In this document: piece by piece, positions 1 through 44,537 of the stretch
Position numbering within the stretch: position 1 is the first letter of the stretch
Layout: every line of letters begins with the position of its first letter
Notes under the pieces: generated by a model
Told to the model about the DNA's origin: nothing
The model's input: only the letters and a program-made list of their open reading frames with translations
Databases searched by the model: none
From: a phage
Length of the DNA: 44,537 nt
Assembly (NCBI GenBank): GCA_034027115.1
Contig: GCA_034027115.1_4703.1
Reading direction: 5' to 3' (one strand)
Translations under genes and position numbers: made by a program

Positions 1-1
1 A

Positions 2-1273
2 GGTACAGCCAGTTACAACATAGTCAGTAATGTTATAGGGGCAGATTGCCAGCATGTAACTTACAACGGCACTGAAGGGCCAATAGCTCCTTCTAATAAC
101 CTTATCAAGGGGGTGATGGCTAATAACCCTAAGTATGCAGCGGTTGTTGCAGGCAAAGGAAGTACGAACTTAATCTCAGACGTGCTCGTAGGTTACTCAA
201 CTTCTGATGCTAGTCAGGCTCATGGTGTTACCGTAGAAGGGTCTGATAACGTCATAAATAATGTGCTTATGTCAGGATGTGATGGTACTAACTCTTTAGG
301 ACAAAGGCAGACTGCTACAATTGCACGCTTTATAGGTACAGCTAATAACAACTATGCGTCTGTATTTCCTAGCTACAGTGCTACAGGCGTTATTACTTTC
401 GAATCCGGCTCTACCCGTAACTTCGTAGAGGTAAAGCACCCTGGCAGGAGAAACGACCTTCTCAGTTCTGCTAGTACTATTGACGGTGCATCTACTATTG
501 ACGGCACTAATAATAGTAACGTAGTACACGCACCTGCCTTAGGGCAGTACATAGGTAGTATGTCAGGTAGGTTCGAATGGCGGATTAAGTCCATGTCACC
601 CCCTTCAGGCGTTCTTACTTCTGCTGATAAGTACAGAATGCTTGGGGATGGTGCTGTATCATTAGCTTTAGGTGGGGGTACTTCTTCTCAAGTTCGCCTA
701 TTTACTTCTGATGGTACTTCTCGGACAGTGTCCCTCACCAACGGTAACGTGCGTCTTTCTACCAGTACAGGCTATTTGCAGTTAGGTGCTAATGCAATGA
801 CCCCAGATAGTACTGGTACATACGCATTAGGTTCCGCCAGTCGAGCATGGTCTGGCGGTTATACTCAAGCAGCATTCACTGTTACATCAGATGCTCGGTG
901 TAAAACAGAACCTCTTACTATCTCAGATGCCTTACTGGATGCTTGGTCTGAAGTTGACTTTGTGCAGTTTAAGTATTTGGATCGTGTTGAGGAGAAGGGT
1001 GCAGACTCAGCTAGATGGCACTTTGGCATCATAGCTCAGCGAGCTAAGGAGGCTTTCGAACGCCACGGTATAGATGCACATCGCTATGGCTTCTTGTGTT
1101 TCGACAGTTGGGATGATGTATACGAGGAAGATGCCAATGGCTCTCGTAAACTGATTACACCAGCAGGTTCCCGCTACGGTATTCGTTACGAGGAAGTACT
1201 GATATTAGAGGCTGCGTTGATGCGGCGGACTATTAAGCGTATGCAGGAAGCACTAGCTTCCTTGCCTAAGTAA
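2..1273 (+). CDS. Tailspike/tail fibre protein, C-terminal portion; ORF is open to the window edge, so the 5' end lies outside. Ends in an intramolecular-chaperone (peptidase S74-like) domain.
   Basis: Frame is open from position 2 with no stop until 1271-1273; the first in-frame ATG at 113 is not the true start. Translation has the S-D-x-R-x-K autocleavage-type motif (TSDARCK) followed by ...WHFGIIAQRAKEAFERHGIDAHRYGFLCFDSWDD, typical of endosialidase/tail-fibre C-terminal chaperone domains. Confidence 0.8.
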   Translation, partial: GTASYNIVSNVIGADCQHVTYNGTEGPIAPSNNLIKGVMANNPKYAAVVAGKGSTNLISDVLVGYSTSDASQAHGVTVEGSDNVINNVLMSGCDGTNSLGQRQTATIARFIGTANNNYASVFPSYSATGVITFESGSTRNFVEVKHPGRRNDLLSSASTIDGASTIDGTNNSNVVHAPALGQYIGSMSGRFEWRIKSMSPPSGVLTSADKYRMLGDGAVSLALGGGTSSQVRLFTSDGTSRTVSLTNGNVRLSTSTGYLQLGANAMTPDSTGTYALGSASRAWSGGYTQAAFTVTSDARCKTEPLTISDALLDAWSEVDFVQFKYLDRVEEKGADSARWHFGIIAQRAKEAFERHGIDAHRYGFLCFDSWDDVYEEDANGSRKLITPAGSRYGIRYEEVLILEAALMRRTIKRMQEALASLPK

Positions 1274-1357
1274 GCAACAGGCAGTGCGTAAGCACTGCTT
1301 TCACGCAACTTTTCTTAAAGGTTATCATGGTGGTAGCCTTTCAGAAAAGGAGGTTAC

Positions 1358-3409
1358 ATGCTTCAAAGACTAGGGGCTTCCTTGGTGAAGTTCAAGAGTA
1401 AACTCGCTGGTGCCATCGAACGTATACTCTCAGACAAGTTAATGGACACTGTAAGCGTTAAAGATTTTGGCGCTAAAGGAGATGGTATCTCAGATGATAC
1501 TGCTGCTTTCAAAGCAGCAATAACTTGTGGCGCATCTCGTGTATTAGTACCTGCTGGTAGGTATGTGATTACTGACACCCTTTCTTTGCCATCTGGGGTC
1601 TGGTTATTGGGTGAGGGTGTTGACTATTGGGATACCTATCGTCCAGACGAGGGTAGGCTTATTAAGTCATGGAGTAAAGGAACGCACCTTGTGTTCACTG
1701 GCAGTGGGCCTAAAAACAAGCAATTTCTTAATATCTCTAATGAACGCCCAACAAAGACAATAAATAAAGTAACCTGCTCTTTTACCGACTTCACCAATAG
1801 TGATGCACAAGCAACAAAACCTGCTACACCACGTAGTATGAGTATTGCTGTATCAGTACAGGCAGGCAGTGGCTTACGCGATCTTCGTATTATGGTAAAC
1901 AATGAAGGTATCTCTGGTTACAATGACTTTGTTTCTACAAACAAGCTAGGTGACAACTGGGATATTGGGTTGCATGTATATGACAGCTCAGATGCTGTAA
2001 TTGATAATGTGCAAGTTGTTGGCTATTGGAGGGTTGCAGGTACACTCTTAACGGAGAACGACGGCTCCATCACAATGCGTGGTAATCCAGAGAAGACACT
2101 ATTTAATAAGTTCTACACTCAAGGTATCAGAGGTTTACTTATTAGGAATAGCCCACAAGTAGATGTAGTATCTCAAGAGTCAGCAACCAAGTTAACCATT
2201 AAAGCGAATGCTACGTCCCGTATATTAGCACAAAATGGTTTTCGAGTAGCAGGTAGTACTACGATACATAGATGGACTAGTGTTACAAGACAAGGAGACA
2301 CTTATGTATTAGATGGCATCACACCTGCGTTACCTTCTGCTTCTGACCTCGGGGTTGTTCATTTCCCATCTATGGGTAACAATTGGTCTGGTACAGTGTT
2401 CAACAATACTGTTGCTGTGTCCTTTGAGCACTCATCCGGTAGCACCTCAAGACAACTAGGACTTCCTGTATCTTTTGCTATGGAGATTGATGGCTTCCCT
2501 TGTCGTAACCTCAAGTTCATAAACTTCAAGGCACAGACTTCTTACGATGAAGGAAATACATTGTTTGGTGATATGCGCGATGCCAAGTTTGTGGCTAGTG
2601 AGTTCGAGAATGGTAGGTTGATTGCGTACGATTTGTCTCAGACCCAAGGGTACACTGGGAATATGCGGTCTGCTGTGTCTGACATGCAGTTTCATTCTAC
2701 TAATATTGAGGGCTTCACACCACGTGATTTCTTCTATGACCTAGGACACTTTCCTACTTCTTACACTGATGGTTCTTTTATCATGAAGCATTGGAGAGAA
2801 AAGGATTTACAGGTACAATGGTATAATGGTAAAGCATTCATCCGTCTACATGAAGATGATGGCCGTGTAACACTTACCAGTAAAGATGGTCTAGATTTGT
2901 ATAACTTTAGTTCTACAAAAGACGTGACGTTCAATGGTCGCAATTTTGTATTCAAAAACGATGTAAGTGAAGACGTATTGAAGTGGTTTGGCGGTTCAGG
3001 GGATATCTCTACGAAAGGCAACATCTCGCCTATGGTAGATGGGACTGCCTCTCTGGGTACAAATTTCTATCGCTGGGGCGCAGTGCATTCAGTAAATGGG
3101 ACGTTACAAACCTCTGACGGTAGGCTAAAGGAGATCCATGATATTAAACAAGAAGAACTTGATGCGGGGATTGCATTATCAGCAAGTCTAATCAAGTACC
3201 GTTGGTATGGAGAAGAAAAGTTCCACTTTGGTTGTATTGCCCAAGAGGTAATGTTAATCATGGAGAAACATAATCTAGACCCATTACAGTATGGAATGGT
3301 GCAGTATGATGAAGAGGCAGACATCTTTAGTGTAAACTATGCTGAATTGAACAGCTTCTGCATCGCAGCTCTGTCTAGGAGGTTGAATGCCATTAATCAA
3401 ATCAGTTAA
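1358..3409 (+). CDS. Tailspike protein (683 aa) with pectate-lyase-like right-handed beta-helix and C-terminal intramolecular chaperone domain; probable capsule/LPS depolymerase.
   Basis: SD AAAGGAGG 7 nt upstream of ATG. N-terminal VKDFGAKGDGISDDTAAFKAAI...VPAGRYVI motif typical of pectate-lyase-fold tailspikes. C-terminal TSDGRLKEIHDIK...FHFGCIAQEV chaperone motif. Confidence 0.85.
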   Translation: MLQRLGASLVKFKSKLAGAIERILSDKLMDTVSVKDFGAKGDGISDDTAAFKAAITCGASRVLVPAGRYVITDTLSLPSGVWLLGEGVDYWDTYRPDEGRLIKSWSKGTHLVFTGSGPKNKQFLNISNERPTKTINKVTCSFTDFTNSDAQATKPATPRSMSIAVSVQAGSGLRDLRIMVNNEGISGYNDFVSTNKLGDNWDIGLHVYDSSDAVIDNVQVVGYWRVAGTLLTENDGSITMRGNPEKTLFNKFYTQGIRGLLIRNSPQVDVVSQESATKLTIKANATSRILAQNGFRVAGSTTIHRWTSVTRQGDTYVLDGITPALPSASDLGVVHFPSMGNNWSGTVFNNTVAVSFEHSSGSTSRQLGLPVSFAMEIDGFPCRNLKFINFKAQTSYDEGNTLFGDMRDAKFVASEFENGRLIAYDLSQTQGYTGNMRSAVSDMQFHSTNIEGFTPRDFFYDLGHFPTSYTDGSFIMKHWREKDLQVQWYNGKAFIRLHEDDGRVTLTSKDGLDLYNFSSTKDVTFNGRNFVFKNDVSEDVLKWFGGSGDISTKGNISPMVDGTASLGTNFYRWGAVHSVNGTLQTSDGRLKEIHDIKQEELDAGIALSASLIKYRWYGEEKFHFGCIAQEVMLIMEKHNLDPLQYGMVQYDEEADIFSVNYAELNSFCIAALSRRLNAINQIS

Positions 3410-3536
3410 GCAAAGTGCTGTACGCCAGAACACAGAAGAGCTTATTCAATCAGGACGTGACCCTAAGCAAGCTTATGCCGTTGCCAAGGATGTACAACGT
3501 CGTGCAATGAAGAAACCTTCTGCATCTTCTGCGTAA
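3387..3536 (+). CDS. Possible small basic protein (49 aa) at the genome right end.
   Basis: ATG 4 nt after GGAGG; overlaps the tailspike 3' end; too short for the ORF track; no recognisable motif. Confidence 0.2.
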   Translation: MPLIKSVKQSAVRQNTEELIQSGRDPKQAYAVAKDVQRRAMKKPSASSA

Positions 3537-3953
3537 GCAGGTTAATGTCTTAGTGTACACAAGGGCAGACCTAGGTTTGCTCTTAGTGTATTTACAATGG
3601 AGGTCTTATGTATATACCTATGGAAGCAATAGTAGGTTGCCTATGCTTGTTGATAGGTTTCGTTATAGGCTTAATAGTAGACCCTTAGTCCTGTACAAGG
3701 ATTAACCAAAGTCAAAATTTTGATATGGTCGTGTGTGAGGTGTCTCGCCCTCGCCCTCGCCGGGTTGCCCCCATAGGGTGGCCTGAGGGGATCCGTCTTC
3801 GACGGGCAGGGCTGATGTACTCCTTGTCTAGTACAAGGGAGGCGGAGGGAACGCCTAGGGATGCCTAGGGAATGTCTTAGTGGTGGACAAGGTGATTGCC
3901 TTAGTGAAGTCTCTTAGTGCATTCCTGAGGCCATTCAGGGCGTTTATGAGGGA

Positions 3954-3983
3954 TTGACAGGGTGGATGGGCGTGGGCTATCTA
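3954..3983 (+). promoter_or_regulatory. Possible host sigma70-type early promoter (TTGACA, 18-nt spacer, TATCTA).
   Basis: Perfect -35 hexamer; weak -10; lies in the genome-end region upstream of the early genes. Confidence 0.3.
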
Positions 3984-4371
3984 TTCGTTTCGCTACGCTT
4001 CACTCACTGCTCCTCACTTCGTTCGTCGCTGCGGTAGCCTGATGTGTACCTTAGGTTATTACTTGATGGATAGCTTAGGTTAGCCTTAGTGGATTACCTT
4101 AGTTAAAGCCTTAGTGCTTCACTTAGTATCAGCTTAGTAGTGTACCTTAGTAAGTATTAGTGTCTTCTCTTAGTGATTGCACATGCAAGCATGTAAGATG
4201 CCATTAGGTCGCGGTCGGTAGACCGCTAAAGAAGGAGAATAGTAATAAGATGCAGTAGGAGGAACACCAGAAACCTAGCCAACCTAGCCTATCCTAGCTC
4301 TGTATCTATTGCTTTTCCTTAGTCTAACACGTTAGACAACCTATCTTATTCTTAGTGATGGTAACTTAGTG

Positions 4372-4400
4372 TTGACAAGATAATCTTAGTGTAATACTAT
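4372..4400 (+). promoter_or_regulatory. Candidate host sigma70-type early promoter (TTGACA, 17-nt spacer, TACTAT).
   Basis: Perfect -35, 17-nt spacing, 4/6 -10 match; about 140 nt upstream of the first early ORF. Confidence 0.4.
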
Positions 4401-4543
4401 GCATCACGTAGGCGGTGCTGAGGCACCTAGTAGCCAGCTAGTAAGGCATACGAAGAGACTAGCGCTTACATTGCTCTTTAACAATTTGCTTAGTGTAACC
4501 TATGTATGCCGTGGTTAATTACTTATTGAATGAGGGATTAACT

Positions 4544-4723
4544 ATGACATTAAACAACCGTGAACTATCCGTTCTCTTCACTCTGTTGTGCTACATGATT
4601 CGTAACAACGAATTGCTTACAGATGACGAGTTGGCACTGTATCACCGCTTTCTTAACGAAGGTTGGACCGATACAGTTAATCAATACCGTAACATGATAG
4701 ATGAGTTGAGGGAGGGTAAATAA
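4544..4723 (+). CDS. Early hypothetical protein (about 59 aa).
   Basis: ATG at 4544 preceded by GAGGGA; the ORF track frame starts at 4502; no recognisable motif. Confidence 0.5.
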   Translation: MTLNNRELSVLFTLLCYMIRNNELLTDDELALYHRFLNEGWTDTVNQYRNMIDELREGK

Positions 4724-4947
4724 TGTATCAACATGAGGTATTCTTTGAATCAGCCAGCGAAGCTATTCGCTTCTTTGAAGATATGCTGCGAAATGGTGTA
4801 GGTGTGCATGTACACCATTTCCTATTAGATTATGATACTGAATATCACAAAGTTACCTTGGTATCTGAGTATGACAATCAGGTCATTAATGAGTATCTGG
4901 GTAGTGAAGATTACGATTACGATGAAGTAATCACGACAAATCTCTAA
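4723..4947 (+). CDS. Early hypothetical acidic protein (74 aa), rich in D/E/Y.
   Basis: GGGAGGG SD; ATG overlaps the upstream stop (TAATG); strongly acidic composition. Confidence 0.55.
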   Translation: MYQHEVFFESASEAIRFFEDMLRNGVGVHVHHFLLDYDTEYHKVTLVSEYDNQVINEYLGSEDYDYDEVITTNL

Positions 4948-4955
4948 ATTAACTG

Positions 4956-4984
4956 TTGACAGCCACGGCATACAAGGTTACATT
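4956..4984 (+). promoter_or_regulatory. Candidate host sigma70-type promoter (TTGACA, 17-nt spacer, TACATT) upstream of ocr.
   Basis: Perfect -35, 17-nt spacer, -10 with T1, A2 and T6 conserved. Confidence 0.45.
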
Positions 4985-5126
4985 AAGCATCAAGACGGCG
5001 ACGTCTTTAAACATCCCGCTCTTTAACAATTTGGATGGTAACTTCTTAGTCTGGATAGGTTAAACCTAGGAGATTCTCTTGAGTCTCCTATAATGTAACC
5101 TAACTAACTAAATGAGGATTAATAAC

Positions 5127-5486
5127 ATGGCTATGTCTAATATGACTTACTCTCAGGTTTACAACACCGCTCATGCTGCATTAGTTGAACGTATCTGGAA
5201 TGATGCTATTGATTGTATTGATAACGCACATGATGCAATCCATGATGTGGCGGATAGTGCTGTACCAATCTATTATGCTGACATCTTCTCCGTGATGGCG
5301 AGTGAAGGAATTGATCATTTCTTCGAAGACTCCGGCCTGATGCCAGACACTAAGGATGTAACGGTAGTCTTGCAAGCCCGTATCTATGAGCAACTCACAA
5401 TTGATCTATGGGAACGTGTTCAGTATATGATTGTTGAATACGTCAACTCCGCCGAATATTTAGAAGAAGAAGAAGAGGAAGAATAA
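5127..5486 (+). CDS. ocr: Ocr-like DNA-mimic anti-restriction protein (T7 gp0.3 family).
   Basis: Translation MAMSNMTY...[34 protein letters not shown]...[14 protein letters not shown]... closely matches T7 Ocr as I recall it; poly-Glu C-terminus; GAGGA SD 8 nt upstream of the ATG at 5127 (the ORF track start at 5112 is an upstream in-frame ATG). Confidence 0.9.
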
Positions 5487-5677
5487 GATGGAAAAGCTAT
5501 ACAACTTTATCTTTTCAGACGGTGTAACCCTGAAGTGTTCCCTACGATTCGCACAAATTCGTGAGGAAGTACTAGGCACTACATACAAACTATTTAGCTG
5601 ACACTATAAGAGAAGGCTTAACAAGGCGTTGCTACGGTAGCGCCTGATTAAACTTTCACTTACTAGGAGTTAAGACT

Positions 5678-5905
5678 ATGGATTTAGATAGCATCATTAT
5701 GGCATTTGCTCTTATTGGCTTAAGCTGGTGCTCCTATCACCTTTACCGTGAGTTCTTATTTGATAAAGCTAAACGCAAACTAAGAAAGGAAGGCGGTAAT
5801 TACCTTTGTGTAAGAGGTGGGCTTGTAGAATACATTGCACCTAACGGCACGGAATGCGCCATTAGCAAAGATGCATTTATAGAAACGTGGCATTACATCA
5901 AGTAA
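5678..5905 (+). CDS. Early small protein with hydrophobic N-terminus (75 aa), hypothetical.
   Basis: AGGAG SD; N-terminal hydrophobic stretch IIMAFALIGLSWCSY; a degenerate phage-promoter-like sequence (ATTTAGCTGACACTATAAGAG, about 5592..5612) lies upstream. Confidence 0.55.
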   Translation: MDLDSIIMAFALIGLSWCSYHLYREFLFDKAKRKLRKEGGNYLCVRGGLVEYIAPNGTECAISKDAFIETWHYIK

Positions 5906-5968
5906 CTAGCCTATAGCCTACCTGAGTGGGCTATGTGATATTTACTTACACTATATAAGTTGACTATT

Positions 5969-6892
5969 ATGACTACTGAAAACATCCTCCTGTCTGTCCG
6001 TGAAGCTGCAACCGCTGAGATTAAGCAGCATTTGGATAATATCGGCACTTCTTACATCAAAGTTGGCGCTTGTCTGAATGAATTACGCGGTGATTTCGAA
6101 GGTCAAAAAGACTTTTTAGCTTATGTAGAATCAGAGTTCGGCATCAAGAAAGCACAATGCTACAAGCTGATGAGTGTAGCCCGTGTCTTTGAAGGAGACG
6201 AACGCTTTAAAGGTGTGGCTATGCGTGTAATGCTGGCGCTTGTTCCTTTCGCTGATGAAAATATAATCATGGAGAAGGCAGCAGAACTCGCCGCAGATGG
6301 CAAGCTGGACACTAACGCCGTAAACGCCCTGATTGATCCTAAGAAAGAGACAAAGGCCGAGACGGTACAATCTAAGGTTGAGTCGGTAAAACCGCAGGAG
6401 AACGCGACTGAGGCCGCAGAAACTATGCAAGGACATGCAACCTTTGAGGATTTCATATTAGAGAAGGCGAAAGAGGAATTACAAAGTGTGCCGCCAGCAA
6501 GTGAGTCTGGTAACGACGAATCCGCACCGTGGGAAGACAAAAGCAAGCAGGAAGACACAAAGGCAGCGCCACGGGATAACACGGCTAACACCGAGAGTAC
6601 CGCTATTGCTGGCCTTCTGGCACAAATTAAAGCACTGACCGAGCAATTACAGGCAGCTAATGACCGCATTGCCTCCTTAAGCAGCGCACGCGAAAGCAAG
6701 AAAGCAGCCGCTCCTATGCTGCCGCAATTCAAATCTTCCTGCTTCTATGCTCGCTTAGGTTTAAGCGCTGAGGAGGCAACGAAGAAAACAGCAGTTAACA
6801 AGGCACGCCGCGAACTGGTTAAGCTAGGCTACGGCGAAGGCCATGAAGCATGGCCCTTAATCTCTGAGGCAGTAGAAGAATTAACTAAGTAA
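5969..6892 (+). CDS. Early protein of unknown function (about 307 aa) immediately upstream of the RNAP gene; N-terminal helix-rich domain, acidic low-complexity middle, coiled-coil C-terminal part.
   Basis: Long ORF with consistent coding composition; start ambiguous (TTG 5960 or ATG 5969); no kinase motifs despite occupying the slot of T7 gene 0.7. Confidence 0.65.
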   Translation: MTTENILLSVREAATAEIKQHLDNIGTSYIKVGACLNELRGDFEGQKDFLAYVESEFGIKKAQCYKLMSVARVFEGDERFKGVAMRVMLALVPFADENIIMEKAAELAADGKLDTNAVNALIDPKKETKAETVQSKVESVKPQENATEAAETMQGHATFEDFILEKAKEELQSVPPASESGNDESAPWEDKSKQEDTKAAPRDNTANTESTAIAGLLAQIKALTEQLQAANDRIASLSSARESKKAAAPMLPQFKSSCFYARLGLSAEEATKKTAVNKARRELVKLGYGEGHEAWPLISEAVEELTK

Positions 6893-6955
6893 CCTTATCG
6901 GTGGCATCTTCTTAGGCGTCACCTATTAAGGTTTCTTTCACTAGGAGTAAACAAG

Positions 6956-9583
6956 ATGCAAGACCTACACGCTATTCAACTTCAACTTGAAGAAGAAATG
7001 TTTAACGGCGGTATCCGTCGCTTTGAAGCGGACCAACAACGCCAGATTGCATCCGGTAATGAATCAGACACGGCATGGAATCGCCGCTTATTGTCCGAGT
7101 TAATCGCGCCAATGGCTGAAGGTATTCAGGCATACAAGGAAGAGTATGAAGGTAAAAGAGGCCGTGCACCGCGTGCATTAGCTTTCATTAACTGCGTAGA
7201 AAACGAAGTGGCAGCATATATCACGATGAAAATCGTTATGGATATGCTGAACACGGATGTAACCTTGCAGGCTATAGCCATGAATGTAGCTGACCGCATT
7301 GAGGACCAAGTACGTTTTAGCAAGCTGGAAGGTCACGCCGCCAAATACTTTGAGAAAGTTAAGAAGTCACTTAAGGCAAGTAAGACTAAATCATATCGCC
7401 ATGCGCACAACGTAGCGGTCGTGGCTGAGAAGTCAGTAGCTGACCGTGACGCTGATTTCTCTCGCTGGGAGGCGTGGCCTAAAGGTACCTTGCTACAAAT
7501 TGGTATGACCTTGCTAGAAATACTGGAAAATAGTGTATTCTTCAATGGTCAGCCTGTCTTTCTTCGCACCTTGCGCACTAATGGTGACAAGCATGGCGTT
7601 TACTACTTACAGACTAGCGAACACGTGGGTGAATGGATAACTGCATTTAAAGAGCACGTAGCTCAGCTGAGTCCAGCCTATGCACCTTGCGTTATTCCTC
7701 CGCGTCCGTGGGTTTCTCCGTTTAATGGTGGCTTTCACACCGAGAAGGTGGCAAGTCGCATCCGTCTAGTAAAAGGTAACCGTGAGCACGTCCGTAAGCT
7801 GACTAAAAAGCAAATGCCAGCGGTTTATAAGGCTGTTAATGCATTGCAAGCCACTAAGTGGCAGGTTAACAAGGAAGTATTGCAGGTAGTAGAAGATGTT
7901 ATTCGTCTAGACCTCGGTTATGGTGTACCTTCCTTTAAGCCGCTCATTGACCGCGAGAACAAACCAGCTAACCCTGTTCCTCTTGAGTTCCAACACCTGC
8001 GAGGCCGTGAACTGAAAGAGATGCTAACACCGGAGCAATGGCAGGCCTTCATTAACTGGAAGGGTGAATGTACTAAACTGTATACCGCTGAGACTAAGCG
8101 CGGCAGCAAGTCGGCGGCGACCGTCCGCATGGTAGGACAGGCCCGTAAATACAGCCAGTTTGACGCTATTTATTTTGTATATGCACTGGATAGCCGTTCA
8201 CGCGTTTATGCGCAATCTAGCACGCTCTCGCCGCAATCAAACGACTTAGGCAAGGCATTGCTCCGTTTTACCGAAGGGCAGCGTCTTGATAGCGCTGAGG
8301 CGCTTAAGTGGTTTTTGGTGAACGGGGCGAATAACTGGGGTTGGGATAAGAAAACTTTTGACGTGCGCACCTCTAACGTGCTGGATGGCGAATTTCAAGA
8401 CATGTGCCGCGACATTGCAGCCGATCCGCTGACCTTCACTCAATGGGTAAATGCTGATTCCCCTTACGGCTTCCTTGCATGGTGCTTTGAATATGCGCGT
8501 TATCTGGATGCACTGGATGAAGGCACGCAAGACCAATTCATGACGCACCTACCCGTCCATCAAGACGGTAGTTGCTCTGGTATCCAGCACTATAGCGCGA
8601 TGTTACGCGATGAAGTAGGTGCGAAAGCAGTAAACCTTAAGCCTTCTGACTTCCCTCAAGATATTTATGGCGCGGTTGCGCAGGTTGTTATCCAGAAGAA
8701 TTACGCCTACATGAATGCAGACGATGCAGAGACTTTCACATCTGGAAGCGTCACACTTACAGGTGCAGAACTGCGTAGCATGGCTAGCGCATGGGGTATG
8801 ATAGGTATCACTCGCGGCTTAACCAAAAAGCCGGTAATGACCTTGCCTTACGGCTCCACCCGCTTAACCTGCCGTGAGTCAGTGATTGATTATATCGTTG
8901 ATTTGGAAGAAAAAGAGGCCCAACGAGCTATTGCAGAAGGGCGGACGGCGAATCCTGTTCACCCTTTTGATAATGACCGCAAAGATTACCTGACACCGGG
9001 CGCAGCTTACAACTATATGACTGCTTTAATTTGGCCTTCTATCTCTGAGGTTGTTAAAGCTCCTATAGTGGCGATGAAAATGATTCGCCAGCTTGCACGA
9101 TTCGCAGCTAAAAGAAACGAAGGGTTAGAGTACACCTTACCTACTGGTTTCATCTTGCAACAAAAGATAATGGCTACCGACATGCTACGCGTATCCACTT
9201 GCTTGATGGGTGAAATCAAGATGAGTCTACAGATTGAGACTGATGTAGTGGATGAAACGGCTATGATGGGCGCTGCTGCTCCTAACTTTGTTCACGGGCA
9301 TGATGCTAGTCATCTCATCCTGACTGTATGTGACCTCGTTGACAAGGGCATTACATCCATCGCAGTCATCCATGATTCTTTCGGTACTCACGCAGGCCGT
9401 ACAGCCGATCTACGTGATAGTCTAAGGGCAGAAATGGTGAAGATGTATCAAGGCCGTAATGCCCTGCAAAGCCTGTTAGATGAGCATGAAGAACGCTGGT
9501 TAGTAGACACCGGAATCCAAGTGCCAGAGCAAGGAGAGTTTGACCTTAACGAAATCTTAGTATCTGACTATTGCTTCGCATAA
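6956..9583 (+). CDS. Single-subunit DNA-dependent RNA polymerase, SP6-type (875 aa).
   Basis: N-terminus [32 protein letters not shown]... and long stretches ([81 protein letters not shown]) match SP6 RNAP as I recall it; AGGAG SD. Confidence 0.97.
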
Positions 9584-9591
9584 TATTAATA

Positions 9592-9622
9592 GGCCATTCC
9601 TTCGGGAGTGGCCTTTTCTTTT
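9592..9622 (+). terminator. Rho-independent-type terminator with UUCG tetraloop just downstream of the RNAP gene.
   Basis: GGCCATTCC-TTCG-GGAGTGGCC (9-bp stem, one G-U pair) followed by TTTTCTTTT. Confidence 0.6.
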
Positions 9623-9656
9623 ACCTACTACCGGTAACATTTCATTAACATAAAGT

Positions 9657-9672
9657 GTCTCACATGTGAGAC
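9657..9672. repeat. Copy 1 of conserved 16-bp perfect palindrome GTCTCACATGTGAGAC.
   Basis: Exact sequence read; immediately upstream of a phage promoter. Confidence 0.9.
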
Positions 9673-9674
9673 TT

Positions 9675-9697
9675 ATTTACCGGACACTATAGGATAG
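9675..9697 (+). promoter_or_regulatory. Phage RNAP promoter (ATTTACCGGACACTATAGGATAG).
   Basis: Matches the window's own consensus and the SP6-type CACTATAG core. Confidence 0.6.
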
Positions 9698-9839
9698 CCG
9701 TCGGAGACGGGAAAGAAAAGGGAAGATAAAGGATATAAAAGGAAGTAATAGGTATTAAAGCCTATATAGGTTATCTAGGAATACCTATTACCTTCTTCCT
9801 TCCTCTTATTACTACTTAGAGGAAGGGCAGATCTAGGTT

Positions 9840-9855
9840 GTCTCACATGTGAGAC
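9840..9855. repeat. Copy 2 of palindrome GTCTCACATGTGAGAC.
   Basis: Exact sequence read; again directly upstream of a promoter-like site. Confidence 0.9.
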
Positions 9856-9860
9856 TTCGT

Positions 9861-9883
9861 ATTTACCGGACAGTATAGATAAG
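9861..9883 (+). promoter_or_regulatory. Phage promoter-like site, variant (ATTTACCGGACAGTATAGATAAG).
   Basis: One core mismatch (CAGTATAG instead of CACTATAG); second of two tandem promoters after the RNAP gene. Confidence 0.5.
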
Positions 9884-9908
9884 ACTAACTTACTTTGGAG
9901 ATTTAACC

Positions 9909-10037
9909 ATGCGCAACTTCGAAAAGATGGCCCGTAAAGCTAACCGTTTTGACATGGAAGAAGGGCAGAAGAAAGGCAAGAAGCTGAATAAAACTGTCCG
10001 TGACCGTGCATCTAAACGCGCTGCGTGGGAGTTCTAA
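9909..10037 (+). CDS. Possible small basic protein (42 aa) directly upstream of primase-helicase.
   Basis: GGAGA SD 8 nt upstream of ATG; K/R-rich; stop 3 nt before the primase ATG; below the ORF-track length cutoff. Confidence 0.35.
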   Translation: MRNFEKMARKANRFDMEEGQKKGKKLNKTVRDRASKRAAWEF

Positions 10038-10040
10038 GTT

Positions 10041-12029
10041 ATGGCTATTATTCAGAATGTACCGTGTCCTGCCTGTCAAAAGAATGGACATGATATTACT
10101 GGCAACCATCTTATGATATTTGAGGATGGCGCTGGTTACTGTAACCGTGGTCACTTCCATGATAATGGGAAGCCTTATTACCATAAGCCAGAGGGTGGCA
10201 CCGAGATAACCGAGTTACCTATTACTGGCAATATCAAATATACACCTTCTCAATTCAAAGAAATGGAGAAGGAAGGGAAGATAAGCGACCCTAAGCTACG
10301 CGCCATCGCTCTTGGTGGTATGCGTATGAAAGACCGTTGGGAGGTCATGAATGAGCAAGAAAGGGCAGACCAAGAAGCAGAGTGGAAACTTGATGTTGAA
10401 TGGTTCCTCACGCTTAAGCGTAAGAACCTTGTATCCCGTCACATTCGAGGTGACATCGCAGCAATGTACGATGTGCGCGTTGGACACGATGAAGAGGGAA
10501 GAGTCAACCGTCACTATTATCCACGATATGAAAAGGGTGTGCTTGTTGGAGCAAAATGCCGGACGTTGCCGAAGGATTTTAAGTTCGGACACCTAGGTAA
10601 ACTCTTTGGTATGCAAGATCTTTTCGGTATGAACACTTTGTCTCACGTGTTAGACAAGGGGAGACGAAAGGATTGCTTGCTTATTGTAGGCGGTGAACTT
10701 GATGCACTAGCAGCGCAGCAGATGCTCCTTGATTCTGCCAAGGGTACTAAGTGGGAAGGCCAGCCATACCATGTATGGTCTGTCAACAAAGGCGAGTCTT
10801 GTCTTGAAGAGATAGTGCAAAACCGTGAGCATATCGCCCAATTCAAGAAGATTATATGGGGTTTTGATGGAGATGAGGTAGGGCAGAAGCAGAATCAGCA
10901 AGCGGCTCGCCTGTTTTCTGGCAAATCCTATATCCTTGAATACCCCTCTGGTTGCAAAGATGCTAACAAGGCATTGATGGCTGGCAAGGCCAAAGAGTTT
11001 GTTGATGCATGGTTTAATGCCAAGTCATCTGATGAAGTCTTTGGTAGCCAGATTAAATCTATCGCCTCTCAAAGGGATAAGCTCAAGGCTGCACGTCCAG
11101 AGCAAGGACTATCATGGCCTTGGCCTAAGCTGAACAAGGTAACGCTAGGTATTCGTAAGAACCAACTTATCATTGTAGGCGCAGGCTCTGGTGTAGGTAA
11201 GACTGAGTTCCTTCGTGAAGTAGTTAAGCACCTCATTGAAGAACACGGTGAATCTGTAGGCATCATTTCGACAGAAGACCCGATGGTCAAGGTGTCCCGT
11301 GCTTTTATCGGCAAGTGGATTGATAAGCGTATTGAGTTACCGCCAACCAACGACCCGAAAGAAGATGGATACCGTGAGGTGTTCGACTACACCGAGGAAG
11401 AGGCTAACGCCGCCATTGATTATGTAGCTGATACAGGTAAGCTGTTTGTAGCTGACCTAGAGGGTGACTATTCGATGGAAAAGGTAGAGCAAACTTGCCT
11501 AGAGTTTGAGGCTATGGGCATTTCTAATATCATCATTGATAACTTAACGGGGATTAAATTAGATGAGCGTGCTTTTGGTGGGAAGGTTGGTGCACTTGAT
11601 GAATGCGTCAAGCGGATTGGTACTATCAAAGACCGACACCCGGTTACTATATTCCTTGTATCACACCTTACACGTCCTCCGGCAAACCGTACCCAACACG
11701 AAGAAGGTGGCGAGGTTATCCTTTCTGACTTCCGAGGTTCAGGCGCTATCGGATTCTGGGCATCTTACGCCTTGGGGATTGAGCGTAATACAAGAGCTGA
11801 AACGCTTGATGAACGGACTACCACGTACATCTCATGTGTCAAAGACCGCGACCAAGGTATCTACACTGGAACCAAGGTCATGCTTAAGGGTGACATTCAA
11901 ACCGGACGTTTAATGGAACCACAAGCCCGTACTAAGTCATTTGATACAGGTGAAGCAAGGCAACAAGAAGTGCCGGATTTACCGGACACTATAGAAGAGA
12001 CAACTTTTGACGATGAACAGGAGTTTTAA
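10041..12029 (+). CDS. DNA primase/helicase (T7 gp4-like) with acidic C-terminal tail ending in Phe.
   Basis: N-terminal Cys4 zinc ribbon (CPACQKNGH...GYCNRGH), helicase Walker A (GAGSGVGKTEF), C-terminal ...TTFDDEQEF. Confidence 0.95.
   Translation: MAIIQNVPCPACQKNGHDITGNHLMIFEDGAGYCNRGHFHDNGKPYYHKPEGGTEITELPITGNIKYTPSQFKEMEKEGKISDPKLRAIALGGMRMKDRWEVMNEQERADQEAEWKLDVEWFLTLKRKNLVSRHIRGDIAAMYDVRVGHDEEGRVNRHYYPRYEKGVLVGAKCRTLPKDFKFGHLGKLFGMQDLFGMNTLSHVLDKGRRKDCLLIVGGELDALAAQQMLLDSAKGTKWEGQPYHVWSVNKGESCLEEIVQNREHIAQFKKIIWGFDGDEVGQKQNQQAARLFSGKSYILEYPSGCKDANKALMAGKAKEFVDAWFNAKSSDEVFGSQIKSIASQRDKLKAARPEQGLSWPWPKLNKVTLGIRKNQLIIVGAGSGVGKTEFLREVVKHLIEEHGESVGIISTEDPMVKVSRAFIGKWIDKRIELPPTNDPKEDGYREVFDYTEEEANAAIDYVADTGKLFVADLEGDYSMEKVEQTCLEFEAMGISNIIIDNLTGIKLDERAFGGKVGALDECVKRIGTIKDRHPVTIFLVSHLTRPPANRTQHEEGGEVILSDFRGSGAIGFWASYALGIERNTRAETLDERTTTYISCVKDRDQGIYTGTKVMLKGDIQTGRLMEPQARTKSFDTGEARQQEVPDLPDTIEETTFDDEQEF
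11977..11999 (+). promoter_or_regulatory. Phage promoter (ATTTACCGGACACTATAGAAGAG) embedded in the 3' end of the primase-helicase gene.
   Basis: Full consensus match; lies inside codons for ...VPDLPDTIEE. Confidence 0.6.
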
Positions 12030-12190
12030 TGGAAATTATTAAACCAGTATTGAATATCGGTATTGAGATCCTATTCATGCTTGTGATCGCAGATTATGCT
12101 GCACGATATGGCTTCAAGAAAGCAGTGAAACTTATCGTTGCATCTGGTTTTATGATGTCAATGTTCTTTATTGTAACACGCCTTATCTAG
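12029..12190 (+). CDS. Possible small membrane protein (53 aa).
   Basis: ATG overlaps the primase stop (TAATG); highly hydrophobic translation (ILFMLVIADY...FMMSMFFIV); below ORF-track cutoff. Confidence 0.35.
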   Translation: MEIIKPVLNIGIEILFMLVIADYAARYGFKKAVKLIVASGFMMSMFFIVTRLI

Positions 12191-12203
12191 TGTATTTATC
12201 AGG

Positions 12204-12227
12204 GCTTGTCTCACATGTGAGACAGGC
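12204..12227. repeat. Copy 3 of the palindrome, extended form GCTTGTCTCACATGTGAGACAGGC, followed by CTCTTATT.
   Basis: Exact read; extended stem of about 11 bp with one G-U pair; U-rich 3' flank suggests terminator or processing hairpin. Confidence 0.85.
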
Positions 12228-12256
12228 TCTTATTAAGTACATTAAATAACTGGAGA

Positions 12257-12946
12257 TTGATTATGTATAAATTAGTATTGAATGTAGGTGATTATGTTCG
12301 TAACATCAATGAAGCCTCACGTCGTTATCGTTGCCGTGGTGTAGTGGCTCGTGTAAGTGAGAACATGTATCATGTAGAATATGATGATGGTATTAAGGCT
12401 TCTTATCACAAGAAAACCGCACATAAATATCTTGAAAAGGTTGTAGAGGTAAGCAATCAATGTAAGTGCATACATGATGAGGTTTGCGATAAATGTGCTC
12501 GCCAGATGCTTAAGAATTTCCTAGCCCCTCTTTATTATGGTGCTGGTCCTCAAACACTAGCAGAGTACATGGCAGAAAAGAAAACCACACTCAAGAAAGA
12601 GCGTCGCAATGTAATCACTGGTAAGACTCAGAGTGAGATGATTAAGCAATGTGGCACTGCATTAGGTGTTACACAGTTCAATACTCGTGCATTGGGTAAA
12701 TCCACAGGACAAGCTATGGTGAAAATTGGTGAAGCTATGATGCACCCAAATGTGCCTGTGCGAATCTTGGATGTTGACTATGCAATCACAGAGCATGGCA
12801 CACCACGGCGTGTAGCTAATGATCATTTCGCCGACACTATAGAAGGTATTATTCGTAAGCAAGGGTTGAAGGGTCTTCACATCTTAAATGGTGAAGAATT
12901 ACTGTACCTGCCTATCGTTACTGAAGAAACATACGTGAATATCTAA
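12257..12946 (+). CDS. Hypothetical protein (229 aa).
   Basis: GGAG SD; uninterrupted ORF; no recognisable motif. A promoter-like ATTTCGCCGACACTATAGAAGG sits inside it at 12825..12846. Confidence 0.6.
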   Translation: MIMYKLVLNVGDYVRNINEASRRYRCRGVVARVSENMYHVEYDDGIKASYHKKTAHKYLEKVVEVSNQCKCIHDEVCDKCARQMLKNFLAPLYYGAGPQTLAEYMAEKKTTLKKERRNVITGKTQSEMIKQCGTALGVTQFNTRALGKSTGQAMVKIGEAMMHPNVPVRILDVDYAITEHGTPRRVANDHFADTIEGIIRKQGLKGLHILNGEELLYLPIVTEETYVNI

Positions 12947-12956
12947 GGAGTTAATC

Positions 12957-13175
12957 ATGACTAAGGTATTAATTTATATGCGTGGACCTCATAAATGCTA
13001 TGCAGTTGTAGCACCAAATGGCGTTAAGCCTTATCGTACTTCAAAAAGATTGGCATTAATAGGTGCTAGTAGTAGTGCAAGTTTCCAAATGGAACTTTTT
13101 GGTCATCGGACTGAAAGGCAATTCCGTGAGGATTTTAAAGTCATTGGCAGTTTCATGGTGAAATATGCAGAATAA
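12957..13175 (+). CDS. Hypothetical protein (72 aa).
   Basis: AGGAG SD upstream of ATG. Confidence 0.45.
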   Translation: MTKVLIYMRGPHKCYAVVAPNGVKPYRTSKRLALIGASSSASFQMELFGHRTERQFREDFKVIGSFMVKYAE

Positions 13176-13351
13176 ACATAGTCTTAGAATGTTCGATGGT
13201 CATGAAGACCTGCAAGCCAAGATTACTAACCAAGCCTTCCTGTTCGCACAGTTAACTATGGCTGAGGCCAAGAAGAATAGTCTCACTCGTGAACAGGTTA
13301 TCAAGGAAAGTGAAGTGAAACGTAAGATTCGCAGTCGATAAGTCAAGGGTT

Positions 13352-13367
13352 GTCTCACGTGTGAGAC
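13352..13367. repeat. Copy 4 of the palindrome, variant GTCTCACGTGTGAGAC, with extended stem and U-rich tail.
   Basis: Exact read: ggttGTCTCACGTGTGAGACagcc then ttttatc. Confidence 0.85.
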
Positions 13368-13492
13368 AGCCTTTTATCATGTTGATTGGAGGTGCATTAT
13401 GCCACGTGATTATGATTCTGATTGGGACTACTATGACTCAATGAATCCAAAACCAGAACGTTCAGATGATTACTACGAAACAGAGGCAATGT

Positions 13493-13711
13493 ATGAAAAC
13501 TATTAAAGTCAGTAAGGTTTGCTCTTGCGGTAAAGGTTATCGCAGTCGTATTGATGGTAAGTGTGGACATTGTAGGTCTAAGAAAGAGGCTGCTTTGTTT
13601 GACAAGTACCACAATGAATTAGCCTATAACTACCCACATCTAACACCTAATTCTTTATTAGGGCTTGGTTATAGGGCTAAATACTTTGGAGCAATCTATG
13701 AAATCAATTGA
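13493..13711 (+). CDS. Small Cys-rich (zinc-ribbon-like) protein, hypothetical.
   Basis: C-x-C...C-x-x-C pattern (VCSCGKGY...GKCGHCRSKK); start ambiguous (13466 or 13493). Confidence 0.4.
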   Translation: MKTIKVSKVCSCGKGYRSRIDGKCGHCRSKKEAALFDKYHNELAYNYPHLTPNSLLGLGYRAKYFGAIYEIN

Positions 13712-16244
13712 TTGGAAGAAGGAGGCAGAAGGTCGTATCCTCGTGATGGATGCGGAAGCTAAAGGACTCCTTGACGCTATCCGATATGGACACCGTGAAG
13801 ATGTGCATATCATTTGCTGCATGGATTTGCTTACTACCGAGGAGTTTCTCTTCTTTGACCCGTATGAGATGCGTGACCCTGAAGCAAGAGAACGCCTGAA
13901 GGAATGGGAAGGTCATCAAGACGGAACCTTGGTTGATGGTGTTAACTTCCTGAAGCATTGTGAAGCTATTGTGTCACAGAACTTCCTAGGGTATGACGGA
14001 CTTCTCTTTGAGAAAGCATTCCCTGATATTTGGAAAGGCTTTAACTATACCGAGAAGCGCGGTAAGGGCAGACTCCGTGCTGACCTGTGTCCGGTGCGAG
14101 TCATGGATACGCTGGTGATGAGTCGCCTGTTAAACCCCGATAGACGCCTTCCTCCGCAAGCATATGCCAAAGGTATGGGTAACGTCGCCCCTCACTCAAT
14201 TGAGGCGCACGGCATCCGTATAGGTCGCTATAAACCGGAGAACGAGGACTGGTCTAAACTAACTGACCACATGGTTCACCGTGTACGTGAGGACGTGGCG
14301 ATTGGTCGTGACTTGTTCCTCTGGCTCTTTAACGGGGAATGGATGGAGCACAAACGCCGTGGCGTGAATAAACGCACGGGCCTAGGCATTGAGACAGCCT
14401 TCCACATGGAGTCCATTGTGGCGCTGGAGATGAGCCGTCAGGCCGAGCGCGGGTTCCGTCTGGACATCGACAAGGCTTTGGCCCGATGCGAAGAATTGGA
14501 CGCTAAGATTGATGAGACAGTCGCAGCGTTCCGCCCTCACATGCCTATGCGTATCAAGTCTAAACCTTTTAAACCGGAAGAAAAGAATGAAGTATGCCAA
14601 CGCGCAAATGAGTATGGAGCTAGCAACAATATACCTACTGTCCTTGACCTCTCACACTTTCTTCATGCCGAGAGACGAGGAGATCGCAAGACAGTATGGA
14701 GTGTCACTACTAAGTCTGGTGATTGGTCGGCTAGTGTCAAGAAAGACTTTCCTCACCTTAGAGGAAACCGTAATGACACGCCAAGCATCAAGTGGATTGG
14801 CGCTTACTCGCCTGTTACTTTCGAAGAGATTCCCTTGGGTAACAGGGCTACAGTTAAGCAAGTGCTCTATAAGTATGGATGGAAAGGTGTTGAATTTAAC
14901 GATACCGAGCAAGCCCATCTCGATGAGCACGGAGTGTTACCAGAACCTTGGAGTGGTAAGATAAATGAAAAGTCCCTCACTTTATGGCAAGAAAGAGCCG
15001 CACGTGAAGGTAAAACAGTCCCTGATTGGTGCTTGGGTATCGCTGCATGGTACATACTCGTATCCCGTCGTGGTCAGATACTCAATCGTGGTGACGTTGA
15101 AGCCTTCAACGAGAAGGGAACGTGGCCCTCGCAGGTTGGTGTACGAAAGTGTCGCGGCCTTGTACCTGTAGCATTCAACAAGGAGCTAGGAATTACTGCG
15201 CAGCAATACTACGAGAGGTACGGATGTTGGCCTACGTCTGACAAAGATGACGGAGAGTGGCGTGTTCCAGCTGTTGCTATTAGTATTGGCACTTCTACGT
15301 TCCGTATGCGTCATCGTAACGTGGTTAATATTCCTGCCCGTGGCTTGTATCCTTTACGTGATTTATTCATAGCAGGGAAAGGCAAGCTAATCCTTGGTTG
15401 TGACGGTGCAGGTCTTGAACTGCGTGTCCTGTCTCACTTCATGAATGATCCTGAGTACCAAGAGATTGTACTGCACGGTGATATTCATACGCATAACCAG
15501 ATGAAGGCTGGTCTTCCTAAGCGTGATATGGCGAAGACGTTTATATACGCCTTCCTCTATGGTTCTGGTATAGCCAACCTTGCAGCAGTCTGCGGTGTTA
15601 CTGAGGAAGAAATGAAGGAAGTTGTGGCAAGATTCGAGATTGAACTACCGTCTCTTGCACGTCTTCGTGAGAATGTTATCGCACAAGGTAACAAGTTTGG
15701 CTACCTGCAAGCACCTGATGGGCATTGGGGTCGCATCCGCATGTCTGGTGGTGAACTTAAAGAGCACACGATGCTTAACGTATTACTCCAGATGACTGGC
15801 TCTTTGTGTATGAAATATGCATTAGTCAAGGCATTTGCAGTAATGCGCAAGGAAGGTGTAGCTTTGGATGCTATGGGAAATCCTTGTGGTGTGGCTAACG
15901 TGCATGATGAAATCCAGATGGAAGTTCCTGAAGAGGAGGTCTTGTATCTTAACTACGACCTACCTTTCACCTTAGATGGGTTCGAAACAGAGAAGGCTGC
16001 TGTGAAAGCAGTTTTCGATGCAGAGGAGAAACGTGTTCATGTGGATTCTGAAGGACGTATGTGGTCTGCTGCAAACCTCGTTAGCGTTGATGCTGATGCT
16101 GGTGTATTGCATTGCCAGCGCCGTTATCACCGTGCAGGTCATATCATTGCCGACGCCATGACTTGGGCAGGGCAGTATCTGAAGATGCGTTGCCCGATGG
16201 CAGGAGAATATAAGATTGGCGCAAGCTGGAAGGAAACACACTGA
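13698..16244 (+). CDS. DNA polymerase, family A (T7 gp5-like).
   Basis: Pol I motifs (KTFIYAFLYGSG; VHDEIQMEV); GGAG SD before ATG 13698 (the ORF track start at 13665 overlaps the upstream gene). Confidence 0.95.
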   Translation: MKSIDWKKEAEGRILVMDAEAKGLLDAIRYGHREDVHIICCMDLLTTEEFLFFDPYEMRDPEARERLKEWEGHQDGTLVDGVNFLKHCEAIVSQNFLGYDGLLFEKAFPDIWKGFNYTEKRGKGRLRADLCPVRVMDTLVMSRLLNPDRRLPPQAYAKGMGNVAPHSIEAHGIRIGRYKPENEDWSKLTDHMVHRVREDVAIGRDLFLWLFNGEWMEHKRRGVNKRTGLGIETAFHMESIVALEMSRQAERGFRLDIDKALARCEELDAKIDETVAAFRPHMPMRIKSKPFKPEEKNEVCQRANEYGASNNIPTVLDLSHFLHAERRGDRKTVWSVTTKSGDWSASVKKDFPHLRGNRNDTPSIKWIGAYSPVTFEEIPLGNRATVKQVLYKYGWKGVEFNDTEQAHLDEHGVLPEPWSGKINEKSLTLWQERAAREGKTVPDWCLGIAAWYILVSRRGQILNRGDVEAFNEKGTWPSQVGVRKCRGLVPVAFNKELGITAQQYYERYGCWPTSDKDDGEWRVPAVAISIGTSTFRMRHRNVVNIPARGLYPLRDLFIAGKGKLILGCDGAGLELRVLSHFMNDPEYQEIVLHGDIHTHNQMKAGLPKRDMAKTFIYAFLYGSGIANLAAVCGVTEEEMKEVVARFEIELPSLARLRENVIAQGNKFGYLQAPDGHWGRIRMSGGELKEHTMLNVLLQMTGSLCMKYALVKAFAVMRKEGVALDAMGNPCGVANVHDEIQMEVPEEEVLYLNYDLPFTLDGFETEKAAVKAVFDAEEKRVHVDSEGRMWSAANLVSVDADAGVLHCQRRYHRAGHIIADAMTWAGQYLKMRCPMAGEYKIGASWKETH

Positions 16245-16526
16245 TGGATAGGCTTGACATTATTTGCCTATTCTTCACTCTCTTTCTTACACTCCTTATG
16301 CTTGCTTGTTATGGGAGTATGAGACTAGATATACCTGATGAAGAAGAGGGTTACGACTAATGCAAACTGCTTTTATTATTCTTGGTATCATATTATTTAT
16401 GGTAGTACTCTGGGCCTTCTCTGGCATTGACCCGGATTGTGATGGTAACTACGACTGAGTTATACTCAAGGTCACTTACGAGTGGCCTTTATGGATAACT
16501 TATCCCTACTTATTTTGTCTAACATG

Positions 16527-16548
16527 ATTTACTGGACACTATAGAAGG
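16527..16548 (+). promoter_or_regulatory. Phage promoter, consensus copy (ATTTACTGGACACTATAGAAGG).
   Basis: Exact consensus in an intergenic position. Confidence 0.7.
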
Positions 16549-16613
16549 AAAGCCTAGACAATCTAGGTTTATAAGGTAGTATAGGTAATTAAGTAAATAT
16601 AGGAGATATAAAC

Positions 16614-16991
16614 ATGTCTATGGTAACTACTCTGGTATTTGTAGCTCAATACTTTCGTGGTCTGGCTAATAAGTTCAAGTCCAAGGCTATCAAAGTTATT
16701 GAGTCTCGCATCGAGGCAGTACAGGCAGAGCAAGTTAAAGTTGAAGAACATCGTAGTTCTAAAATGATTGACTGCCATAACCGCTACTATGCATCTCGTG
16801 ATGACCTTAATGCACGCCAAGTCAAAGAGGTTGAAGAGATGCTGGCACGTCACCAGCAAGAGCGCGACAGTCTGAAAGCTGAATTTGAAGAGAACAAGGC
16901 ATCCATCGCCCTTGTACATCAAGCCGCATCTGACAGCCTGAAGAAAGAGATTGTTATGCTGGAAATTGAGTTAGACAACCTGACCAAATAA
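16614..16991 (+). CDS. Hypothetical protein (125 aa), hydrophobic N-terminus plus coiled-coil.
   Basis: SD TAGGAG; heptad-like charged C-terminal region. Confidence 0.55.
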   Translation: MSMVTTLVFVAQYFRGLANKFKSKAIKVIESRIEAVQAEQVKVEEHRSSKMIDCHNRYYASRDDLNARQVKEVEEMLARHQQERDSLKAEFEENKASIALVHQAASDSLKKEIVMLEIELDNLTK

Positions 16992-17010
16992 TTACTGGAC
17001 ACTATAGAAC
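16990..17010 (+). promoter_or_regulatory. Phage promoter variant (AATTACTGGACACTATAGAAC).
   Basis: Near-consensus match immediately after the upstream stop. Confidence 0.55.
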
Positions 17011-17153
17011 AATAGGTCGGCTTAGTTCGGCCTATGATTGTAAAGTGTTGAACCTTATTGTGCATCTTGCACAACCCGATGCTATATCGGGCTTTCTAGC
17101 GAGTACATGCTTGTGCTCAGTACAAAGCTAACTGACAATAGGAGACTAAATAA

Positions 17154-17960
17154 ATGGCACGTGGTGATTTTGATTTTGGTGCTCAGGTTACTAAGGCTGA
17201 AGGTAAAGTATTTAAGAACCCTGAAGTTGGTGATCATGAAGCAGTAATCTCTGGCATCATTCATGTTGGTTCCTTCCAAGATATTTTTAAGAAAGGTAAT
17301 ACCACTGAGGTTAAGAAGCCAGCAAACTTTGTTCTTGTTAAGATTATCCTGATGGGTGACGACGACAAGAATGAAGATGATTCTCGCATGGAACAGTGGA
17401 TGGCTGTGCCTCTGAAGTCTGGTGACAAGGCAACCTTGACTAAGTTCCTGAATGCAGTTGACCCTAAAGAGCTGCTTGGTGGTTTCGATGACTTCATCGG
17501 TGAATGCCTGACTGCAACTATGGTTGGCTCTGGCGACAAGAATGATGATGGTACTTTCAAGTATGTTAACTGGAAAGGCTTTGGCGGTATGCCTGATAAG
17601 TTGAAGAAGCTTGTACTGGCTCAGGTAGAAGAGGAAGGTCTGTCTATGACAGGTCATATCACCTTCGACAAGCTGACCAAAGAAATCCTTGATGACATCC
17701 CAGCTAACTTGGTGCGTCAATACTTCCTTAATGAAACACCTCGTGGTAAGAACCTGTCTGTTGCTGGTTCTCACGTAGAAGCAATCATTAAAGCTGCTCG
17801 TGAAGAAGACCCAGAGTGGAAGAAAGCCAAGAAGAAAGATGACGAGGATGCTACTCCAGCTAATCGTAAATCTCTGGATACTGGTGAGTCTGTTCCACAG
17901 GAAGTACCTGAAGCAGAAGATACTCCTGCACCGGAGATGGATGAGGACGCGGAATATTAA
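17154..17960 (+). CDS. Abundant-looking protein with acidic C-terminal tail ending in Tyr (268 aa); candidate single-stranded DNA-binding protein (function inferred).
   Basis: AGGAG SD; codon usage rich in ctg/cgt/ggt/gct; C-terminus ...EAEDTPAPEMDEDAEY resembles the acidic aromatic tail of T7 gp2.5. Confidence 0.7.
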   Translation: MARGDFDFGAQVTKAEGKVFKNPEVGDHEAVISGIIHVGSFQDIFKKGNTTEVKKPANFVLVKIILMGDDDKNEDDSRMEQWMAVPLKSGDKATLTKFLNAVDPKELLGGFDDFIGECLTATMVGSGDKNDDGTFKYVNWKGFGGMPDKLKKLVLAQVEEEGLSMTGHITFDKLTKEILDDIPANLVRQYFLNETPRGKNLSVAGSHVEAIIKAAREEDPEWKKAKKKDDEDATPANRKSLDTGESVPQEVPEAEDTPAPEMDEDAEY

Positions 17961-17969
17961 GGAGAAAGG

Positions 17970-18188
17970 ATGAAAGTACAAATCGTAACCCTGCACTGCA
18001 AGAAAGGTATCACAACGCTCGGAGGTAGCACTTTCCACTCTTTCTCCGAAGGGGAGATTTATGCTGACCTGCACTACATCTGGCGCGACGGACAGCACGT
18101 GGTGAACTACAGCGACCCAGCTACGGGGAAACGCCACGGCGTATCGCTTCCTGCGCATGACATTGCTCAGGTGAACACAGTTTTATAA
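17970..18188 (+). CDS. Hypothetical protein (72 aa).
   Basis: AAGGAG SD directly upstream of ATG. Confidence 0.55.
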   Translation: MKVQIVTLHCKKGITTLGGSTFHSFSEGEIYADLHYIWRDGQHVVNYSDPATGKRHGVSLPAHDIAQVNTVL

Positions 18189-18189
18189 A

Positions 18190-18205
18190 GTCTCACATGT
18201 GAGAC
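18190..18205. repeat. Copy 5 of palindrome GTCTCACATGTGAGAC.
   Basis: Exact read; 15 nt upstream of a consensus promoter. Confidence 0.9.
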
Positions 18206-18220
18206 AAATCGGTGTCCGGT

Positions 18221-18243
18221 ATTTACTGGACACTATAGAAGAG
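18221..18243 (+). promoter_or_regulatory. Phage promoter, consensus copy (ATTTACTGGACACTATAGAAGAG).
   Basis: Exact consensus. Confidence 0.7.
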
Positions 18244-18292
18244 AAGAATTTTAATCGGCGATAATGCCACAACTAACAAAGGAGAATTTAAT

Positions 18293-18667
18293 ATGTTCAA
18301 GATTGAAACTATCGTAAACCGTGTTGTTAAAGGTGCTGCTCTGGTATCCGTTGAGTCTTTCATTATCGTCGATGAAGCTGATCAACTGGTAGCTGGTACT
18401 AAGGCTTATGATACTCGTGAAGAAGCTCAGGCTAAGATTGACAGCATGGGTAACTTCGCTGCGGGTCTGGAGTTCGCTCGTGCTTGCTTCCCTGAGCAGG
18501 CTGACAAAGCTCAGATTGGTAAGGCTAATATCGTAGCTGAATATCTGGATTGGATTGCTGCTGGTAAGCCGGTGAAAGAAGTTAAAGCTGCGGAAGAAGT
18601 TGAATCTCCGGCAGTAGAAGAAGTAGCTGCACCGGAAGTTCCGGTAAGCGAAGAAGAAGAGTTTTAA
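18293..18667 (+). CDS. Small acidic protein (124 aa) ending ...VSEEEEF; likely highly expressed; function unknown.
   Basis: AAGGAGA SD; optimal-codon-rich; flanked by a consensus promoter upstream and a hairpin plus T-run downstream. Confidence 0.75.
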   Translation: MFKIETIVNRVVKGAALVSVESFIIVDEADQLVAGTKAYDTREEAQAKIDSMGNFAAGLEFARACFPEQADKAQIGKANIVAEYLDWIAAGKPVKEVKAAEEVESPAVEEVAAPEVPVSEEEEF

Positions 18668-18672
18668 TTGAT

Positions 18673-18706
18673 GCCCTGTCTGCCTTAGTGTAGGCAGGGT
18701 CTTTTG
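18673..18706 (+). terminator. Putative rho-independent terminator.
   Basis: GCCCTGTCTGCC-ttagtgta-GGCAGGGTC followed by TTTT. Confidence 0.5.
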
Positions 18707-18934
18707 CGTAATAGTTATTGGAGAATGAATTATGCCGACTATTGAAGAACGTTTCCTGATTCACGTGAGCTTCTCATCCATACATCTTGGTTATCTTATC
18801 ACTATTCTCTTAGGTGAAGAGATTTATCTGCATAACCACTTAATACCAGAGTATGTATGTCACCGAGATAAGATACACCCTGCTAATTGGGCGAAAGAGT
18901 GGCTGCGTGAACATGTGCTGAAGGAGTGGCCTAC

Positions 18935-19963
18935 ATGCGACCAAACTTCGACTTCGGAGCTACAGTATCGGAAGACAATAACCTGTTGCTGTGGCCAACT
19001 GAAGGTAATAGAATCGCTTTAATAGATGCTGACATGTTACCCTACATCGTAGGTTATACAATCAGTGACATGACTTATGTACGAGCCACAACTCGTGTTA
19101 AGTCAGGACAAGTCCCATCAATCAAAGATACACCTGAGTGTAAGCAAGCGTGTGACCGTGTGAACTCCTTGCTTAACTCTTGGGTGTATGCAGCAGAGTG
19201 TGATGCTGCTAAGTTATTCATGACGAAATCAGAAGCTAACTTCCGAGTTCGCCTAGCCTTCACCAAACCTTATAAGGGTCAACGTAAGACCGAGAAGCCT
19301 CCGTTCTTCTATGAATTGCGAGAGCATCTCTTAGAGGTTCATGGTGCAATATTGGCAGATGGAGAAGAGGCTGATGACCTCATGAGCATTGCACAATGGG
19401 ACAGCCACCGCCGCTTCCAGCAAGATACAGGTAACGAGTTCCCTATCGGTAGTCCAGAGCATAAAGCATTCTCTGATACTTGCATCGTTTCCTTAGATAA
19501 GGATTTGATGATTGTTCCCGGTTGGCATCTTCAGCCGGGTCAAGAGAAGAAATGGGTAGAGCCTATGGGTTGGCTTGAGTTACGCCGTAAGGCTAATGGT
19601 CAGGTTAAAGACCTTAAAGGTGCTGGCCTCATGTTTCATTATGCACAGATGATTATCGGTGATGATATTGATAACTATGCTGGCATACCTGGACGTGGTG
19701 CTAAATACGCCTATGATCTTCTCAAAGATTGTAAGACAGAGAAAGAGTTGTACATGGCAGTGCTTGGTGCTTACAAGGCTAAGTTCGGACATGGACAAGT
19801 TAAGATTAAGAATTACCGAGGTGGTTATCGTATCGGCAAGGCTTTTGACCTGATGCTCGAATGTGGTCGCCTAGCTCACATGGCAAGATTCAAAGGTGAT
19901 ATATGGCGAGCCGATAAGAACCCAATCTTGTGGGGAGATGATGCAGAATGGTTAGCAAATTAA
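18935..19963 (+). CDS. 5'-3' exonuclease (T7 gp6-like, FEN family).
   Basis: AAGGAG SD 8 nt before ATG 18935; IALIDADMLPYIVG acidic motif resembles the gp6 N-terminal catalytic region. Confidence 0.85.
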   Translation: MRPNFDFGATVSEDNNLLLWPTEGNRIALIDADMLPYIVGYTISDMTYVRATTRVKSGQVPSIKDTPECKQACDRVNSLLNSWVYAAECDAAKLFMTKSEANFRVRLAFTKPYKGQRKTEKPPFFYELREHLLEVHGAILADGEEADDLMSIAQWDSHRRFQQDTGNEFPIGSPEHKAFSDTCIVSLDKDLMIVPGWHLQPGQEKKWVEPMGWLELRRKANGQVKDLKGAGLMFHYAQMIIGDDIDNYAGIPGRGAKYAYDLLKDCKTEKELYMAVLGAYKAKFGHGQVKIKNYRGGYRIGKAFDLMLECGRLAHMARFKGDIWRADKNPILWGDDAEWLAN

Positions 19964-20358
19964 AATCATCGGAGGTAGCAGCTTATAAGAGGGAACTGCT
20001 AGAGAAGCAAGGATGGAAGTGCCCCCTATGTGGCGGCAGCCTCAAGGCTGTTACTCCTATAAACCGTGTACTTGACCATGACCATGAGACAGGATTCTGC
20101 CGTGCTGTTGTATGCCGAGGCTGCAATGGTGCAGAAGGAAAGATTAAGGGTGTTATCTCTGGTTATGGTAAGGCTGGTAACAACCGTTACTTCCAGCTTC
20201 AATGGTTAGAGCGACTATATGAATACTGGAAGTTACATAGTACGCCTCAGACAGATAAGTTATATCACAAACATCAAACGGAGGCAGAGAAGCGCGAGGT
20301 TAAGAACCGTAAGGCACGCCTTGCTTATGCAAGAAAGAAGGAGGTTAAAGTTGGGTAA
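19948..20358 (+). CDS. Endonuclease VII-type Holliday junction resolvase.
   Basis: CPLCGG...LDHDHETGFCRAVVCRGCNGAEG matches the Endonuclease_7 signature (CxxC, DHDH, CxxCN). Confidence 0.85.
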   Translation: MVSKLKSSEVAAYKRELLEKQGWKCPLCGGSLKAVTPINRVLDHDHETGFCRAVVCRGCNGAEGKIKGVISGYGKAGNNRYFQLQWLERLYEYWKLHSTPQTDKLYHKHQTEAEKREVKNRKARLAYARKKEVKVG

Positions 20359-21358
20359 GCTTCGCAGCTTGTACAAAGACTCCGAGGTACTTGATGCAAT
20401 CGAGCAAGCTACCGACGAGAAAGGTAATGTTAATTACAATGAGATGGCACGTGTATTATCGTGTCACCCTGTGGGTAAGAAGATTACCCGCCAGTTGGCT
20501 CGATACTGGCATGGTCAATTCAAGAAGACCAAGAAGAATGGTGATTATTACCAGACCCTTCTGCAAGAAGATAAGCGTATCAAAGAAGAGCGTAAGCTCA
20601 GGACTCCTGACCGCTACGAGGATTTGGCTATTGTACCATTGCCTGACTCGCCTCATCGAAGTGTATTGGTAATCCCTGATACTCATGCACCTTATGAGCA
20701 TCCAGATACCTTAGAGTTCCTTGCAGCAGTCGCGGCACGTTACCGTCCAGATACAGTGGTTCACTTAGGAGATGAGGCAGATAAACACGCCCTCTCCTTC
20801 CATGACTCTGACCCGAATCTGGATAGTGCTGGCATGGAGCTAGAGAAGGCTCGTGTCTTCATGCACAAGTTGCACAAGATGTTCCCTGTGATGCGCCTGT
20901 GTCATTCTAATCACGGCTCTATGCACTTCCGTAAGGCAAGCGCCAAGGGTATTCCAGTGCAATATCTTCGCACCTACCGTGAAGTCTTCTTCCCAAATGG
21001 AGGTGGCGACCAGTGGGATTGGCAGCATACACATGTTCTTGAGTTGCCGAATGGCGAACAGGTGGCATTCAAGCATCAACCTGCTGGCTCTGTCCTAGCA
21101 GATGCAGCGCATGAGCGTATGAACCTTGTGTGTGGTCACTTGCACGGTAAGATGTCTGTGGAGTACGCACGTAATACACATGAACAGTATTGGGCTGTGC
21201 AAGGTGGCTGCTTAATTGATGAGTCATCCCGTGCATTTGCCTATGGGCGTGAGTCTAAATACAAGCCAGCATTAGGTTGTGTGGTTATTCTGGAGGGTGT
21301 ACCTCATATTGTCCCGATGCAAACCAATAGCGACAACCGTTGGATTGGCAAGATTTAG
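20353..21358 (+). CDS. Calcineurin-like metallophosphoesterase (start uncertain: TTG 20353 after AGGAGG, or a later ATG).
   Basis: Ordered motifs DTHAP, GDEAD, SNHG and GHLHG are the phosphoesterase signature set (DxH, GDxxD, GNH[DE], GHxH). Confidence 0.8.
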
Positions 21359-21373
21359 TTGACACTATAGAAC
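21353..21373 (+). promoter_or_regulatory. Phage promoter variant (ATTTAGTTGACACTATAGAAC).
   Basis: Overlaps the phosphoesterase stop codon; core CACTATAGAA intact. Confidence 0.55.
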
Positions 21374-21458
21374 AAAGGGCTAGGTAAGACTTTATCGGCT
21401 GGCGTATCCAAATGATATTGCACTAGCCCTTGATTGTATAGTGAATGGAGGATTCAAT

Positions 21459-21962
21459 ATGTCACACTATGAATGTAAGAAGTGTCATAAGCGTTATGAT
21501 TACTGTACTTGTGGTCAAGAGAAAACATCTTTTAAAGTTGGAGACAAGGTATTTCGTAATGAAAAAGATTCTATTCCTTGGAATCAATTCTGCAAAGAAG
21601 CTGGTATTGACCCTGATAGCCCTGTAACCATAGATGATATTGATGGCATTAACTTGTGCTTTCGTGAGGTGAGGGGTACAGGTTGGGATTCCAAAAAATT
21701 CAAACTTGCATCTGATAAGTTAGACAACAATATGGTAACTCAGCCTAAGCACTACGAGTTCTTTGATGGTGTAGAGGCAATCACTATCATTGCCCGCAGT
21801 ATGACTGAAAAGCAATTCGCTGGGTACTGCATGGGTAATGCCCTTAAGTATCGCCTGCGTGCAGGTAAGAAGTTCAATACTGAAGAAGACTTGAAGAAGG
21901 CAGACTATTATAAAGAGTTATTCCAGAAGCATCGTCACGAATGTATTGATGAGGATATTTAA
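21459..21962 (+). CDS. DUF3310-like phage protein with N-terminal Cys cluster.
   Basis: GGAGG SD 8 nt before ATG 21459; PKHYEFFDGVEAITII...GYCMGNALKYRLRAGKK...DLKKADYY resembles the DUF3310 signature as I recall it. Confidence 0.7.
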   Translation: MSHYECKKCHKRYDYCTCGQEKTSFKVGDKVFRNEKDSIPWNQFCKEAGIDPDSPVTIDDIDGINLCFREVRGTGWDSKKFKLASDKLDNNMVTQPKHYEFFDGVEAITIIARSMTEKQFAGYCMGNALKYRLRAGKKFNTEEDLKKADYYKELFQKHRHECIDEDI

Positions 21963-21963
21963 T

Positions 21964-22137
21964 ATGGAAGGTAAACTGTATAGAGGGTGCTTCGGTAACT
22001 TATATAAAGTAAGCTCTCGCGGTTTTGTATTGACCTCTGATGATGAAGGTGCAATGTGGCACCTAAGTGCATATGGTTCTAACTTAGCACACTTTAAAGA
22101 GGCAATAGTCAAAGGTGTGATGAAGGAGGTGAAATGA
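21964..22137 (+). CDS. Hypothetical small protein (57 aa).
   Basis: ATG two nt after the upstream stop; ends overlapping the ligase start. Confidence 0.35.
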   Translation: MEGKLYRGCFGNLYKVSSRGFVLTSDDEGAMWHLSAYGSNLAHFKEAIVKGVMKEVK

Positions 22138-23081
22138 ACATCTTCCAATTCCTAGGTCTTCCAGAAGACCACCGCAATCATCCATTCATGCTGGTGAAGC
22201 ATCGCGGTGAAGTTCCTGAGAAGAAACTTACTTTTCCATGTTATGCACAGGTGAAACGAGATGGAATATTCAGTGCTGTTGTGGTGCGCAATGATGGTGC
22301 TGTTGCCATCTTTGGTCGTACTGGTAAGAAGCTCGCAAATGTTGAATCCTTGGAAAAGACGTTTAGTGTATTTCCTGTCGGGTTGTATCTTGGTGAGTTG
22401 CAATCTATGGCTGTTGATGTTTATCTTGAAGCTCTGTCAGGAGTGGTAAACCCTAATCGTACAGAGCCACTTGACTTCATAGGCCAGCAGATTAAAGACA
22501 ACCTGTATATCGACTTCTTCGATATGTTAACTATTAAGGCATTCCATGATGGATTCACTGATGTTTCTTATCTCAAACGTTACGATGCTTTACATCGTCG
22601 CATCGGCGCCCATCTTAGCGGGTACAACGCTATCCTTCCTATTACTCCTTGCCATAATGAGCGAGAAGTTGAAGCGTTTGCGCAAGAGCAGATAGACGCA
22701 GGCCGAGAAGGTGCGGTATTTAAACTTGACGTGGAGTACGAAAGTGGGCACAAGGGCTATCGTCAAACGAAGATCGTTCGTATGGTATCTTATGACCTCA
22801 CCTGCATTGGGTGGGAGGAAGGAAAAGGTAAGTATAAAGGTAAAGTAGCTAATTTAATCTTTAAATGGAAAGGTGGTAAGTCCGTTAAGGCTATGCTGGG
22901 GCGTGGCTGGTCACATGAGGATGCAGCACAGATGTATCACGATATTAAACACGGTGGCGAACTAAACGTCATTGGGAAAATCTTCGCTGTTAAGGCGTTA
23001 CAGGAATCTAGTAAGGGAGTCCTGAGACTTCCCAAGGTTTCTGAACTTAGGTTTGATAAGGAAGTCCCTGATGTCTTCTAA
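22134..23081 (+). CDS. ATP-dependent DNA ligase.
   Basis: Active-site KxDG motif (QVKRDGIFSAV); GAAGGAGG SD. Confidence 0.85.
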   Translation: MNIFQFLGLPEDHRNHPFMLVKHRGEVPEKKLTFPCYAQVKRDGIFSAVVVRNDGAVAIFGRTGKKLANVESLEKTFSVFPVGLYLGELQSMAVDVYLEALSGVVNPNRTEPLDFIGQQIKDNLYIDFFDMLTIKAFHDGFTDVSYLKRYDALHRRIGAHLSGYNAILPITPCHNEREVEAFAQEQIDAGREGAVFKLDVEYESGHKGYRQTKIVRMVSYDLTCIGWEEGKGKYKGKVANLIFKWKGGKSVKAMLGRGWSHEDAAQMYHDIKHGGELNVIGKIFAVKALQESSKGVLRLPKVSELRFDKEVPDVF

Positions 23082-23556
23082 TCCAAATTATCGAAAACCA
23101 CCTCGTACACCGCCAAGACCACTTGCCTACTGTCCTTTTACTGGAAAGCTTTTCCGTAAGTTCAAAGATGGCTGGAGAGAAACAGGACTTAGCAGAAAGA
23201 GTGATGGATATTTACAGTGTAAAGTCGATGGTAAGACTGTAAGTGTTCATGTTTTAGCAATGAATATGATGGGTTATGACACTACCGGCTTTACAGTAGA
23301 TCACATAAATCATATACGCTGGGATAATAGGTTTATTAATCTACGTCTATTATCTCATAAAGATAATTGTTTAAATAGAGAGGCGATACATATAAGTAAG
23401 CTGCCGAGTGGTAACTACAGAGCGCGATGTGGAAATGTTCATCTTGGCGTATTTGAGGATAAGTTACTTGCTCGTGGTGCTATCCTATGGTATCGCCATA
23501 GGGGATTTAATAATGTTAAATTCAATGAAGGCAACGCGTGCCGTAGAAGTAGCTGA
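23071..23556 (+). CDS. HNH homing endonuclease.
   Basis: DHINHIRWDNRFINLRLLSHKDN HNH signature; overlaps the ligase 3' end. Confidence 0.8.
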   Translation: MSSNPNYRKPPRTPPRPLAYCPFTGKLFRKFKDGWRETGLSRKSDGYLQCKVDGKTVSVHVLAMNMMGYDTTGFTVDHINHIRWDNRFINLRLLSHKDNCLNREAIHISKLPSGNYRARCGNVHLGVFEDKLLARGAILWYRHRGFNNVKFNEGNACRRSS

Positions 23557-23707
23557 AGCTATCTTTGAAACTTTATCCTGCGGCATGGAAGTGCCATATA
23601 CTTTACTTGCTGATGCAGAAGAACTTGGTCTTTCTGTAGAAGCTATCCAAGAGAAGGTTGACGAATTATATGGTACAGACGAAGAAGAAACCGACGATTT
23701 CATTTGA
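23513..23707 (+). CDS. Small acidic protein (64 aa), hypothetical.
   Basis: In-frame ATG at 23513; C-terminus ...GTDEEETDDFI. Confidence 0.4.
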   Translation: MLNSMKATRAVEVAEAIFETLSCGMEVPYTLLADAEELGLSVEAIQEKVDELYGTDEEETDDFI

Positions 23708-23836
23708 AGGAATGGAGATGCTTGAGATGATTCTCAAGCCTTCTTCTCCTAAGGTGACTAAGACTCATGAAGAGTTAATCGTTGATGAAGTTAAGCGTTA
23801 CATCATGGATTGTGTCAGAGCACAACTGGTGATCCA

Positions 23837-24298
23837 ATGATACGTCCAGCTTCCTTCCTAGATATTCCTGAGATTATAAACCTTGGGAATAAATATGTGG
23901 AAGAGGAAGTCAAGGTTGTAGCCCACCACTCAGCCTCATGGAATGCAGAACAAAGTGCACATAACCTTTGTGCATCTCTTAGTAGAGAAGATTTATTCCT
24001 ATGGGTTGCTGTAGATGAAGGGCAGATTGTAGGGTTCCTGTGGGCTGGCTATCACGAGTTGGCCCCTTGGACACCTGTAAGAGTTGCCTCTGACATTCTC
24101 TTTTATATTATACCAGAGAGGCGAGGAACACTTCTTGGTATGCGTCTCATCAAAGCCCTAAAGCAATGGGCTAGTGATAATGAATGCTCTGAGGTTCGCC
24201 TGTCTATCGCCTCTGGTATCAATGAAGAACGTGTCGGACGTATGTATAAGCGACTTGGCTTTGAACCGTTTGGCACTGTGTATAACCTGAAGTTCTAA
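23837..24298 (+). CDS. GNAT-family N-acetyltransferase.
   Basis: IVGFLWAGY...RRGTLLGMRLIKALKQWASDNECSEVRLSI...YKRLGF resembles the acetyl-CoA-binding core of GNAT enzymes; start taken at ATG 23837. Confidence 0.7.
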   Translation: MIRPASFLDIPEIINLGNKYVEEEVKVVAHHSASWNAEQSAHNLCASLSREDLFLWVAVDEGQIVGFLWAGYHELAPWTPVRVASDILFYIIPERRGTLLGMRLIKALKQWASDNECSEVRLSIASGINEERVGRMYKRLGFEPFGTVYNLKF

Positions 24299-24307
24299 GG
24301 AGATAAC

Positions 24308-24517
24308 ATGGGTGTTGTAAAGAAAGCATTTAAGGCTATCGGTCTTGCTCAAGATGCACCACGTATTGAAGCGAAAGTGCCAGCACAGCAGCTTGAGCGT
24401 AAGCCAGAGACTGAAGCTGAAGATATTCAGATTGGTGCAGGAGATGATGATGCTACTGCATCTGCAAAAGGCAAGCGTGGCCTTGTCCGTCCGGTAGCTT
24501 CTAGCTTGAAGGTGTAA
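24308..24517 (+). CDS. Small protein upstream of the portal gene (69 aa); possible minor virion protein.
   Basis: AAGGAGA SD; by position only. Confidence 0.5.
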   Translation: MGVVKKAFKAIGLAQDAPRIEAKVPAQQLERKPETEAEDIQIGAGDDDATASAKGKRGLVRPVASSLKV

Positions 24518-24518
24518 T

Positions 24519-26069
24519 ATGAAACAGAGCACAGATTTGGAGTATGGAGGTAAGCGGTCTAAGATACCTAAGCTATGGGAGAAATTCTCCACTAAACGTA
24601 GCTCTTTCCTTGATAGGGCGAAGCATTACTCCAAATTAACCTTGCCCTATCTGATGAATGACAAAGGTGATAACGAGACTTCGCAGAATGGATGGCAAGG
24701 TGTAGGTGCTCAGGCAACCAACCATCTAGCCAACAAGCTAGCGCAAGTACTATTCCCTGCACAGCGTTCCTTCTTCCGTGTAGACTTAACTGCACAAGGT
24801 GAGAAGGTTCTTAATCAGCGTGGCCTGAAGAAGACAGAGCTAGCTACCATCTTCGCTCAAGTGGAAACACGGGCAATGAAAGAGTTAGAGCAACGTCAAT
24901 TCCGGCCTGCTGTAGTAGAAGCATTTAAGCATCTTATTGTTGCTGGCAGCTGTATGCTATACAAGCCGAGCAAAGGTGCAATCAGTGCTATCCCAATGCA
25001 TCACTACGTAGTTAACCGTGATACCAATGGCGACCTGTTAGACATTATCTTGCTACAAGAGAAAGCCTTACGTACCTTTGACCCAGCTACACGTGCTGTA
25101 GTAGAGGTTGGCCTGAAAGGTAAGAAGTGCAAAGAAGATGACAGCGTTAAGCTGTACACACATGCTAAGTATCTTGGTGATGGATTTTGGGAACTCAAGC
25201 AATCTGCTGATGATATCCCTGTGGGTAAGGTGAGTAAAATCAAATCAGAAAAGCTACCTTTCATCCCATTAACTTGGAAGCGAAGCTATGGTGAGGATTG
25301 GGGTCGCCCTCTTGCAGAGGATTACTCCGGTGATTTATTCGTTATCCAATTCTTATCTGAAGCGGTTGCCCGTGGTGCTGCGCTGATGGCAGATATCAAG
25401 TACCTGATTCGTCCGGGTGCTCAAACTGATGTTGACCACTTTGTTAACTCTGGCACTGGTGAGGTTATCACTGGTGTAGAAGAAGACATCCATATTGTAC
25501 AGTTAGGTAAGTATGCAGACCTCACACCTATTAGCGCGGTTCTAGAGGTATACACTCGCCGTATCGGTGTTGTCTTCATGATGGAGACAATGACACGCCG
25601 TGACGCCGAACGTGTTACTGCTGTAGAAATCCAGCGAGATGCGTTAGAGATTGAGCAGAACATGGGTGGTGTATACTCCCTCTTTGCTACTACTATGCAA
25701 TCGCCAGTAGCGATGTGGGGTCTGCTGGAGGCAGGGGAGTCCTTCACTAGTGACCTAGTGGACCCTGTGATTATCACAGGTATTGAAGCTTTAGGACGCA
25801 TGGCTGAGTTGGATAAACTGGCTAACTTTGCTCAGTATATGTCACTGCCATTACAATGGCCTGAGCCTGTCCTAGCTGCTGTGAAATGGCCTGACTATAT
25901 GGATTGGGTGCGTGGTCAAATCTCTGCTGAACTGCCGTTCCTTAAATCGGCTGAAGAGATAGCACAAGAACAGGAAGCACAGATGCAAGCACAGCAAGCA
26001 CAGATGCTTGAAGAAGGTGTGGCTAAGGCCGTGCCGGGTGTAATTCAACAAGAACTTAAGGAGGCGTAA
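24519..26069 (+). CDS. Portal (head-tail connector) protein, T7 gp8-like.
   Basis: Size (516 aa), position before scaffold and capsid, acidic C-terminal region. Confidence 0.9.
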   Translation: MKQSTDLEYGGKRSKIPKLWEKFSTKRSSFLDRAKHYSKLTLPYLMNDKGDNETSQNGWQGVGAQATNHLANKLAQVLFPAQRSFFRVDLTAQGEKVLNQRGLKKTELATIFAQVETRAMKELEQRQFRPAVVEAFKHLIVAGSCMLYKPSKGAISAIPMHHYVVNRDTNGDLLDIILLQEKALRTFDPATRAVVEVGLKGKKCKEDDSVKLYTHAKYLGDGFWELKQSADDIPVGKVSKIKSEKLPFIPLTWKRSYGEDWGRPLAEDYSGDLFVIQFLSEAVARGAALMADIKYLIRPGAQTDVDHFVNSGTGEVITGVEEDIHIVQLGKYADLTPISAVLEVYTRRIGVVFMMETMTRRDAERVTAVEIQRDALEIEQNMGGVYSLFATTMQSPVAMWGLLEAGESFTSDLVDPVIITGIEALGRMAELDKLANFAQYMSLPLQWPEPVLAAVKWPDYMDWVRGQISAELPFLKSAEEIAQEQEAQMQAQQAQMLEEGVAKAVPGVIQQELKEA

Positions 26070-26989
26070 TGTCTTTCTCATTTACTGAACCGTCAACCAC
26101 TCACCCTACTGCTGAAGAGGGTCCGGTAGAAACCAAGGAGGTAACAACTGATGCTGCTACTACTGATGCTACTGCTGACGCTGGCACTGCTGTACAAGAT
26201 GACAATGCTGGTGCACAACCTACTGAAGACACCGGAGGAGGGGCTTCTGGACAGCCTTCAGAAAAAGGAGACAATGGCGGAGAGAATGGTGAATCTAAGC
26301 CAGATGATACCGCGACCGACACTGAGGAAGTGCAATACTTCTTCGGAGAACATGAAGTAACAATAGACATCCCACAGGATGTAACTGACAGCCTTAAAGA
26401 GAAAGGCATTGATGCCAAGCAGGTTGCCAAGGAACTCTATTCCAAAGGTGGCAAGTTTGAACTGTCAGATGCAACCAAGCAGAAATTGTATGATGCTTTT
26501 GGCAAGTTTGCGGTAGATGCTTACCTGTCAGGTCTTAAGGCTCAAAATGAAGCCTTCTTCCTGAAAGAAGCCAGCGCAGCTAAAGAGTTGGAAGCAGCTA
26601 ACACCCAACGCTTCTCTGATGTTTCTAAGGAAATTGGTGGCGAAGAAGGTTGGTCCCGTCTTGAGGAGTGGGCGCTTGAAACGCTATCCGATGACGAACT
26701 CACGGCATTCAATGCTGTGATGGAGTCTGGCAACCAGTACCTCCAGCAGTACGCTGTGCGTGAACTGGAGAGCCGCCGTAAGGCTGCACAGGGTGATGAT
26801 AGGCCATCCCTGATTGAGCCATCAGCACCTGCTAAGGCTAATGAAGAGAATGGCCCACTGACGCGAGATCAGTACGTTCAAGCAATCGCAACTCTTAGCC
26901 AGAAGTACGGCAATGACCGTAAAGCTATGGCAGAAGCTCAGGCTAAACTGGACGCCCGTCGCCGTGCTGGCATGGCTCGCGGTATCTAA
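26069..26989 (+). CDS. Capsid assembly scaffolding protein.
   Basis: Start overlaps the portal stop (TAATG) with AAGGAGG SD; acidic low-complexity N-terminus; position. Confidence 0.85.
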   Translation: MSFSFTEPSTTHPTAEEGPVETKEVTTDAATTDATADAGTAVQDDNAGAQPTEDTGGGASGQPSEKGDNGGENGESKPDDTATDTEEVQYFFGEHEVTIDIPQDVTDSLKEKGIDAKQVAKELYSKGGKFELSDATKQKLYDAFGKFAVDAYLSGLKAQNEAFFLKEASAAKELEAANTQRFSDVSKEIGGEEGWSRLEEWALETLSDDELTAFNAVMESGNQYLQQYAVRELESRRKAAQGDDRPSLIEPSAPAKANEENGPLTRDQYVQAIATLSQKYGNDRKAMAEAQAKLDARRRAGMARGI

Positions 26990-26995
26990 TTCAGT

Positions 26996-27018
26996 ATTTA
27001 CTGGACACTATAGAAGGG
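26996..27018 (+). promoter_or_regulatory. Phage promoter, consensus copy, upstream of the major capsid gene.
   Basis: ATTTACTGGACACTATAGAAGGG. Confidence 0.7.
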
Positions 27019-27068
27019 AGAAAAGTTCTCCCTAGTTATCAATTTGATTTATAAGGAGATTATAAGAC

Positions 27069-28277
27069 ATGTCTACACCGAATACTCTGACTAACGTTGC
27101 TGTATCTGCATCCGGTGAGGTTGACAGCCTTCTCATTGAGAAGTTTAATGGTAAGGTCAATGAGCAGTACCTGAAAGGTGAGAACATTCTGTCCTACTTT
27201 GATGTACAAACTGTTACTGGCACTAACACAGTGAGCAACAAATATTTGGGCGAAACTGAGTTGCAGGTGCTAGCACCGGGTCAGTCTCCTAATGCCACCC
27301 CTACTCAGGCGGATAAAAACCAGTTGGTAATTGATACCACTGTCATTGCTCGTAACACTGTGGCTCACATCCACGATGTACAAGGTGACATCGATAGCCT
27401 GAAACCAAAATTGGCTATGAACCAAGCCAAGCAACTGAAACGTCTGGAAGACCAGATGGCAATTCAGCAGATGCTGTTAGGCGGTATTACTAACACCAAG
27501 GCCAACCGTGACAAGCCGCGTGTTAAAGGGCATGGCTTCTCTATCAACGTTAACGTAATTGAGAGGGAAGCACTGGCTAACCCTCAGTATGTTATGGCTG
27601 CGGTAGAGTATGCTCTGGAGCAACAGCTTGAGCAGGAAGTGGACATCTCTGATGTAGCTATCATGATGCCGTGGAAGTTCTTCAATGCTCTGCGTGATGC
27701 AGACCGAATTGTAGATAAGACTTACACTATCAGCCAGTCTGGTGCAACCGTTAATGGCTTCGTTCTCTCTTCTTATAACTGCCCTGTGATTCCGTCTAAC
27801 CGATTCCCTACCTTCGCTCCGAATCAGGCTCACCACCTGTTGTCTAATGAAGATAACGGCTATCGTTATGACCCTATCGCAGCGATGAATGGTGCAATTG
27901 CTGTTCTGTTCACTGCCGACGCACTGCTGGTGGGTCGTACCATTGAAGTGACTGGTGACATCTTCTATGAGAAGAAAGAGAAGACTTATTACATTGACAC
28001 CTTCATGGCTGAGGGTGCAATCCCTGACCGTTGGGAAGCAGTGTCTGTAGTTACCACTAAACGTAATACAACTACTGGTACTGCTGAAGCTTCTGGTGGG
28101 GATCACGCAACCGTACTGGCTCGTGCACAGCGTAAGGCTGTATATGTCAAAACTGTAGGTGCTGCGGCTGCATCCTCTGCTGCCCCAGCAGGTGTCCAAG
28201 CGGAAGACCTTGTAGCGGCGGTACGTGCTGTAATGGCAAATGACATCAAGCCGACTGCAATGAAACCTGCTGAGTAA
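27069..28277 (+). CDS. Major capsid protein.
   Basis: 402 aa; strong SD TAAGGAGA; highly biased codon usage; position between scaffold and tail tube genes; terminator downstream. Confidence 0.92.
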   Translation: MSTPNTLTNVAVSASGEVDSLLIEKFNGKVNEQYLKGENILSYFDVQTVTGTNTVSNKYLGETELQVLAPGQSPNATPTQADKNQLVIDTTVIARNTVAHIHDVQGDIDSLKPKLAMNQAKQLKRLEDQMAIQQMLLGGITNTKANRDKPRVKGHGFSINVNVIEREALANPQYVMAAVEYALEQQLEQEVDISDVAIMMPWKFFNALRDADRIVDKTYTISQSGATVNGFVLSSYNCPVIPSNRFPTFAPNQAHHLLSNEDNGYRYDPIAAMNGAIAVLFTADALLVGRTIEVTGDIFYEKKEKTYYIDTFMAEGAIPDRWEAVSVVTTKRNTTTGTAEASGGDHATVLARAQRKAVYVKTVGAAAASSAAPAGVQAEDLVAAVRAVMANDIKPTAMKPAE

Positions 28278-28285
28278 TACCTATG

Positions 28286-28318
28286 CCCTATCTACCTTGC
28301 GTAGGTAGGGTTCTTTTT
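28286..28318 (+). terminator. Putative rho-independent terminator after the capsid gene.
   Basis: CCCTATCTACC-ttgcgta-GGTAGGG followed by TTCTTTTT. Confidence 0.55.
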
Positions 28319-28331
28319 GTTAGGAGGATTC

Positions 28332-29069
28332 ATGCCTGTTATTAAACAACAAAGTTACACTGGCTATACTGTCTCAGATGTAGCCTTTCAAGTGATTGAT
28401 AGTAAGCTGGAGGCTGTTAACCTTTGTATGCGAGCCATTGGTCGTGAGGGTGTGGATTCTCTCGACTCAGGCGACCTTGATGCTGAAGATGCTAGCAAAA
28501 TGATTGATATCGTCTCCCAACGTTTCCAATACAACAAAGGCGGTGGCTGGTGGTTCAATCGTGAACCTAACTGGCAGCTTGCACCAGACACGAACGGTGA
28601 GATTAACTTGCCTAATAACTGCCTAGCTGTATTGCAGTGCTACGCATTGGGTGAGAAGAAAGTGCCTATGACTATGCGTGCAGGTAAGCTCTACTCTACT
28701 TGGAGTCACACCTTTGATATGCGTAAGCATGTTAATGCTAATGGTATGATTCGTCTTACCTTACTCACCTTACTACCCTACGAGCATTTACCTACAAGTG
28801 TAATGCAGGCTATTGCCTATCAAGCTGCTGTAGAGTTTATTGTGTCTAAGGATGCAGATCAGACTAAGCTAGCCACTGCGCAGCAGATAGCCACTCAGCT
28901 TCTTATGGATGTACAATCTGAGCAAATGTCACAGAAGCGATTAAACATGCTGGTACATAACCCCACTCAGCGTCAGTTTGGTATCATGGCTGGTGGCTCT
29001 CAGAATGTACCTGCTTACTCTCATTCACCTTATGAGAGTTGGGCGCTCCGTCCGTGGGAGGATCGTTAA
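28332..29069 (+). CDS. Tail tubular protein A (T7 gp11-like).
   Basis: AGGAGG SD before ATG 28332; conserved GGGWWFN motif (T7 gp11 has GWTFN); position. Confidence 0.88.
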   Translation: MPVIKQQSYTGYTVSDVAFQVIDSKLEAVNLCMRAIGREGVDSLDSGDLDAEDASKMIDIVSQRFQYNKGGGWWFNREPNWQLAPDTNGEINLPNNCLAVLQCYALGEKKVPMTMRAGKLYSTWSHTFDMRKHVNANGMIRLTLLTLLPYEHLPTSVMQAIAYQAAVEFIVSKDADQTKLATAQQIATQLLMDVQSEQMSQKRLNMLVHNPTQRQFGIMAGGSQNVPAYSHSPYESWALRPWEDR

Positions 29070-31471
29070 TGGAAGTACAAGGTTCATTAGGTAGACAAAT
29101 CCAAGGGATTAGCCAGCAGCCGCCAGCGGTACGCTTGGATGGTCAGTGCACAGCTATGGTTAATATGATACCTGATGTAGTGAATGGTACTCAATCACGC
29201 ATGGGTACAACTCATATTGCAAAGATACTTGATGCTGGGACTGATGACATGGCTATTCATCATTATCGCAGAGGTGATGGTGATGAAGAGTATTTCTTCA
29301 CGTTGAAGAAAGGACAAGTTCCTGAGATATTTGATAAGTATGGGCGCAAATGTAATGTGACTTCACAAGATGCACCTATGACCTACCTCTCTGAGGTTGT
29401 TAATCCAAGGGAAGATGTACAATTCATGACGATAGCTGATGTTACTTTCATGCTTAATCGTAGGAAAGTAGTTAAAGCTAGTAACAGGAAGTCACCTAAA
29501 GTTGGAAACAAAGCCATTGTGTTTTGTGCGTATGGTCAATATGGTACATCTTATTCCATTGTAATTAATGGGACCAACGCTGCTAGTTTTAAAACACCGG
29601 ATGGTGGAAGTGCAGACCATGTTGAACAAATTCGAACTGAACGTATCACTTCTGAATTGTACTCTAAGTTGCAGCAATGGAGCGGTATGAGTGACTATGA
29701 AATACAAAGAGACGGTACTAGTATATTTATCGAGAGACGGGATGGTGCTAGCTTTACAATAACAACCACCGATGGTGCAAAAGGTAAGGACTTAGTGGCT
29801 ATCAAGAATAAAGTTAGCTCTACTGACCTACTCCCTTCTCGTGCGCCTGCTGGTTATAAAGTACAAGTGTGGCCTACTGGCAGCAAACCTGAGTCTCGTT
29901 ACTGGCTGCAAGCTGAGCCTAAAGAGGGAAACCTTGTATCTTGGAAAGAAACAATAGCTGCCGATGTATTACTTGGGTTTGATAAAGGCACAATGCCTTA
30001 TATCATTGAACGTACAGGTATCTTAGACGGCATAGCTCAATTCAAGATAAGACAAGGCGATTGGGAAGATCGTAAAGTAGGAGATGACCTGACTAACCCT
30101 ATGCCTTCTTTTATTGATGAAGAAGTACCTCAGACAATAGGTGGGATGTTCATGGTGCAGAACCGCCTATGCTTTACAGCAGGTGAAGCTGTTATTGCCT
30201 CTCGTACATCATACTTCTTCGATTTCTTTCGTTATACGGTTATCTCTGCATTGGCGACTGACCCATTTGATATTTTCTCAGATGCTAGTGAAGTCTACCA
30301 GCTAAAACATGCAGTGACCTTAGATGGCGCTACCGTGTTGTTCTCTGATAAGTCACAATTCATACTGCCAGGAGATAAGCCTTTAGAGAAGTCAAATGCA
30401 TTGCTTAAGCCTGTTACAACATTTGAAGTGAACAATAAAGTGAAGCCAGTAGTAACTGGTGAATCGGTAATGTTTGCCACTAATGATGGTTCTTACTCTG
30501 GTGTACGAGAGTTCTATACAGACTCTTATAGTGACACTAAGAAGGCACAAGCAATCACAAGTCATGTGAATAAACTCATCGAAGGTAACATTACCAACAT
30601 GGCAGCAAGCACCAATGTCAACAGGTTACTTGTCACTACCGATAAGTATCGTAACATAATCTACTGCTACGATTGGTTATGGCAAGGAACAGACCGTGTA
30701 CAATCAGCATGGCATGTGTGGAAGTGGCCTATAGGTACAAAGGTGCGAGGTATGTTTTATTCTGGCGAATTACTTTACCTGCTCCTTGAGAGAGGCAATG
30801 GTGTCTATCTGGAGAAGATGGATATGGGTGATGCATTAACCTATGGTTTAAATGATCGCATCCGAATGGATAGACAGGCAGAGTTAATCTTCCAGCATTT
30901 CAAAGCAGAAGATGAATGGGTATCTGAACCACTCCCTTGGGTTCCTACTAACCCAGAACTTTTAGATTGCATCTTAATCGAGGGTTGGGATTCATATATT
31001 GGTGGTTCTTTCCTATTCAAATACAACCCCGGTGATAACACCTTGTCTACAACCTTTGATATGCATGATGATAGCCACGTAAAAGCGAAGGTTATTGTTG
31101 GTCAGATTTACCCTCAAGAGTTTGAACCAACACCTGTAGTTATCAGAGATAGGCAAGACCGTGTATCCTATATTGATGTACCTGTTGTGGGATTAGTTCA
31201 CCTTAATCTTGATATGTATCCTGATTTCTCCGTGGAGGTTAAGAATGTGAAGAGGGGTAAAGTACGCAGGGTGCTAGCGTCAAACCGTATAGGTGGTGCT
31301 CTCAACAATACAGTAGGTTATGTTGAACCAAGAGAAGGTGTCTTCAGATTCCCACTGAGAGCTAAGAGTACGGATGCTGTTTATCGTATTATTGTAGAAT
31401 CACCTCACACATTCCAGCTTCGTGATATTGAGTGGGAAGGGAGCTACAATCCAACCAAAAGGAGGGTCTAA
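29069..31471 (+). CDS. Tail tubular protein B (T7 gp12-like).
   Basis: ATG overlaps the upstream stop (TAATG); N-terminal GISQQPPAVRLDGQ resembles the gp12 N-terminus (GISQQP); about 800 aa. Confidence 0.9.
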   Translation: MEVQGSLGRQIQGISQQPPAVRLDGQCTAMVNMIPDVVNGTQSRMGTTHIAKILDAGTDDMAIHHYRRGDGDEEYFFTLKKGQVPEIFDKYGRKCNVTSQDAPMTYLSEVVNPREDVQFMTIADVTFMLNRRKVVKASNRKSPKVGNKAIVFCAYGQYGTSYSIVINGTNAASFKTPDGGSADHVEQIRTERITSELYSKLQQWSGMSDYEIQRDGTSIFIERRDGASFTITTTDGAKGKDLVAIKNKVSSTDLLPSRAPAGYKVQVWPTGSKPESRYWLQAEPKEGNLVSWKETIAADVLLGFDKGTMPYIIERTGILDGIAQFKIRQGDWEDRKVGDDLTNPMPSFIDEEVPQTIGGMFMVQNRLCFTAGEAVIASRTSYFFDFFRYTVISALATDPFDIFSDASEVYQLKHAVTLDGATVLFSDKSQFILPGDKPLEKSNALLKPVTTFEVNNKVKPVVTGESVMFATNDGSYSGVREFYTDSYSDTKKAQAITSHVNKLIEGNITNMAASTNVNRLLVTTDKYRNIIYCYDWLWQGTDRVQSAWHVWKWPIGTKVRGMFYSGELLYLLLERGNGVYLEKMDMGDALTYGLNDRIRMDRQAELIFQHFKAEDEWVSEPLPWVPTNPELLDCILIEGWDSYIGGSFLFKYNPGDNTLSTTFDMHDDSHVKAKVIVGQIYPQEFEPTPVVIRDRQDRVSYIDVPVVGLVHLNLDMYPDFSVEVKNVKRGKVRRVLASNRIGGALNNTVGYVEPREGVFRFPLRAKSTDAVYRIIVESPHTFQLRDIEWEGSYNPTKRRV

Positions 31472-32196
31472 TGGCTATAGGTTCAGCCGTTATGGCTGGT
31501 ATGTCTTCTATTGGTAGTATGTTTGCAGGTAGCGGTGCAGCAGCCGCAGCAGGAGGGACAGCCGCCGCAGGTGGCGGAGGTTTGCTTGGCTCCCTTGGTA
31601 GTTTCTTAGGAGGTTCTTCTGCTGGCTTCTCTAATGCAGGACTGCTTAGTGCAGGTATGCAAGGTCTTGGTCTTCTAGGCAATCTTTTTGGTGGAAGTGA
31701 TGAAGCCAAAGCTATGAAGAAAGCTCAGGAGGAGCAATGGCGGCAGCAGTTAATTGCTACACAAGAAGCATATAAGACAGTAGCAGATGCAGAACGCTCT
31801 GCTGCTAAACAGTATCATGCAGATGCAATCAGTAATCAGGCTTCACTGCTACAGCAAAGAGCACAGGTTGCATTACTTGCTGGTGCTACTGGTACTGGTG
31901 GTAACTCTGTGTCTTCTATGCTGAATGACTTAGCAGCAGAAGGCGGAAGGAACCAGAGTACAATTATCGATAACTATGAGAATCAGAAGATTAACTTCAC
32001 CAACCAGCTTAAGTCCATCCAACGGGGTGGTCAGATGCAGATGCGTGAGTTTAAGAAACCTTCTGCCGTGAGCACCTTGGTGCAAGGTATACCGAGTCTG
32101 GCATCTGCCTATGTAACAGGTAGTAAGTCCGGCATGGCTTTAGGTAAAGCTTTAACTGATTCTCGTACATATTCATCTGGAACAAGAGGTATTTAA
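31471..32196 (+). CDS. Internal virion protein (Gly/Ala-rich N-terminus, about 241 aa).
   Basis: AAGGAGGG SD; start overlaps tail tube B stop; position equivalent to T7 gp13/gp14. Confidence 0.75.
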   Translation: MAIGSAVMAGMSSIGSMFAGSGAAAAAGGTAAAGGGGLLGSLGSFLGGSSAGFSNAGLLSAGMQGLGLLGNLFGGSDEAKAMKKAQEEQWRQQLIATQEAYKTVADAERSAAKQYHADAISNQASLLQQRAQVALLAGATGTGGNSVSSMLNDLAAEGGRNQSTIIDNYENQKINFTNQLKSIQRGGQMQMREFKKPSAVSTLVQGIPSLASAYVTGSKSGMALGKALTDSRTYSSGTRGI

Positions 32197-35144
32197 TGGC
32201 AATTGAGCGACAAGCAGTACAAGGTCTGCCACAAGTGCAGGCCACTTCTCCTAATGTCATGACCTTTGCACCTCAGCAAGTTGGAGGTGTGGAGGCTGGC
32301 GTAGCTTCTACCTCCGGTAGTCGATTTATCGAAGACCTTATTCGAGCAGCCAGTAGTGTAGCTGATGTTACCACGGGTATCCTTAATCAGAAGATTGAGG
32401 AGGATAAGGTTGTTCAAATGGAACAGGCATATAATGGATTAATGCCCTCTGAGGATGCAACTCGTGGTGGCGCTCGTGCTAACATGCTTGTCAAAGCTCA
32501 ACTGCTAGCTAATGATGAAGCAGCACGAATGAAAGACATGGCTACTCGTTTCCAAGGAACGGATGACGAGTGGACACAACTTATGGTTGACTCTCGTAAT
32601 GAGATGCAGAATAAGCTGTTCCAGCAATACCCTGAGTTGCAAGGTGACAAAGATACTATGCGTATGGTCACTAATGTCTTCCAAGAACAGCAGCCTCAGA
32701 TTTGGGCTACACGAACCCAGCATAAACTTGACCGTGAACAAGCAGACCGTGAGGATACCTTTGACGGGCGAGTGGCTTCTACTTGGGATTCTAATATTGA
32801 CCCTGAAGCCTCTGGCTATGCTTTACAGGAACGAATCCGCGAAGGTCTTACTCAAGGATTACTACCTGAACAGATGCACAAGAAGTTAGTCCAGCGAGCA
32901 ATTTCACTTGCACAAGGCGGTGATGTTAGCATGGCTGAAGCCCTGAAGTATGTGAAGGACGATAAGGGTGTTTCTGTTTATGCTAAGAATCCACAGCTTA
33001 TCACAGCCATCACTAGTGGTAATGCAGTTTGGGCTAGGAATAATGTAGCTGATGTAACTCGTATGTCTTTCGAAGTTAAAGAATCATACCTTGCAGGTGA
33101 TTTAACTGATGAAGAATTGTTGGAACGAGCACAGCACATTAATAATCTGACAGGTAACTCTGTCTTCTCTAACCCAGAACTAGAGGCACTGATGCGCCAA
33201 CGAGCTAAGCAGAATGCAGAGCTAGGTGCAATGCAGGATATGCGCCGTGAGCTTTACTCCGACCGCCTGACTGGCTTCCAAGGTAAGACTGATAAAGAGA
33301 AGAAGGCTTACATTGATGTTATCAAACAAGATAGCCAACTTTATGCAGACCAGCAAATCAAACAACGTGGCTTGGACCCTTACAGTCAAGAGGCTGAAGC
33401 TATTCGTGGTGCAGTGGAAGTGCAGCGCCTACAATTCATGAACTCCAAAGGCTTAGTGGATGATACCTTTGAGTCTCGTATCAAAGCCATGGAATCTATG
33501 CTATCTCCTGAGCACTTTGCCAAGGGCGAACCACAAGAGTTGATGACTATTCGCCAGTTGTGGGAACAGTTGCCAGAAGAGAGCCGAGGTGTCTTTGGTG
33601 ACACGGTGAATGGCTACATGGATAACTACAACACTGCACTACAAATGGGAGAGACACCTTTGCAGGCTGCAAGGTTTGCGCGTGAAGCACAGCAGAAATT
33701 CTCTCGTACTGAGAAGGAAACCAAGAAGTTCAACTCAGCTATTGGAGATGCACTGGATGAGGTATCTGGTGCTGGCTGGTTCGATGGTAAAACCGAAGTG
33801 TCAGACTTAGGTAAAGCTATTGCAGAAGAGGAGTTACGAGCTAAGGCTAATATGCTGTGGTCTAGTGGTATGCGTAACATGGATTCCATCAAGAAGGCTT
33901 TAATTACTTGGGGCAATAAACGCTACACTCAATCAGAGGATGCAAAGACTTCCGGTGGCTATTTCATTAAAGGTGATTACACTTCTGCATCTGATATGCT
34001 TATGTCAGTTGGGAAAGGCGTAAATCCTACTGATGTACCTCTGGCGCTTGGTAGGTATGTAGAAACACAGATGCCAGAATTGAAGAAGGAGCTTCAAGAG
34101 TGGGAAACTAAAGATGATATATACATTGATTACAATGAACAGAAAGGTACTTTCGTGATTCGTGCTGGTGCAGCAGGTCGCCCTCTTTCTGGAGTAATCC
34201 CTGTAACCTCTTTAGATACCACTTCACTACTAGATTCTGCCTATCAGAAGAAAGTAGAGGAACGAGATAAAGGCGAGTATGTTCACCCTTATCGTACAGA
34301 TATTGGTGCACAAGAGCCTATGCCAGCTAAACCAACTGCCAAAGATATTGGTAAATTTGGACTAGCTAACTTCCTCATGTCTTCTGCTTTTGCTTCTGGT
34401 GAGAATCTGCCTTCTAACTTCGAGATTAACTATCGAGGTAATATGCAACAATTCTATGACAAGCTAGCTATGGATGAGAATAAAGATAAAGTTGGCTTTA
34501 ATAAGGCAACTGGAACCTTTACTCCATATAAAGATGCTCACGGTGAGTCTATCGGTTACGGTCATTTCTTAACGGAAGAAGAGAAGCGAAACGGGTATAT
34601 TAAGATTGGTGATGAACTAGTTCCCTATCGAGGGTCTATGTCTCAGCTTACAGAGAGCAAGGCTCGCGCTCTTATGGAGCAAGATGCCAAGAAGCATGTG
34701 CCTCCTACTCGTGACTGGAAGATTCCGTTTGACCAGATGCATCCTGCACAGCAACGTGGCTTGATGGATTTAACCTACAATTTAGGTAAAGGTGGAATCC
34801 AGAACTCACCGCGTGCTCTTGCTGCATTCAAAGCTGGTAAGCTTACGGAAGGCTTTATCGAAATGCTGGGCACTGCATCAAGTGAAGGTAAGCGTATCCC
34901 TGGTCTACTGAAGCGACGCGCTGAGGCATACAATATGGCATCTGCTGGTGGTGTGCCTAAGATTACCGAAGTGGAGACTCGTGAAGATGGCTCCATGTGG
35001 GTTAGGTTTGGTGGACCTATGCCAGCAGGTTCTGTCTCGGCATGGACTCATAAACGTATTGGCGCGGATGGTTGGTATCAGGTTTATGAGGCTGCACCTA
35101 CCAAGTTAGCTAAAGGTTCTAAGGTAGGTAAATTTAAGTTGTAG
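32196..35144 (+). CDS. Internal virion (ejection) protein, 982 aa, with an embedded lysozyme-like (T4-lysozyme/GH24-type) domain in the C-terminal third.
   Basis: KDAHGESIGYGHFLTEEE...MDLTYNLGKGG...GLLKRRAEAYNMA resembles the catalytic N-terminus and C-terminal lobe of phage lysozymes; position equivalent to T7 gp15. Confidence 0.85.
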   Translation: MAIERQAVQGLPQVQATSPNVMTFAPQQVGGVEAGVASTSGSRFIEDLIRAASSVADVTTGILNQKIEEDKVVQMEQAYNGLMPSEDATRGGARANMLVKAQLLANDEAARMKDMATRFQGTDDEWTQLMVDSRNEMQNKLFQQYPELQGDKDTMRMVTNVFQEQQPQIWATRTQHKLDREQADREDTFDGRVASTWDSNIDPEASGYALQERIREGLTQGLLPEQMHKKLVQRAISLAQGGDVSMAEALKYVKDDKGVSVYAKNPQLITAITSGNAVWARNNVADVTRMSFEVKESYLAGDLTDEELLERAQHINNLTGNSVFSNPELEALMRQRAKQNAELGAMQDMRRELYSDRLTGFQGKTDKEKKAYIDVIKQDSQLYADQQIKQRGLDPYSQEAEAIRGAVEVQRLQFMNSKGLVDDTFESRIKAMESMLSPEHFAKGEPQELMTIRQLWEQLPEESRGVFGDTVNGYMDNYNTALQMGETPLQAARFAREAQQKFSRTEKETKKFNSAIGDALDEVSGAGWFDGKTEVSDLGKAIAEEELRAKANMLWSSGMRNMDSIKKALITWGNKRYTQSEDAKTSGGYFIKGDYTSASDMLMSVGKGVNPTDVPLALGRYVETQMPELKKELQEWETKDDIYIDYNEQKGTFVIRAGAAGRPLSGVIPVTSLDTTSLLDSAYQKKVEERDKGEYVHPYRTDIGAQEPMPAKPTAKDIGKFGLANFLMSSAFASGENLPSNFEINYRGNMQQFYDKLAMDENKDKVGFNKATGTFTPYKDAHGESIGYGHFLTEEEKRNGYIKIGDELVPYRGSMSQLTESKARALMEQDAKKHVPPTRDWKIPFDQMHPAQQRGLMDLTYNLGKGGIQNSPRALAAFKAGKLTEGFIEMLGTASSEGKRIPGLLKRRAEAYNMASAGGVPKITEVETREDGSMWVRFGGPMPAGSVSAWTHKRIGADGWYQVYEAAPTKLAKGSKVGKFKL

Positions 35145-35161
35145 TATCTAACTCAAGGCTT

Positions 35162-35177
35162 GTCTCACATGTGAGAC
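35162..35177. repeat. Copy 6 of palindrome GTCTCACATGTGAGAC (extended stem, U-rich tail).
   Basis: Exact read: ggcttGTCTCACATGTGAGACaggtctttatg. Confidence 0.9.
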
Positions 35178-35208
35178 AGGTCTTTATGATAGGCACTATG
35201 GAGGAATT

Positions 35209-38200
35209 ATGGAACAAGACATTAAGACTAATTGGGCTGGATATGTCCAGTCTACTCCTGAGCCGTTTTCTATTGAGGCGGCTCCGGTATCGGCTCCTAC
35301 GATACGCCAGCGTAATGAGTTACAAGAGCAAGTTCTTGAAGCTAAAGCTGATGCTGATATCTTAGGTGCTGTAGGTGCTGCCTTCCAGAATGAGTGGTTG
35401 GCATTCGGAGGCAAGCGGTGGTATGACCGTGCCACTGCTGATTTCACACCTCAACCAGACTTCGAGATACAACCTGAGCAACGTGAAGCACTACGTTTCA
35501 AATATGGTACAGATATGATGCAGACAATCACTGAGGGTGTTCGTTCTGAGGGTGAATTGAACTTCCGTATTCAGAATGCTGATGAAGACCTTGAGCGCAA
35601 TAAGCGCATTGCTCAGGCTGGCTGGGTTGGCTCTGTGGCGACGATTGGCGCTGCTGTGCTTGACCCAGTGGGTTGGGTTGCCTCTATCCCAACTGGCGGT
35701 GCAGCCAAAGTCGGCCTCGTAGGTCGTGCCGTGCGTGGCGCTATCGCCGCTGGCGTGAGCAATGCCGCTATTGAATCCGTATTGGTCCAAGGTGACATGA
35801 CTCGTGATTTAGATGACATTATGGTAGCACTAGGTTCTGGTATGGCTATGGGTGGCGTTATTGGCGCTGTAGCGCGTGGTAGGGCCACTAAGCTCAGTGA
35901 GCAAGGGGATGACAGGGCTGCGAGCATTGTGCGCAGTGCAGACGCAGGGGACCGCTATGTGCGTGCTGTTGCTGATGACAGTATCGGTGCGATGCGTGTT
36001 AAGGGCGAAGAGGTACTCACTGAGGGCGCATTTGATATATCTAGTAAAGGCGAAGACTTGCTGAAAACATTGCAGAGGGAGGGGAACTCTATTGATATGA
36101 CCCCTCGCCGCTGGGCCGGAACCATGTCTGCCCTTGGGACTGTCGTGCACTCCTCTCATGATGCTAGTGTTCGTGGCCTCGGTGCTCGCCTGTTTGAGTC
36201 TCCGCAAGGTTTAGGTATGCAAAAGGCATCTGCCAGTCTTATGCAGAATACCAACTTGAATCGCCTGAAGTCTGCTGATATGAACCGTTTCAATGACGGG
36301 TTTGACTTATGGCTCAAAGAAAATAATATCAATCCAGTTGCAGGCCATACTAACTCTCACTATGTGCAGCAATATAATGAGAAGGTATGGGAAGCTGTAC
36401 GCATCGGTATGGATGAGTCTACGCCTAAGTCTATCCGTATGGCAGCAGAGGGGCAGCAAGCTATGTACCGAGAAGCCTTAGCTTTAAGGAAGCGCTCCGG
36501 TGAAGCTGGCTTTGAAAACATTAAAGCAGATAGTAAGTATATGCCTGATATCTTTGACACTATGAAAGCTCGCCGTCAATTTGATAGGATAGGAAAGGAT
36601 ATAGATAAAGAAGATATCATTGAGTTATTCTCTCGTGCTTATCAGAACGGCGCTCGTAAAATTCCAAAAGAAGTAGCGGATGAAATTGCACGAGCACAAG
36701 TAAACCGTGTTGTGGATGCCACTCTGACAGGACGTATGAGTTTCGAAAAGGCTATGTCTGGTCAGACTAAAGCCGAGTATGAAGCAATAATGCGCAAGGC
36801 AGGCTTCAGTGATGAAGAAATTGAAAAGATGGTAGAAGCTCTGGATAACAAAGAAACCAGAGATAACATCTCTAACCGAGCTAAAATGAGTTTAGGACTA
36901 GATGTTACTCAAGAATACAATGGTATTCGTATGCGTGACTTCATGAATACCAACGTGGAAGAGCTAACAGATAACTATATGAAGGAGGCAGCAGGTGGCG
37001 CTGCATTGGCCCGTCAAGGATTCTCTACCTATCAGGCTGCACTTAATGCAATTGACCTTGTAGAGCGAAATGCACGAAACGCGGCTAAGGATAGCAAGGC
37101 TAGCTTAGCACTAGATGAAGAGATTCGTCAAATGCGAGAAGGGCTTCGCTTGATTATGGGTAAATCTATCGATGTAGACCCACAGGCTTTGTCTACTAAA
37201 ATACTGCGACGTGGTCGTGACATTACAGGTGTACTTCGCTTAGGTCAGATGGGCTTCGCACAGCTAGGCGAACTTGCTAACTTCATGGGTGAGTTTGGTA
37301 TTGCTGCAACCACTATAGCTTTAGGTAAGCAATTCCGCTTTACATCTAAGGCTTTGCGGAGCGGTGATGGCTTCTTTCGAGATAAGAATTTGGCAGAAGT
37401 AGAGAGAATGGTAGGTTACATTGGTGAGGATAACTGGCTAACAACCAAGGGTGCACGTCCAGATGAGTTTGGTGATGTAACCACAGTAAAAGGAATGATG
37501 GCTCACTTTGACCAATCCATGAACTCAATACGTCGTGCTCAGACCAACCTATCACTTTTCCGCATGGCACAGGGTTCTCTGGAGCGAATGACCAATAGGC
37601 AAATAGCTTTGTCTTTCATTGACCACCTTGAAGGCAAGAAGATTATTCCTCAGAAGAAACTGGAGGAACTTGGTCTTACTCAGGAGTTCATGACTAATCT
37701 ACAGAAGCACTATGATGCTAACTCTAAAGGTTCTGGCTTGCTTGGCTTTGATACAATGCCTTATGCCATGGGTGAAACTTTAGCTAATGCTATTCGTCGT
37801 AAGTCAGGTCTAATTATCCAACGTAACTTCATTGGTGATGAAGGTATCTGGATGAACAAAGCACTAGGTAAGACATTTGCACAGCTTAAGTCATTCTCTC
37901 TTGTATCTGGTGAGAAGCAATTTGGTCGAGGGATTCGCCACGATAAAATTGGTCTTGCTAAGAAGACAGCTTACGGGTTTGCTTTGGGTTCAATAGTGTA
38001 TGCGGCAAAAGCCTATGTGAACTCTATTGGGCGAGAAGACCAAGATGAATATTTGGAAGAGAAGTTATCTCCTAAAGGGTTGGCCTTTGGTGCAATGGGT
38101 ATGATGAGTACAACTGCTGTATTTAGTCTAGGTGGAGATTTCTTAGGTGGCCTAGGTGTTCTACCTTCTGAGTTAGTACAATCCCGTTATGAGGCTGGCT

Positions 38201-38406
38201 TTCAGACTAAGGGTTTGATAGACCAAATACCACTAGTAGGTGTTGGTCAAGATGCATATCGTTTAGCAGATTCTATAACTAAATATGCAGAAGGTGATAC
38301 AGAAGGTGTAGATGTGGCACGTAGGGCTTTACGCTTAGTGCCTCTAACTAATGTAATAGGAATCCAGAACGCATTGCGTTATGGCTTAGATGAACTGGAG
38401 GATTGA
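35209..38406 (+). CDS. Large internal virion/ejection protein (1065 aa), T7 gp16-equivalent.
   Basis: GGAGGA SD; size; position between internal virion protein and tail adaptor. Confidence 0.85.
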   Translation: MEQDIKTNWAGYVQSTPEPFSIEAAPVSAPTIRQRNELQEQVLEAKADADILGAVGAAFQNEWLAFGGKRWYDRATADFTPQPDFEIQPEQREALRFKYGTDMMQTITEGVRSEGELNFRIQNADEDLERNKRIAQAGWVGSVATIGAAVLDPVGWVASIPTGGAAKVGLVGRAVRGAIAAGVSNAAIESVLVQGDMTRDLDDIMVALGSGMAMGGVIGAVARGRATKLSEQGDDRAASIVRSADAGDRYVRAVADDSIGAMRVKGEEVLTEGAFDISSKGEDLLKTLQREGNSIDMTPRRWAGTMSALGTVVHSSHDASVRGLGARLFESPQGLGMQKASASLMQNTNLNRLKSADMNRFNDGFDLWLKENNINPVAGHTNSHYVQQYNEKVWEAVRIGMDESTPKSIRMAAEGQQAMYREALALRKRSGEAGFENIKADSKYMPDIFDTMKARRQFDRIGKDIDKEDIIELFSRAYQNGARKIPKEVADEIARAQVNRVVDATLTGRMSFEKAMSGQTKAEYEAIMRKAGFSDEEIEKMVEALDNKETRDNISNRAKMSLGLDVTQEYNGIRMRDFMNTNVEELTDNYMKEAAGGAALARQGFSTYQAALNAIDLVERNARNAAKDSKASLALDEEIRQMREGLRLIMGKSIDVDPQALSTKILRRGRDITGVLRLGQMGFAQLGELANFMGEFGIAATTIALGKQFRFTSKALRSGDGFFRDKNLAEVERMVGYIGEDNWLTTKGARPDEFGDVTTVKGMMAHFDQSMNSIRRAQTNLSLFRMAQGSLERMTNRQIALSFIDHLEGKKIIPQKKLEELGLTQEFMTNLQKHYDANSKGSGLLGFDTMPYAMGETLANAIRRKSGLIIQRNFIGDEGIWMNKALGKTFAQLKSFSLVSGEKQFGRGIRHDKIGLAKKTAYGFALGSIVYAAKAYVNSIGREDQDEYLEEKLSPKGLAFGAMGMMSTTAVFSLGGDFLGGLGVLPSELVQSRYEAGFQTKGLIDQIPLVGVGQDAYRLADSITKYAEGDTEGVDVARRALRLVPLTNVIGIQNALRYGLDELED

Positions 38407-39368
38407 TGAGTTATACTTTCACAGAACATATAGCCAACGGTACGCAAGTAACCTATCCCTTTAGATTTGCTGGCAGGGATAAAGGCTATCTTCGTGCCTC
38501 AGATGTGATAGTGGAATCTCTTCAAGGTAACACTTGGATTGAGGTTACATCTGGCTGGCAACTAACTGGCACGCACCAGATTACTTTTGATGTAGCACCA
38601 GTTGCAGGTTTGAAGTTCCGTATTCGAAGGGAAGTACAAAAGGAGTATCCATACGCTGAGTTTGACCGTGGTGTTACCTTGGATATGAAGTCTTTAAATG
38701 GTTCTTTCATTCATATACTGGAGATTACACAGGAGTTACTTGACGGGTTTTATCCAGAAGGATACTTCATTAAACAGAATGTAAGCTGGGGCGGCAATAA
38801 GATTACTGATTTGGCTGATGGCACAAATCCTGGAGATGCAGTAAATAAAGGGCAGCTTGATGCCATCGACAAGAAGCATACAGATTGGAACGCCAAACAG
38901 GACATTGAGATTGCTGGCCTTAAGGCTGGTATGACTTCTGGTATTGCGCACAGAACTGTTCCTTGGTACACGATAGCCAAAGTTGGTGAGATTTCCGTAA
39001 AACCACCTTATGAATTTCAAGATGCACTAGTTTTCCTTAATGGGGTGTTGCAGCACCAAATTGTAGGCGCATACTCTATAAGCAACAACACTATCACTTT
39101 CGCAGAGCCGCTTGTGGCGGGTACAGAGGTGTATGTGCTGATTGGTAGTCGTGTGGCTACATCTGAACCTAATATTCAGTTAGAGTTGAACTTTGACTTA
39201 GTAGAAGGCCAACAAGTAGTACAGATTGGCTCTGCATTTAAGTACATTGAGGTCTACCTTGATGGATTATTACAACCTAAACTTGCTTATCAGGTAGACG
39301 GTGACATTGTTACTTTCTCAGAAAGAGTACCAGAATGCCGGATGACTGCTAAGATTATCACAGCATAA
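38406..39368 (+). CDS. Tail fibre N-terminal-domain homologue acting as tailspike adaptor.
   Basis: GGAGG SD; ATG overlaps upstream stop (TGATG); about 320 aa, the size of a gp17 N-terminal domain without a receptor-binding part, as in SP6-like phages where separate tailspikes dock on an adaptor. Confidence 0.8.
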   Translation: MSYTFTEHIANGTQVTYPFRFAGRDKGYLRASDVIVESLQGNTWIEVTSGWQLTGTHQITFDVAPVAGLKFRIRREVQKEYPYAEFDRGVTLDMKSLNGSFIHILEITQELLDGFYPEGYFIKQNVSWGGNKITDLADGTNPGDAVNKGQLDAIDKKHTDWNAKQDIEIAGLKAGMTSGIAHRTVPWYTIAKVGEISVKPPYEFQDALVFLNGVLQHQIVGAYSISNNTITFAEPLVAGTEVYVLIGSRVATSEPNIQLELNFDLVEGQQVVQIGSAFKYIEVYLDGLLQPKLAYQVDGDIVTFSERVPECRMTAKIITA

Positions 39369-39377
39369 GGAGGTGGG

Positions 39378-39572
39378 ATGATTAACTCCGAACTGGTAGA
39401 TAGTGGTGTGAAGCTTGCGCCACCTGCACTCGTATCAGGTGGGTACTTCCTCGGTATCAGTTGGGATAATTGGGTGTTAATAGCAACATTCATTTATACC
39501 GTGTTGCAAATTGGGGACTGGTTTTATAATAAGTTCAAGATTTGGAGGGAGAAGCGTGAGCGTACACAATAA
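39378..39572 (+). CDS. Holin (T7 gp17.5-like, class II).
   Basis: AAGGAGG SD; WVLIATFIYTVLQIGDWF resembles the T7 holin core (WFYVAAIAYTVVQIG); basic C-terminus. Confidence 0.75.
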   Translation: MINSELVDSGVKLAPPALVSGGYFLGISWDNWVLIATFIYTVLQIGDWFYNKFKIWREKRERTQ

Positions 39573-39855
39573 ACATGCAGCTACAGAGGACGAGGTTGGC
39601 ATTCTGCATGGTGCTATTACCAAAATCTTCAATAAGAAAGCACAGGCAATACTGGACACTATAGAAGAAGACCCTGATGCAGCATTACATTTAGTGTCTG
39701 GTAAGGATATTGGTGCGATGTGTAAGTGGGTTCTTGATAACGGCATTACCGCCACACCTGCTGCACAGCAGGAAGAGTCCAAGTTATCTAAGCGCCTCAA
39801 GGCTATCCGAGAGGCATCCAGTGGTAAGATTATTCAGTTTACAAAAGAGGAGTGA
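39556..39855 (+). CDS. Putative terminase small subunit (positional call; GTG start after GGAGGG).
   Basis: About 99-aa ORF between holin and large terminase as in T7 gene 18; no motif I can verify. A promoter-like AATACTGGACACTATAGAAGAAG lies inside at 39646..39668. Confidence 0.45.
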   Translation: MSVHNKHAATEDEVGILHGAITKIFNKKAQAILDTIEEDPDAALHLVSGKDIGAMCKWVLDNGITATPAAQQEESKLSKRLKAIREASSGKIIQFTKEE

Positions 39856-39856
39856 T

Positions 39857-40300
39857 ATGCATAGATGGTGTGAATCTCAAGGTTATACCATCTTACCTTC
39901 TGGTGTCATCCTTTCAAAGGGTGGCACCCCTCTCAAACCATTCAAGGCGGGTAGGGGTTATTTAGCAGTTAAAATTAAAAATAAAGAAGGTAAATGGCGT
40001 AATGTCTATGTTCATCAATTAGTGGCTTATAAGTATTTACCTAAAACTAATAATGAAGTAAACCACAAAGACGGCGATAAGCACAACAATGATGTTAGCA
40101 ACTTGGAGTGGGTAACAAGAAGCGAGAATAACTATTTAAAATGCAATGGAAATGATAGGAGTGCCTTAAATAGCTATTTAGCAAGATTAAAAGATTGCTT
40201 CTTGCAAGGTAAGGGTGTAGCAGAAACCGCTAGACTTACTGGTAAAAGTGAACCAAGAGTTTCTTCTCTCTTTAAGGAGTGGCGAAATGGCAAAGGCTAG
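39857..40300 (+). CDS. HNH endonuclease inserted between the terminase subunit genes.
   Basis: AGGAG SD; NHKDGDKHNNDVSNLEWVTRSEN HNH signature; overlaps the large terminase start. Confidence 0.8.
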   Translation: MHRWCESQGYTILPSGVILSKGGTPLKPFKAGRGYLAVKIKNKEGKWRNVYVHQLVAYKYLPKTNNEVNHKDGDKHNNDVSNLEWVTRSENNYLKCNGNDRSALNSYLARLKDCFLQGKGVAETARLTGKSEPRVSSLFKEWRNGKG

Positions 40301-42185
40301 AGAATCACAGGCAGAGGCATTAAAGCGGTGGGAAAACCTTAAAGAACTACAAGACACTTTTAAATATACAGCGGAAGGTTTGCTTCTCTTTGCAGATACA
40401 GTTATCCATAACTTGATTGCAGGCAACCCTCATCTGATTCGTATGCAGGCTGATATCTTGAAGTTCCTATTCTACGGACATAAGTATCGCCTCATCGAAG
40501 CGCCTCGTGGTATCGCTAAGACAACACTATCAGCAATCTATACGGTATTTCGTATTATCCACGAACCTCATAAGCGTATCATGGTTGTATCCCAAAACGC
40601 TAAGCGAGCAGAGGAAATCGCAGGTTGGGTAGTTAAAATCTTCCGTGGCCTAGACTTCCTTGAGTTTATGCTGCCGGATATCTACGCAGGGGACCGTGCA
40701 TCCGTTAAGGCGTTCGAGATTCATTACACCCTACGTGGTAGTGATAAGTCTCCTTCTGTATCCTGTTACTCAATCGAAGCAGGTATGCAAGGTGCTCGTG
40801 CGGATATTATCCTAGCGGATGACGTAGAGTCGATGCAGAATGCTCGTACGGCAGCGGGCCGTGCCTTGCTTGAGGAACTGACTAAGGAGTTTGAATCTAT
40901 CAACCAGTTTGGGGATATCATTTACCTTGGTACGCCTCAGAACGTAAACTCTATCTACAACAACCTACCTGCTCGTGGTTACTCTGTTCGTATCTGGACT
41001 GCGCGTTACCCTTCAGTAGAGCAAGAGCAATGTTATGGCGACTTCCTTGCACCTATGATTGTTCAAGATATGAAGGACAACCCAGCACTTCGCTCAGGGT
41101 ACGGGTTGGATGGTAATAGTGGTGCACCTTGTGCCCCTGAAATGTATGATGATGAAGTCCTGATTGAGAAGGAAATCTCTCAGGGTGCTGCTAAGTTCCA
41201 GCTTCAGTTCATGCTTAACACTCGCATGATGGATGCTGACAGATACCCATTACGCCTGAACAATCTAATCTTCACCTCGTTTGGTACAGAGGAAGTCCCT
41301 GTGATGCCTACGTGGAGTAATGATTCCATAAACATCATTGGTGATGCACCTAAGTATGGTAACAAGCCTACGGATTTCACGTACAGACCTGTAGCTCGCC
41401 CATACGAATGGGGTGCTGTCTCCCGCAAGATTATGTATATTGACCCTGCGGGTGGTGGTAAGAACGGAGACGAGACGGGTGTAGCCATCGTATTCCTGCA
41501 CGGCACATTCATTTATGTGTATCAGTGCTTTGGTGTACCTGGCGGATACCGAGAGTCGTCCCTGAATCGCATTGTGCAGGCCGCAAAGCAGGCGGGTGTT
41601 AAAGAGGTATTCATTGAGAAGAACTTTGGTCATGGCGCGTTTGAGGCGGTAATTAAGCCGTACTTTGAACGAGAGTGGCCTGTAACTCTGGAAGAGGATT
41701 ACGCCACCGGACAGAAAGAGTTGCGTATCATTGAGACGCTGGAGCCGCTCATGGCAGCACATAGGCTTATCTTCAATGCAGAGATGGTGAAGTCAGACTT
41801 TGAGTCGGTACAGCACTATCCGCTTGAACTACGCATGTCCTACAGTCTTTTCAATCAAATGTCGAACATAACGATTGAGAAGAACAGCCTCCGGCACGAT
41901 GACCGCCTAGACGCCCTGTATGGCGCTATACGGCAATTAACTTCTCAGATAGACTATGACGAGGTTACACGGATTAATCGCCTCAGAGCGCAGGAGATGC
42001 GCGATTACATCCATGCTATGAATACACCTCATCTACGCAGGGCAATGCTATATGGAGATTACGGTACTGAGCGAAGAGTGACCAACACTTCCGTAGCGAT
42101 GCAGCAGCGAGTTTACGGGCAGAACTACCGAAATAAATCGGCAAGCAGAAATACACTTTCTGCAAGGATTTCAAGGACTTATTAA
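40287..42185 (+). CDS. Terminase large subunit (T7 gp19-like).
   Basis: Walker A-like PRGIAKTT, ADDVES, YLGTPQ, KFQLQFMLN, IETLEPLMAAHRLIF and HDDRLDAL motifs match the gp19 family; AAGGAG SD before ATG 40287. Confidence 0.95.
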   Translation: MAKARESQAEALKRWENLKELQDTFKYTAEGLLLFADTVIHNLIAGNPHLIRMQADILKFLFYGHKYRLIEAPRGIAKTTLSAIYTVFRIIHEPHKRIMVVSQNAKRAEEIAGWVVKIFRGLDFLEFMLPDIYAGDRASVKAFEIHYTLRGSDKSPSVSCYSIEAGMQGARADIILADDVESMQNARTAAGRALLEELTKEFESINQFGDIIYLGTPQNVNSIYNNLPARGYSVRIWTARYPSVEQEQCYGDFLAPMIVQDMKDNPALRSGYGLDGNSGAPCAPEMYDDEVLIEKEISQGAAKFQLQFMLNTRMMDADRYPLRLNNLIFTSFGTEEVPVMPTWSNDSINIIGDAPKYGNKPTDFTYRPVARPYEWGAVSRKIMYIDPAGGGKNGDETGVAIVFLHGTFIYVYQCFGVPGGYRESSLNRIVQAAKQAGVKEVFIEKNFGHGAFEAVIKPYFEREWPVTLEEDYATGQKELRIIETLEPLMAAHRLIFNAEMVKSDFESVQHYPLELRMSYSLFNQMSNITIEKNSLRHDDRLDALYGAIRQLTSQIDYDEVTRINRLRAQEMRDYIHAMNTPHLRRAMLYGDYGTERRVTNTSVAMQQRVYGQNYRNKSASRNTLSARISRTY

Positions 42186-42205
42186 TTACTGGACACTATA
42201 GAAGG
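42184..42205 (+). promoter_or_regulatory. Phage promoter immediately after the terminase gene (AATTACTGGACACTATAGAAGG).
   Basis: Near-exact consensus; positionally like T7 phiOR. Confidence 0.7.
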
Positions 42206-42346
42206 AAGGCCCAGATAATAAGAGAAAATAATAGGTAATATATAGTTTAACCTAGGTTATATAGGTATGCCTTAGTATGGGTGTACTCCTGTACACCCTA
42301 TTCCTTACTACCTTACTATATTTACATAATAGGAGAGAGAGAGACA

Positions 42347-42625
42347 ATGGCTAAGGATTATAGTAGTCAACCATTAACAGGTAAGTCTAAGAGAGAGCAG
42401 GTACAACCTGTAAGTGAAGAACTAATGCTTCCGGTAATCAAAAAAGAGGAAGCTAGTAAGAAAAGCAATGCTATTAATGATGCCACCAAATCAGGTAAAC
42501 AGAAAGGTGCAATGGTGTGCCTTGAAGGGAAAGATGGTATATTGAAGATTGCTATCGCGGTTGATGGCAAAGAAGATTCAGAGTGGAAGTTAGTAACAGT
42601 GGTATCAACTGTTAAACCATTTTAA
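42347..42625 (+). CDS. Small protein, paralogue A (about 92 aa) with SGKQKGAMV-LEG motif.
   Basis: AGGAGAGAGAGAGA leader then ATG; shares a near-identical 27-nt segment (tcaggtaaacagaaaggtgcaatggt) with the next gene. Confidence 0.6.
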   Translation: MAKDYSSQPLTGKSKREQVQPVSEELMLPVIKKEEASKKSNAINDATKSGKQKGAMVCLEGKDGILKIAIAVDGKEDSEWKLVTVVSTVKPF

Positions 42626-42643
42626 GATAAGGAGGAAGATTAC

Positions 42644-42934
42644 ATGGCTGAATATGGTACTGCAGGTTCTGTTACTGGTCAGGTTTTTCGAGTAAAAGCA
42701 GTACAAACTATTGCAACGGCAATCCCGATGCCTGTTGTTAAAGCAGCAGACCTTAATAAAAAAGATCACCCTATCAACATCAAACATTTATCAGGTAAAC
42801 AGAAAGGTGCAATGGTTGCTCTTGAGACAGATGCCGAAACCTTATGTATTGCTGTTGCACGTGGTAGTGAACCAACAGACCCTTGGGATGTAACTGGCAT
42901 GGAATCGACCGCTGTCATTCCAACAGGTGGATAA
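42644..42934 (+). CDS. Small protein, paralogue B (96 aa) with SGKQKGAMV-LET motif.
   Basis: TAAGGAGG SD; same conserved segment as paralogue A. Confidence 0.6.
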   Translation: MAEYGTAGSVTGQVFRVKAVQTIATAIPMPVVKAADLNKKDHPINIKHLSGKQKGAMVALETDAETLCIAVARGSEPTDPWDVTGMESTAVIPTGG

Positions 42935-42936
42935 TA

Positions 42937-43281
42937 ATGCTTAACAAATACTTCAAGCGCCGTGAGTTCGCTTGCCGTTGTGGGTGCGGTACATCCACTG
43001 TTGATGCTGAATTACTACAAGTAGTCACAGATGTGCGTGAGCACTTTGGTTCTCCTGTAGTTATCACTTCGGGGCACCGCTGTGCTAAGCACAATGCTAA
43101 TGTAGGAGGGGCTAAGAACTCCATGCATCTTACTGGTAAGGCTGCTGACATTAAGGTACGAGGCATCTTACCTTCTGATGTACATAAGTATCTTACTGAT
43201 AAGTACCAAGGCAAGTATGGTATTGGTAAGTATACCTCCTTTACTCATATTGATGTACGTAACGGGTGTGCACGATGGTAG
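42937..43281 (+). CDS. Endolysin, peptidase M15-type zinc peptidase.
   Basis: SGHRCAKHNANVGGAKNSMHLTGKAADIKV matches the M15 signature (His/Asp zinc ligands); start taken at ATG 42937 (ORF track frame begins 42883). Confidence 0.85.
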   Translation: MLNKYFKRREFACRCGCGTSTVDAELLQVVTDVREHFGSPVVITSGHRCAKHNANVGGAKNSMHLTGKAADIKVRGILPSDVHKYLTDKYQGKYGIGKYTSFTHIDVRNGCARW

Positions 43282-43389
43282 GTTGTGTTGCATGGTGTGA
43301 ACGCATGGTTGCTAAGGCTTCAGAGGAAGGCAACTATGAAGATTGGCAGAACTACTCAACTTTATTAGCTCAATGGAAAGAGAGATGCA

Positions 43390-43539
43390 ATGAAAAAGCT
43401 GTTCAAATCTAAGAAGGTTGTAGGTGCACTAGTTGCATTGGCAATTGCTCTTGTTTCTGTAGGTCTTGGTGTAGACCTTGGCTCTGGCACGGAATCCTCT
43501 GTGACAGATGTGGTCTGCCAAGTGATCACCTGTGAATAA
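43390..43539 (+). CDS. Possible small membrane protein (49 aa) in the lysis cluster.
   Basis: Basic N-terminus followed by one hydrophobic helix (VVGALVALAIALVSVGLGV); weak SD; below ORF-track cutoff. Confidence 0.35.
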   Translation: MKKLFKSKKVVGALVALAIALVSVGLGVDLGSGTESSVTDVVCQVITCE

Positions 43540-43753
43540 GTTTCTAGAAGTGCTGGCAGGTCTTATTGGCCTGCTTGTCTCTGCTAAGAAGAAACAAGAA
43601 GAGAAGGAGGCACAAAGTGAAGCGAATCATGTTAGTGACAATCCTGCTGATTGGTTCGCTGACCACTTCCGGGTGTCAGCAGGCGTTACCAGAGAAAGCA
43701 ATGGTGAAACCTCTGAGGCCGACGCTGACGGAAGTTTACGAGGTAGACGATAA
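43532..43753 (+). CDS. Candidate i-spanin (Rz-like); start uncertain (GTG).
   Basis: N-terminal transmembrane segment FLEVLAGLIGLLVSA then a charged region; contains the o-spanin candidate in another frame. Shorter than typical Rz proteins. Confidence 0.45.
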   Translation: MNKFLEVLAGLIGLLVSAKKKQEEKEAQSEANHVSDNPADWFADHFRVSAGVTRESNGETSEADADGSLRGRR

Positions 43754-43823
43754 GGTCTGCTTTAGTAAGCCTGACGCTACAAAAATTAGGTTTGTATATT
43801 CTTTCGCTAGAACGCGGATATAA
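43629..43823 (+). CDS. Candidate o-spanin (Rz1-like outer-membrane lipoprotein) overlapping the i-spanin candidate in a different frame.
   Basis: MLVTILLIGSLTTSGC: short hydrophobic signal with lipobox-like TSGC; Pro-containing mature part. Confidence 0.5.
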   Translation: MLVTILLIGSLTTSGCQQALPEKAMVKPLRPTLTEVYEVDDKVCFSKPDATKIRFVYSFARTRI

Positions 43824-43856
43824 TTAATACATAGCTTTATGTATCAGTGTCTTACG

Positions 43857-43880
43857 ATTTACTGGACACTATAGAAGAGG
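43857..43880 (+). promoter_or_regulatory. Phage promoter, consensus copy, upstream of the tailspike gene.
   Basis: ATTTACTGGACACTATAGAAGAGG. Confidence 0.7.
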
Positions 43881-43958
43881 TAAGATAGCGCCGTTCTTTT
43901 GAGCGGCCTATTACTAGCCAATCTTCATAGGGAGGGTTGGAAAGTAATAGGAGATAGC

Positions 43959-44537
43959 ATGGCTAAATTAACCAAACCTAATACTGAAGGAATCTTGCAT
44001 AAAGGACAATCTTTGTATGAGTACCTTGATGCGAGAGTTTTAACATCAAAGCCGTTTGGTGCTGTAGGTGACGCCACTACTGATGATACGGAGGTTATAG
44101 CTGCTTCATTAAACTCTCAGAAAGCTGTCACAATCTCAGACGGTGTATTCTCTAGCTCTGGTATTAATAGTAATTACTGTAACTTAGACGGTAGAGGTAG
44201 TGGGGTGCTAAGTCACTGTTCCAGTACAGGTAACTACTTAGTATTTAATAATCCACGTACAGGTCGCTTAAGTAATATTACGGTAGAAAGTAATAAGGCG
44301 ACTGATACAACTCAGGGACAGCAGGTATCTCTTGCTGGTGGAAGTGATGTTACTGTAAGTGACGTTAACTTCTCAAACGTTAAAGGTACTGGTTTCAGTT
44401 TAATCGCATACCCTAATGATGCGCCACCTGATGGTCTTATGATTAAAGGCATTCGAGGTAGCTATTCAGGCTATGCTACTAATAAGGCAGCCGGATGCGT
44501 ACTTGCTAACTCCTCAGTTAACTCCCTCATAGATAAC
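43959..44537 (+). CDS. Tailspike protein, N-terminal portion (3' end beyond the window).
   Basis: AGGAG SD before ATG 43959; no stop through the window end; FGAVGDATTDDTEVIAASL matches the N-terminal signature of pectate-lyase-fold tailspikes; not in the ORF track because it has no stop. Confidence 0.8.
   Translation, partial: MAKLTKPNTEGILHKGQSLYEYLDARVLTSKPFGAVGDATTDDTEVIAASLNSQKAVTISDGVFSSSGINSNYCNLDGRGSGVLSHCSSTGNYLVFNNPRTGRLSNITVESNKATDTTQGQQVSLAGGSDVTVSDVNFSNVKGTGFSLIAYPNDAPPDGLMIKGIRGSYSGYATNKAAGCVLANSSVNSLIDN

What the first reader, a model, noticed from the sequence alone, without database searches (positions are those of the whole stretch)
18293..18667. Promoter-to-terminator cassette encoding a small, probably highly expressed acidic protein
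This 124-aa ORF has its own consensus promoter (18221), a strong SD, host-optimal codon usage and a hairpin/T-run directly after its stop. That is the signature of an abundant middle protein. In T7 the comparable position holds abundant small host-interacting proteins (gp5.5 binding H-NS, gp5.9 inhibiting RecBCD), so a nucleoid- or nuclease-targeting role is plausible.
Basis: partly seen in the sequence, partly recalled or inferred. Interest (0 to 1): 0.45.

Follow-up and report, generated by a model that had tools for sequence, protein, structure and literature searches.

The report
Abundant small phage protein with docking tail
This is a real, self-contained gene of an SP6/K1-5-like phage that appears to make one of the most abundant proteins of the infection, and its conserved acidic tail ending in phenylalanine suggests it plugs into the phage's own DNA-replication machinery rather than attacking a host protein.

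Summary
ORF 18293-18667 (124 aa, pI 4.3) has a perfect 23-nt phage-RNAP promoter, an AAGGAG Shine-Dalgarno, the highest E. coli codon adaptation of 39 genes (above the capsid gene) and a hairpin/U-run terminator. The window is a Vectrevirus. The gene is the SP6 gp20 / phrog_4429 family, function unknown. The promoter-gene-terminator cassette, its position (DNA polymerase, ~260-aa gp18-like protein, this gene, exonuclease) and its capsid-level codon bias recur in SP6-like phages of eight host genera.

The protein has a confidently predicted ~92-aa alpha/beta domain with no convincing structural relative. A disordered acidic linker of variable length follows, then a conserved acidic C-terminus ending in F/Y. 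In 14 of 14 phages, this protein, the primase-helicase and the gp18-like protein all carry that end. The same rule applied to T7 picks only gp4 and gp2.5, whose tails dock on T7 DNA polymerase.

Best reading (inferred): an abundant replication/recombination protein docking on a phage partner, probably the polymerase.

Also noticed: the gp18-like protein and the exonuclease share an N-terminal FDFGAxV motif.

The parts
18221..18243 (+). Phage-RNAP (SP6/K1-5-type) promoter ATTTACTGGACACTATAGAAGAG. The inferred +1 is G at 18238, giving a 55-nt leader.
   Evidence: Exact match to the 17-nt core, with 10 sites in the window against 0.1 expected. Identical to the majority base at all 23 positions. 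The +1 is inferred by analogy with the SP6 promoter (own knowledge).
18279..18284 (+). Shine-Dalgarno AAGGAG, 8 nt upstream of the ATG
   Evidence: Read directly from the sequence.
18293..18667 (+). CDS of 124 aa, SP6 gp20 / phrog_4429 family, function unknown
   Evidence: phrog_4429, E = 1.8e-57; SP6_20, 94% identity. It has the highest CAI in the genome.
18293..18577 (+). Residues 1-95. The globular alpha/beta domain covers about the first 92 residues: beta-hairpin 3-13/16-26 and helices 42-51, 53-65 and 71-89.
   Evidence: AF2 model built on alignment A2. Mean pLDDT per 10-residue block is 89-96 over residues 1-90. Near-invariant K37, A45, G58, K77, A78, N79, A82, W87 and G91. No convincing fold relative.
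18578..18646 (+). Residues 96-118: disordered acidic Ala/Glu/Val/Pro-rich linker, variable in length and sequence
   Evidence: Mean pLDDT per block falls to 58-62 beyond residue 100. Indels and low conservation in alignments A1 and A2.
18647..18664 (+). Residues 119-124, SEEEEF: conserved acidic C-terminal tip ending in an aromatic residue (putative docking peptide)
   Evidence: Invariant in 23 close homologues. An acidic-plus-F end is kept in 19 of 25 distant homologues and in 14 of 14 phages examined.
18673..18706 (+). Intrinsic (T-phi-like) terminator: 11-bp GC-rich stem, 6-nt loop, then CUUUUG
   Evidence: -18.3 kcal/mol, z = -3.4. An equivalent hairpin plus CUU(A/U)UUUUG follows the homologue's stop codon in 7 other phages. 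The same site is annotated as a terminator in Proteus phage PM93.
16527..16549 (+). Upstream phage promoter in front of the gp17-like gene. Its transcripts run through to the target.
16990..17012 (+). Upstream phage promoter in front of the gp18-like gene. Its transcripts run through to the target.
17154..17960 (+). gp18-like 268-aa acidic protein (phrog_862, function unknown), ending ...MDEDAEY. It is the probable gp2.5 analogue (SSB), by inference only. It carries the same tail type and has the second-highest CAI.
   Evidence: There is no sequence link to gp2.5 or to any Pfam or PDB entry.
10041..12029 (+). Primase-helicase, ending ...TFDDEQEF (same tail type, as in T7 gp4)
   Evidence: Annotated as DNA primase/helicase in phage LL11.
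13698..16244 (+). DNA polymerase, the candidate receptor of the three tails
   Evidence: Homologous to T7 gp5 (E = 1e-32). The region aligned to the T7 front basic patch KWKRRW reads WGRIRM. This is inconclusive.

Best explanation
The cassette produces a short (~470-nt) mRNA that is both abundant and stable. It encodes one of the most abundant non-structural proteins of the infection.

Transcription. Three phage promoters lie in series at 16527, 16990 and 18221, all feeding the gene. A T-phi-like terminator sits directly after the stop codon. No promoter was detected between the terminator and 21353, so the downstream catalytic genes (exonuclease, endonuclease VII, phosphoesterase) would receive only read-through. 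The terminator would therefore work as an attenuator, separating proteins needed in bulk from enzymes needed in small amounts.

Protein. It is built like a tethered docking module: a ~92-aa folded domain, a 20-30-residue floppy acidic linker, and a conserved acidic C-terminus ending in F/Y.

Proposed mechanism (inferred). The tail docks in the same site of a phage replisome protein as the equivalent tails of the primase-helicase and the gp18-like (probable SSB) protein. That site is most likely a basic patch with a pocket on the DNA polymerase, as for T7 gp4 and gp2.5 on gp5. The folded domain would then bring a stoichiometric activity to the replication and recombination machinery, such as DNA binding or partner binding.

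Shown: the cassette, the conservation, the codon bias, the architecture and the three-protein tail pattern. Inferred: abundance, the docking partner, and the activity of the folded domain.
For: - Expression signals: a perfect consensus promoter and two further promoters upstream; the highest CAI of 39 genes.
- Codon bias across the family: lowest ENC in 9 of 13 phages, and second or third in the other four, among helicase, polymerase, exonuclease, gp18-like, capsid and target genes.
- Terminator: a hairpin and U-run follow the stop codon in 8 of 8 phages, with different stem sequences but a conserved GGGCUU(A/U)UUUUG-type end. A phage-specific repeated promoter motif lies 54-103 nt upstream in 6 of 7 distant phages.
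- Synteny: DNA polymerase, gp18-like, target, exonuclease, endonuclease VII in Molineuxvirinae, Colwellvirinae and unclassified relatives.
- Architecture.
- Tail pattern: all three proteins end in an acidic run plus F/Y within the last 3 residues in 14 of 14 phages, 42 of 42 tails. Only these 3 of 39 window proteins fit the rule. The same rule picks only gp2.5 and gp4 among 10 T7 proteins.
- Within-phage resemblance of the tails: all three end in Y in Klebsiella phage K22PH164C1; the Marinomonas tails are SQEF, SEF and ESF.
- T7 precedent: the gp2.5 tail anchors on the gp5 front basic patch. Deleting F232 abolishes polymerase binding but not ssDNA binding. PDB 6P7E shows the gp4 DTDF peptide on gp5 (PMC12339929; bioRxiv 10.64898/2026.02.22.705581).
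Against: - There is no direct evidence of any interaction.
- The domain itself is net acidic (pI 4.9).
- The T7 front basic patch is only partly alignable in this polymerase.
- Six of 25 distant family members lack the terminal F. Some look truncated or chimeric.
- Within-phage tail resemblance could reflect shared ancestry of related phages rather than co-evolution.
- T7 manages without such a third protein.
- ENC is noisy for a 124-codon, Ala/Glu-rich gene.
Confidence: 0.45

Rival explanations
1. The protein is itself a stoichiometric DNA-coating protein: either the SSB of SP6-like phages or a histone-like dsDNA binder, analogous to the small abundant phi29 p5 and p6. On this reading the acidic tail works mainly as an autoinhibitory and partner-recruiting tail, as in gp2.5 or E. 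coli SSB. This overlaps with the best explanation rather than excluding it.
For: Capsid-level or stronger codon bias across the family implies stoichiometric amounts. No recognisable SSB is annotated anywhere in these genomes. The layout of domain, disordered acidic linker and aromatic tip is that of SSBs. Conserved K37, K77, N79, Y84 and W87 could form a nucleic-acid-binding surface. The sizes and abundance of phi29 p5 and p6 are from own knowledge.
Against: No OB fold was predicted. There is no similarity to gp2.5 and no SSB-like structural match with meaningful scores. The folded domain is net negative. The neighbouring gp18-like protein (250-268 aa, same tail, high CAI) is the better size match for a gp2.5 analogue.
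Confidence: 0.2
2. One reading: an abundant host-directed inhibitor in the position of T7 gp5.5 or gp5.9. It would bind H-NS or the nucleoid, or block RecBCD or another host nuclease, to protect the linear phage DNA.
For: The gene sits between DNA polymerase and exonuclease, as T7 genes 5.3-5.9 do, and gene 5.9 directly precedes gene 6. The protein is small, acidic and highly expressed. No gp5.9 homologue was detected in the window, so the RecBCD problem still needs a solution there; the need for one is own inference.
Against: A family profile shows no similarity to gp5.5, gp5.9 or any of 22 T7 proteins; all scores are at or below 1.5 bits. The model is not a DNA-mimic-like shape, and no such match appeared in PDB searches. 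This idea does not explain why the conserved C-terminal tip is shared with the phage helicase and the gp18-like protein.
Confidence: 0.15
3. Decoy of the host SSB C-terminal tip. The abundant protein would present an SSB-like acidic/aromatic end and so soak up host SSB-interacting enzymes such as ExoI, RecQ, RecJ, PriA and the Pol III chi subunit.
For: The protein has an acidic tail ending in F on a flexible linker and is very abundant. T7 gp2.5 and E. coli SSB tails are functionally related (own knowledge).
Against: Host SSB tips are almost invariant (DDDIPF; own knowledge), whereas the phage tails vary: EEEEF, EDETF, ADESF, EGAF, EESFEG. They lack the Pro-Phe and resemble the tails of the same phage's helicase and gp18-like protein instead.
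Confidence: 0.07

Closest known systems
T7 gp2.5 (SSB) and gp4 (primase-helicase) C-terminal tails docking on gp5 DNA polymerase
   Same: A flexible acidic C-terminal segment ends in an aromatic residue at or next to the carboxyl end. It is present on several replication proteins of one phage. The same motif rule picks gp2.5 and gp4 in T7 and three proteins here. gp2.5 is also promoter-proximal and abundant (phi2.5 promoter; abundance from own knowledge).
   Different: The folded domain is not an OB fold and has no sequence or fold similarity to gp2.5. T7 has two tail-bearing proteins and this lineage has three. The binding partner here is not shown.
T7 gp5.5 (H-NS binder) and gp5.9 (RecBCD inhibitor)
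   Same: Small proteins encoded between the DNA polymerase and exonuclease genes. The target is acidic, like gp5.9.
   Different: No detectable homology. gp5.5 and gp5.9 lack the acidic-aromatic C-terminus. The target has its own promoter and terminator and a different predicted architecture.
DUF1508 / UPF0339 (YegP-like) small domains
   Different: Only 1 of 25 family members touches the Pfam model, at E = 0.16. The similarity covers about 50 residues. DUF1508 itself has no known function, so it adds nothing mechanistic.
Tethered C-terminal docking peptides of hub proteins (E. coli SSB tip DDDIPF; ribosomal stalk P-proteins)
   Same: The architecture is a small oligomerisation or binding domain, then an Ala/Pro/Glu-rich flexible hinge, then a conserved acidic-aromatic C-terminal peptide that recruits partners. 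This resemblance is from own knowledge of those systems.
   Different: No homology. The tip sequence differs from DDDIPF and varies between phages.

Membership tests
SP6 gp20 / phrog_4429 (function unknown) | Significant full-length match to the family profile and its members | tested here: met
   phrog_4429, E = 1.8e-57, covering residues 1-124. 94% identity to SP6_20. UAB_Phi78 ORF26 is listed as Gp20 of SP6, 'Unknown' (PMC4837284).
SP6/K1-5-type phage RNAP promoter | 23-nt consensus ATTTA..GACACTATAGAAG.., repeated through the genome in the direction of transcription | tested here: met
   Ten sites against 0.1 expected. The site at 18221 equals the consensus at all 23 positions. Promoter activity was not tested.
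T-phi-like intrinsic terminator | Stable GC-rich hairpin followed directly by a U-run, just downstream of a highly expressed gene | tested here: met
   -18.3 kcal/mol, z = -3.4, followed by CUUUUG. Conserved in position in 8 of 8 phages. Termination efficiency was not tested.
T7 gp5.5 family (DUF2675, H-NS binding) | Sequence homology to gp5.5 | tested here: not met
   hhalign probability 0.1%. hmmsearch score -1.4 bits. No Pfam hit.
T7 gp5.5 family (DUF2675, H-NS binding) | Binds host H-NS | not testable with these tools
   Needs a pull-down or two-hybrid experiment.
T7 gp5.9 family (RecBCD inhibitor, DNA mimic) | Sequence homology to gp5.9 | tested here: not met
   hmmsearch score -0.7 bits.
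T7 gp5.9 family (RecBCD inhibitor, DNA mimic) | Inhibits RecBCD | not testable with these tools
   Needs a nuclease assay or plating on recBCD hosts.
gp2.5-like phage SSB | OB-fold ssDNA-binding core homologous to gp2.5 | tested here: not met
   hhalign probability 0.1%. The AF2 model is a beta-hairpin plus three helices. No meaningful OB-fold or SSB structural hit.
gp2.5-like phage SSB | Acidic, disordered C-terminal tail ending in an aromatic residue | tested here: met
   ...SEEEEF. Mean pLDDT per block falls to 58-62 beyond residue 100. Conserved across the family.
gp2.5-like phage SSB | Binds ssDNA and DNA polymerase | not testable with these tools
   Needs biochemistry. No multimer prediction was available.
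DUF1508 / UPF0339 (YegP-like) | Match to Pfam PF07411 at the gathering threshold | tested here: not met
   No hit for the window protein. One of 25 family members hits at E = 0.16.
DUF1508 / UPF0339 (YegP-like) | Structural similarity to the UPF0339 fold | tested here: inconclusive

The most novel reading that the evidence does not exclude
The protein is a phage-encoded replisome and recombination organiser. Its C-terminal acidic-aromatic tip would compete with, or alternate with, the helicase and SSB-like tails on the DNA polymerase. Its novel folded domain would be the receptor for the N-terminal FD(F/Y)G(A/G)xV peptide that the gp18-like protein and the FEN-type exonuclease share in every SP6-like phage examined. 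That would make a small, very abundant hub wiring polymerase, SSB and exonuclease together through two kinds of short linear motif. The four-protein T7 replisome paradigm has no counterpart to this.
Probability: 0.1. Interest if true: 0.75.

Novelty: new variant of a known kind. Interest (0 to 1): 0.5.

Why it matters
T7 is the textbook minimal replisome: polymerase, thioredoxin, helicase-primase and SSB, held together largely by two acidic, Phe-terminated tails.

Its sister lineage includes SP6, K1-5 and K1E and their relatives, which supply the SP6 RNA polymerase and capsule-targeting therapeutic phages. No SSB is annotated in this lineage. It carries three tail-bearing proteins, and the smallest has the strongest codon bias in the genome.

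If the tail docks on the polymerase, this lineage runs a differently organised replisome, with an extra, stoichiometric component of novel fold. The claim is directly testable with peptides and an F124 deletion.

The work also assigns testable roles to two conserved orphan families (gp18-like and gp20-like). It also flags a shared N-terminal motif linking the gp18-like protein and the exonuclease.

Tried and rejected
- Family and sequence searches on the target. Pfam, NCBIfam and PDB sequence searches gave nothing, either single-sequence or with a 25-member profile.
- Structure prediction. A first AF2 model from 23 near-identical sequences was poor (pLDDT 59). It was replaced by a model from a diverse alignment (pLDDT 85.6).
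- The DUF1508 label attached to one homologue could not be substantiated.
- The family profile against T7 gp2.5, gp5.5 and 22 T7 proteins found no similarity.
- Attempts to identify the gp18-like neighbour as a gp2.5-type SSB all returned nothing or 'hypothetical protein'. These were phmmer and hmmsearch against the PDB, Pfam on 14 members, hhalign against gp2.5, and a 5.8-billion-protein profile search. Its SSB role remains an inference.
- Aligning this DNA polymerase to T7 gp5 to find the front basic patch or thioredoxin-binding loop was inconclusive. Only palm and fingers align; KWKRRW corresponds to WGRIRM.
- Literature searches found no functional study of SP6 gp20, K1-5 or K1E homologues. 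One search was badly designed and useless. Dobbins 2004 and the Hernandez & Richardson review are not in the library. The eLife paper on the CB5A phage holds no phage expression data.
- A permutation test for within-phage tail co-evolution was considered and dropped. With 14 related phages it cannot separate co-evolution from shared ancestry.

Full report
**What the window is.** Bases 17000-20000 are 99.6% identical to Escherichia phage EEc4 and to other Vectrevirus genomes (K1-5/K1E group; Autographiviridae, Molineuxvirinae). SP6-like phages of Salmonella, Klebsiella, Proteus and Citrobacter follow. The window is about one genome length and is circularly permuted: it starts inside the tailspike genes. 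The local gene order matches the annotated phage LL11. It runs primase-helicase, DNA polymerase, three small or medium 'hypothetical' genes, the target, exonuclease, endonuclease VII, phosphoesterase, kinase, ligase.

**Checking the observation.**
- The ORF 18293-18667 encodes 124 aa with pI 4.33.
- The sequence at 18221-18243, ATTTACTGGACACTATAGAAGAG, is a phage-RNAP promoter of the SP6/K1-5 type, not a sigma-70 promoter. Its 17-nt core occurs ten times in the window, all on the + strand, against 0.1 expected. This copy matches the majority base at all 23 positions.
- AAGGAG lies 8 nt before the ATG.
- The E. coli CAI is 0.66, the highest of 39 genes.
- An 11-bp GC-rich hairpin at 18673-18700, followed by CUUUUG, starts five bases after the stop codon (-18.3 kcal/mol, z = -3.4).

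**The cassette is conserved, so it is functional.**
- tblastn finds the protein in 213 phage records, all ~42-47-kb Autographiviridae of the SP6-like lineage. Hosts are Escherichia, Salmonella, Klebsiella, Proteus, Pectobacterium, Erwinia, Vibrio, Pseudomonas, Marinomonas, Aeromonas and Ralstonia.
- A full HMM scan of 1.84 billion representative proteins found only 29 relatives at E <= 0.001. The family is therefore narrow.
- In thirteen other phages examined, the gene sits after the DNA polymerase and a ~250-268-aa 'gp18-like' protein, and before the exonuclease and endonuclease VII.
- In all eight phages folded, the stop codon is followed by a strong hairpin. Stem sequences differ, but the 3' end keeps the pattern GGGCUU(A/U)UUUUG or CUUUCUUUUG. 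The annotators of Proteus phage PM93 marked a terminator at the same place. A paper on UAB_Phi78 and SP6 reports terminators after genes of unknown function at conserved positions (PMC4837284).
- In six of seven distant phages, the phage's own repeated promoter motif lies 54-103 nt upstream of the ATG. Vibrio phage AS51 has an annotated promoter there.
- A host-independent bias measure (effective number of codons, ENC) ranks the target as the most biased of helicase, polymerase, exonuclease, gp18-like, capsid and target genes in 9 of 13 phages. It ranks second or third in the other four. ENC is noisy for 120 codons, but the direction is consistent.

**Transcription logic (inference).** Promoters at 16527, 16990 and 18221 all point through the target, and the next promoter downstream is at 21353. 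Transcript density should therefore peak over the target and drop at the terminator. If so, the exonuclease, endonuclease VII and phosphoesterase genes are served by read-through only. The terminator then acts as an attenuator between proteins needed in bulk and enzymes needed in small amounts. The 3' hairpin would also stabilise the short mRNA.

**The protein.** It is the SP6 gp20 family (phrog_4429, 'unknown function').
- It has no Pfam, NCBIfam or PDB sequence match.
- Close homologues show a near-invariant N-terminal ~95 residues, a linker (96-118) with indels, and an invariant SEEEEF end.
- Distant homologues (24-55% identity) keep K37, A45, G58, K77, A78, N79, A82, W87 and G91. Nineteen of 25 keep an acidic C-terminus ending in F, while the linker is unalignable.
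- With this diverse alignment AlphaFold2 gives a confident model: mean pLDDT 85.6, with 10-residue block means of 89-96 over residues 1-90. It shows a long beta-hairpin (3-13, 16-26), two short bridges and helices 42-51, 53-65 and 71-89. Block means fall to 58-62 beyond residue 100, consistent with a disordered tail.
- A 'DUF1508' label on one homologue is not supported by Pfam.

**The informative feature: the tail.** Only three of the 39 proteins encoded in the window end in an aromatic residue (within the last three positions) preceded by at least two acidic residues in the four before it. They are the primase-helicase (...DDEQEF), the gp18-like protein (...MDEDAEY) and the target (...SEEEEF).
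- The same rule applied to ten T7 proteins picks exactly gp4 (...NDTDF) and gp2.5 (...EDGDF).
- In 14 phages from eight host genera, all three orthologues keep such an end, 42 of 42 tails.
- The tails of one phage tend to resemble each other. All three end in Y in Klebsiella phage K22PH164C1. The Marinomonas phage CB5A tails are SQEF, SEF and ESF. The two Pseudomonas phages have one or two extra residues after the F in both the gp18-like protein and the target.
- In T7 these tails are the glue of the replisome. The gp2.5 tail anchors on the front basic patch of gp5 (K587, K589, R590, R591). PDB 6P7E shows the gp4 DTDF peptide bound to gp5 (PMC12339929). Deleting F232 of gp2.5 abolishes polymerase binding but not ssDNA binding (bioRxiv 10.64898/2026.02.22.705581).
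- The simplest reading is that SP6-like phages have three proteins using this docking mode, and that the target is the third, with no T7 counterpart.
- A host SSB decoy is less likely. Host SSB tips are nearly invariant (DDDIPF; own knowledge), whereas these tails vary and track the phage's own helicase and gp18-like tails.

**What remains unknown.**
- The partner is not shown. The polymerase aligns with T7 gp5 only over palm and fingers, and the basic patch KWKRRW corresponds to WGRIRM, which is inconclusive.
- The activity of the folded domain is unknown. It is mildly acidic (pI 4.9), so simple DNA coating is not obvious. Capsid-level expression nonetheless argues for a stoichiometric role such as coating, titrating or scaffolding, rather than catalysis.
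- The gp18-like protein has the size, tail, promoter and codon bias expected of a gp2.5 analogue. No sequence method links it to gp2.5 or to anything annotated. Which of the two proteins is the SSB is therefore open.

The 'abundant middle protein' part holds. The gp5.5/gp5.9 analogy is positional only: the family profile scores at or below 1.5 bits against all 22 T7 proteins from gp2.5 to gp7.7. Those T7 proteins also lack the tail. A host target cannot be excluded, but it does not explain the shared tail.

**A by-product worth following.** The gp18-like protein and the exonuclease both begin with F-(D/N)-(F/Y)-G-(A/G)-x-(V/I/L); in the window these are MARGDFDFGAQV and MRPNFDFGATV.
- A regular expression for the motif hits exactly twice in all six frames of the window. 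It hits exactly twice in 12 of 13 other 20-kb loci, always at these two N-termini.
- Variants co-vary within a phage: FDFGA in enteric phages, FDYGG in Vibrio, Marinomonas and Pseudomonas phages.
- In the exonuclease the motif is part of a ~25-residue extension ahead of the PIN-domain strand.
- It looks like a second docking peptide for a common partner. The target's folded domain is one candidate receptor, which is speculation.

**Verdict.** The feature is real, and the cassette had been noticed before in SP6 and its relatives. The protein remains functionally uncharacterised.
- High expression: likelihood about 0.9.
- Docking on a phage replisome partner through a gp2.5/gp4-type tail: about 0.45, by inference only.
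- A DNA-coating role (0.2, partly overlapping), a host inhibitor (0.15) and a host SSB decoy (0.07) remain as alternatives.
- I rate it a new variant of a known kind: tail-mediated replisome docking on a new fold, in a lineage that would then have three tail bearers.
- Interest is moderate, 0.5.

Noticed in passing
window 17154-17200 and 18935-18980; also L006-L018: The gp18-like protein and the FEN-type exonuclease share an N-terminal motif, F-[DN]-[FY]-G-[AG]-x-[VIL] (MARGDFDFGAQV and MRPNFDFGATV). It occurs exactly twice in all six frames of the window and twice in 12 of 13 related 20-kb loci, always at these two N-termini. Variants co-vary within a phage. It is probably a shared docking peptide; the partner is unknown.
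   Followed up: partly
window 18190-18233: Two tandem hairpins (18190-18205 and 18211-18233; -22.2 kcal/mol, z = -4.4) lie between the gp19-like stop codon and the target's promoter. The 3' arm of the second is the promoter's CUGGACAC. The other two promoters tested (16527 and 16990) lack this. It may be an RNase III or processing site on read-through RNA, or a regulatory structure.
   Followed up: partly
window 17154-17960: The gp18-like 268-aa protein (phrog_862) has its own promoter, the second-highest CAI and an acidic tail ending in Y. It belongs to an orphan family confined to the same phages (89 clusters, all 'hypothetical', no Pfam). It is a plausible but unproven gp2.5-type SSB analogue.
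   Followed up: partly
window 16614-16991: The gp17-like 125-aa protein has its own promoter and the third-highest CAI (0.49). Its sequence looks like a coiled coil. The PHROG label 'polysaccharide chain length determinant protein' (phrog_7450) and the weak TIGR03007 hit probably reflect coiled-coil composition rather than function.
   Followed up: no
window 18732-19022: A 96-aa ORF directly after the terminator (phrog_10319, 'DNA repair protein'; annotated as such in LL11) overlaps the exonuclease start (18935) by about 88 nt in another frame. It has one of the lowest CAI values in the genome, 0.22.
   Followed up: no
window 5112-5486: An early 124-aa Ocr-like anti-restriction protein (phrog_2568, E = 8.7e-47) ends in seven glutamates (EEEEEEE) with no aromatic residue. 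This is a different kind of acidic end from the three replication proteins.
   Followed up: no
window 116-3409: Two consecutive tailspike genes (116-1273 and 1358-3409) lie at the start of the window. The first appears truncated at the window edge or matches only the C-terminal part of its family. The window is a circular permutation of the genome, with a K1-5-like dual-tailspike arrangement.
   Followed up: no
L014 10497-11737 (Pectobacterium phage POP72): The exonuclease appears split or mis-started. The annotated start lies inside the PIN-domain strand (upstream in-frame ...TDGDRIALVDGD), and a separate 99-aa ORF (10497-10796) precedes it. The N-terminal FDFG-type motif was not found for this exonuclease. 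The cause may be a frameshift, a sequencing error or an intron-like insertion.
   Followed up: no
L017 (Vibrio phage Vc1, KJ502657.1): The record's taxonomy line places this phage in Drexlerviridae. However, the locus encodes a single-subunit RNA polymerase and the full SP6-like replication module in the same order as the Autographiviridae here. The record is probably misclassified.
   Followed up: no

Follow-up and report, generated by a model that had tools for sequence, protein, structure and literature searches.

The gene at positions 20351 to 21358 of the window, that is, of the whole 44,537-nucleotide stretch of phage DNA that was analysed (NCBI GenBank assembly GCA_034027115.1, contig GCA_034027115.1_4703.1), encodes a divergent metallophosphoesterase (MPE), and the evidence suggests that this enzyme acts on DNA as a nuclease within the DNA-metabolism module of the phage and does not serve to destroy immune signals of the host. 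Action on DNA is favoured because of the probable DNA-binding N-terminus and the comparable fusions found among relatives, the coupling of the gene to those for a 5'-3' exonuclease and endonuclease VII, and the relationship of the protein to gp47 and gp48 of actinophages. The phage is a Vectrevirus (K1E/K1-5/SP6-like), and neither the gene nor its superfamily assignment is new, as public records already have both. The contributions added here are the N-terminal domain, the recurrent gene order and the gp47/gp48 relationship; the observation of the gene itself adds nothing.

The gene and its catalytic domain

The gene is real and intact, and its motifs and fold identify the product as a metal-dependent phosphoesterase, for which hydrolysis is predicted. 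The features of the gene and protein are as follows.

20340 to 20344, plus strand: Shine-Dalgarno-like GGAGG, read directly, within the end of the endonuclease VII gene and 6 nt ahead of the TTG
20351 to 21358, plus strand: MPE gene, 335 aa, from the open reading frame and sequence, with a TTG start and a TAG stop at 21356-21358
20351 to 20644, plus strand: N-terminal domain, residues 1-98, basic (pI 9.35), with a three-helix Myb/homeodomain-like fold and invariant L36, L49, Y52 and W53
20645 to 21355, plus strand: catalytic MPE domain, residues 99-335
20672 to 20695, plus strand: motif I, IPDTHAPY (D110, H112; D-x-H), invariant in the 65-sequence alignment
20762 to 20788, plus strand: motif II, HLGDEADKH (G140, D141, E142, D144, H146), invariant in the same alignment
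20786 to 20833, plus strand: family-specific loop after motif II, HALSFHDSDPNLDSAG, residues 146-161, nearly invariant in the family, pLDDT < 50
20900 to 20920, plus strand: motif III, CHSNHGS (N187, H188), with S-N-H-G in place of the usual G-N-H-D/E
21068 to 21079, plus strand: motif IV, FKHQ (H242), invariant in the 65-sequence alignment and kept in at least 90% of a more diverse set
21131 to 21148, plus strand: motif V, CGHLHG (G262, H263, H265), from the 65-sequence alignment

The start is likely the TTG at 20351-20353, which is also the start in RefSeq for VEc3 gp26, and it overlaps the endonuclease VII stop codon (20356-20358) such that the two genes share 8 nt. The first-pass annotation had the correct frame and stop at 21358 but began the gene at 20353, 2 nt too late.

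The protein is identical (100%) to that of the EC120 and Sem1-3 phages, where it is deposited as "phosphoesterase", and its catalytic domain is 94.9% identical to the SP6 counterpart. It matches PHROG 221, "metallo-phosphoesterase", over its full length (E 3.4e-105; residues 1-334 on profile positions 16-358 of 367), and it is the same protein as the RefSeq metallo-phosphoesterase of SP6-, K1E-, KP34-, phiKT- and Peat1-like Autographiviridae, including VEc3 gp26 and SP6 gene 23. GenBank records of hundreds of SP6/K1E-like phages already label the gene as a phosphoesterase, and it is annotated in about 90 phage records that are near-identical. The catalytic domain was found in 670 phage records by tblastn, and homologues form 2806 clusters in one search and 3110 representatives in another. 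Labels within the family are inconsistent and range from phosphoesterase, PP2A-like phosphatase, metalloprotease and endonuclease to hypothetical protein; a literature search for functional studies of the PHROG 221-type family gave genome announcements only. The family appears to be almost restricted to phages: a scan for its motifs in 185,579 reference genomes gave only six loci, all on metagenome-assembled contigs (three of 21-46 kb and three of 2.8-6.4 kb); given that the scan used near-exact motif patterns, absence from cellular genomes is a soft conclusion.

The catalytic motifs were examined in an alignment of 65 sequences with 47-87% identity. The first-pass annotation had described all four phosphoesterase signature motifs as present in order, and the alignment bears this out with five motifs, I to V. 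Loss of the metal-ligand motifs on alignment would have spoken against an enzyme of this type; instead, the motif residues are invariant in all 65 sequences except for H263, which is kept in at least 90%. An AlphaFold2 model of the protein (pLDDT 86.7, pTM 0.83) has the beta-sandwich fold of the MPEs. The Pfam Metallophos model (PF00149 clan) is barely reached, at 21.6 bits against a cut-off of 21.5, and no solved MPE structure was matched by the single protein or by the family profile in a PDB sequence search with E up to 10. Therefore, this is a divergent MPE, and its subfamily is not assignable by way of solved structures. A search of viral folds in BFVD returned only uncharacterised phage MPEs. 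Pfam, PHROG 221, the motifs, the model and the structural comparison agree with the original description of a calcineurin-like MPE in a region of DNA-metabolism genes.

The N-terminal domain and gene neighbourhood

Residues 1-98 are probably DNA-binding, as judged from the modelled fold: when modelled separately, this segment matches almost exclusively DNA-binding three-helix domains. The domain is absent from 82 of the best 150 family representatives, in which the catalytic domain is a stand-alone protein of about 235 aa. Among 59 representatives with N-terminal extensions, all listed Pfam matches outside the MPE domain (the first 25 of 31 families) are to DNA-binding modules, with HTH_23 in 10, several other HTH types, and a homing-endonuclease-associated repeat in 3. 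Because varied DNA-binding modules sit on one catalytic core, DNA would be the substrate or the working site of the enzyme. Inteins interrupt motifs I and II in homologues, and phage inteins are typical of enzymes of DNA and nucleotide metabolism.

The neighbouring features of the window are listed below.

18227 to 18240, plus strand: nearest upstream phage-RNA-polymerase promoter-like core, TGGACACTATAGAA, from a pattern search
18935 to 19963, plus strand: 5'-3' exonuclease gene (T7 gene 6 type), overlapping the start of the endonuclease VII gene
19948 to 20358, plus strand: endonuclease VII gene, directly upstream of the MPE gene (Pfam Endonuclease_7, E 1.5e-12)
21353 to 21375, plus strand: SP6-type promoter-like site, ATTTAGTTGACACTATAGAACAA, with the MPE stop codon inside it
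21459 to 21962, plus strand: DUF3310 nucleotide kinase gene (T7 gp1.7 type), the downstream neighbour (Pfam DUF3310, 87 bits; start from VEc3 gp27)
22134 to 23081, plus strand: ATP-dependent DNA ligase gene (Pfam DNA_ligase_A_M and DNA_ligase_OB_2)

The MPE gene does lie between the genes for endonuclease VII and ligase, as first described, but the DUF3310 kinase gene and a 63-aa open reading frame come before the ligase. T7 gp1.7 itself scores 81.5 bits against the DUF3310 family. A transcription unit with the MPE gene as its last member is presumed to start at the promoter-like site at 18227 to 18240, and the site at 21353 to 21375 presumably drives the kinase and ligase genes; the promoter pattern search gave 19 matches where 5.4 were expected.

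The order of exonuclease, endonuclease VII and MPE genes recurs in the window and in phages phiKT, Khlen, AS51 and SoKa, which represent five genera of Autographiviridae, and in four of these phages the start of the MPE gene overlaps the stop of the endonuclease VII gene (by 8, 11, 1 and 1 nt). In four of the five genera, the gene that follows the MPE has a product that processes nucleotides, with a fold that varies by genus. These downstream neighbours are a DUF3310 kinase, a weakly matching dNMP-kinase-like protein, a HAD phosphatase and a dATP/dGTP diphosphohydrolase domain. The order is not universal, given that the MPE gene of Drulisvirus KpV41 sits after the DNA polymerase gene. The first-pass annotation was right that T7 has no such enzyme: tblastn gives no match better than E 0.6, and a search of the six-frame open reading frames of T7 with the family profile is empty at E up to 10.

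Relationship to gp47, gp54 and gp48 and to other metallophosphoesterases

By profile comparison, the closest characterised family is that of Bxb1 gp47, L5/D29 gp54 and A10ZJ24 gp48. Comparison by hhalign with the Bxb1 gp47 family profile gave 96.1% (E 3.6e-9, 184 columns), and comparison with single sequences of the clade gave 84.8% and 94.4%, whereas the controls gave 0.4% for T5 A1 (E 0.16), 6.1% for lambda NinI, 2.7% for E. coli SbcD and 0.9% for YfcE. The window protein also reaches gp47-type genes of Gordonia phages directly (tblastn, E 1e-4). With identity of about 21-27% to the window protein over aligned columns, the gp47/gp54/gp48 group is, on sequence grounds, a remote sister clade and not the same family.

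The gp48 protein of A10ZJ24 is reported to have phosphodiesterase and DNase activity and to be toxic to the host, whose DNA is degraded; D10, D41 and H175 are essential, and D41V and H175D each abolish activity (PMC12287305). These three residues align with D110, D141 and H263 of the window protein. Bxb1 gp47 is a recombination directionality factor and, as cited second-hand in PMC11795197, is needed for phage DNA replication. The reported nuclease activities of gp47 are weak, and contamination could not be excluded by their authors.

An insert after motif II is conserved in each of the two families, but the inserts are unrelated in sequence, PQPSRW...EFEGS in the gp47 clade and HALSFHDSDPNLDSAG here. 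The window protein likewise departs from the clade signature at motif I, which is D-x-Q (D-T-Q) in the gp47 clade and D-x-H (D-T-H) here. The gp47 family is also without an N-terminal DNA-binding domain. Members of both families sit amid genes for replication, endonuclease VII and nucleotide kinases. The pairing of motif IV between the two is unreliable, as hhalign placed the T-H-G-H of gp47 on the non-conserved H226 and H228; H242 was taken as motif IV because it is conserved. The directionality-factor role of gp47 would not apply here, as the window phage appears to be lytic: T7-like phages are lytic, and no integrase is found among the 22 annotated genes around the VEc3 homologue.

T5 A1, a predicted phage metallophosphatase that falls outside the family by the hhalign comparison above, offers a functional precedent for an MPE paired with a DNA-binding function. 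It is reported to be necessary and sufficient for degradation of the host chromosome and to work with a separate DNA-binding partner, A2 (bioRxiv 10.64898/2026.04.02.716235). Its motif III also has the S-N-H form, but it is 556 aa long, has pre-early expression and lies in another genome context.

Other families were set aside as closer relatives. The window protein does not belong with Mre11/SbcD, given the SbcD control and the failure of the profile to match any PDB chain at E up to 10. It has no sequence-level relationship to either Mre11/SbcD or the exonuclease subunit DP1 of PolD, and it appears to lack an OB or capping domain; the model has no extra C-terminal domain, and no Rad50/SbcC-like ATPase is found among the genes near the MPE. 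In structural comparison, the generic phosphodiesterases YfcE (13.7) and MJ0936 (13.5) score as high as the PolD DP1 and Mre11/SbcD nucleases. The hhalign results for lambda NinI and YfcE likewise reject these proteins as closer relatives. The ligase-associated PdeM (TIGR04123) is not a match either, with 21.9 bits against an NCBIfam cut-off of 150 and only residues 114-146 aligned.

Proposed function and alternatives

The favoured reading, held tentatively and at a little short of an even chance, is that of a DNA-tethered, metal-dependent nuclease that takes part in host-DNA breakdown or phage replication; its substrate, role and co-transcription are what we infer. The protein would be a two-domain enzyme, in which a Myb/homeodomain-like DNA-binding domain (residues 1-98) holds a binuclear-metal phosphodiesterase (residues 99-335) on DNA, such that the catalytic domain could cut DNA phosphodiester bonds. 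A single transcript of the phage polymerase would serve for this protein, the 5'-3' exonuclease and endonuclease VII, and the protein would act in the middle, DNA-metabolism phase of infection. The enzyme may aid the breakdown of the host chromosome to nucleotides, which the adjacent nucleotide kinase would recycle, or it may process ends or intermediates required by phage DNA replication and recombination.

The order of MPE, kinase and ligase genes in the window allows for another function, in which the MPE would clear 3'-phosphates from broken DNA or RNA, or open 2',3'-cyclic phosphates there, and the kinase and ligase would then reseal the breaks in the manner of the phosphatase domain of bacterial Pnkp or of T4 Pnkp and ligase. 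A ligase gene also lies shortly downstream of the MPE gene in AS51 and SoKa, the neighbour in Khlen is a PNKP-type HAD phosphatase (66.8 bits), a weak local match to PdeM exists, and a DNA-binding domain would be compatible with such end-healing. The neighbouring kinase, however, is of the T7 gp1.7 type, which phosphorylates free dGMP and dTMP and not polynucleotide ends, and a T7-type DNA ligase is present in T7 as well, where there is no MPE. The PdeM match is far under its cut-off. The phosphatase domains of Pnkp fall in the lambda-phosphatase clade, and the family profile matches lambda NinI at only 6%, with the GDxxDR and GNHE signatures absent from the window protein. Given also that the tightest linkage is to the exonuclease and endonuclease VII genes and not to the ligase, healing of ends is unlikely.

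The nucleotide-processing enzymes of differing folds encoded downstream would fit a phosphohydrolase with free dNTPs, dNDPs, dNMPs, dinucleoside polyphosphates or short oligonucleotides as its substrates, by which the nucleotide pool is reshaped for phage DNA synthesis, and a related MPE gene in Gordonia phage Strosahl overlaps a DUF3310 kinase gene. Fusion to DNA-binding domains would be unexpected for an enzyme of soluble ligands, however, and a nucleotidase beside a nucleotide kinase would make a futile pair. No specific similarity to ApaH, 5'-nucleotidases or other nucleotide-specific MPEs is seen in sequence, and none of these stands out in structural score. A pool enzyme is rather improbable.

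The first-pass annotation had also raised hydrolysis of the second messengers of host defence, by analogy with anti-CBASS and anti-Pycsar nucleases. While action on DNA gained support from the DNA-binding fold, the gene coupling and the gp47/gp48 link, no positive evidence was found for this role, and it is very unlikely that the enzyme counters defence by hydrolysing the small signalling nucleotides of CBASS, Pycsar, Thoeris or type III CRISPR. Such a role has been predicted by comparative genomics for calcineurin-like phosphodiesterases of jumbo phages (PMC7824862), and the near restriction of the family to phages, as far as near-exact patterns tell, would be in keeping with it. Against it, the recurrent DNA-binding fusions are as unexpected as for a pool enzyme, and the closest relatives with a characterised function are reported to act on DNA. 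In five genera the gene belongs to the conserved core of the exonuclease/endonuclease VII module, and it lies outside the variable early region, where anti-defence genes are usually found. Because Acb1 is a 2H phosphoesterase and Apyc1 has a metallo-beta-lactamase fold, and neither is an MPE as the window protein is, the comparison with these proteins is mere analogy. PADLOC gave no match, as expected, given that it covers defence and not counter-defence proteins.

Finally, a protein Ser/Thr phosphatase, the function annotated ("protein phosphatase 2a-like") in AAPEc6, vB_AspA_Tola and Gutovirus Vc1, is improbable in the extreme, as the PPP signatures GDxHG, GDxVDRG and GNHE are absent (PDTHAP, GDEADKH and SNHG here), the hhalign match to lambda phosphatase covers motifs I-III only, and PPP structures rank under nucleases and generic phosphodiesterases.

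A broader form of the DNA-tethered nuclease reading is possible but doubtful. The SP6/KP34/phiKT-type enzymes and gp47, gp54 and gp48 may belong together in a single ancient clade of MPE nucleases that is specific to phages and acts on DNA, an as yet unrecognised core component of phage DNA replication or host-chromosome destruction across unrelated phage lineages, with the podophage branch tethered by interchangeable N-terminal DNA-binding domains. Such an enzyme may also be a gp48-like counter-defence weapon, in that destruction of host DNA would silence the defence genes.

The MPE is among the few well-conserved enzymes of SP6/K1E/KP34-type podophages with an uncharacterised function. Klebsiella and E. 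coli are the targets of many phages that carry it, and phage-therapy studies account for several of the genome papers in which it is named. Even if true, the nuclease reading would open no new kind of biology. A DNA-tethered nuclease akin to gp47 and gp48 would, however, explain how host DNA is degraded or replication completed in phages that have endonuclease VII in place of T7 endonuclease I, and it would link an enzyme of Gram-negative podophages to the directionality factor of mycobacteriophage Bxb1 that is used in genome engineering.

Identity, start and spread of the gene

The window covers the whole genome, or nearly all of it, of a Vectrevirus, a K1E/K1-5/SP6-like phage of the Autographiviridae, subfamily Molineuxvirinae. 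The gene under study is as follows.

20351..21358, + strand: metallophosphoesterase (MPE) gene, likely TTG start at 20351-20353, TAG stop at 21356-21358, 335-aa product

The first-pass annotation had read a calcineurin-like metallophosphoesterase beginning at 20353, an enzyme that it described as missing from T7. The identification and the reading frame hold, and a search of T7 found no MPE homologue, but the start moves by 2 nt, to a likely TTG start codon with GGAGG 6 nt upstream. The same start is used in RefSeq for gp26, "metallo-phosphoesterase", of the close relative VEc3. The gene and its identity as an enzyme are already in public records, annotated identically; Escherichia phage EC120 and the Sem1-3 phages match the 1006 bases marked in the first-pass annotation with 100% identity, and 33 records match this stretch with at least 95% identity.

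The protein has the MPE fold and an intact site. Five canonical motifs occur in order in an alignment of 65 sequences (47-87% identity), in which D110, H112, G140, D141, E142, D144, N187, H188, H242, G262 and H265 are invariant and H263 is kept in at least 90%. Motif III reads S-N-H-G rather than the usual G-N-H-D/E, and the Pfam Metallophos cut-off is barely passed (21.6 bits vs 21.5). PHROG 221 matches end to end (E 3.4e-105). Neither the MPE sequence nor the family profile matched any solved structure, and the family is therefore a divergent one.

The catalytic domain was found by tblastn in 670 phage records, mostly of Autographiviridae that infect Klebsiella, Escherichia, Pectobacterium, Pseudomonas, Aeromonas, Vibrio, Proteus and Salmonella. 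In protein databases the family numbers 2806 clusters at the 90% identity level and 3110 representatives at the 50% level. A scan of 185,579 reference genomes, which detects near-exact motifs only, returned six loci, all on metagenome-assembled contigs (three of 21-46 kb and three of 2.8-6.4 kb), suggesting that the family may be essentially phage-borne. A literature search found no functional study of the family, and the names in the records do not agree: phosphoesterase, PP2A-like phosphatase, metalloprotease, endonuclease or hypothetical. The same protein carries divergent labels in AY288927.2 (SP6 gene 23, metalloprotease), KX279892.2 (AAPEc6) and PV763895.1 (Ppr_SeaP3), and in K1E it is split in UniProt into entries of 104 aa and 237 aa (A0A2I4Q1Z7, A0A2I4Q1Y4) that break at the domain boundary. 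These names and the split are probably annotation errors or a frameshift.

Domain architecture and gene order

Residues 99-335 form the catalytic domain, which by itself makes up the whole protein (~235 aa) in 82 of the best 150 family representatives. Residues 1-98 form a basic (pI 9.35), helical domain that is conserved in the SP6-like branch, where L36, L49, Y52 and W53 are invariant; modelled separately, it reaches a pLDDT of 86. Among the Pfam matches listed for the 59 relatives with N-terminal extensions (the first 25 of 31 families), all those outside the MPE domain are DNA-binding modules: HTH_23 in at least 10 relatives, a homing-endonuclease-associated repeat in at least three, and HTH_3, IclR, MarR, Fis-type, LysR and others in one to three each. 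Of the computational evidence, the strongest pointer to an enzyme that may work on or at DNA is that one catalytic core occurs with several DNA-binding modules unrelated to each other.

The loop after motif II, HALSFHDSDPNLDSAG (residues 146-161, window 20786-20833), is almost invariant across the family and is the sole region of the model with pLDDT below 50. It is probably a substrate- or metal-contacting element that becomes ordered on binding. Inteins lie within the catalytic motifs of some family members of 470-635 aa, after G-D-E of motif II in P0121, P0132 and P0155 and after D-L-H of motif I in P0159. The inserts begin with Cys and end with Asn, followed by Cys, and that of P0159 contains a LAGLIDADG_3 domain (30 bits). 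Judged by length only, a 637-aa protein of Proteus phage vB_PmiP_RS8pmA may also have an intein.

The surroundings of the gene include the following features.

17154-17960 and 18293-18667: ORFs without Pfam matches, with acidic tails and an aromatic last residue (...MDEDAEY and ...SEEEEF)
18227: nearest promoter-like copy upstream of the MPE gene
21353-21375: SP6-type promoter-like site, ATTTAGTTGACACTATAGAACAA, which includes the MPE TAG stop
21459-21962: DUF3310 nucleotide kinase of T7 gp1.7 type, followed by a 63-aa ORF and an ATP-dependent DNA ligase
23053-23556: HNH_3 homing-endonuclease ORF (35.7 bits), which overlaps the 3' end of the ligase gene

The end of the endonuclease VII gene runs 8 nt into the MPE gene, and its own start lies within the 3' end of the gene for the 5'-3' exonuclease. 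Because promoter-like sites lie at 18227 and at the MPE stop, the three genes probably end one middle-class transcript. The site at the MPE stop is the sole copy in the window with TTGACACTATAGAA; eight other copies have TGGACACTATAGAA. VEc3 has three small hypothetical ORFs in place of the HNH_3 ORF, which therefore looks like a mobile insertion that varies among near-identical phages. The C-termini of T7 gp2.5 and gp4 contact DNA polymerase, and we take the acidic tails of the two upstream ORFs to resemble them; by this analogy the ORFs are candidates for a single-strand-binding protein or another replisome partner.

Genes for exonuclease, endonuclease VII and MPE, in this order, are also found in phiKT (Ermolevavirus), Khlen (Phimunavirus), AS51 (Kaohsiungvirus) and SoKa (Bifseptvirus). 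Endonuclease VII and MPE overlap by 11 nt in phiKT and by 1 nt in both AS51 and SoKa, and a small ORF separates them in Khlen. In phiKT the next gene encodes a weak P-loop dNMP-kinase-like protein. The corresponding gene of Khlen specifies a HAD phosphatase of PNKP type, that of SoKa a dATP/dGTP diphosphohydrolase domain, and that of AS51 a DUF7768 protein of unknown function. With the window counted, the downstream neighbour is an enzyme of nucleotide processing in four of the five genera and has a different fold each time, which suggests that this slot is functionally constrained. In KpV41 (Drulisvirus), the MPE gene instead follows DNA polymerase, ~3 kb ahead of the genes for exonuclease, endonuclease VII and kinase.

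Remote kinship with actinophage gp47 and gp48

Searching by tblastn with the window MPE reached Gordonia phage metallophosphoesterases at E 1e-4. These are equivalents of gp47 of phage Bxb1 by synteny, given that both adjoin a sigma-K factor and ribonucleotide reductase.

Hhalign comparisons with the profile of the window's MPE family
Target; probability; E
gp47-family profile, 24 sequences (residues 103-302); 96.1%; 3.6e-9
Gordonia phage Strosahl gp61, single sequence; 94.4%; 8.6e-8
Bxb1 gp47, single sequence; 84.8%; 6.6e-6
Control, lambda NinI phosphatase; 6.1%; 0.0062
Control, E. coli SbcD; 2.7%; 0.017
Control, E. coli YfcE; 0.9%; 0.058
Control, T5 A1; 0.4%; 0.16

Because the controls score low, the affinity goes beyond the shared superfamily; it is specific but remote. 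Motif I reads D-T-Q in members of the gp47 clade but D-T-H in the window MPE, the loop after motif II is invariant in that clade too but differs in sequence, and the gp47 proteins lack the N-terminal domain. The two groups are treated as sister clades and not as one family. In Strosahl (3567-4762), the MPE gene, of gp47 type, shares 4 nt with a gene for a DUF3310 nucleotide kinase; the window has the same pairing in the opposite order.

The serine integrase of Bxb1 has gp47 as its recombination directionality factor; gp47 sits among replication genes, and some phages have homologues without a recombination use (PMC1470463). It is described as essential for phage DNA replication (PMC11795197). 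Its predicted structure is similar to Mre11 and PolD DP1, and a purified sample had weak 3' exonuclease activity with Mn2+ or Mg2+, although its authors could not rule out contamination (PMC11795197). A10ZJ24 gp48 is a phosphodiesterase that breaks down DNA in vitro, whether linear, plasmid or genomic; it is also toxic and lowers intact host DNA in vivo. The D10G, D41V and H175D mutants lose all these activities, and DNA replication of the gp48-deletion phage fails in M. tuberculosis (PMC12287305). The mutated residues align with D110, D141 and H263 of the window MPE. T5 A1, an MPE unrelated to that of the window, is reported to be both required and sufficient for the degradation of host DNA and to work with A2, a DNA-binding protein (bioRxiv 10.64898/2026.04.02.716235).

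Candidate functions

The favoured reading, tentative and with a little under an even chance of being correct, is that the MPE is a DNA-tethered, binuclear-metal phosphodiesterase that would cut DNA and would be produced alongside the exonuclease and endonuclease VII. It might help to reduce the host chromosome to nucleotides, which the neighbouring kinase would recycle, or it might process the ends and intermediates on which replication and recombination of phage DNA depend.

End healing for the ligase would suit the MPE-kinase-ligase order in the window and the PNKP-type neighbour in Khlen, but it is unlikely, given that the window kinase is of the mononucleotide type, that the PdeM match falls far under threshold and that the MPE lacks the lambda-phosphatase-type signatures of Pnkp phosphatase domains. 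Hydrolysis of the nucleotide pool, to which the varied nucleotide-enzyme neighbours could point, does not fit the DNA-binding fusions and is rather improbable. Those domains, and a place in a conserved core module, also sit poorly with hydrolysis of host defence signals, an option raised in the first-pass annotation that now has a slim chance. A protein phosphatase is very improbable, since PPP signatures are absent and lambda phosphatase scores 6% by hhalign.

T7 breaks down host DNA with its endonuclease I (gene 3) and exonuclease (gene 6), and the dGMP and dTMP released are phosphorylated by gp1.7. The window differs in having endonuclease VII in place of endonuclease I and in having the MPE. 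What is added here is the domain architecture of the MPE, the conserved module and the specific link to gp47 and gp48, which jointly point to DNA as the probable substrate of a phosphodiesterase that may serve host-DNA breakdown or phage replication and recombination.

Follow-up and report, generated by a model that had tools for sequence, protein, structure and literature searches.

Two predicted free-standing HNH homing endonuclease genes at the ligase/gp25 and terminase junctions of a Vectrevirus genome

Identification of two HNH_3 endonuclease genes

The stretch of DNA analysed here (44,537 nt; referred to as the window) represents the complete genome of a Vectrevirus, i.e. a coliphage belonging to the K1-5/K1E/SP6-like podophages. 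Two ORFs on the plus strand, designated here HNH1 (23071 to 23556, from ATG to TGA; 161 aa) and HNH2 (39857 to 40300, from ATG to TAG; 147 aa), were shown to match the Pfam family PF13392 (HNH_3) with scores of 35.8 bits (E = 6e-9) and 43.4 bits (E = 3e-11), respectively, both of which exceed the gathering cut-off of 24.8 bits. The corresponding PHROG matches were to the HNH families phrog_99 (4e-27) for HNH1 and phrog_59 (1e-29) for HNH2. Alignment to I-HmuI (PDB 1U3E) revealed that the catalytic residues are retained in both proteins, namely D77-H78, N90 and N99 of HNH1 and N69-H70, N82 and N91 of HNH2 (residue numbers were counted off the printed I-HmuI alignments). These results bear out the observation of an earlier note on this DNA that both ORFs carry clear HNH motifs. 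A BLASTP comparison of the two HNH proteins (E = 2.8) ruled out paralogy.

HNH1 and HNH2 are located in gene junctions (ligase/gp25 and TerS/TerL, respectively) and not in an intron or intein, and both correspond to inserts of ~430 bases with clean junctions that are missing in close relatives. The earlier note had proposed a comparison with HNH-free relatives; such relatives exist and set the exact insertion junctions for both ORFs, with empty HNH1/HNH2 sites being observed in K1-5, K1E, EEc4, EEc2, ULINTec7, LL11 and PSK8. The same note had stated that both ORFs overlap the ends of flanking essential genes, which was found to apply in part: the last 11 nt of the ligase gene, including its stop codon, overlap the start of HNH1, and the 3' end of HNH2 overlaps the start of TerL by 14 nt, but there is no overlap between HNH2 and TerS. 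Furthermore, the term 'essential' does not fit the ligase, as the ligase of T7-type phages (T7 gene 1.3) is dispensable on ligase-proficient hosts.

The ligase/gp25 junction

The upstream flank of HNH1 is formed by an ATP-dependent DNA ligase gene (22134..23081, plus strand), as identified by the Pfam domains DNA_ligase_A_M and DNA_ligase_OB_2 and by the ligase annotation in relatives. At its 3' end, HNH1 overlaps by 32 nt a small conserved ORF (23525..23707, plus strand, with its ATG at 23525; 60 aa), shown by alignment with relatives to be a homologue of K1-5 gp25. In K1-5 and EEc4, which exhibit the empty site, this gp25 homologue directly follows the ligase stop codon, and relative to K1-5 the HNH1 insert spans about 23082-23517. 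When aligned with K1-5 and EEc4, which are HNH-free, and with VEc3, 6948 and K1E, relatives of the orf41 type, the cassette together with its linked flanking substitutions was placed at approximately 23046..23570. These substitutions affect the terminal ~25 nt of the ligase gene on one side, and on the other about 6 synonymous ones fall within the initial ~45 nt of the ORF that follows. This synonymous tract is weaker than the recoded tract linked to HNH2 (see below).

A database search detected HNH1 in 4 of ~94 related records, and in phages 6949, EEc2 and ZK1 the gene is annotated as 'hypothetical protein' only. Klebsiella phage ZK1, a member of another genus, encodes a 65%-identical homologue with retained motifs at the same ligase/gp25 junction, which is suggestive of horizontal spread. 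Conversely, the five HNH1 carriers are near-identical across the whole 3-kb region (93-100% identity per 100-nt bin, mostly 97-100%), and for this reason the distribution of HNH1 could represent one clade with a single old insertion instead of ongoing homing.

HNH1 and its ZK1 homologue have in common a conserved C-terminal segment, 'YRARCGNVHLGVFED..LARGA', the 'YRARCGNVHLGVFED' portion of which may be AP2-like. A Pfam search of the C-terminal half with E values up to 10 returned no match, leaving the AP2-like reading without Pfam support.

The TerS/TerL junction

HNH2 (39857..40300, plus strand), an I-HmuI-like HNH_3 endonuclease ORF, is inserted between the two terminase genes. The terminase small subunit gene (TerS; 39556..39855, plus strand) was identified by its match to Pfam DNA_Packaging_2 (E = 3e-16) and by annotation in relatives, from which its GTG start was adopted, while the terminase large subunit gene (TerL; 40287..42185, plus strand), the presumed target gene of HNH2, was identified by Terminase-T7_RNaseH-like (E = 1.5e-35) and the corresponding annotation. 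The ATG of HNH2 is positioned 1 nt past the TerS stop codon. At the empty site of K1-5 and K1E the TerS stop overlaps the TerL start (GATTGATGG), at which location the window harbours a 432-nt insert. HNH2 is annotated as 'HNH homing endonuclease' in VEc3, KMB47, EC120 and AAPEc6.

Two Shine-Dalgarno sequences are associated with this arrangement. GAGGAG (39847..39852, plus strand) is located 4 nt upstream of the HNH2 ATG and, judging from the alignment with K1-5, would serve TerL in HNH-free relatives and HNH2 in the window. AAGGAG (40274..40279, plus strand) forms part of the cassette's 3' end, where it precedes the TerL ATG by 7 nt, and presumably stands in for the TerL signal taken by the HNH2 gene.

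The C-terminus of HNH2 weakly matched HTH_23 (E = 0.045) and also resembled region 4 of sigma factors (E = 0.5), indicative of a probable helix-turn-helix. A single-sequence AlphaFold2 model of HNH2 was unusable (mean pLDDT of 41.8).

Distribution of HNH2 and its linked recoded tract

HNH2 DNA was found in 18 records, while its flanks were matched by about 112 related records. Alignments and tract searches defined a minimal co-inherited unit at 39840..40367. In this unit, the 432-nt insert is accompanied by four to five linked substitutions in the 3'-terminal part of TerS and by a recoded tract at the 5' end of TerL (40292-40367). Compared with the empty allele, this recoded tract exhibits 26-29 differences in 83 nt, including five amino acid changes (A13K, M17N, Q19K, Q23D and P26K). 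Among the five carriers compared (the window, VEc3, EC120, Mt1B1_P10 and AAPEc6) the tract is 98.8-100% identical, whereas it shares 65-69% identity with every empty allele compared; the empty alleles are mutually 93-100% identical, even where their backbones are only about 80-90% identical. When the 83-nt tract was used as a query, the database returned the 18 records that contain the HNH2 gene and no others, and polymorphisms beyond 40400 or before 39837 were shown to be unlinked to the presence of HNH2.

The distribution of HNH2 is incongruent with that of the genomic backbone, and this incongruence is indicative of horizontal spread. The HNH2 bodies of the window and Mt1B1_P10 are 100% identical, while the TerL bodies of the same pair are 92% identical; an unchanged cassette on TerL backbones that diverge by 8% therefore points to recent transfer. 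Conversely, HNH-free K1-5 shares 99.8% identity in the TerL body with the carriers EC120 and AAPEc6. A free-standing homing endonuclease whose target site is immune and co-converted would be expected to leave such a pattern, namely a perfectly linked recoded tract and a cassette found on divergent backbones; the TerL/TerS differences in carriers would then confer immunity. Alternatively, the recoded TerL tract could have been carried along from a foreign donor by passive co-conversion, without having been selected as an immunity determinant. The cleavage sites of T4 free-standing endonucleases can be located hundreds of bp from the gene (PMC2988022), and the target of HNH2 thus need not be situated within the recoded tract.

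Two further HNH2-related sequences were taken as signs of a life cycle. In mutPK1A2, the homologue that occupies the same site (45% identity) has a frameshift following residue 110 and carries T in place of N91, and the AAPEc6 copy is intact, with nine synonymous and five non-synonymous codon changes.

Expression of the cassettes

A search of the window for SP6-type promoters identified eight matches against zero expected, none of which was found inside the HNH1 or HNH2 cassette. The nearest such promoter upstream of HNH1 is located at 21353..21373 (plus strand), while that at 26996..27016 (plus strand) heads the late transcription unit that includes HNH2. A hairpin search identified a terminator-like hairpin after TerL at 42279-42298. 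Sigma-70-like and terminator-like matches that might serve as the cassettes' own signals occurred at chance level only. In this respect, both cassettes resemble the T4 seg/mob cassettes, which are promoter-less (PMC2988022).

Interpretation and alternative explanations

Based on these sequence comparisons, we consider it highly probable that both ORFs are free-standing HNH homing endonuclease genes carried on promoter-less cassettes of ~430 bp between conserved Vectrevirus genes. This was also the main reading of the earlier note, and it is upheld by the exact junctions relative to HNH-free relatives and, for HNH2, additionally by the linked recoded flank and the incongruence between cassette and backbone. 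According to the proposed mechanism, an HNH-carrying and an HNH-free phage would co-infect the same cell, upon which the enzyme would nick or cut the empty allele, at the ligase/gp25 junction in the case of HNH1 and at the TerS 3' end or within the first ~80 nt of TerL in the case of HNH2. The phage recombination machinery would then repair the break using the HNH-carrying genome as a template, thereby copying the cassette and the adjacent recoded tract, the latter of which would protect the carrier's own genome from being cut. Translation of the cassettes would proceed from existing polycistronic mRNAs, with HNH2 using the former ribosome-binding site of TerL and bringing a new one for TerL, so that its insertion may be close to neutral for the phage. 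Cleavage as such, the position of the target, nicking versus double-strand cutting, and biased (super-Mendelian) inheritance are elements of this model that we infer from sequence patterns.

The possibility that both ORFs stem from old insertions and are now decaying, i.e. inactive, immobile and vertically inherited, would be in line with the confinement of HNH1 to a tight group of near-identical genomes and with the degenerate HNH2 homologue in mutPK1A2. We consider this unlikely, however, as neither ORF is truncated and the catalytic residues of both are intact, the identical HNH2 cassette on divergent TerL backbones indicates recent transfer, the diverged AAPEc6 copy is still intact with mostly synonymous change, and the ZK1 homologue of HNH1 has kept its motifs despite its divergence. 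That the nucleases mainly act as weapons against host DNA or competing phages in general, and not for their own spread, is extremely improbable. In T-even crosses, marker exclusion by free-standing endonucleases does benefit the carrier genome (PMC2988022), and host attack was the subject of speculation by the authors of a Hafnia phage study (PMC8861465); yet exclusion of a competitor at the cognate site is mechanistically indistinguishable from homing, and the window holds no sign of non-specific or host-directed cutting. The perfect linkage between HNH2 and the recoded site in the phage's own TerL instead argues for the allele of a sister phage as the target.

The position of HNH2 between TerS and TerL, with which it is co-transcribed and translationally linked, raises the alternative of a domesticated accessory packaging subunit that stimulates terminase cutting in a manner similar to HK97 gp74, in which case its location beside the terminase genes would be functional. 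HNH genes near terminase genes are recurrent in phages (PMC3592412), all 18 HNH2 carriers share the five amino acid changes in the TerL N-terminus, and small plaques of the T7-like Hafnia phage Ca contained mostly genomes in which a homing endonuclease gene immediately upstream of TerL was affected by a 397-bp deletion (PMC8861465). The Hafnia gene, however, belongs to a different lineage that has only the HNH core in common with HNH2. Moreover, ~94 of the 112 related records lack HNH2, among them those of K1-5, K1E and LL11, all of which have been isolated and form plaques, and its absence in K1-5 is accompanied by a TerL body that is nearly identical to those of two carriers. The terminase-associated HNH class is defined by a [CxxC]2 or CxxC/CxxH zinc-binding site (PMC3592412), whereas scanning of both proteins detected no CxxC or CxxH zinc-binding motif, and HNH2 is an HNH_3/I-HmuI-like protein and not a member of PF01844. 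Genes of the packaging class are located upstream of TerS beside cos (PMC3592412, Table 2) and not, as HNH2 is, between TerS and TerL. The phage is of the T7/SP6 type, with a T7-type terminase and a collapsed terminal repeat of about 235 bp, and its TerL (PF22530) possesses an RNaseH-like nuclease domain of its own. The suggestion in the earlier note that the terminase-adjacent gene may serve packaging is not supported, given its absence from most relatives, its lack of a zinc site, its different gene position and the terminase type; a requirement for HNH2 in DNA packaging is very unlikely, and the domesticated subunit is a highly improbable reading.

A related view holds that HNH2 is not purely selfish, in that the cassette has become entangled with terminase expression or function and its loss is costly, i.e. 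a form of regulatory addiction. This notion arises because the cassette takes the ribosome-binding site of TerL, supplies a new one and travels with the five TerL N-terminal changes, and it would parallel the small-plaque phenotype of the Hafnia phage Ca deletion; we regard it as quite unlikely.

Significance

HNH1 and HNH2 are uncharacterized members of a well-known kind of gene, and the finding is real but ordinary. It has little significance beyond annotation: HNH2 has already been named in several GenBank relatives, while HNH1, until now a 'hypothetical protein', can be named. In the literature library searched, queries on Vectrevirus HNH genes and K1E/K1-5 homing endonucleases retrieved no study of these particular genes. 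The free-standing endonuclease reading predicts that the target of HNH2 is located in the conserved TerS-end/TerL-start of HNH-free Vectreviruses such as K1-5, and that the 83-nt recoded tract provides resistance. Vectreviruses are therapeutic phages targeting the K1 capsule, and cassettes that bias recombination during mixed infection would have a bearing on cocktail design as well as on the interpretation of mosaicism in this genus. HNH1 and HNH2 could also yield new site-specific nickases.

Comparison with known systems

Among the closest known systems is I-HmuI (PDB 1U3E), the intron-encoded HNH nicking homing endonuclease of Bacillus phage SPO1, to which residues 11-92 of HNH2 align (E = 5e-6) across the N-terminal beta-region and the HNH motif. 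H75, N87 and N96 of I-HmuI correspond to H70, N82 and N91 of HNH2 and to H78, N90 and N99 of HNH1 in the beta-beta-alpha-metal motif. I-HmuI and HNH2 are of similar size, and the separate C-terminal DNA-binding domain of I-HmuI, a helix-turn-helix, may have a weakly supported counterpart in HNH2. I-HmuI differs from HNH2 in being intron-encoded as opposed to free-standing, and its D74 is replaced by N69 in HNH2.

With regard to genetic organization, the two cassettes resemble those of mobA and mobE of T4, free-standing HNH homing endonuclease genes that are likewise promoter-less, located between conserved genes on existing polycistronic mRNAs, sporadically distributed and associated with co-conversion of flanking markers (PMC2988022). 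In the T4 mob proteins, the HNH domain is accompanied by a distinct DNA-binding region at the C-terminus (PMC2988022), an architecture that HNH1 and HNH2 may share, although their C-terminal domains are weakly supported. The host phage family also differs, being Autographiviridae here, and while T4 cleavage sites may be hundreds of bp away (PMC2988022), the recoded tract of HNH2 directly abuts the insert.

Small HNH genes beside or inside terminase genes, overlapping the TerL start, are also represented by K1E gp40.5, the holin/TerS insert of EC120 and ORF48 of Hafnia phage Ca, and the presence of these genes, like that of HNH2, varies among close relatives. Their sites differ from that of HNH2 in the case of K1E gp40.5, located inside TerL, and of the additional EC120 copy, which is 41% identical to HNH2. 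Homology of HNH1 or HNH2 to the Hafnia phage Ca homing endonuclease was limited to the HNH core. Finally, the terminase-associated HNH proteins of the HK97 gp74/phage-gamma type share with HNH2 the location of an HNH nuclease gene beside the terminase genes, but differ in possessing a zinc site (PMC3592412), which both HNH1 and HNH2 lack, and in Pfam family, gene position and packaging strategy; unlike the members of this packaging class, HNH2 is dispensable in close relatives.

Two HNH endonuclease genes in a Vectrevirus genome

The two genes that had been read from the sequence as HNH endonucleases, HNH#1 (23071-23556, 161 aa) and HNH#2 (39857-40300, 147 aa), both matched Pfam HNH_3 above the gathering score as well as PHROG HNH-endonuclease families. 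Residues 11-92 of HNH#2 aligned with the I-HmuI structure 1U3E (E = 5e-6), placing H70, N82 and N91 opposite H75, N87 and N96 of I-HmuI. The alignment of HNH#1 with this chain was weak, with D77-H78, N90 and N99 present, and beyond the motif no relatedness was detectable between HNH#1 and HNH#2. Domain matches and the annotations of relatives supported the assigned neighbours, i.e. the genes for ligase (22134-23081) and for the small (TerS; ending at 39855) and large (TerL; ATG at 40287) terminase subunits, all on the + strand. The claim that both HNH genes overlap flanking genes held for ligase/HNH#1 (11 nt) and HNH#2/TerL (14 nt); HNH#1 additionally overlaps the next small ORF by 32 nt, and HNH#2 starts 1 nt after the TerS stop.

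All large ORFs of the window are carried on the + strand, and its DNA is 95-99% identical to that of Escherichia phages of the genus Vectrevirus (K1-5, K1E, VEc3 and LI10P3; Autographiviridae, Molineuxvirinae). BLAST comparison with K1-5 showed it to be a complete, circularly permuted genome, in which the right (3384-3979) and left (3745-5030) ends of K1-5 join at ~3745-3979; this ~235-bp overlap looks like a collapsed direct terminal repeat. Separately, no K1-5 match was found at 1487-3384, across most of the second large ORF from the window start (1358-3409, 683 aa). Judging by where gp46/gp47, the tail spike genes of K1-5, are located, a tail-spike (host-range) module has probably been exchanged here.

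HNH#2 is an insertion linked to a distinct TerL tract

Comparison with HNH-free relatives, as the earlier note had proposed, revealed exact insertion junctions for HNH#2. The stop of TerS and the start of TerL overlap in K1-5 and K1E (GATTGATGG), and exactly at this point the window and VEc3 contain 432 extra bases. Eighteen phage records contained the gene (15 of them at ≥99% identity, the others down to 91%), while its flanks were matched by ~112 records.

A 100-nt sliding comparison of the window with 12 relatives identified a single anomaly outside the insert, namely the first ~100 nt of TerL, where identity to the window was 99-100% for all HNH carriers and 71-76% for all HNH-free genomes; from 40400 onward, it returned to mostly 85-100% whatever the HNH status. 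At the nucleotide level, the linked tract extends from 40292 to 40367, with 26-29 differences in 83 nt and five amino acid changes in the TerL N-terminus. A further 4-5 linked changes were found at the TerS 3' end (39837/39840-39852), and polymorphisms at 39831 and beyond 40400 were unlinked to HNH presence. When used as sole database query, the 83-nt tract retrieved exactly the same 18 records as the HNH gene. The tract of the empty allele was 93-100% conserved, even where neighbouring phage DNA was only ~80-90% identical.

The HNH#2 bodies of the window and of Mt1B1_P10 were 100% identical, compared with 92.0% for their TerL bodies, and the upstream region of Mt1B1_P10 was closest to that of HNH-free ULINTec7 (99.2%). 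Conversely, the TerL body of K1-5, which lacks the gene, was 99.8% identical to those of carriers EC120 and AAPEc6. The cassette has thus been transferred between backbones. At the same TerS/TerL site, mutPK1A2 (1660-2090 of its stretch L008) encodes a 45%-identical homologue that is probably defunct, with a frameshift beyond residue 110 and a Thr in place of the last metal-binding Asn of the motif; the adjoining TerL tract is of the empty type. The AAPEc6 copy has diverged, at 9 synonymous and 5 non-synonymous codons, but remains intact. Both states are consistent with the cycle in which homing-endonuclease genes are gained, decay and are lost.

HNH#1 occupies a variable ligase/gp25 junction

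The equivalent comparison for HNH#1 showed an empty site in K1-5 and EEc4, where the gp25 homologue directly follows the ligase stop. HNH#1 was found in the window, 6949, EEc2 and two LI10P3 records, and a different small cassette occupies its place in VEc3 (L002, 1972-2097), 6948 and K1E, comprising a 41-aa ORF in VEc3 and 6948 and unannotated in K1E. At least three forms of this junction thus exist: empty, with orf41 and with HNH. HNH#1 was accompanied by about six synonymous substitutions within the initial 45 nt of the downstream ORF, and by the final ~25 nt of the ligase gene. As its carriers are nearly identical to one another across the whole region, the evidence of recent mobility is weaker than for HNH#2. 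Klebsiella phage ZK1, of another genus of the subfamily, encodes a 65%-identical protein at the same junction, which argues for site-specific insertion. Every public HNH#1 copy is annotated as 'hypothetical protein'.

Two other variable segments were observed nearby. Sharply distinct alleles exist for the 3'-terminal ~400 nt of the ligase gene (22700-23070), where K1-5 and EEc4 are 61-76% identical to the window versus 93-100% (per 100-nt bin) just upstream (22500-22699); this switch indicates a mosaic recombination boundary within the gene. Between the nucleotide kinase and ligase genes, a cassette with a 63-aa ORF (21946-22137) is shared with 6949, VEc3 and EEc4 and absent from K1-5, EEc2 and 6948.

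Proposed homing and the question of a packaging role

The junctions and, for HNH#2, the linked tract and the spread across backbones support the reading of these genes as free-standing homing endonucleases. The pattern matches the intronless homing defined for such enzymes of T4 (PMC2988022), which is the most likely mechanism. The enzyme would nick or cut the empty allele of a co-infecting relative, repair would copy the cassette along with markers from the insertion site as far as the cut, and sequence differences at the target would protect the carrier. Since linkage of the tract is perfect and its boundaries are sharp, the HNH#2 target is predicted to lie, in HNH-free phages, at the end of TerS or within the initial ~80 nt of TerL. 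Like I-HmuI and MobE, HNH#2 may be a nickase.

The suggestion that HNH#2 functions in packaging was not supported. Terminase-associated HNH proteins of the HK97 gp74/phage gamma class carry CxxC/CxxH zinc sites and are encoded upstream of TerS, beside the cos site (PMC3592412), whereas these motifs occur in neither HNH protein of the window, and HNH#2 separates the TerS and TerL genes of a T7-type terminase. Moreover, it is absent from most relatives, near-isogenic ones among them. The only observation in the other direction comes from T7-like Hafnia phage Ca, in which small plaques accompanied the deletion of a homing-endonuclease gene located upstream of TerL, cause and correlation being left unseparated (PMC8861465); that gene, however, belongs to another lineage. 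A packaging role for HNH#2 is therefore considered highly improbable.

Expression and relation to known systems

Eight SP6-type promoters were observed in the window, compared with zero expected by chance, and none lies inside either HNH cassette. HNH#1 belongs to a unit headed by such a promoter at 21353 and HNH#2 to the late unit headed by that at 26996, a promoter-less arrangement similar to that of several T4 seg and mob genes (PMC2988022). The GAGGAG located 4 nt before the HNH#2 start is presumably the translation site serving TerL in empty genomes, and an AAGGAG in the 3' end of the cassette, 7 nt ahead of the TerL ATG, may take this role in TerL translation.

The lysis/packaging module of Vectrevirus is an insertion hotspot, where at least three sites are used: holin/TerS (EC120), TerS/TerL (the window) and inside TerL (K1E). 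In EC120, an unannotated 143-aa HNH ORF (L009, 1367-1798), 41% identical to HNH#2, overlaps the 3' end of the holin gene, whose product is annotated as 74 aa rather than 64 aa, and a tblastn match was obtained at the equivalent place in ULINTec4. In K1E (L007, 1656-4300), the homing-endonuclease gene gp40.5 splits TerL into 40A and 40B, an annotation pattern shared by phage P433.1. HNH#2 is already named an HNH homing endonuclease in GenBank, and the presence of two HNH genes is real, its principal reading correct, but ordinary. Both genes thus represent uncharacterised members of a well-known kind: the HNH#1 family includes HNH genes of T5-like phages and Klebsiella podophages, and HNH#2, with relatives at ≤50% identity in >350 phage records, is an I-HmuI-like HNH_3 protein.

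What the first reader, a model, noticed from the sequence alone, without database searches (positions are those of the whole stretch)
23837..24298. GNAT acetyltransferase encoded just upstream of the portal gene
A GNAT-fold enzyme is unusual in a 44-kb lytic podophage and lies at the boundary between replication and structural modules. It could acetylate a host protein (takeover), a virion protein, or a small molecule; T7-like phages are known to carry inhibitors of host enzymes in this area.
Basis: inference. Interest (0 to 1): 0.5.

Follow-up and report, generated by a model that had tools for sequence, protein, structure and literature searches.

The report
Conserved podophage GNAT acetyltransferase gene
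The ORF is a real GNAT-fold acetyltransferase, but it is the already-annotated, near-universal gp27/gp28 gene of SP6/K1-5-like phages, so it is ordinary for this group, and its substrate is still unknown.

Summary

The claim that it is "unusual" fails. The window is a Vectrevirus (K1-5-like) genome. This gene is K1-5 gp27 / SP6 gp28, labelled "acetyltransferase" in RefSeq. It occurs in 237 phage records and in nearly all SP6-like phages.

It lies one gene before the portal. A 69-aa homologue of T7 gp7.3 sits in between. The order GNAT-fold gene, gp7.3-like or other small virion-protein gene, portal recurs in Colwellvirinae, Ghunavirus, phiKMV-like phages and T7. [quoted passage not shown] T7 gene 7 ("host range") is predicted here to have a degenerate GNAT fold.

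No substrate-specific family is matched. My best guess is a protein acetyltransferase made in the middle-to-late period. It would act either on host proteins, as Rac does, or on particle assembly. This is inference only.

Verdict: already known as a gene, function unproven, modest interest.

The parts
23837..24298 (+). GNAT-fold N-acetyltransferase CDS (153 aa, 17.4 kDa, pI 5.8). Orthologue of K1-5 gp27 / SP6 gp28.
24122..24139 (+). Codons for R96-G97-T98-L99-L100-G101, the beta4-alpha3 loop (GNAT motif A, pyrophosphate-binding) in a variant form R-G-x-x-x-G.
   Evidence: Aligns with RGQGIG of SSAT2 and RGGGIG of 4j3g. In 182 family members R96 is conserved in 99% and G97 in 88%. The canonical Gly at motif position 4 is not conserved.
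24092..24094 (+). Codon for D86 on beta4, a candidate general base.
   Evidence: Asp in 83% and Glu in 9% of 182 family members. Aligns with the Glu of the 'VEH' segment of PA4866 and of 'SSEL' in 4j3g. The catalytic role is inferred.
24245..24247 (+). Codon for Y137 on alpha4, a candidate general acid.
   Evidence: Aligns with the Tyr of 'DLYKALG' in SSAT2. Tyr in 73% and Phe in 14% of the family. The catalytic role is inferred.
23658..23840 (+). Upstream 60-aa ORF of unknown function. Its stop codon overlaps the GNAT start (ATGA).
   Evidence: PHROG 6507 E 1.1e-36. Sequence read.
24308..24517 (+). 69-aa gene between the GNAT and the portal. Homologue of T7 gp7.3, a small virion/adsorption protein.
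   Evidence: PHROG 1320 E 8.7e-12 and PHROG 9033 E 3.6e-13. T7 gp7.3 matches PHROG 1320 at E 9.7e-30.
24519..26069 (+). Portal (head-to-tail connector) gene.
   Evidence: Pfam PF12236 E 1.2e-87.
21353..21373 (+). SP6-type phage RNA polymerase promoter (ATTTAGTTGACACTATAGAAC). It is the nearest one upstream of the GNAT gene, and no further promoter match occurs before 26996.
   Evidence: Eleven exact ACACTATAG matches on the + strand share the flanks ATTTACTGG...AAG. Function is inferred from the consensus.
26996..27016 (+). Next SP6-type promoter, in front of the capsid gene. It marks the downstream limit of the stretch without an internal promoter.

Best explanation
The gene encodes a small, single-domain acetyltransferase that very probably uses acetyl-CoA and is catalytically competent. 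It is the conserved occupant of the 'gene-7 slot' of T7-supergroup podophages, the position just before the gp7.3-like gene and the portal. The phage RNA polymerase transcribes it from the promoter at about 21353 together with ligase, portal and scaffold, so it is made in the middle-to-late period. I think it most likely acetylates amino groups on proteins in the infected cell. By analogy with Rac of phage LUZ19, the only characterised GNAT in this slot, the favoured targets are host proteins, as part of host shut-off. Shown here: the fold, family membership, conservation, synteny and promoter context. Inferred: acetyl-CoA use, a protein substrate and a host target.
For: GNAT identity rests. 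The acetyl-CoA loop and candidate catalytic residues are conserved across 182 relatives: R96 99%, G97 88%, D86 as D/E 92%, Y137 as Y/F 87%. Purifying selection is shown by dN/dS 0.14. LUZ19 has the same gene order, small ORF, GNAT (Rac), small virion protein, portal, scaffold, capsid. Rac needs its predicted acetyl-CoA pocket, raises protein lysine acetylation and triggers cleavage of the RNAP alpha C-terminal domain (PMC7552054). Profile-profile alignment of the window family against the Rac family gives probability 94.8%, E 5e-8, over 122 columns. Four of six Rac-family proteins hit the window's PHROG 1249. Several of the best structural neighbours are protein acetyltransferases: Hpa2, Ard1, Naa60, Naa30 and a RimI-like enzyme. 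No T7 gp2-like or gp0.7-like host-RNAP factor was recognised among 20 small ORFs of the window.
Against: There is no pairwise similarity to Rac. The family HMM scores Rac relatives only 3-17 bits, below what the generic Pfam GNAT model gives Rac (23 bits), so homology is shown only at superfamily level. Rac's effect is genus-specific. The LKA1 homologue does not cleave alpha, and Rac has no effect in P. putida. The structural neighbour list is flat, with Z between 15 and 17.6 across enzymes acting on proteins, polyamines, aminoglycosides and phosphinothricin. The substrate class is therefore not determined. The motif-A glycine at position 4 is missing. No experiment on K1-5 gp27 or SP6 gp28 was found in nine literature searches.
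Confidence: 0.4

Rival explanations
1. The protein is a morphogenesis or infectivity factor. It acetylates, or simply binds and chaperones, a phage virion component made at the same time, such as the gp7.3-like protein encoded next to it, the portal, or tail or internal proteins. It would thereby condition particle infectivity or host range.
Against: Synteny may be only inherited gene order. Hardies et al. call the gene at that position 'nonstructural'. T7 gp7 lacks the R-G loop and helix alpha4, so its role may not involve acetylation. No acetylated virion protein is known for these phages.
Confidence: 0.3
2. The protein is a small-molecule N-acetyltransferase. It acetylates a polyamine, an amino sugar or nucleotide sugar, an aminoglycoside or another amine metabolite, to tune the infected cell's chemistry.
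For: The closest PDB sequences include the diamine acetyltransferases SSAT1 and SSAT2, phosphinothricin and arsinothricin acetyltransferases, the polyamine enzyme DpA and AAC(6'). Three conserved acidic residues (D9, E23, D86) would suit a cationic amine.
Against: All NCBIfam matches are far below their cut-offs: ArsN1a 27.6 against 170, AAC(6') group E 25.2 against 140, RimI 22.6 against 86.4. Identity to any characterised enzyme is 26% or less in every structural comparison listed. Conservation in one fixed slot of the morphogenesis region across phages of very different hosts is not what a metabolic add-on gene usually shows.
Confidence: 0.15
3. The protein is an anti-defence enzyme. Like AcrVA5, it would inactivate a host immune protein by acetylating it.
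For: There is precedent for a mobile-element GNAT that acetylates Cas12a (cited in PMC7552054). Phage GNATs are proposed as conflict effectors (PMC5512222).
Against: Anti-defence genes are usually early, variable and patchy. This gene is middle-to-late, fixed in position and near-core across hosts from Vibrio to Escherichia. The PADLOC scan gave only a non-significant hit, E 0.017.
Confidence: 0.08
4. The protein is a non-catalytic GNAT-fold remnant with a binding role only, or it is dispensable.
For: Motif A is non-canonical. The K1-5 reference carries an in-frame 66-nt duplication inside the gene. T7 gp7 looks like a degenerate GNAT.
Against: R96 and G97 in the motif-A loop and the acidic residue at position 86 are each at least 88% conserved over 182 relatives, and Y137 is Tyr or Phe in 87%. 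dN/dS is 0.14. The Pfam GNAT profile aligns through the whole cofactor region.
Confidence: 0.07

Closest known systems
K1-5 gp27 (YP_654128) and SP6 gp28 (NP_853588), both 'acetyltransferase' in RefSeq; PHROG 1249
   Same: These are orthologues. The position is the same: small ORFs, GNAT, 69-aa gene, portal. SP6 is 75% identical and also 153 aa. Other Vectrevirus phages are 95-100% identical.
   Different: The K1-5 reference copy has a 22-aa in-frame insertion from a 66-nt tandem duplication. I found no published functional study of any member.
Rac, gp28 of Pseudomonas phage LUZ19 (phiKMV-like); PHROG 3986; PMC7552054
   Same: It is a GNAT-fold protein of similar size (157 aa) in the same slot, before a small virion protein and the portal. 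The two families align profile-to-profile over 122 columns. Both keep a P-E-x-R-G-type beta4-alpha3 loop.
   Different: There is no pairwise similarity, and the window protein does not hit PHROG 3986. Rac follows the phage RNAP gene, whereas here the RNAP gene is about 14 kb upstream. Rac's alpha-subunit cleavage is specific to Phikmvvirus on P. aeruginosa and has not been tested in enterobacteria.
T7 gene 7 protein ('host range', 133 aa; PHROG 2746)
   Same: It holds the same slot, immediately upstream of gene 7.3 and near the portal gene 8. Its predicted fold is GNAT-like. Five Rac-family proteins hit its PHROG at E 1e-5 to 8e-4.
   Different: It has no Pfam GNAT match on record. It has no conserved R-G cofactor loop and no helix alpha4. 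Its profile alignment to the window family is weak, at probability 39% and E 3e-4.
SIO1-type podophage acetyltransferase at the T7 IVP-A (gp13) position (Hardies et al. 2016, PMC4819975)
   Same: The SIO1 protein belongs to the same PHROG 1249, E 2e-36, and is 27% identical to the window protein.
   Different: It lies between tubular tail protein B and the internal virion proteins, not before the portal. My single-sequence tests found no signal between T7 gp13 and the window family.
Characterised cellular GNATs: phosphinothricin/BAR and ArsN acetyltransferases, SSAT1/2, RimI-like 4j3g, Naa10/50/60, Hpa2, AAC(6')
   Different: Identity is only 14-26% across those named enzymes in the structural comparisons. 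Every NCBIfam equivalog match is far below its cut-off, so no substrate can be transferred.

Membership tests
GNAT superfamily (Pfam PF00583 Acetyltransf_1) | Profile match above the curated gathering score | tested here: met
   40.6 bits against a cut-off of 20.7, E 3.4e-10, covering residues 33-142. PF13508 scores 38.1 against 27.
GNAT superfamily | Fold with the order beta1-alpha1-alpha2-beta2-beta3-beta4-alpha3-beta5-alpha4-beta6(-beta7) | tested here: met
   [not shown]
GNAT superfamily | Motif A, Q/R-x-x-G-x-G/A, in the beta4-alpha3 loop that binds the acetyl-CoA pyrophosphate | tested here: inconclusive
   The sequence is R96-G97-T-L-L-G101. Positions 1 and 6 fit, but position 4 is Leu and varies across the family. 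Binding uses backbone amides, so sequence alone cannot decide.
GNAT superfamily | Acetyl-CoA binding and acetyl transfer | not testable with these tools
   This needs purified protein. Only conserved candidate residues can be named: D86 and Y137.
K1-5 gp27 / SP6 gp28 orthologous group (PHROG 1249) | Strong family profile match plus the same gene neighbourhood | tested here: met
   PHROG 1249 E 2.4e-53. 75-100% identity to the SP6, K1-5-like and Vectrevirus proteins, in the same position.
Rac (LUZ19 gp28; PHROG 3986) | Sequence membership in the Rac family | tested here: not met
   BLASTP finds nothing. There is no PHROG 3986 hit at E of 0.01 or less. The window-family HMM scores Rac relatives 3-17 bits.
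Rac (LUZ19 gp28; PHROG 3986) | GNAT gene located just before a small virion-protein gene and the portal | tested here: met
   Compare the gene orders. Other Krylovirinae and Ghunavirus phages show the same order.
Rac (LUZ19 gp28; PHROG 3986) | [quoted passage not shown] | not testable with these tools
   The property was defined experimentally in PMC7552054. It needs an RpoA western blot and uridine incorporation in infected E. coli.
T7 gp7 family (PHROG 2746) | Sequence membership | tested here: not met
   The window protein has no PHROG 2746 hit. Profile alignment of the two families gives probability 39%, E 3e-4. Only the slot and the predicted fold are shared.
Substrate-defined GNAT equivalogs (ArsN1, AAC(6'), RimI, MshD; NCBIfam) | Score at or above the curated equivalog cut-off | tested here: not met
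   ArsN1a 27.6 against 170. AAC(6') group E 25.2 against 140. RimI 22.6 against 86.4. MshD 19.9 against 163.
Known anti-phage defence or counter-defence protein models (PADLOC-DB) | Significant match to a model | tested here: not met
   The only hit is PDC-M11A at E 0.017, 12 bits.

The most novel reading that the evidence does not exclude
The window's enzyme is the catalytically intact form of one ancient GNAT lineage. This lineage has occupied the slot before gp7.3 and the portal since the common ancestor of the Autographiviridae. It would have diverged into the SP6/Colwellvirinae type, Rac of phiKMV-like and Ghunavirus phages, and a degenerate T7 gp7. Its shared role would be acetylation-dependent control of host takeover or particle infectivity. 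That would explain the old 'host range' phenotype of T7 gene 7 and make Rac a special case of a family-wide mechanism.
Probability: 0.25. Interest if true: 0.55.

Novelty: already known. Interest (0 to 1): 0.28.

Why it matters
As a gene it adds nothing new. It is annotated in reference genomes and is present in hundreds of phages. Its value is as a pointer. A small GNAT-fold gene holds the same position in at least four subfamilies of T7-like phages, yet only one member (Rac) has been studied, and no substrate is known for any of them. Vectrevirus and SP6-like phages are used in therapy against capsulated E. coli, Klebsiella and Salmonella. Knowing whether this near-core enzyme shuts off the host or conditions particle infectivity would fill a gap in their biology. 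It might also explain T7 gene 7.

Tried and rejected
- **Substrate from sequence.** NCBIfam equivalogs (ArsN1, AAC(6'), RimI, MshD) all score far below their cut-offs. PDB sequence hits are weak, the best being 4j3g at E 7.6e-6.
- **Orthology with Rac by sequence.** BLASTP finds nothing and HMM scores are 3-17 bits. Only superfamily-level homology is shown, so I do not file the protein as Rac.
- **Link to T7 gp13 (IVP-A), as reported by Hardies et al.** My single-sequence HMM and hhalign tests gave no signal. I cite the paper only.
- **Defence-system models.** The PADLOC scan gave nothing significant.
- **T7 gp2-like or gp0.7-like host-RNAP factors.** I scanned 20 small early and middle ORFs. 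All fell in PHROGs of unknown function, except an Ocr-like protein and one family labelled 'polysaccharide chain length determinant'. This is weak negative evidence only.
- **Rfam scan of the whole window.** No match.
- **Sigma-70 promoter and terminator scan around the gene.** Promoter-like sites were at the level expected by chance (13 found, 11.4 expected). Terminator-like sites were more frequent than in shuffles (11 found, 5.3 expected), but the only convincing one is the hairpin at 28285 after the capsid gene.
- **Literature.** Nine searches found no functional work on K1-5 gp27 or SP6 gp28.
- **Antisense ORF 24158..24592.** It overlaps three conserved + strand genes in a genome where all the genes I identified are on the + strand. 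I treated it as spurious. A Pfam check failed on a coordinate error.

Full report
**What is there.** On the + strand an ORF runs from ATG 23837 to TAA 24296-24298 and encodes 153 aa. The ATG overlaps the TGA of an upstream 60-aa ORF (ATGA), an arrangement typical of translationally coupled phage genes. K1-5 is annotated with the same start.

**Identity of the window.** The region is 97-99% identical in DNA to Vectrevirus genomes such as Escherichia phage 6949, LI10P3 and K1-5. The window is therefore a K1-5-like member of the SP6 group (Autographiviridae, Molineuxvirinae). It is about one genome long. It starts inside a K5-lyase tailspike gene, so it is numbered differently from K1-5.

**It is a GNAT.**
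- The protein matches Pfam Acetyltransf_1 at E 3.4e-10 (40.6 bits, cut-off 20.7) and Acetyltransf_7 at E 2.1e-9.
- It matches PHROG 1249 'acetyltransferase' at E 2.4e-53.
- An AlphaFold2 model built on 42 sequences has mean pLDDT 90.4 and pTM 0.86. Its elements run beta1, alpha1, alpha2, beta2, beta3, beta4, alpha3, beta5, alpha4, beta6, beta7, which is the canonical GNAT order.

**Cofactor site and catalytic residues.**
- HMMER alignments to SSAT2, 4j3g and PA4866 place R96-G97-T-L-L-G101 on the pyrophosphate-binding loop, where those enzymes have R-G-x-G-x-G.
- They place D86 on the beta4 acidic residue of those enzymes.
- They place Y137 on the alpha4 tyrosine of SSAT2.
- In 182 relatives R96 is 99% conserved, G97 88%, D86 is D or E in 92%, and Y137 is Y or F in 87%.
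- The canonical Gly at motif position 4 is not conserved, so the motif is present only in a variant form.

**It is a working gene.** Against SP6 the protein is 75% identical with dN/dS 0.14. The portal and ligase give 0.05 and the scaffold 0.19.

**It is not unusual.**
- The gene is K1-5 gp27 and SP6 gp28, both labelled 'acetyltransferase' in RefSeq.
- tblastn finds the family in 237 of 50,697 phage records. The hosts include Escherichia, Klebsiella, Salmonella, Proteus, Erwinia, Pectobacterium, Vibrio, Aeromonas, Pseudomonas syringae, Shewanella and roseobacters.
- Copies at least 60% identical occur in 137 records, against 148 records with a portal at least 60% identical. The gene is close to core in SP6-like phages.
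- An exhaustive HMMER search finds 2,487 cluster representatives at E of 1e-3 or less.

**Context.**
- Upstream lie exonuclease, endonuclease VII, phosphoesterase, a kinase-like gene, ligase, an HNH endonuclease and two small ORFs.
- Downstream lie a 69-aa gene (24308..24517), the portal (24519..26069), the scaffold and the capsid.
- The 69-aa protein hits PHROG 1320, which is the family of T7 gp7.3. The GNAT is therefore one gene away from the portal.
- Eleven SP6-type promoters (ATTTACTGGACACTATAGAAG) are present on the + strand. The nearest upstream of the GNAT is at 21353 and the next is at 26996.
- The GNAT should therefore be co-transcribed by the phage polymerase with ligase, portal and scaffold, in the middle-to-late period. 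This is an inference from consensus matches.

**The slot is conserved far beyond this phage.**
- The order small ORF, GNAT, small gene, portal, scaffold, capsid is found in Vibrio phage phi-A318 and P. syringae phage uligo (Colwellvirinae).
- It is also found in SP6 and Pectobacterium PP1.
- The downstream gene belongs to PHROG 1320 and/or 9033 in all of these.
- In LUZ19 and other Krylovirinae the same place holds a GNAT of another family, PHROG 3986, followed by a small virion protein and the portal.
- In Ghunavirus, which is in T7's own subfamily, a PHROG 3986 GNAT is followed by a PHROG 1320 (gp7.3) gene and the portal.
- The LUZ19 protein is Rac. [quoted passage not shown] It raises lysine acetylation, and it loses its effect when its predicted acetyl-CoA pocket is mutated. 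The effect is limited to Phikmvvirus (PMC7552054) and is absent in P. putida.

**How close is the window protein to Rac?**
- BLASTP finds nothing.
- The window-family HMM scores six Rac relatives only 3-17 bits. The generic Pfam GNAT model does better on Rac, at 23 bits.
- Profile-profile alignment gives probability 94.8%, E 5e-8, over 122 columns at 16% identity.
- Four of six Rac relatives hit PHROG 1249 at E 5e-4 to 9e-3.
- Homology is thus shown only at the superfamily level. The positional equivalence is exact, but common descent of the slot occupants is not proven.

**T7 gene 7.**
- Five Rac relatives also hit PHROG 2746 at E 1e-5 to 8e-4. That PHROG is T7 gp7, the 133-aa 'host range' protein encoded directly upstream of gene 7.3.
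- The gp7 family has no Pfam domain on record.
- An AlphaFold2 model from 11 sequences (pLDDT 90.6) shows beta1, alpha1, alpha2, beta2, beta3, beta4, alpha3, beta5, beta6.
- The family lacks a conserved R-G loop and helix alpha4. It is probably a degenerate, non-catalytic GNAT fold; that is my inference.
- I found no paper in the library that says this.

**A related observation from the literature.** Hardies et al. report that SIO1-type phages carry an acetyltransferase-family gene between tubular tail B and internal virion protein B. They also report that T7 gp13 matches acetyltransferases (PMC4819975). The SIO1 protein is in the window's PHROG 1249. My own quick tests with T7 gp13 gave no signal.

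**What it does.**
- No substrate-defined family is matched. NCBIfam scores are far below their cut-offs, and the structural neighbours span many substrate classes.
- I commit to an active acetyl-CoA-dependent acetyltransferase acting on proteins in the infected cell. A host target as in Rac is slightly favoured, at confidence 0.4.
- Close behind, at 0.3, is a role in particle assembly or infectivity. This is suggested by the fixed linkage to gp7.3 and the portal, the T7 gene 7 label, and the SIO1 context.
- A small-molecule substrate (0.15), anti-defence (0.08) and a non-catalytic role (0.07) follow.
- All of this is inference. The experiments that would decide are listed separately.

**Verdict.** The gene is already annotated and is common in this phage group, so the claim of unusualness is not supported. 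The residual interest is the unexplained conservation of a GNAT-fold gene in the 'gene-7 slot' of T7-like phages.

Noticed in passing
[not shown]
   Followed up: yes
K1-5 locus L001:4398-4530: The K1-5 reference genome has a 66-nt tandem duplication inside gp27. One base is missing from the first copy, but the frame is kept overall, adding 22 aa after alpha1. The window has no such repeat, and K1-5 is the only listed relative whose match is split in two. It may be a laboratory mutation or an assembly error.
   Followed up: yes
window 23053-23556: An HNH endonuclease ORF (Pfam HNH_3 E 6.8e-9; PHROG 99) lies between ligase and gp25 and overlaps the end of ligase. K1-5 lacks it, and only about 4 of 78 close relatives match this part. 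It is probably a homing endonuclease insertion that replaced the N-terminus of gp25.
   Followed up: partly
window 24308-24517: The 69-aa gene before the portal belongs to the T7 gp7.3 family (PHROG 1320), not to gp6.7. RefSeq leaves it unnamed as '28' in K1-5.
   Followed up: yes
window 1-3409: The window begins inside a tailspike gene. ORF 113..1273 equals residues 458-842 of the tail spike in PDB 9vvr and matches the K5 lyase 2x3h. The sequence is therefore permuted relative to K1-5. The second tailspike, 1358..3409, is a beta-helix depolymerase with no endosialidase match, so this phage may not be K1-specific.
   Followed up: partly
window 9684, 11986, 12834, 16536, 16999, 18230, 21362, 27005, 39656, 42193, 43866 (start of ACACTATAG): Eleven + strand SP6-type promoter matches share the consensus ATTTACTGGACACTATAGAAG. 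A strong terminator-like hairpin at 28285-28311 follows the capsid gene.
   Followed up: partly
window 5112-5486 and 16614-16991: There is an Ocr-like anti-restriction protein (PHROG 2568, E 9e-47) and a 125-aa protein in a PHROG labelled 'polysaccharide chain length determinant protein' (PHROG 7450, E 5e-69). No T7 gp2-like or gp0.7-like protein was recognised among the 20 small ORFs scanned.
   Followed up: no
window 24158-24592 (- strand): A 144-aa antisense ORF overlaps the end of the GNAT gene, the gp7.3-like gene and the start of the portal gene. It is probably spurious, because all the genes I identified are on the + strand.
   Followed up: no

Follow-up and report, generated by a model that had tools for sequence, protein, structure and literature searches.

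A T4-lysozyme-type domain at the C-terminus of a gp15-like ejection protein in a Vectrevirus genome

The 982-residue protein and its gene neighbourhood

The window, i.e., the whole stretch of 44,537 nucleotides that was analysed, comes from a Vectrevirus: its nucleotide identity to phage vB-Eco-KMB14 is 99.8%, and it matches 65 records of the Vectrevirus type. The gene under study is an ATG-to-TAG ORF that lies exactly at 32196-35144 (+) and encodes 982 amino acids, with a computed mass of 109.4 kDa. An AAGAGG ribosome-binding site is present on its 5' side, and a TAATG stop/start overlap joins the end of the gp14-like gene to its start. Residues 1-982 match positions 1-969 of the 969-position profile of phrog_4290 (E=0, 1511 bits), whose PHROG annotation is "lysozyme domain-containing protein", and at least 80% of the protein is covered in 153 phage records. 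The amino-acid identity is 99.3% to K1-5 gene 35, 99.0% to K1E gp35, and 42.3% to SP6 gp36.

The gene order around this ORF is nozzle (PF25675), T7_gp14 (PF24072), the 982-residue protein, the gp16-like protein (phrog_342), and tail fibre/adaptor (Table 1). The gp14-like gene matches PF24072 T7_gp14 with E=1.8e-30 and phrog_805 with E=1.3e-52; its relatives are annotated with about 240 amino acids, so its true start is probably near 31471. The gp16-like protein matches positions 162-1227 of the 1235 positions of phrog_342 (E=2.6e-248) and aligns in BLASTP to T7 gp16 at an offset of about 190 residues. No SLT or other Pfam match was found in it, either over its whole length or in its first 300 residues at E<=1, while the T7 gp16 control gave SLT PF01464 at residues 15-127 with E=1.7e-31. 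The window also encodes a separate M15-type endolysin, whose equivalent in phage VEc3 is grouped with holin and Rz-like spanin genes.

Table 1 Features of the ejection-protein locus and of the separate endolysin gene in the window.
Feature	Position	Strand	Evidence
gp14-like internal virion (outer-membrane pore) protein, longest ORF 254 aa	31432..32196	+	PF24072, phrog_805
982-aa internal virion/ejection protein	32196..35144	+	ORF; phrog_4290; K1-5 gp35, K1E gp35, SP6 gp36 family
N-terminal region of ~735 aa, predicted T7-gp15-like (periplasmic tunnel protein) fold	32196..34397	+	AlphaFold2, Foldseek
GH24/T4-lysozyme-type predicted muralytic domain, aa 745-915	34428..34940	+	PF00959, AlphaFold2, Foldseek, hhalign
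E761 codon, predicted catalytic general acid (T4L Glu11 equivalent)	34476..34478	+	alignment, model
Beta-hairpin YKDAHGES with D780 (=T4L Asp20) and S785 (=T4L Thr26)	34533..34550	+	HMMER alignment, model
Terminal beta domain of ~60 aa, aa 922-982	34959..35141	+	AlphaFold2 model
gp16-like internal virion protein, 1065 aa, without N-terminal SLT	35209..38406	+	phrog_342
Separate endolysin, Peptidase_M15_3, lysis cassette	42883..43281	+	PF08291 E=1.8e-32; phrog_894 endolysin E=3e-45

The N-terminal region

Residues 1-735 were modelled by AlphaFold2 as almost wholly helical, with moderate confidence (pLDDT 78.1, pTM 0.39). The top six Foldseek matches of this region in the PDB are all T7/E1004 gp15 chains (9jyy_G, 7k5c_A, 6yt5_A, 7eyb_A, 9vvp_K, and 6ysz_A), with E-values from 2.1e-7 to 1.2e-2, a probability of 1.0, and about 700 aligned columns; the probability of the other matches is at most 0.23. 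Global TM-scores against T7 gp15 are low (0.23-0.32), with 0.56 for the 316-residue fragment 6ysz_A. As for sequence similarity to T7 gp15, a PDB search with a profile of 16 N-terminal regions gave nothing below E=0.3, and hhalign gave a probability of 0.8%, i.e., no detectable homology. Pfam at E<=1 returned no match for the region. Gp15-like tunnel proteins are usually devoid of detectable sequence similarity (10.64898/2026.05.18.726046).

Judged from the model, the N-terminal ~735 residues probably share the fold of T7 gp15. This fold, together with the gp14-like and gp16-like flanking genes, supports the original prediction that the protein is the gp15 equivalent of this phage. Both the packaging in the internal core and the tunnel formed after ejection have been seen by cryo-EM in T7 and in the phiKMV-like phage Ar-KM (PMC8954989; 10.64898/2026.05.18.726046).

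A T4-lysozyme-type domain in the last quarter of the protein

A lysozyme-like segment had been predicted in the C-terminal third of the protein. Its lysozyme nature is upheld by family and fold, but its position needs correction, as the domain lies in the last quarter, at residues ~745-915. Indeed, the domain search suggested for residues ~740-900 returns a significant lysozyme-family match, PF00959 (Phage_lysozyme) at residues 776-910, with E=1.7e-10 and 41.8 bits for a gathering score of 22.3. In the PDB, phmmer matches T4 lysozyme (T4L) at E=5.6e-4, and hhalign of the domain against phiKMV gp36C gives a probability of 90.8% (E=1.2e-6).

The AlphaFold2 model of residues 735-982 has a mean pLDDT of 96.3 and a pTM of 0.90. 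Each of its best 50 PDB matches in Foldseek has a probability of 1.0 and includes a GH24/T4L-type domain; R21, DLP12, T4L, PHAb10/11, and AcLys are among the strong matches. In BFVD, the matches of the lysozyme-domain model are lysozymes or endolysins. The model thus has the two-lobed T4-lysozyme fold at residues ~745-915. One NCBIfam match, to a gene-transfer-agent endolysin, was sub-threshold (17.7 bits for a cut-off of 315 bits) and was disregarded.

An exhaustive HMMER search for relatives of the C-terminal part gave 300 matches; with the last 272 residues as the query, a word-indexed protein search gave 3 and was too shallow. The N-terminal region of ~680 residues and the C-terminal lysozyme domain are found together in at least 20 cluster representatives (50% identity).

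Catalytic residues

The predicted general acid, E761, aligns with E11 of T4L, is invariant in the 69 aligned homologous domains, and sits in the model at the C-terminal end of the first helix (residues 746-762). This helix and the following beta-hairpin are separated by a 16-residue insertion (residues 762-777), and it is because of this insertion that the Pfam match begins only at profile position 9. Such a late start raised the suspicion that the catalytic Glu had been lost, which was rejected, since E761 is present and invariant and the insertion explains the start. In the HMMER alignment, D780 falls on D20 of T4L and S785 on T26, in agreement with the strands modelled at residues 778-780 and 783-786. 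Conservation differs among the columns: position 780 is acidic in just 34 of the 69 homologues and position 785 is Thr or Ser in 54 of them, while G789 is invariant and H790 is retained in 60.

The same fold is found in hydrolases and in the lambda-type transglycosylase (lambda R), which forms 1,6-anhydro-MurNAc. The domain could, in principle, have this lytic-transglycosylase chemistry instead of that of a hydrolytic lysozyme, with the same role in entry, and both the limited conservation of the Asp20-equivalent column and the replacement of Thr26 by Ser would be compatible with it. Nevertheless, D780 and S785 are present at the positions of the two T4L residues, the close PDB matches are all muramidases, and reviews record the C-terminal domain of phiKMV gp36 and the SP6/K1-5 proteins as lysozymes. 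We therefore regard transglycosylase chemistry as unlikely.

Proposed role in genome entry

Our preferred interpretation, to which we give a probability of roughly 0.87, is that of a middle ejection protein of the Vectrevirus (K1-5/K1E) type, composed of a gp15-like tunnel part of ~735 residues, a C-terminal GH24 muramidase, and a beta domain. The protein would be packaged as part of the internal core that sits on the portal. Upon adsorption, it would be ejected after the gp14-like protein and would refold in the periplasm as a tunnel, whose outward-facing lysozyme domains would break MurNAc-GlcNAc bonds in the nearby peptidoglycan; E761 would serve as the general acid, and D780/S785 would position the water. 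With the wall opened in this way, the tunnel and the gp16-like complex of the inner membrane could reach the cytoplasmic membrane, and the lysozyme domain would thus play the role of the SLT domain of T7 gp16, on another subunit and with another fold. The virion location and the muralytic activity are presumed by analogy, carried over from the 99%-identical K1-5 and K1E proteins via review tables. The muralytic activity of T7 gp16 is needed under some conditions only; therefore, the activity of the lysozyme domain may likewise be dispensable here.

The domain might instead serve mainly, or also, in lysis from within, late in infection. Early analyses of SP6 and K1-5 at first recognised no typical endolysin, and the M15 peptidase is, according to a review, a suggested endolysin that lacks biochemical support (PMC4837284). 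However, the Peptidase_M15_3 endolysin is encoded apart from the ejection protein (Table 1), with a holin/spanin cassette in VEc3, which rules out the lysozyme domain as the sole lysin of the phage. Furthermore, the fusion partner of the domain is a core protein of 82 kDa, which is packaged into virions, and phiKMV-type phages, which have the same architecture, encode a further GH24 enzyme, the endolysin gp45, as a separate protein (PF00959, E=2e-33). A main or additional function in lysis is thus very improbable. Least probable of all is a catalytically dead remnant kept for core assembly or tunnel geometry, as might be read at first sight from the Pfam alignment starting beyond the Glu, given the invariance of E761 and G789, the insertion that accounts for the short match, the wide retention of H790, and the zymogram activity on record, in the tables of a review, for the K1-5 and SP6 proteins (PMC5380687).

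Comparison with known systems

The K1-5 gene 35 product (RefSeq Gp38, YP_654136.1), K1E gp35, and VEc3 gp41 (annotated "lysozyme domain-containing protein", PHROG 4290) are essentially the same protein, with 982 residues, 98.5-99.9% amino-acid identity, the same neighbourhood, and the same annotation; there are few substitutions, and no functionally distinguishing feature was found relative to these three. SP6 gp36 (978 residues) is a full-length homologue of the same architecture, its 42.3% identity extending over 100% of the query, and it occupies the same slot, between gp35 (gp14-like) and gp37 (gp16-like). Nevertheless, SP6 belongs to another genus (Zindervirus) and infects another host, and its gp16-like partner has 1270 residues, compared to 1065 here.

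In phiKMV gp36 and Ar-KM gp42, a gp15-like tunnel protein also carries a C-terminal T4-lysozyme-like domain and is encoded in the same gene slot, the domain being at residues 740-881 in Ar-KM gp42 and ~745-915 here. The hairpin motif is common to the phiKMV-type protein and the protein of the window (YKDADGYSVGLGHYL against YKDAHGESIGYGHFL), whereas phiKMV has no counterpart, in the alignment, of the insertion after the Glu and of the GYIKIGDELVPY hairpin. Only the C-terminal domain of phiKMV gp36 is detectably homologous by hhalign; the N-terminal 700 residues show no detectable sequence similarity to the protein of the window (hhalign probability 0.2%), and phiKMV gp36 gets no Pfam score at all. 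We considered whether the HMMER matches of ~900 residues were phiKMV-like and rejected this, phiKMV gp36 giving just a 15-residue motif match in BLASTP and no N-terminal profile similarity. The biochemistry of phiKMV gp36C and the cryo-EM of a phiKMV-type phage (Ar-KM) are already published.

T7 has the same three-gene module (gp14/15/16), with a summed length of 2261 residues, compared to 2301 here and to a published value of 2378 +/- 162 (10.64898/2026.05.18.726046). The job inferred here, cutting the local peptidoglycan for the ejectosome, would also be the same, but the enzyme differs, being a GH24 domain at the C-terminus of the gp15-like protein here and an SLT/GH23 domain at the N-terminus of gp16 in T7. 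The original prediction of a muralytic fold different from that of T7 gp16 is thus borne out. Its further suggestion, a domain shuffling of the wall-penetration function, agrees with the gp16-like neighbour having no SLT domain and the gp15-like protein carrying a GH24 one.

T4 lysozyme (gpe), the lysozyme domain of T4 gp5, R21, and other GH24 endolysins have the same fold and the same catalytic Glu, and in T4 gp5, too, the GH24 domain is carried on the virion and serves in entry. The identity to these enzymes is only 16-21%, and the domain described here differs from them by the 16-residue insertion after the Glu, an extra beta-hairpin (residues 801-810), and the appended beta domain. It is also fused to an ejection protein, whereas these enzymes are free-standing or part of the baseplate spike.

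Earlier descriptions of the domain swap

The protein and its domain, the activity associated with the virion, and the reading as a domain swap are all known, in a literature that goes back to 2004. Table 2 of a review, citing Moak & Molineux 2004, lists SP6 Gp36 (107 kDa) and the K1-5 protein (109 kDa) as virion-associated lysozymes, and according to this review the SP6 and K1-5 zymogram was already run in that study (PMC5380687). Latka et al. 2017 place SP6 gp36 among the internal head proteins and ascribe lysozyme activity to it (PMC5380687), and Swanson et al. 2022, who give K1E gp35 as 982 residues, report a domain swap relative to T7 gp16 in the gp15-like protein of K1E and K1-5 (PMC8954989). 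A cryo-EM preprint of 2026 reports that, of the 127 Autographivirales genera with such a domain, 31 carry the lysozyme at the C-terminal end of the tunnel protein, and that it faces outward, level with the T7 gp16 domain (10.64898/2026.05.18.726046). Since all of this is published and present in the GenBank/RefSeq annotation, our confirmation adds no new biology, and its practical value is the correct annotation of the window. The locus is a textbook case of mosaic evolution in the podovirus ejection machinery: the peptidoglycan cutting that a DNA channel across the envelope requires can be assigned to differing subunits, with differing folds. Virion-associated lysins of this type also attract applied interest as enzybiotics, phiKMV gp36C being an example.

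The terminal beta domain

The ~60-residue terminal beta domain is the sole uncharacterised part of the protein. Residues 922-982 were confidently modelled by AlphaFold2 as four strands and one helix; Pfam at E<=1 gives no family for them, and they match only the tail of phrog_4290. The alignment with phiKMV gp36C stops about 100 residues short of this domain, which is kept in SP6-like relatives and in certain shorter lysozyme proteins. Tentatively, and with less than even odds, it could be a distinct, undescribed functional module, gained with the lysozyme domain as one cassette. Such a module may position the enzyme, e.g., by peptidoglycan binding or by docking to the core.

A T4-lysozyme-type domain at the C-terminus of the 982-aa protein

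The sequence AAGAGG lies ahead of the 982-aa ORF (computed mass of the protein, 109.4 kDa), and the start codon overlaps the upstream stop codon in TAATG. Residues 776-910 match Phage_lysozyme (PF00959; E=1.7e-10; score 41.8 bits, curated threshold 22.3 bits), PHROG 4290 "lysozyme domain-containing protein" matches the protein end to end (E=0), and a phmmer search of PDB sequences gave T4 lysozyme as the only match (E=5.6e-4), with D780 aligned on Asp20 and S785 on Thr26. The ORF and these matches, far beyond chance, show that the lysozyme-like segment of the original prediction is real, in an ORF at the coordinates given.

Features of the ejection, packaging and lysis regions
Feature	Coordinates	Strand	Match or remark	E-value
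T7_gp14-family gene, upstream neighbour	31432-32196		PF24072	1.8e-30
982-aa ORF	32196-35144	+	ATG to TAG	
gp16-like gene, downstream neighbour	35209-38406		phrog_342 "internal virion protein with endolysin domain"	2.6e-248
Small terminase gene	39511-39855			
Large terminase gene	40248-42185			
Separate endolysin	42883-43281		Peptidase_M15_3	1.8e-32

An exhaustive HMMER search with aa 711-982 against 1.84 billion cluster representatives returned 300 hits at E<=1e-3. When 69 homologous domains were aligned with T4 lysozyme, E761 (motif MDE-N) fell on Glu11 and was invariant (69/69), as was G789, and H790 was retained in 60 of the 69. The Glu column lies outside the Pfam match because this match begins at profile position 9, and such a start could be mistaken for a missing catalytic Glu. 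The late start is explained by an insertion of 16 residues relative to T4 lysozyme (aa 762-777, 34479-34526) that immediately follows this Glu and separates its helix from the beta-hairpin. The subfamily also has an extra beta-hairpin that T4 lysozyme lacks (GYIKIGDELVPY; aa 801-810, about 34596-34625). The column equivalent to Asp20 is acidic in just 34 of the 69 homologues, so that sequence does not fix whether the chemistry is that of a hydrolase or of a transglycosylase.

In the AlphaFold2 model of aa 735-982, built from a 36-sequence alignment (mean pLDDT 96.3, pTM 0.90), the helix spanning aa 746-762 terminates at E761, and D780 and S785 are on the hairpin strands (aa 778-780 and 783-786). 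The best 50 PDB matches listed by Foldseek are GH24/T4-lysozyme-type proteins only, including phage 21 R21, DLP12 endolysin, T4 lysozyme, PHAb10/11, AcLys, and a fungal GH24 enzyme; the top BFVD match is the 953-aa "Lysozyme" of Erwinia phage vB_EamP-S2 (TM-score 0.89). The lysozyme fold is followed by a small, confidently modelled beta domain (aa 922-982, 34959-35141; pLDDT >93), for which the Pfam search returned no family and the PHROG search matched only the tail of phrog_4290. SP6-like proteins combine this domain with the same lysozyme subtype, as do several proteins of 336-436 aa.

Equivalence to gp15 and location of the muralytic domain

The genes flanking the ORF are gp14-like, itself preceded by the nozzle gene (PF25675), and gp16-like. 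The N-terminal 735 residues gave nothing in a Pfam scan at E<=1, a 16-sequence profile of this region gave nothing below E=0.3 against the PDB, and hhalign against T7 gp15 returned a probability of only 0.8%. The AlphaFold2 model of aa 1-735 is nearly all helical (pLDDT 78.1, pTM 0.39), and its six best PDB matches are T7 or E1004 gp15 (9jyy_G, 7k5c_A, 6yt5_A, 7eyb_A, 9vvp_K, 6ysz_A; E 2.1e-7 to 1.2e-2, probability 1.0, about 700 aligned columns), the remaining matches having probabilities of at most 0.23. Synteny and fold thus support the predicted assignment of the 982-aa protein as the gp15 equivalent, the fold being that of a model of moderate confidence.

T7 gp16, used as a control, matches SLT (PF01464) at aa 15-127 (E=1.7e-31), whereas the gp16-like protein has no Pfam match, its first 300 residues giving none even at E<=1. 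Its match to phrog_342 begins only at profile position 162, and its alignment with T7 gp16 is offset by about 190 residues. These data agree with the proposal that the muralytic function moved from gp16 and that the fold is different, of GH24/T4-lysozyme type here and SLT in T7. The presence of a separate Peptidase_M15_3 endolysin, whose VEc3 equivalent adjoins holin and Rz-like spanin genes, indicates that the core protein's lysozyme domain is not the enzyme of lysis.

The gp16-like protein, at 1065 aa, differs by an indel of about 37 aa from its counterparts in the close relatives VEc3 and K1E (1102 aa each). The 64-nt gap separating its gene from the lysozyme-bearing gene contains a hairpin with a perfect 13-bp stem (35155-35184, + strand; region of CUUGUCUCACA/UGUGAGACAGG) and, after it, a U-rich stretch. 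The hairpin (RNA minimum free energy -18.3 kcal/mol, z=-3.2 versus shuffles) could be a terminator, an attenuator or an RNase III-type processing site.

Proposed role in ejection

Beyond what is shown here, namely the sequence and its fold, the conservation of the catalytic residue, the genes around it, the SLT-less partner, and the separate endolysin, we infer an order of ejection events and a role in penetration. The 982-aa protein would be packaged in the core, ejected following the gp14-like pore protein, and refolded to form the periplasmic tunnel. The GH24 domains at its C-terminus would then make local cuts in the glycan strands, E761 acting as general acid while D780 and S785 position water, and so allow the channel and the gp16-like complex to reach the inner membrane.

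Virion location and activity of the 982-aa protein are presumed from the literature. SP6 Gp36 (107 kDa) and the K1-5 protein (109 kDa) are listed as virion-associated lysozymes by Latka et al. 2017 (PMC5380687, Table 2), citing Moak & Molineux 2004, as is phiKMV Gp36, citing Lavigne 2004 and Briers 2006. Dobbins 2004 and Scholl 2004, as recounted in PMC4837284, noted that the C-terminus of SP6 gp36 resembles lysozyme, and K1E gp34/gp35/gp36 (240/982/1102 aa) are described as gp14/15/16 homologues (Swanson et al. 2022, PMC8954989). The original prediction is correct in both observation and interpretation, but the feature was already published and annotated.

Distribution of the architecture

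In a set of 153 proteins, drawn from the exhaustive search (150) and an indexed search (3), 26 are no shorter than 800 aa and carry the lysozyme domain at the C-terminus, and at least 20 also have about 680 aa of N-terminal region in common. Full-length copies are encoded by GenBank phages of Escherichia, Salmonella, Klebsiella, Proteus, Erwinia, Pectobacterium, Lelliottia, Raoultella, and Pantoea.

The phiKMV virion lysozyme gp36, which has been characterised experimentally, occupies the same gene slot but is only distantly related. BLASTP aligned the hairpin motif alone (YKDADGYSVGLGHYL versus YKDAHGESIGYGHFL, E=0.003), and the homology was recovered only by profile-profile comparison, in which hhalign of the C-terminal profile gave a probability of 90.8% (E=1.2e-6) with the catalytic Glu within the alignment. 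That alignment stops well short of the terminal beta domain, and profile comparison of the N-terminal parts detected no similarity. Since a Pfam scan of gp36 (2867-5560 in L003, the phiKMV comparison locus) gave nothing at E<=0.01, domain scans under-count this architecture.

A 2026 preprint (10.64898/2026.05.18.726046) reports cryo-EM of the phiKMV-like phage Ar-KM, in which each of eight gp15-like subunits carries a T4-lysozyme-like domain at aa 740-881. Its survey of Autographivirales (one genome per genus, n=205) finds 127 in which an ejection protein has a lysozyme or transglycosylase domain, at the gp16 N-terminus in 86, the tunnel-protein C-terminus in 31, and mid tunnel protein in 10. 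The three ejection proteins here sum to 2301 aa (254+982+1065), inside the 2378 +/- 162 of that work.

Genome identity

The ORF has full-length nucleotide matches in 65 phage records, with 99.8% identity to Escherichia phage vB-Eco-KMB14, and its protein shares 99.3% identity with K1-5 gene 35, 99.0% with K1E gp35, and 42.3% with SP6 gp36, which GenBank labels "lysozyme domain-containing protein". In the close relative VEc3 the RefSeq gene order is tail tubular A, tail tubular B, internal virion protein, lysozyme domain-containing protein, internal virion protein, tail fibre. The 44,537-bp window is a Vectrevirus genome (K1-5/K1E/VEc3-type; Autographiviridae, Molineuxvirinae). It appears to be complete and circularly permuted, with a tailspike gene split across its ends, because the match of the first ORF (113-1273) to tail-spike phrog_14895 is confined to 386 C-terminal positions of the 632. 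A second tailspike-like ORF lies at 1358-3409.

As in VEc3, an HNH endonuclease ORF (39710-40300; PF13392, E=4.4e-11) sits between the terminase genes. ORF 42281-42625, immediately upstream of the M15 endolysin gene, matches phrog_2725, annotated 'acetyl-CoA acetyltransferase'; this label, as used in relatives, looks doubtful for a 114-aa protein without a Pfam match.

Follow-up and report, generated by a model that had tools for sequence, protein, structure and literature searches.

The lysis genes of SP6-like phages follow a split layout that is standard for the group (PMC4640515, PMC4837284), and they have already been entered in the spanin census (PMC6139136). As of PMC4837284, the bond cleaved by the SP6-group endolysin was without biochemical demonstration, and the literature searched yielded no functional data for any of the small lysis genes. 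Public records disagree on the i-spanin, which is a 49-aa membrane protein in some and a 73-aa open reading frame (ORF), here termed protein X, in others. The window, the whole stretch of 44,537 nucleotides analyzed (GCA_034027115.1), is a circularly permuted Vectrevirus genome (K1-5/K1E group, SP6 supergroup); Vectrevirus genomes matched it with a DNA identity of 96–98% and an unchanged gene order. The region at 39378–43823 is the lysis gene set usual for an SP6/K1-5-like podophage, here a coliphage, and has been catalogued before.

Overall organization of the lysis region

All ORFs listed in a sequence-only reading of this region exist, at or near the positions it gave. The same ORFs were kept open in 26 further unique relatives and, by codon-position entropy, the third position was the most variable one in the own frame of every non-overlapping ORF segment; the small ORFs are therefore more than chance open frames. 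The split layout described in that reading was also found, with matches to PF10746 and PF08291 on either side of the terminase genes. The T7-type (gp17.5-like) holin of 64 aa (39378–39572, plus strand, as are all features below; PF10746, E = 1.5e-27; phrog_920 holin, E = 5.8e-28) was located upstream of these genes, which is the T7 position, and is annotated as class II in relatives. The endolysin and the small membrane-protein genes were located downstream. The neighboring genes comprised the small terminase subunit (39556–39855; PF11123, E = 5.9e-16; coordinates from alignment to the KMB47/K1-5 annotation), an HNH homing endonuclease (39857–40300; PF13392, E = 2.6e-11), which is present in KMB47 and absent from K1-5 and LL11, and the large terminase subunit (40287–42185; from its ORF and the annotation of relatives).

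The post-terminase unit was headed by a phage RNA-polymerase promoter (42184–42204) with one mismatch to the consensus ATTTACTGGACACTATAGAAG, which was matched 10 times in the window where 0.01 matches were expected. One late unit from this promoter contained two paralogues and the genes for the endolysin, the 45-aa, 49-aa and 73-aa (X) proteins, and the lipoprotein. It ended at an exact consensus match, the promoter of the tailspike unit (43857–43877), and was thus bounded by phage promoters on both sides. The paralogues of 92 aa (42347–42625; phrog_2725, E = 1.3e-35) and 96 aa (42644–42934; phrog_2725, E = 4.4e-43) had no match in Pfam. A short inverted repeat, ATACATA-GCTT-TATGTAT, was read directly from the sequence after the lipoprotein gene (43827–43844).

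Endolysin and the 45-aa ORF

The endolysin was a cytoplasmic M15 zinc peptidase of 114 aa (42937–43281; PF08291 Peptidase_M15_3, E = 1.1e-32; phrog_894 endolysin), starting at ATG 42937; a start at TTG 42883 was rejected. A metallopeptidase instead of the T7 amidase had been proposed from the sequence, in agreement with the PF08291 match and with the annotated K1-5 genome, which contains no gp3.5-type amidase. The endolysin sequence (MLNKYFKRREFAC...) showed no hydrophobic segment of the signal or SAR type at its N-terminus.

A conserved 45-aa ORF (43275–43412; phrog_1312, E = 1.4e-17; codon-position entropy 0.54/0.37/0.91) overlapped the stop codon of the endolysin gene at one end and the beginning of the 49-aa gene at the other. 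It carried CxxxC, and its product is probably cytoplasmic. The ORF, annotated as gene 55 in SP6, was also found in relatives, even in those with another endolysin type. This ORF, the promoter at 42184–42204 and a 1-nt insertion in the lipoprotein gene had been missed in the sequence-only reading.

The 49-aa membrane protein

The 49-aa protein (43390–43539; phrog_4712, E = 3e-27; codon-position entropy 0.39/0.26/1.11) was a type II membrane protein composed of a basic N-terminus, one transmembrane domain (TMD; dGapp about −1.2), as had been read from the sequence, and an acidic 21-residue tail with a conserved CxxxxC. It aligned with 2-TMD holin-like proteins by hhalign (probability 69.7%, E = 4e-5), and these proteins cross-matched phrog_4712; its sequence suggests a shortened relative of the holin-like 2-TMD proteins encoded ahead of X elsewhere. 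This remote similarity to holin-labelled proteins lends weak support to the proposal of an antiholin or pinholin, and a pinholin role is not needed, since no N-terminal signal or SAR segment was seen in the endolysin. The 49-aa family occurred alone in Lelliottia phage phD2B, and the co-occurrence comparison never found the 49-aa protein and the lipoprotein without X. The end of the 49-aa gene overlapped the start of X by 8 nt, so both proteins are probably made together.

Protein X and the overlapping lipoprotein

Protein X (43532–43753; GTG start; phrog_9219, E = 6.5e-33), a candidate inner partner of the lipoprotein, was composed of an N-terminal hydrophobic/amphipathic helix, a KKK cluster, an NPADWFADHF motif and a variable tail. 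The codon-position entropy of its non-overlapping segment was 0.50/0.14/0.83. It had 113 close homologues and 213 cluster representatives in unrelated phages, and no detectable similarity to any named family. The AF2 model, of low confidence (pLDDT 59.6), contained helices at residues 2–36 and 38–45 and a disordered tail, with no coiled-coil periplasmic domain. For the N-terminal helix, the approximate dGapp was +2.2 for the window and ranged from +0.2 to +5.1 in 14 relatives, on a crude hydrophobicity scale that gives +2.0 for T7 gp18.5, an i-spanin (sequence entered by hand), and +2.4 for the T7-type holin TMD. A charge-free run of at least 17 residues before the motif was found in 5 of the 238 family members, and 194 had fewer than 13; any Cys was present in only 8. 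Most members carried charged residues throughout the N-terminal helix (e.g., MVEQILAVLRIILEWVRQQVRRKE and MLKSGYSALAEAFARLLEAILDALKKRQRDEE), and a basic cluster after the helix was seen, uncounted, in those inspected by eye. Three to four Lys/Arg residues directly followed the X helix, a position in which, by the positive-inside rule, they favor a cytoplasmic C-terminus.

The outer-membrane lipoprotein of the o-spanin family (43617–43823; phrog_8971 Rz-like spanin, E = 1.1e-28) was encoded in the +1 frame relative to X, with an overlap of 137 nt covering the 3′ 62% of X. Its start had been placed at ATG 43629, which was rejected; the likely start is GTG 43617, 12 nt upstream, which has AAGGAGG 6 nt before it (read from the sequence) and matches the recorded K1-5/K1E start. 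The signal peptide MKRIMLVTILLIGSLTTSG was followed by the lipobox Cys (codon 43674–43676), with Gln at +2. The family alignment contained one conserved internal Cys, and the codon-position entropy of the non-overlapping segment was 0.03/0.03/0.56. An A5 run (43781–43785) contained a 1-nt insertion (extra A) relative to all relatives, and the extra base was absent from 25 other unique sequences; 47 database records matched the 86-base query with 85 bases, and none reached 100%. Through this frameshift the conserved C-terminus LGLYILSLERGYN was replaced in the window, which reflects a sequencing error in the homopolymer or else an isolate with a spanin defect.

Within the overlap, positions 43617–43676 followed the X frame (entropy 0.25/0.15/0.32) and positions 43677–43753 the lipoprotein frame (0.39/0.58/0.80). 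Because the frame of each gene dominated part of the overlap, both X and the lipoprotein are under selection, and the pattern indicates residues 1–48 as the functional core of X.

Assignment of the outer-membrane-disruption unit

The reading preferred here, with about an even chance of being correct, is a standard SP6-type lysis set in which X and the lipoprotein form the outer-membrane-disruption unit and the 49-aa protein is accessory. The T7-type holin would open inner-membrane holes at a set time, the signal-less endolysin would reach the cell wall through these holes, and the X/lipoprotein pair, as a spanin-equivalent module, would then disrupt the outer membrane. The lipoprotein would be anchored in the outer membrane, and X would serve as inner partner via its conserved residues 1–48 (N-terminal helix, charged helix and NPADWFADHF), whereas the 49-aa protein would most likely not be the i-spanin but a membrane protein with an accessory or regulatory role. 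X and the lipoprotein occurred without the 49-aa protein in loci L074 and L101, and the pair recurred in unrelated lysis cassettes lacking it. In divergent members the order was always a small membrane protein, X and an overlapping lipoprotein with a C-terminal L..YI..LE, beside endolysins as varied as M15_3, M15_4-like, GH108 and SLT-like, or beside a DUF5675 protein that takes the place of the endolysin; this constant order places X in the Rz position of canonical cassettes. The equivalent overlapping ORF was placed as Rz in earlier reports on UAB_Phi78, KBNP1315 and Nufs112. In a natural fusion, P0173 (L142), a holin-like N-terminus and TMD1 were joined to the X basic cluster and motif, and this fusion is predicted to be an N-in/C-out anchor with the X motif in the periplasm.

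Against the preferred reading, most members of the X family (213 clusters) have no clean transmembrane segment, one of the features that define i-spanins. The co-occurrence of X and the lipoprotein is also partly trivial, since the two genes share DNA, and the i-spanin is the 49-aa protein both in the Young-lab census (PMC6139136) and in the SP6 GenBank record as it now stands. The overlapping spanin pair of the sequence-only reading is one of the two competing public annotations and, on gene context, the better supported of them; a lipobox protein did overlap another ORF out of frame, as that reading had it. The weakly hydrophobic helix of X and the basic cluster behind it, however, leave its fit to the i-spanin definition in doubt.

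In a separated two-component spanin, the 49-aa protein would instead be the i-spanin, in N-in/C-out topology and with disulfides formed by the two cysteines of its 21-residue periplasmic tail; the lipoprotein would be the o-spanin, and X an unrelated ORF that merely shares DNA with the lipoprotein gene. This arrangement is rather unlikely. It is consistent with the clear TMD and strongly basic N-terminus of the 49-aa protein, and with its conserved periplasmic CxxxxC and the single conserved internal Cys of the lipoprotein; in phage lambda, Rz carries two cysteines of this kind and Rz1 a single one. Phage phD2B has a 49-aa homologue and an unannotated 38-aa lipobox ORF beside its endolysin. 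The arrangement is also the assignment for K1-5, K1E and SP6 in the census (PMC6139136), as well as in the LL11 record and SP6 record AY288927.2. However, the census curators flagged the 49-aa protein 'Too small?' and noted its position behind the endolysin as the sole support, and by calculation the periplasmic parts, of 21 and about 49 residues, are together too short to pre-span the intact periplasm. The lipoprotein and X were found with no one-TMD 49-aa homologue in L074, L101, L133–L140 and L143, the 49-aa protein aligned to the N-terminal half of the holin-labelled proteins, and X was under strong purifying selection even over the signal-peptide overlap.

The gene set is already known; one non-canonical reading, in which X is an amphipathic-helix protein, cytoplasmic or bound peripherally, and not an integral i-spanin, is unlikely but carries some weight. 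X would either meet the periplasm and lipoprotein only via holin holes, like canonical endolysins, so that the holin gates outer-membrane disruption directly, or be a cytoplasmic-side, holin-level factor acting with the upstream holin-like protein, the lipoprotein working alone or with the 49-aa protein. The charged N-terminal helix, the basic cluster and the scarcity of Cys in the X family argue for this reading, as does the overlap of the X start with the upstream membrane-protein stop in SP6-like phages and in L137, L139 and L140. A precedent is Shewanella LambdaSo, which requires Lcc6 at the holin step (bioRxiv 10.1101/2024.01.23.576932). Against it, the crude scale scored T7 gp18.5 and the T7-type holin TMD similarly to X, the X motif is predicted to be periplasmic in P0173, and X resembles no named family. 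We know of no system that works through holin holes in the first manner. That the 45-aa and 73-aa ORFs are open by chance, with the annotated genes as the only real ones, is extremely improbable: both are unannotated in many deposited records, but both stayed open in cassette-keeping relatives with excess third-position variation in their own frame and matched PHROG families, and X had its 213 cluster representatives across unrelated phages.

Comparison with known lysis systems

The only solved structure matched by the endolysin was the Streptomyces albus zinc D-Ala-D-Ala carboxypeptidase (PDB code 1LBU; E = 2e-4), with 40 residues aligned. Its NSRHMYGHAAD aligned to NSMH..GKAAD of the endolysin, a motif in which M15 peptidases carry the zinc-binding His and Asp.

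The X/lipoprotein pair resembled lambda Rz/Rz1 and T7 gp18.5/gp18.7 in the lipoprotein gene, which covers the 3′ portion of the gene before it in the +1 frame, in the module position in the lysis cassette after the holin, and in the lipobox without Asp at +2, the Pro-rich linker and the one internal Cys. However, X family members comprise 61–73 residues, whereas lambda Rz has about 150. X also differed in lacking a coiled-coil domain and Cys, and in the weak hydrophobicity of its N-terminal helix, which is followed by KKK; in its family this helix is usually not a TMD. The pair had no sequence similarity to Pfam spanin families.

The class II (2-TMD) holin-like proteins (phrog_34682/phrog_297), for whose holin label no experimental basis was found, are encoded directly upstream of X, as is the 49-aa protein, which aligned to their N-terminus, TMD1 and loop. 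In contrast, the 49-aa protein lacked TMD2 and the basic cytoplasmic C-terminus, and ended in an acidic periplasmic tail with CxxxxC.

Lcc6 of LambdaSo (65 aa, one TMD, 43-residue cytoplasmic tail; bioRxiv 10.1101/2024.01.23.576932) is a small extra membrane protein essential for lysis beyond holin, endolysin and spanin. By description, it resembled X in size and layout, a single N-terminal TMD being followed by about 43 residues, but its gene lies apart from the lysis cassette and shares no DNA with a lipoprotein gene.

The closest systems were SP6, K1-5, K1E and LL11 (Zindervirus/Vectrevirus, Molineuxvirinae), with proteins 75–100% identical and a shared gene order, in which the T7-type holin precedes the terminase and the M15 endolysin, 49-aa protein and lipoprotein follow it. 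Between its terminase genes the window, like KMB47 and unlike K1-5, carried an HNH endonuclease; it also differed from the group by its second tailspike and, alone, by the frameshifted lipoprotein C-terminus.

Lysis region of an SP6-supergroup phage

The region at 39300–43900 was matched by 140 phage records in a megablast search. The best matches were Escherichia phages of the genus Vectrevirus, KMB47 with 97.9% identity, VEc3 and AAPEc6 with 96.5–96.6%, and K1-5 with 96.2%. When the whole window was compared with K1-5, it was colinear but circularly permuted, with window positions 1–1487 corresponding to 39990–41480 of K1-5. Because of these matches and this colinearity, the lysis genes belong to an SP6-supergroup phage, and the window phage is assigned from its sequence to this supergroup (Molineuxvirinae). 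A K5-lyase-type tailspike gene began at 43960 and ran on at the window start (43960–44537 and 1–1487). The second tailspike differed from that of K1-5, and the region 1488–3376 had no K1-5 match. An HNH homing endonuclease gene (PF13392; 39857–40300) was located between the small and large terminase genes, as in KMB47, VEc3, and AAPEc6 and not in K1-5 or LL11; in Lelliottia phage phD2B (comparison locus L132), the large terminase gene itself was split by a homing endonuclease.

The K1-5-type phage promoter ATTTACTGGACACTATAGAAG was matched 10 times in the window, compared with 0.01 matches expected. One copy (42184–42204) overlapped the stop codon of the large terminase gene and was followed by a GC-rich hairpin (42279–42298), and another (43857–43877) was located 3′ of the lipoprotein gene and was preceded by a short AT-rich inverted repeat (43827–43844). 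Therefore, the two paralogues, the endolysin gene, and the four small genes, which were flanked by these promoters, form one late unit. The holin gene is part of the preceding unit, which also contains the genes of the tail-fibre adaptor and the terminase. The paralogues (42347–42625 and 42644–42934) carry the RefSeq and PHROG name 'acetyl-CoA acetyltransferase', which looks spurious because they comprise only 92–96 aa and have no Pfam match. Klebsiella relatives (L069–L071) encoded a 178-aa version with an additional C-terminal domain.

Holin and endolysin

The holin gene (39378–39572) was located immediately 5′ of the small terminase gene, which is the gp17.5 position. Its 64-aa product scored 95.5 bits with PF10746 (holin superfamily II), for which the curated threshold is 25.4 (E = 1.5e-27), and contained its best hydrophobic window at residues 27–45 (ISWDNWVLIATFIYTVLQI) and a basic tail, KFKIWREKRERTQ. 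In sequence and layout, the protein corresponds to a T7-type holin, and timed, lethal hole formation by which the endolysin is released is its predicted role.

For the endolysin (42937–43281), PF08291 (Peptidase_M15_3) gave 112.8 bits, above its curated threshold of 23.2 (E = 1.1e-32), and the annotation of the K1-5 genome, which is 96% identical, includes no gp3.5-type amidase. These results bear out the proposal of the sequence-only reading that the enzyme is a metallopeptidase and not the T7 amidase. The only solved-structure match in the region was 1LBU, a zinc D-Ala-D-Ala carboxypeptidase; it was returned for the endolysin only and covered 40 residues spanning NSxH..G.AAD. The zinc-ligand motif H-x6-D was present, with NSMHLTGKAAD of the endolysin aligned with NSRHMYGHAAD of 1LBU, and the distal His was read from the sequence FTHID near the C-terminus. 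According to PMC4837284, biochemical evidence of peptidoglycan degradation by the SP6-group M15 enzyme was lacking at that time. The N-terminus MLNKYFKRREFACRCGCG, beginning MLNKYFKRREF, was not hydrophobic and contained neither a signal nor a SAR segment; therefore, the endolysin requires a hole-forming holin. A pinholin/SAR-endolysin system was ruled out by the same lack of a hydrophobic N-terminal segment.

Coding status of the four small genes

The endolysin gene was followed on the same (+) strand by a 45-aa ORF (43275–43412), the gene of a 49-aa membrane protein (43390–43539), the gene of a 73-aa protein, designated X (43532–43753), and the lipoprotein gene (43617–43823). All the ORFs named in the sequence-only reading exist; two starts were corrected, to ATG 42937 for the endolysin, in agreement with annotated relatives, and to GTG 43617 for the lipoprotein, and the 45-aa gene was added.

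When 27 related loci were gathered via the endolysin and their lysis regions were aligned, all four ORFs were uninterrupted in those relatives in which the cassette was retained. Within its non-overlapping segment, each ORF varied most at the third codon position in its own reading frame. This conservation and the coding codon-position pattern ruled out chance ORFs. The PHROG matches were 1312 for the 45-aa ORF and 9219 for X, both of the class 'unknown', 4712 ('holin') for the 49-aa protein, and 8971 ('Rz-like spanin') for the lipoprotein. The 45-aa ORF (phrog_1312), which corresponds to SP6 gene 55 and contains CxxxC, shared 7 nt with the end of the endolysin gene and 23 nt with the beginning of the 49-aa gene. 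ORFs of this type, recognized by position and visible sequence similarity, followed the endolysin in SP6-like and related phages keeping the trio of 49-aa protein, X, and lipoprotein, including phages whose endolysin is lysozyme-like (PP99 and Nufs112).

The X and lipoprotein genes overlapped by 137 nt in the +1 frame, and this overlap was retained in phages ranging from SP6-like to Mu-like and marine ones. At 43617–43676, which encodes X residues 29–48 and the lipoprotein signal peptide, variation tracked the X frame, and at 43677–43753, which encodes the X tail and the lipoprotein linker, it tracked the lipoprotein frame. Because the frame switches within the overlap, residues 1–48 constitute the functional core of X. 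The tail, with which the total length of X varies from 61 to 73 aa, is on this pattern read as a side effect of the lipoprotein frame.

Partner of the lipoprotein

The split layout and the candidate spanins have already been published, and the genes are the ordinary lysis gene set of this phage group. The spanin census PMC6139136 places K1-5, K1E, and SP6 in its 'separated' class and takes the 49-aa protein for the i-spanin; the curators remarked 'Too small?', and the position behind the endolysin was the sole argument for the pair. The same census assigns the SP6-like phage UAB_Phi78 to the 'overlapped' class; its i-spanin comprises 69 aa, the overlap is 110 nt long, and this i-spanin appears to be an X-type ORF. 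Public records are inconsistent as well. The 49-aa gene is 'holin' in RefSeq, 'putative I-spanin' in the LL11 record, and 'i-spanin' in the SP6 record AY288927.2 (L041). The 73-aa ORF is treated in four ways, as unannotated, 'hypothetical', 'Rz-like' (in the Nufs112 record), or 'o-spanin'; the last is found in the SP6 record, where the name is assigned to the X-frame ORF (39607–39804) and the lipobox ORF (about 39671–39880) is unannotated. No functional study of these small lysis genes or of the lipoprotein family was found in the literature searched.

The 49-aa protein had a clear TMD (approximate dGapp −1.2), as the sequence-only reading had proposed, with five Lys residues before it and an acidic tail after it; this charge distribution suggests an N-in/C-out topology. 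The periplasmic tail, which contains a conserved CxxxxC, comprised 21 residues and was too short for the reach of an i-spanin. Profiles of the 49-aa, X, and lipoprotein families were applied to every locus retrieved. SP6-like phages had all three, L074 and L101 had X and the lipoprotein but no 49-aa protein, and phD2B had the 49-aa family alone, with neither X nor a lipoprotein of this type. Inheritance of the 49-aa protein was thus not linked to that of the o-spanin family. In SP6-like phD2B (L130/L132, NC_025450), the T7-type holin and the M15 endolysin were retained, the 49-aa protein was represented by a 45-aa homologue that lacks Cys, and an unannotated 38-aa lipobox ORF (L130 1538–1654) abutted its endolysin start.

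The 2-TMD proteins upstream of X in other phages matched PHROGs labelled 'holin', and one of them also matched phrog_4712, the 49-aa family. By hhalign, the 49-aa family was aligned with the N-terminus, TMD1, and loop of these proteins with a probability of 69.7% and an E-value of 4e-5. The 49-aa protein is accordingly read as a putative truncated relative of the 2-TMD holin-like proteins that has lost TMD2. This alignment lends a little weight to the antiholin of the sequence-only reading, and nothing pointed to the pinholin named beside it. Holins typically have a charged cytoplasmic C-terminus, whereas the 49-aa protein does not.

An exhaustive profile search gave 213 cluster representatives of X, nearly all of 58–95 aa. 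In L101, the cassette was canonical and consisted of an M15_4-like endolysin, a 2-TMD holin-like protein, X, and the overlapping lipoprotein. The order of small membrane protein, X, and overlapping lipoprotein ending in L..YI..LE was kept in all opened divergent contexts (L133, L134, L135, L137–L140, and L143). The X/lipoprotein module adjoined endolysins of several unrelated types, and the whole trio was kept beside a lysozyme-like endolysin in Pectobacterium PP99, Vibrio JSF38, and Pantoea Nufs112. Since the order is conserved in such varied cassettes, X occupies the Rz place of a canonical cassette. Gene context therefore favours X as the partner of the lipoprotein. In a Mu-like metagenomic phage (L135, 2131–3249), the module was located between a GH108 endolysin gene and a DUF2730 (Mu releasin-type) gene, a position occupied in phage Mu by the spanin genes gp23/gp23.1. 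A divergent X member, P0137, gave zero tblastn matches among cultured phages.

Lipoprotein and its frameshift

The most likely start of the lipoprotein was GTG 43617, located 6 nt 3′ of AAGGAGG and used also in the K1-5 and K1E spanin-census entries. The signal peptide and lipobox read MKRIMLVTILLIGSLTTSG|CQQ, with the Cys codon at 43674–43676. Residue +2 is Gln and not Asp, and therefore sorting to the outer membrane is predicted. The lipobox −3 residue was Thr, which is non-canonical, and was Leu in divergent relatives; Thr at −3 is compatible with the relaxed PROSITE lipobox rule. As is expected of an o-spanin, the gene was located in the lysis cassette and overlapped that of its candidate partner. 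The lipobox required by the sequence-only reading was thus present; the conserved C-terminus of the lipoprotein was lost in the window by a frameshift. A unimolecular spanin was ruled out, as the protein has no C-terminal TMD. A receptor-blocking role like that of Llp or Cor, considered because the gene adjoins tailspike genes, was ruled out by a C-terminal domain that is conserved among phages with different hosts and tailspikes and by the occurrence of the gene in canonical lysis cassettes.

The A-run AAAAA at 43781–43785 contained one base more than in 25 other unique sequences, and the 86-bp segment around it was matched at 100% in none of 47 close database records. The insertion turned the end of the lipoprotein from ...DATKLGLYILSLERGYN into ...DATKIRFVYSFARTRI. 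The frameshift affected the last 13–14 codons, so that the most conserved segment of the family (LGLYILSLERGY) was lost, and the C-terminal L-G-x-Y-I-x-x-L-E-R, intact in all relatives, was missing. The extra A either is an artefact of homopolymer sequencing or marks a genuine defect of the spanin type. The latter could be tolerated in culture, because spanin mutants of phage LambdaSo still release plaque-forming phage without added Mg2+, although 3–4 orders of magnitude fewer. The phage thus possibly encodes a defective outer-membrane-disruption protein, or its record holds a sequencing error, which is relevant for therapy or chassis use.

Topology of X and comparison with known lysis systems

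X started at GTG 43532, 8 nt upstream of the end of the 49-aa gene. Its hydrophobic stretch consisted of 12 uncharged residues between E6 and K19 (dGapp about +2.2), followed by KKK. On the same crude scale, similar values were obtained for T7 gp18.5 and for the T7-type holin, and a weak TMD in X is therefore possible. In the X family (238 members), the part of the protein before the motif contained charge-free runs whose maximum length had a median of 10 residues; this maximum was at least 17 residues in 5 members and below 13 in 194. Many N-termini were plainly amphipathic helices, and Cys was present in 8 of the 238. The AF2 model of X, used for secondary structure only because of its low confidence (pLDDT 59.6), contained helices at residues 2–36 and 38–45 and a disordered tail. 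In this model, X had no extended helical or coiled-coil domain of the kind with which i-spanins bridge the periplasm.

The KKK after the helix argues for a cytoplasmic C-terminus of X. The opposite topology is suggested by P0173 (L142 329–616), a 95-aa ORF on a metagenomic scaffold recorded in two samples, in which a holin-like N-terminus, TMD1, and loop were joined to the basic cluster and motif of X, and which still overlapped a lipoprotein gene. In P0173, the two upstream genes seem to be naturally combined into a single ORF; its charge distribution is N-in, and therefore the X motif would be periplasmic. P0199, a second candidate for such a fusion, was ruled out by a stop codon in the DNA that separates the two genes.

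The overlapping spanin pair of the sequence-only reading, which is one of the two existing annotations, was thus favoured by gene context, but the weakly hydrophobic helix and missing bridging domain of X speak against its canonical form. If X is not an integral membrane protein, as most of the family sequences suggest, the trio would represent a third way of disrupting the outer membrane, beside unimolecular spanins and those of the Rz/Rz1 type; the inner component would then either consist of two pieces, a membrane anchor and a soluble adaptor, or stay cytoplasmic until the holin fires. We consider this reading unlikely. The pair of X and lipoprotein recurs in phages that differ widely, although X appears in most family members to lack a TMD of the kind that defines i-spanins.

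The X family is widespread, with 213 clusters at 50% identity, and is undescribed in the literature and family libraries searched. Its members comprise 60–90 residues and share an N-terminal helix that is amphipathic, a cluster of basic residues, and the motif DPxxWFxxHF. In all contexts inspected, the X gene had a small membrane-protein gene upstream, whose stop overlapped the X start where checked, and an overlapping lipoprotein gene. When bacterial genomes were searched for X-family members in the hope of a link with Lcc6, one weak Marinobacter match was obtained and nothing else. Lcc6, a 65-aa lysis protein with one TMD from Shewanella phage LambdaSo (bioRxiv 10.1101/2024.01.23.576932), is a precedent for additional small lysis factors.
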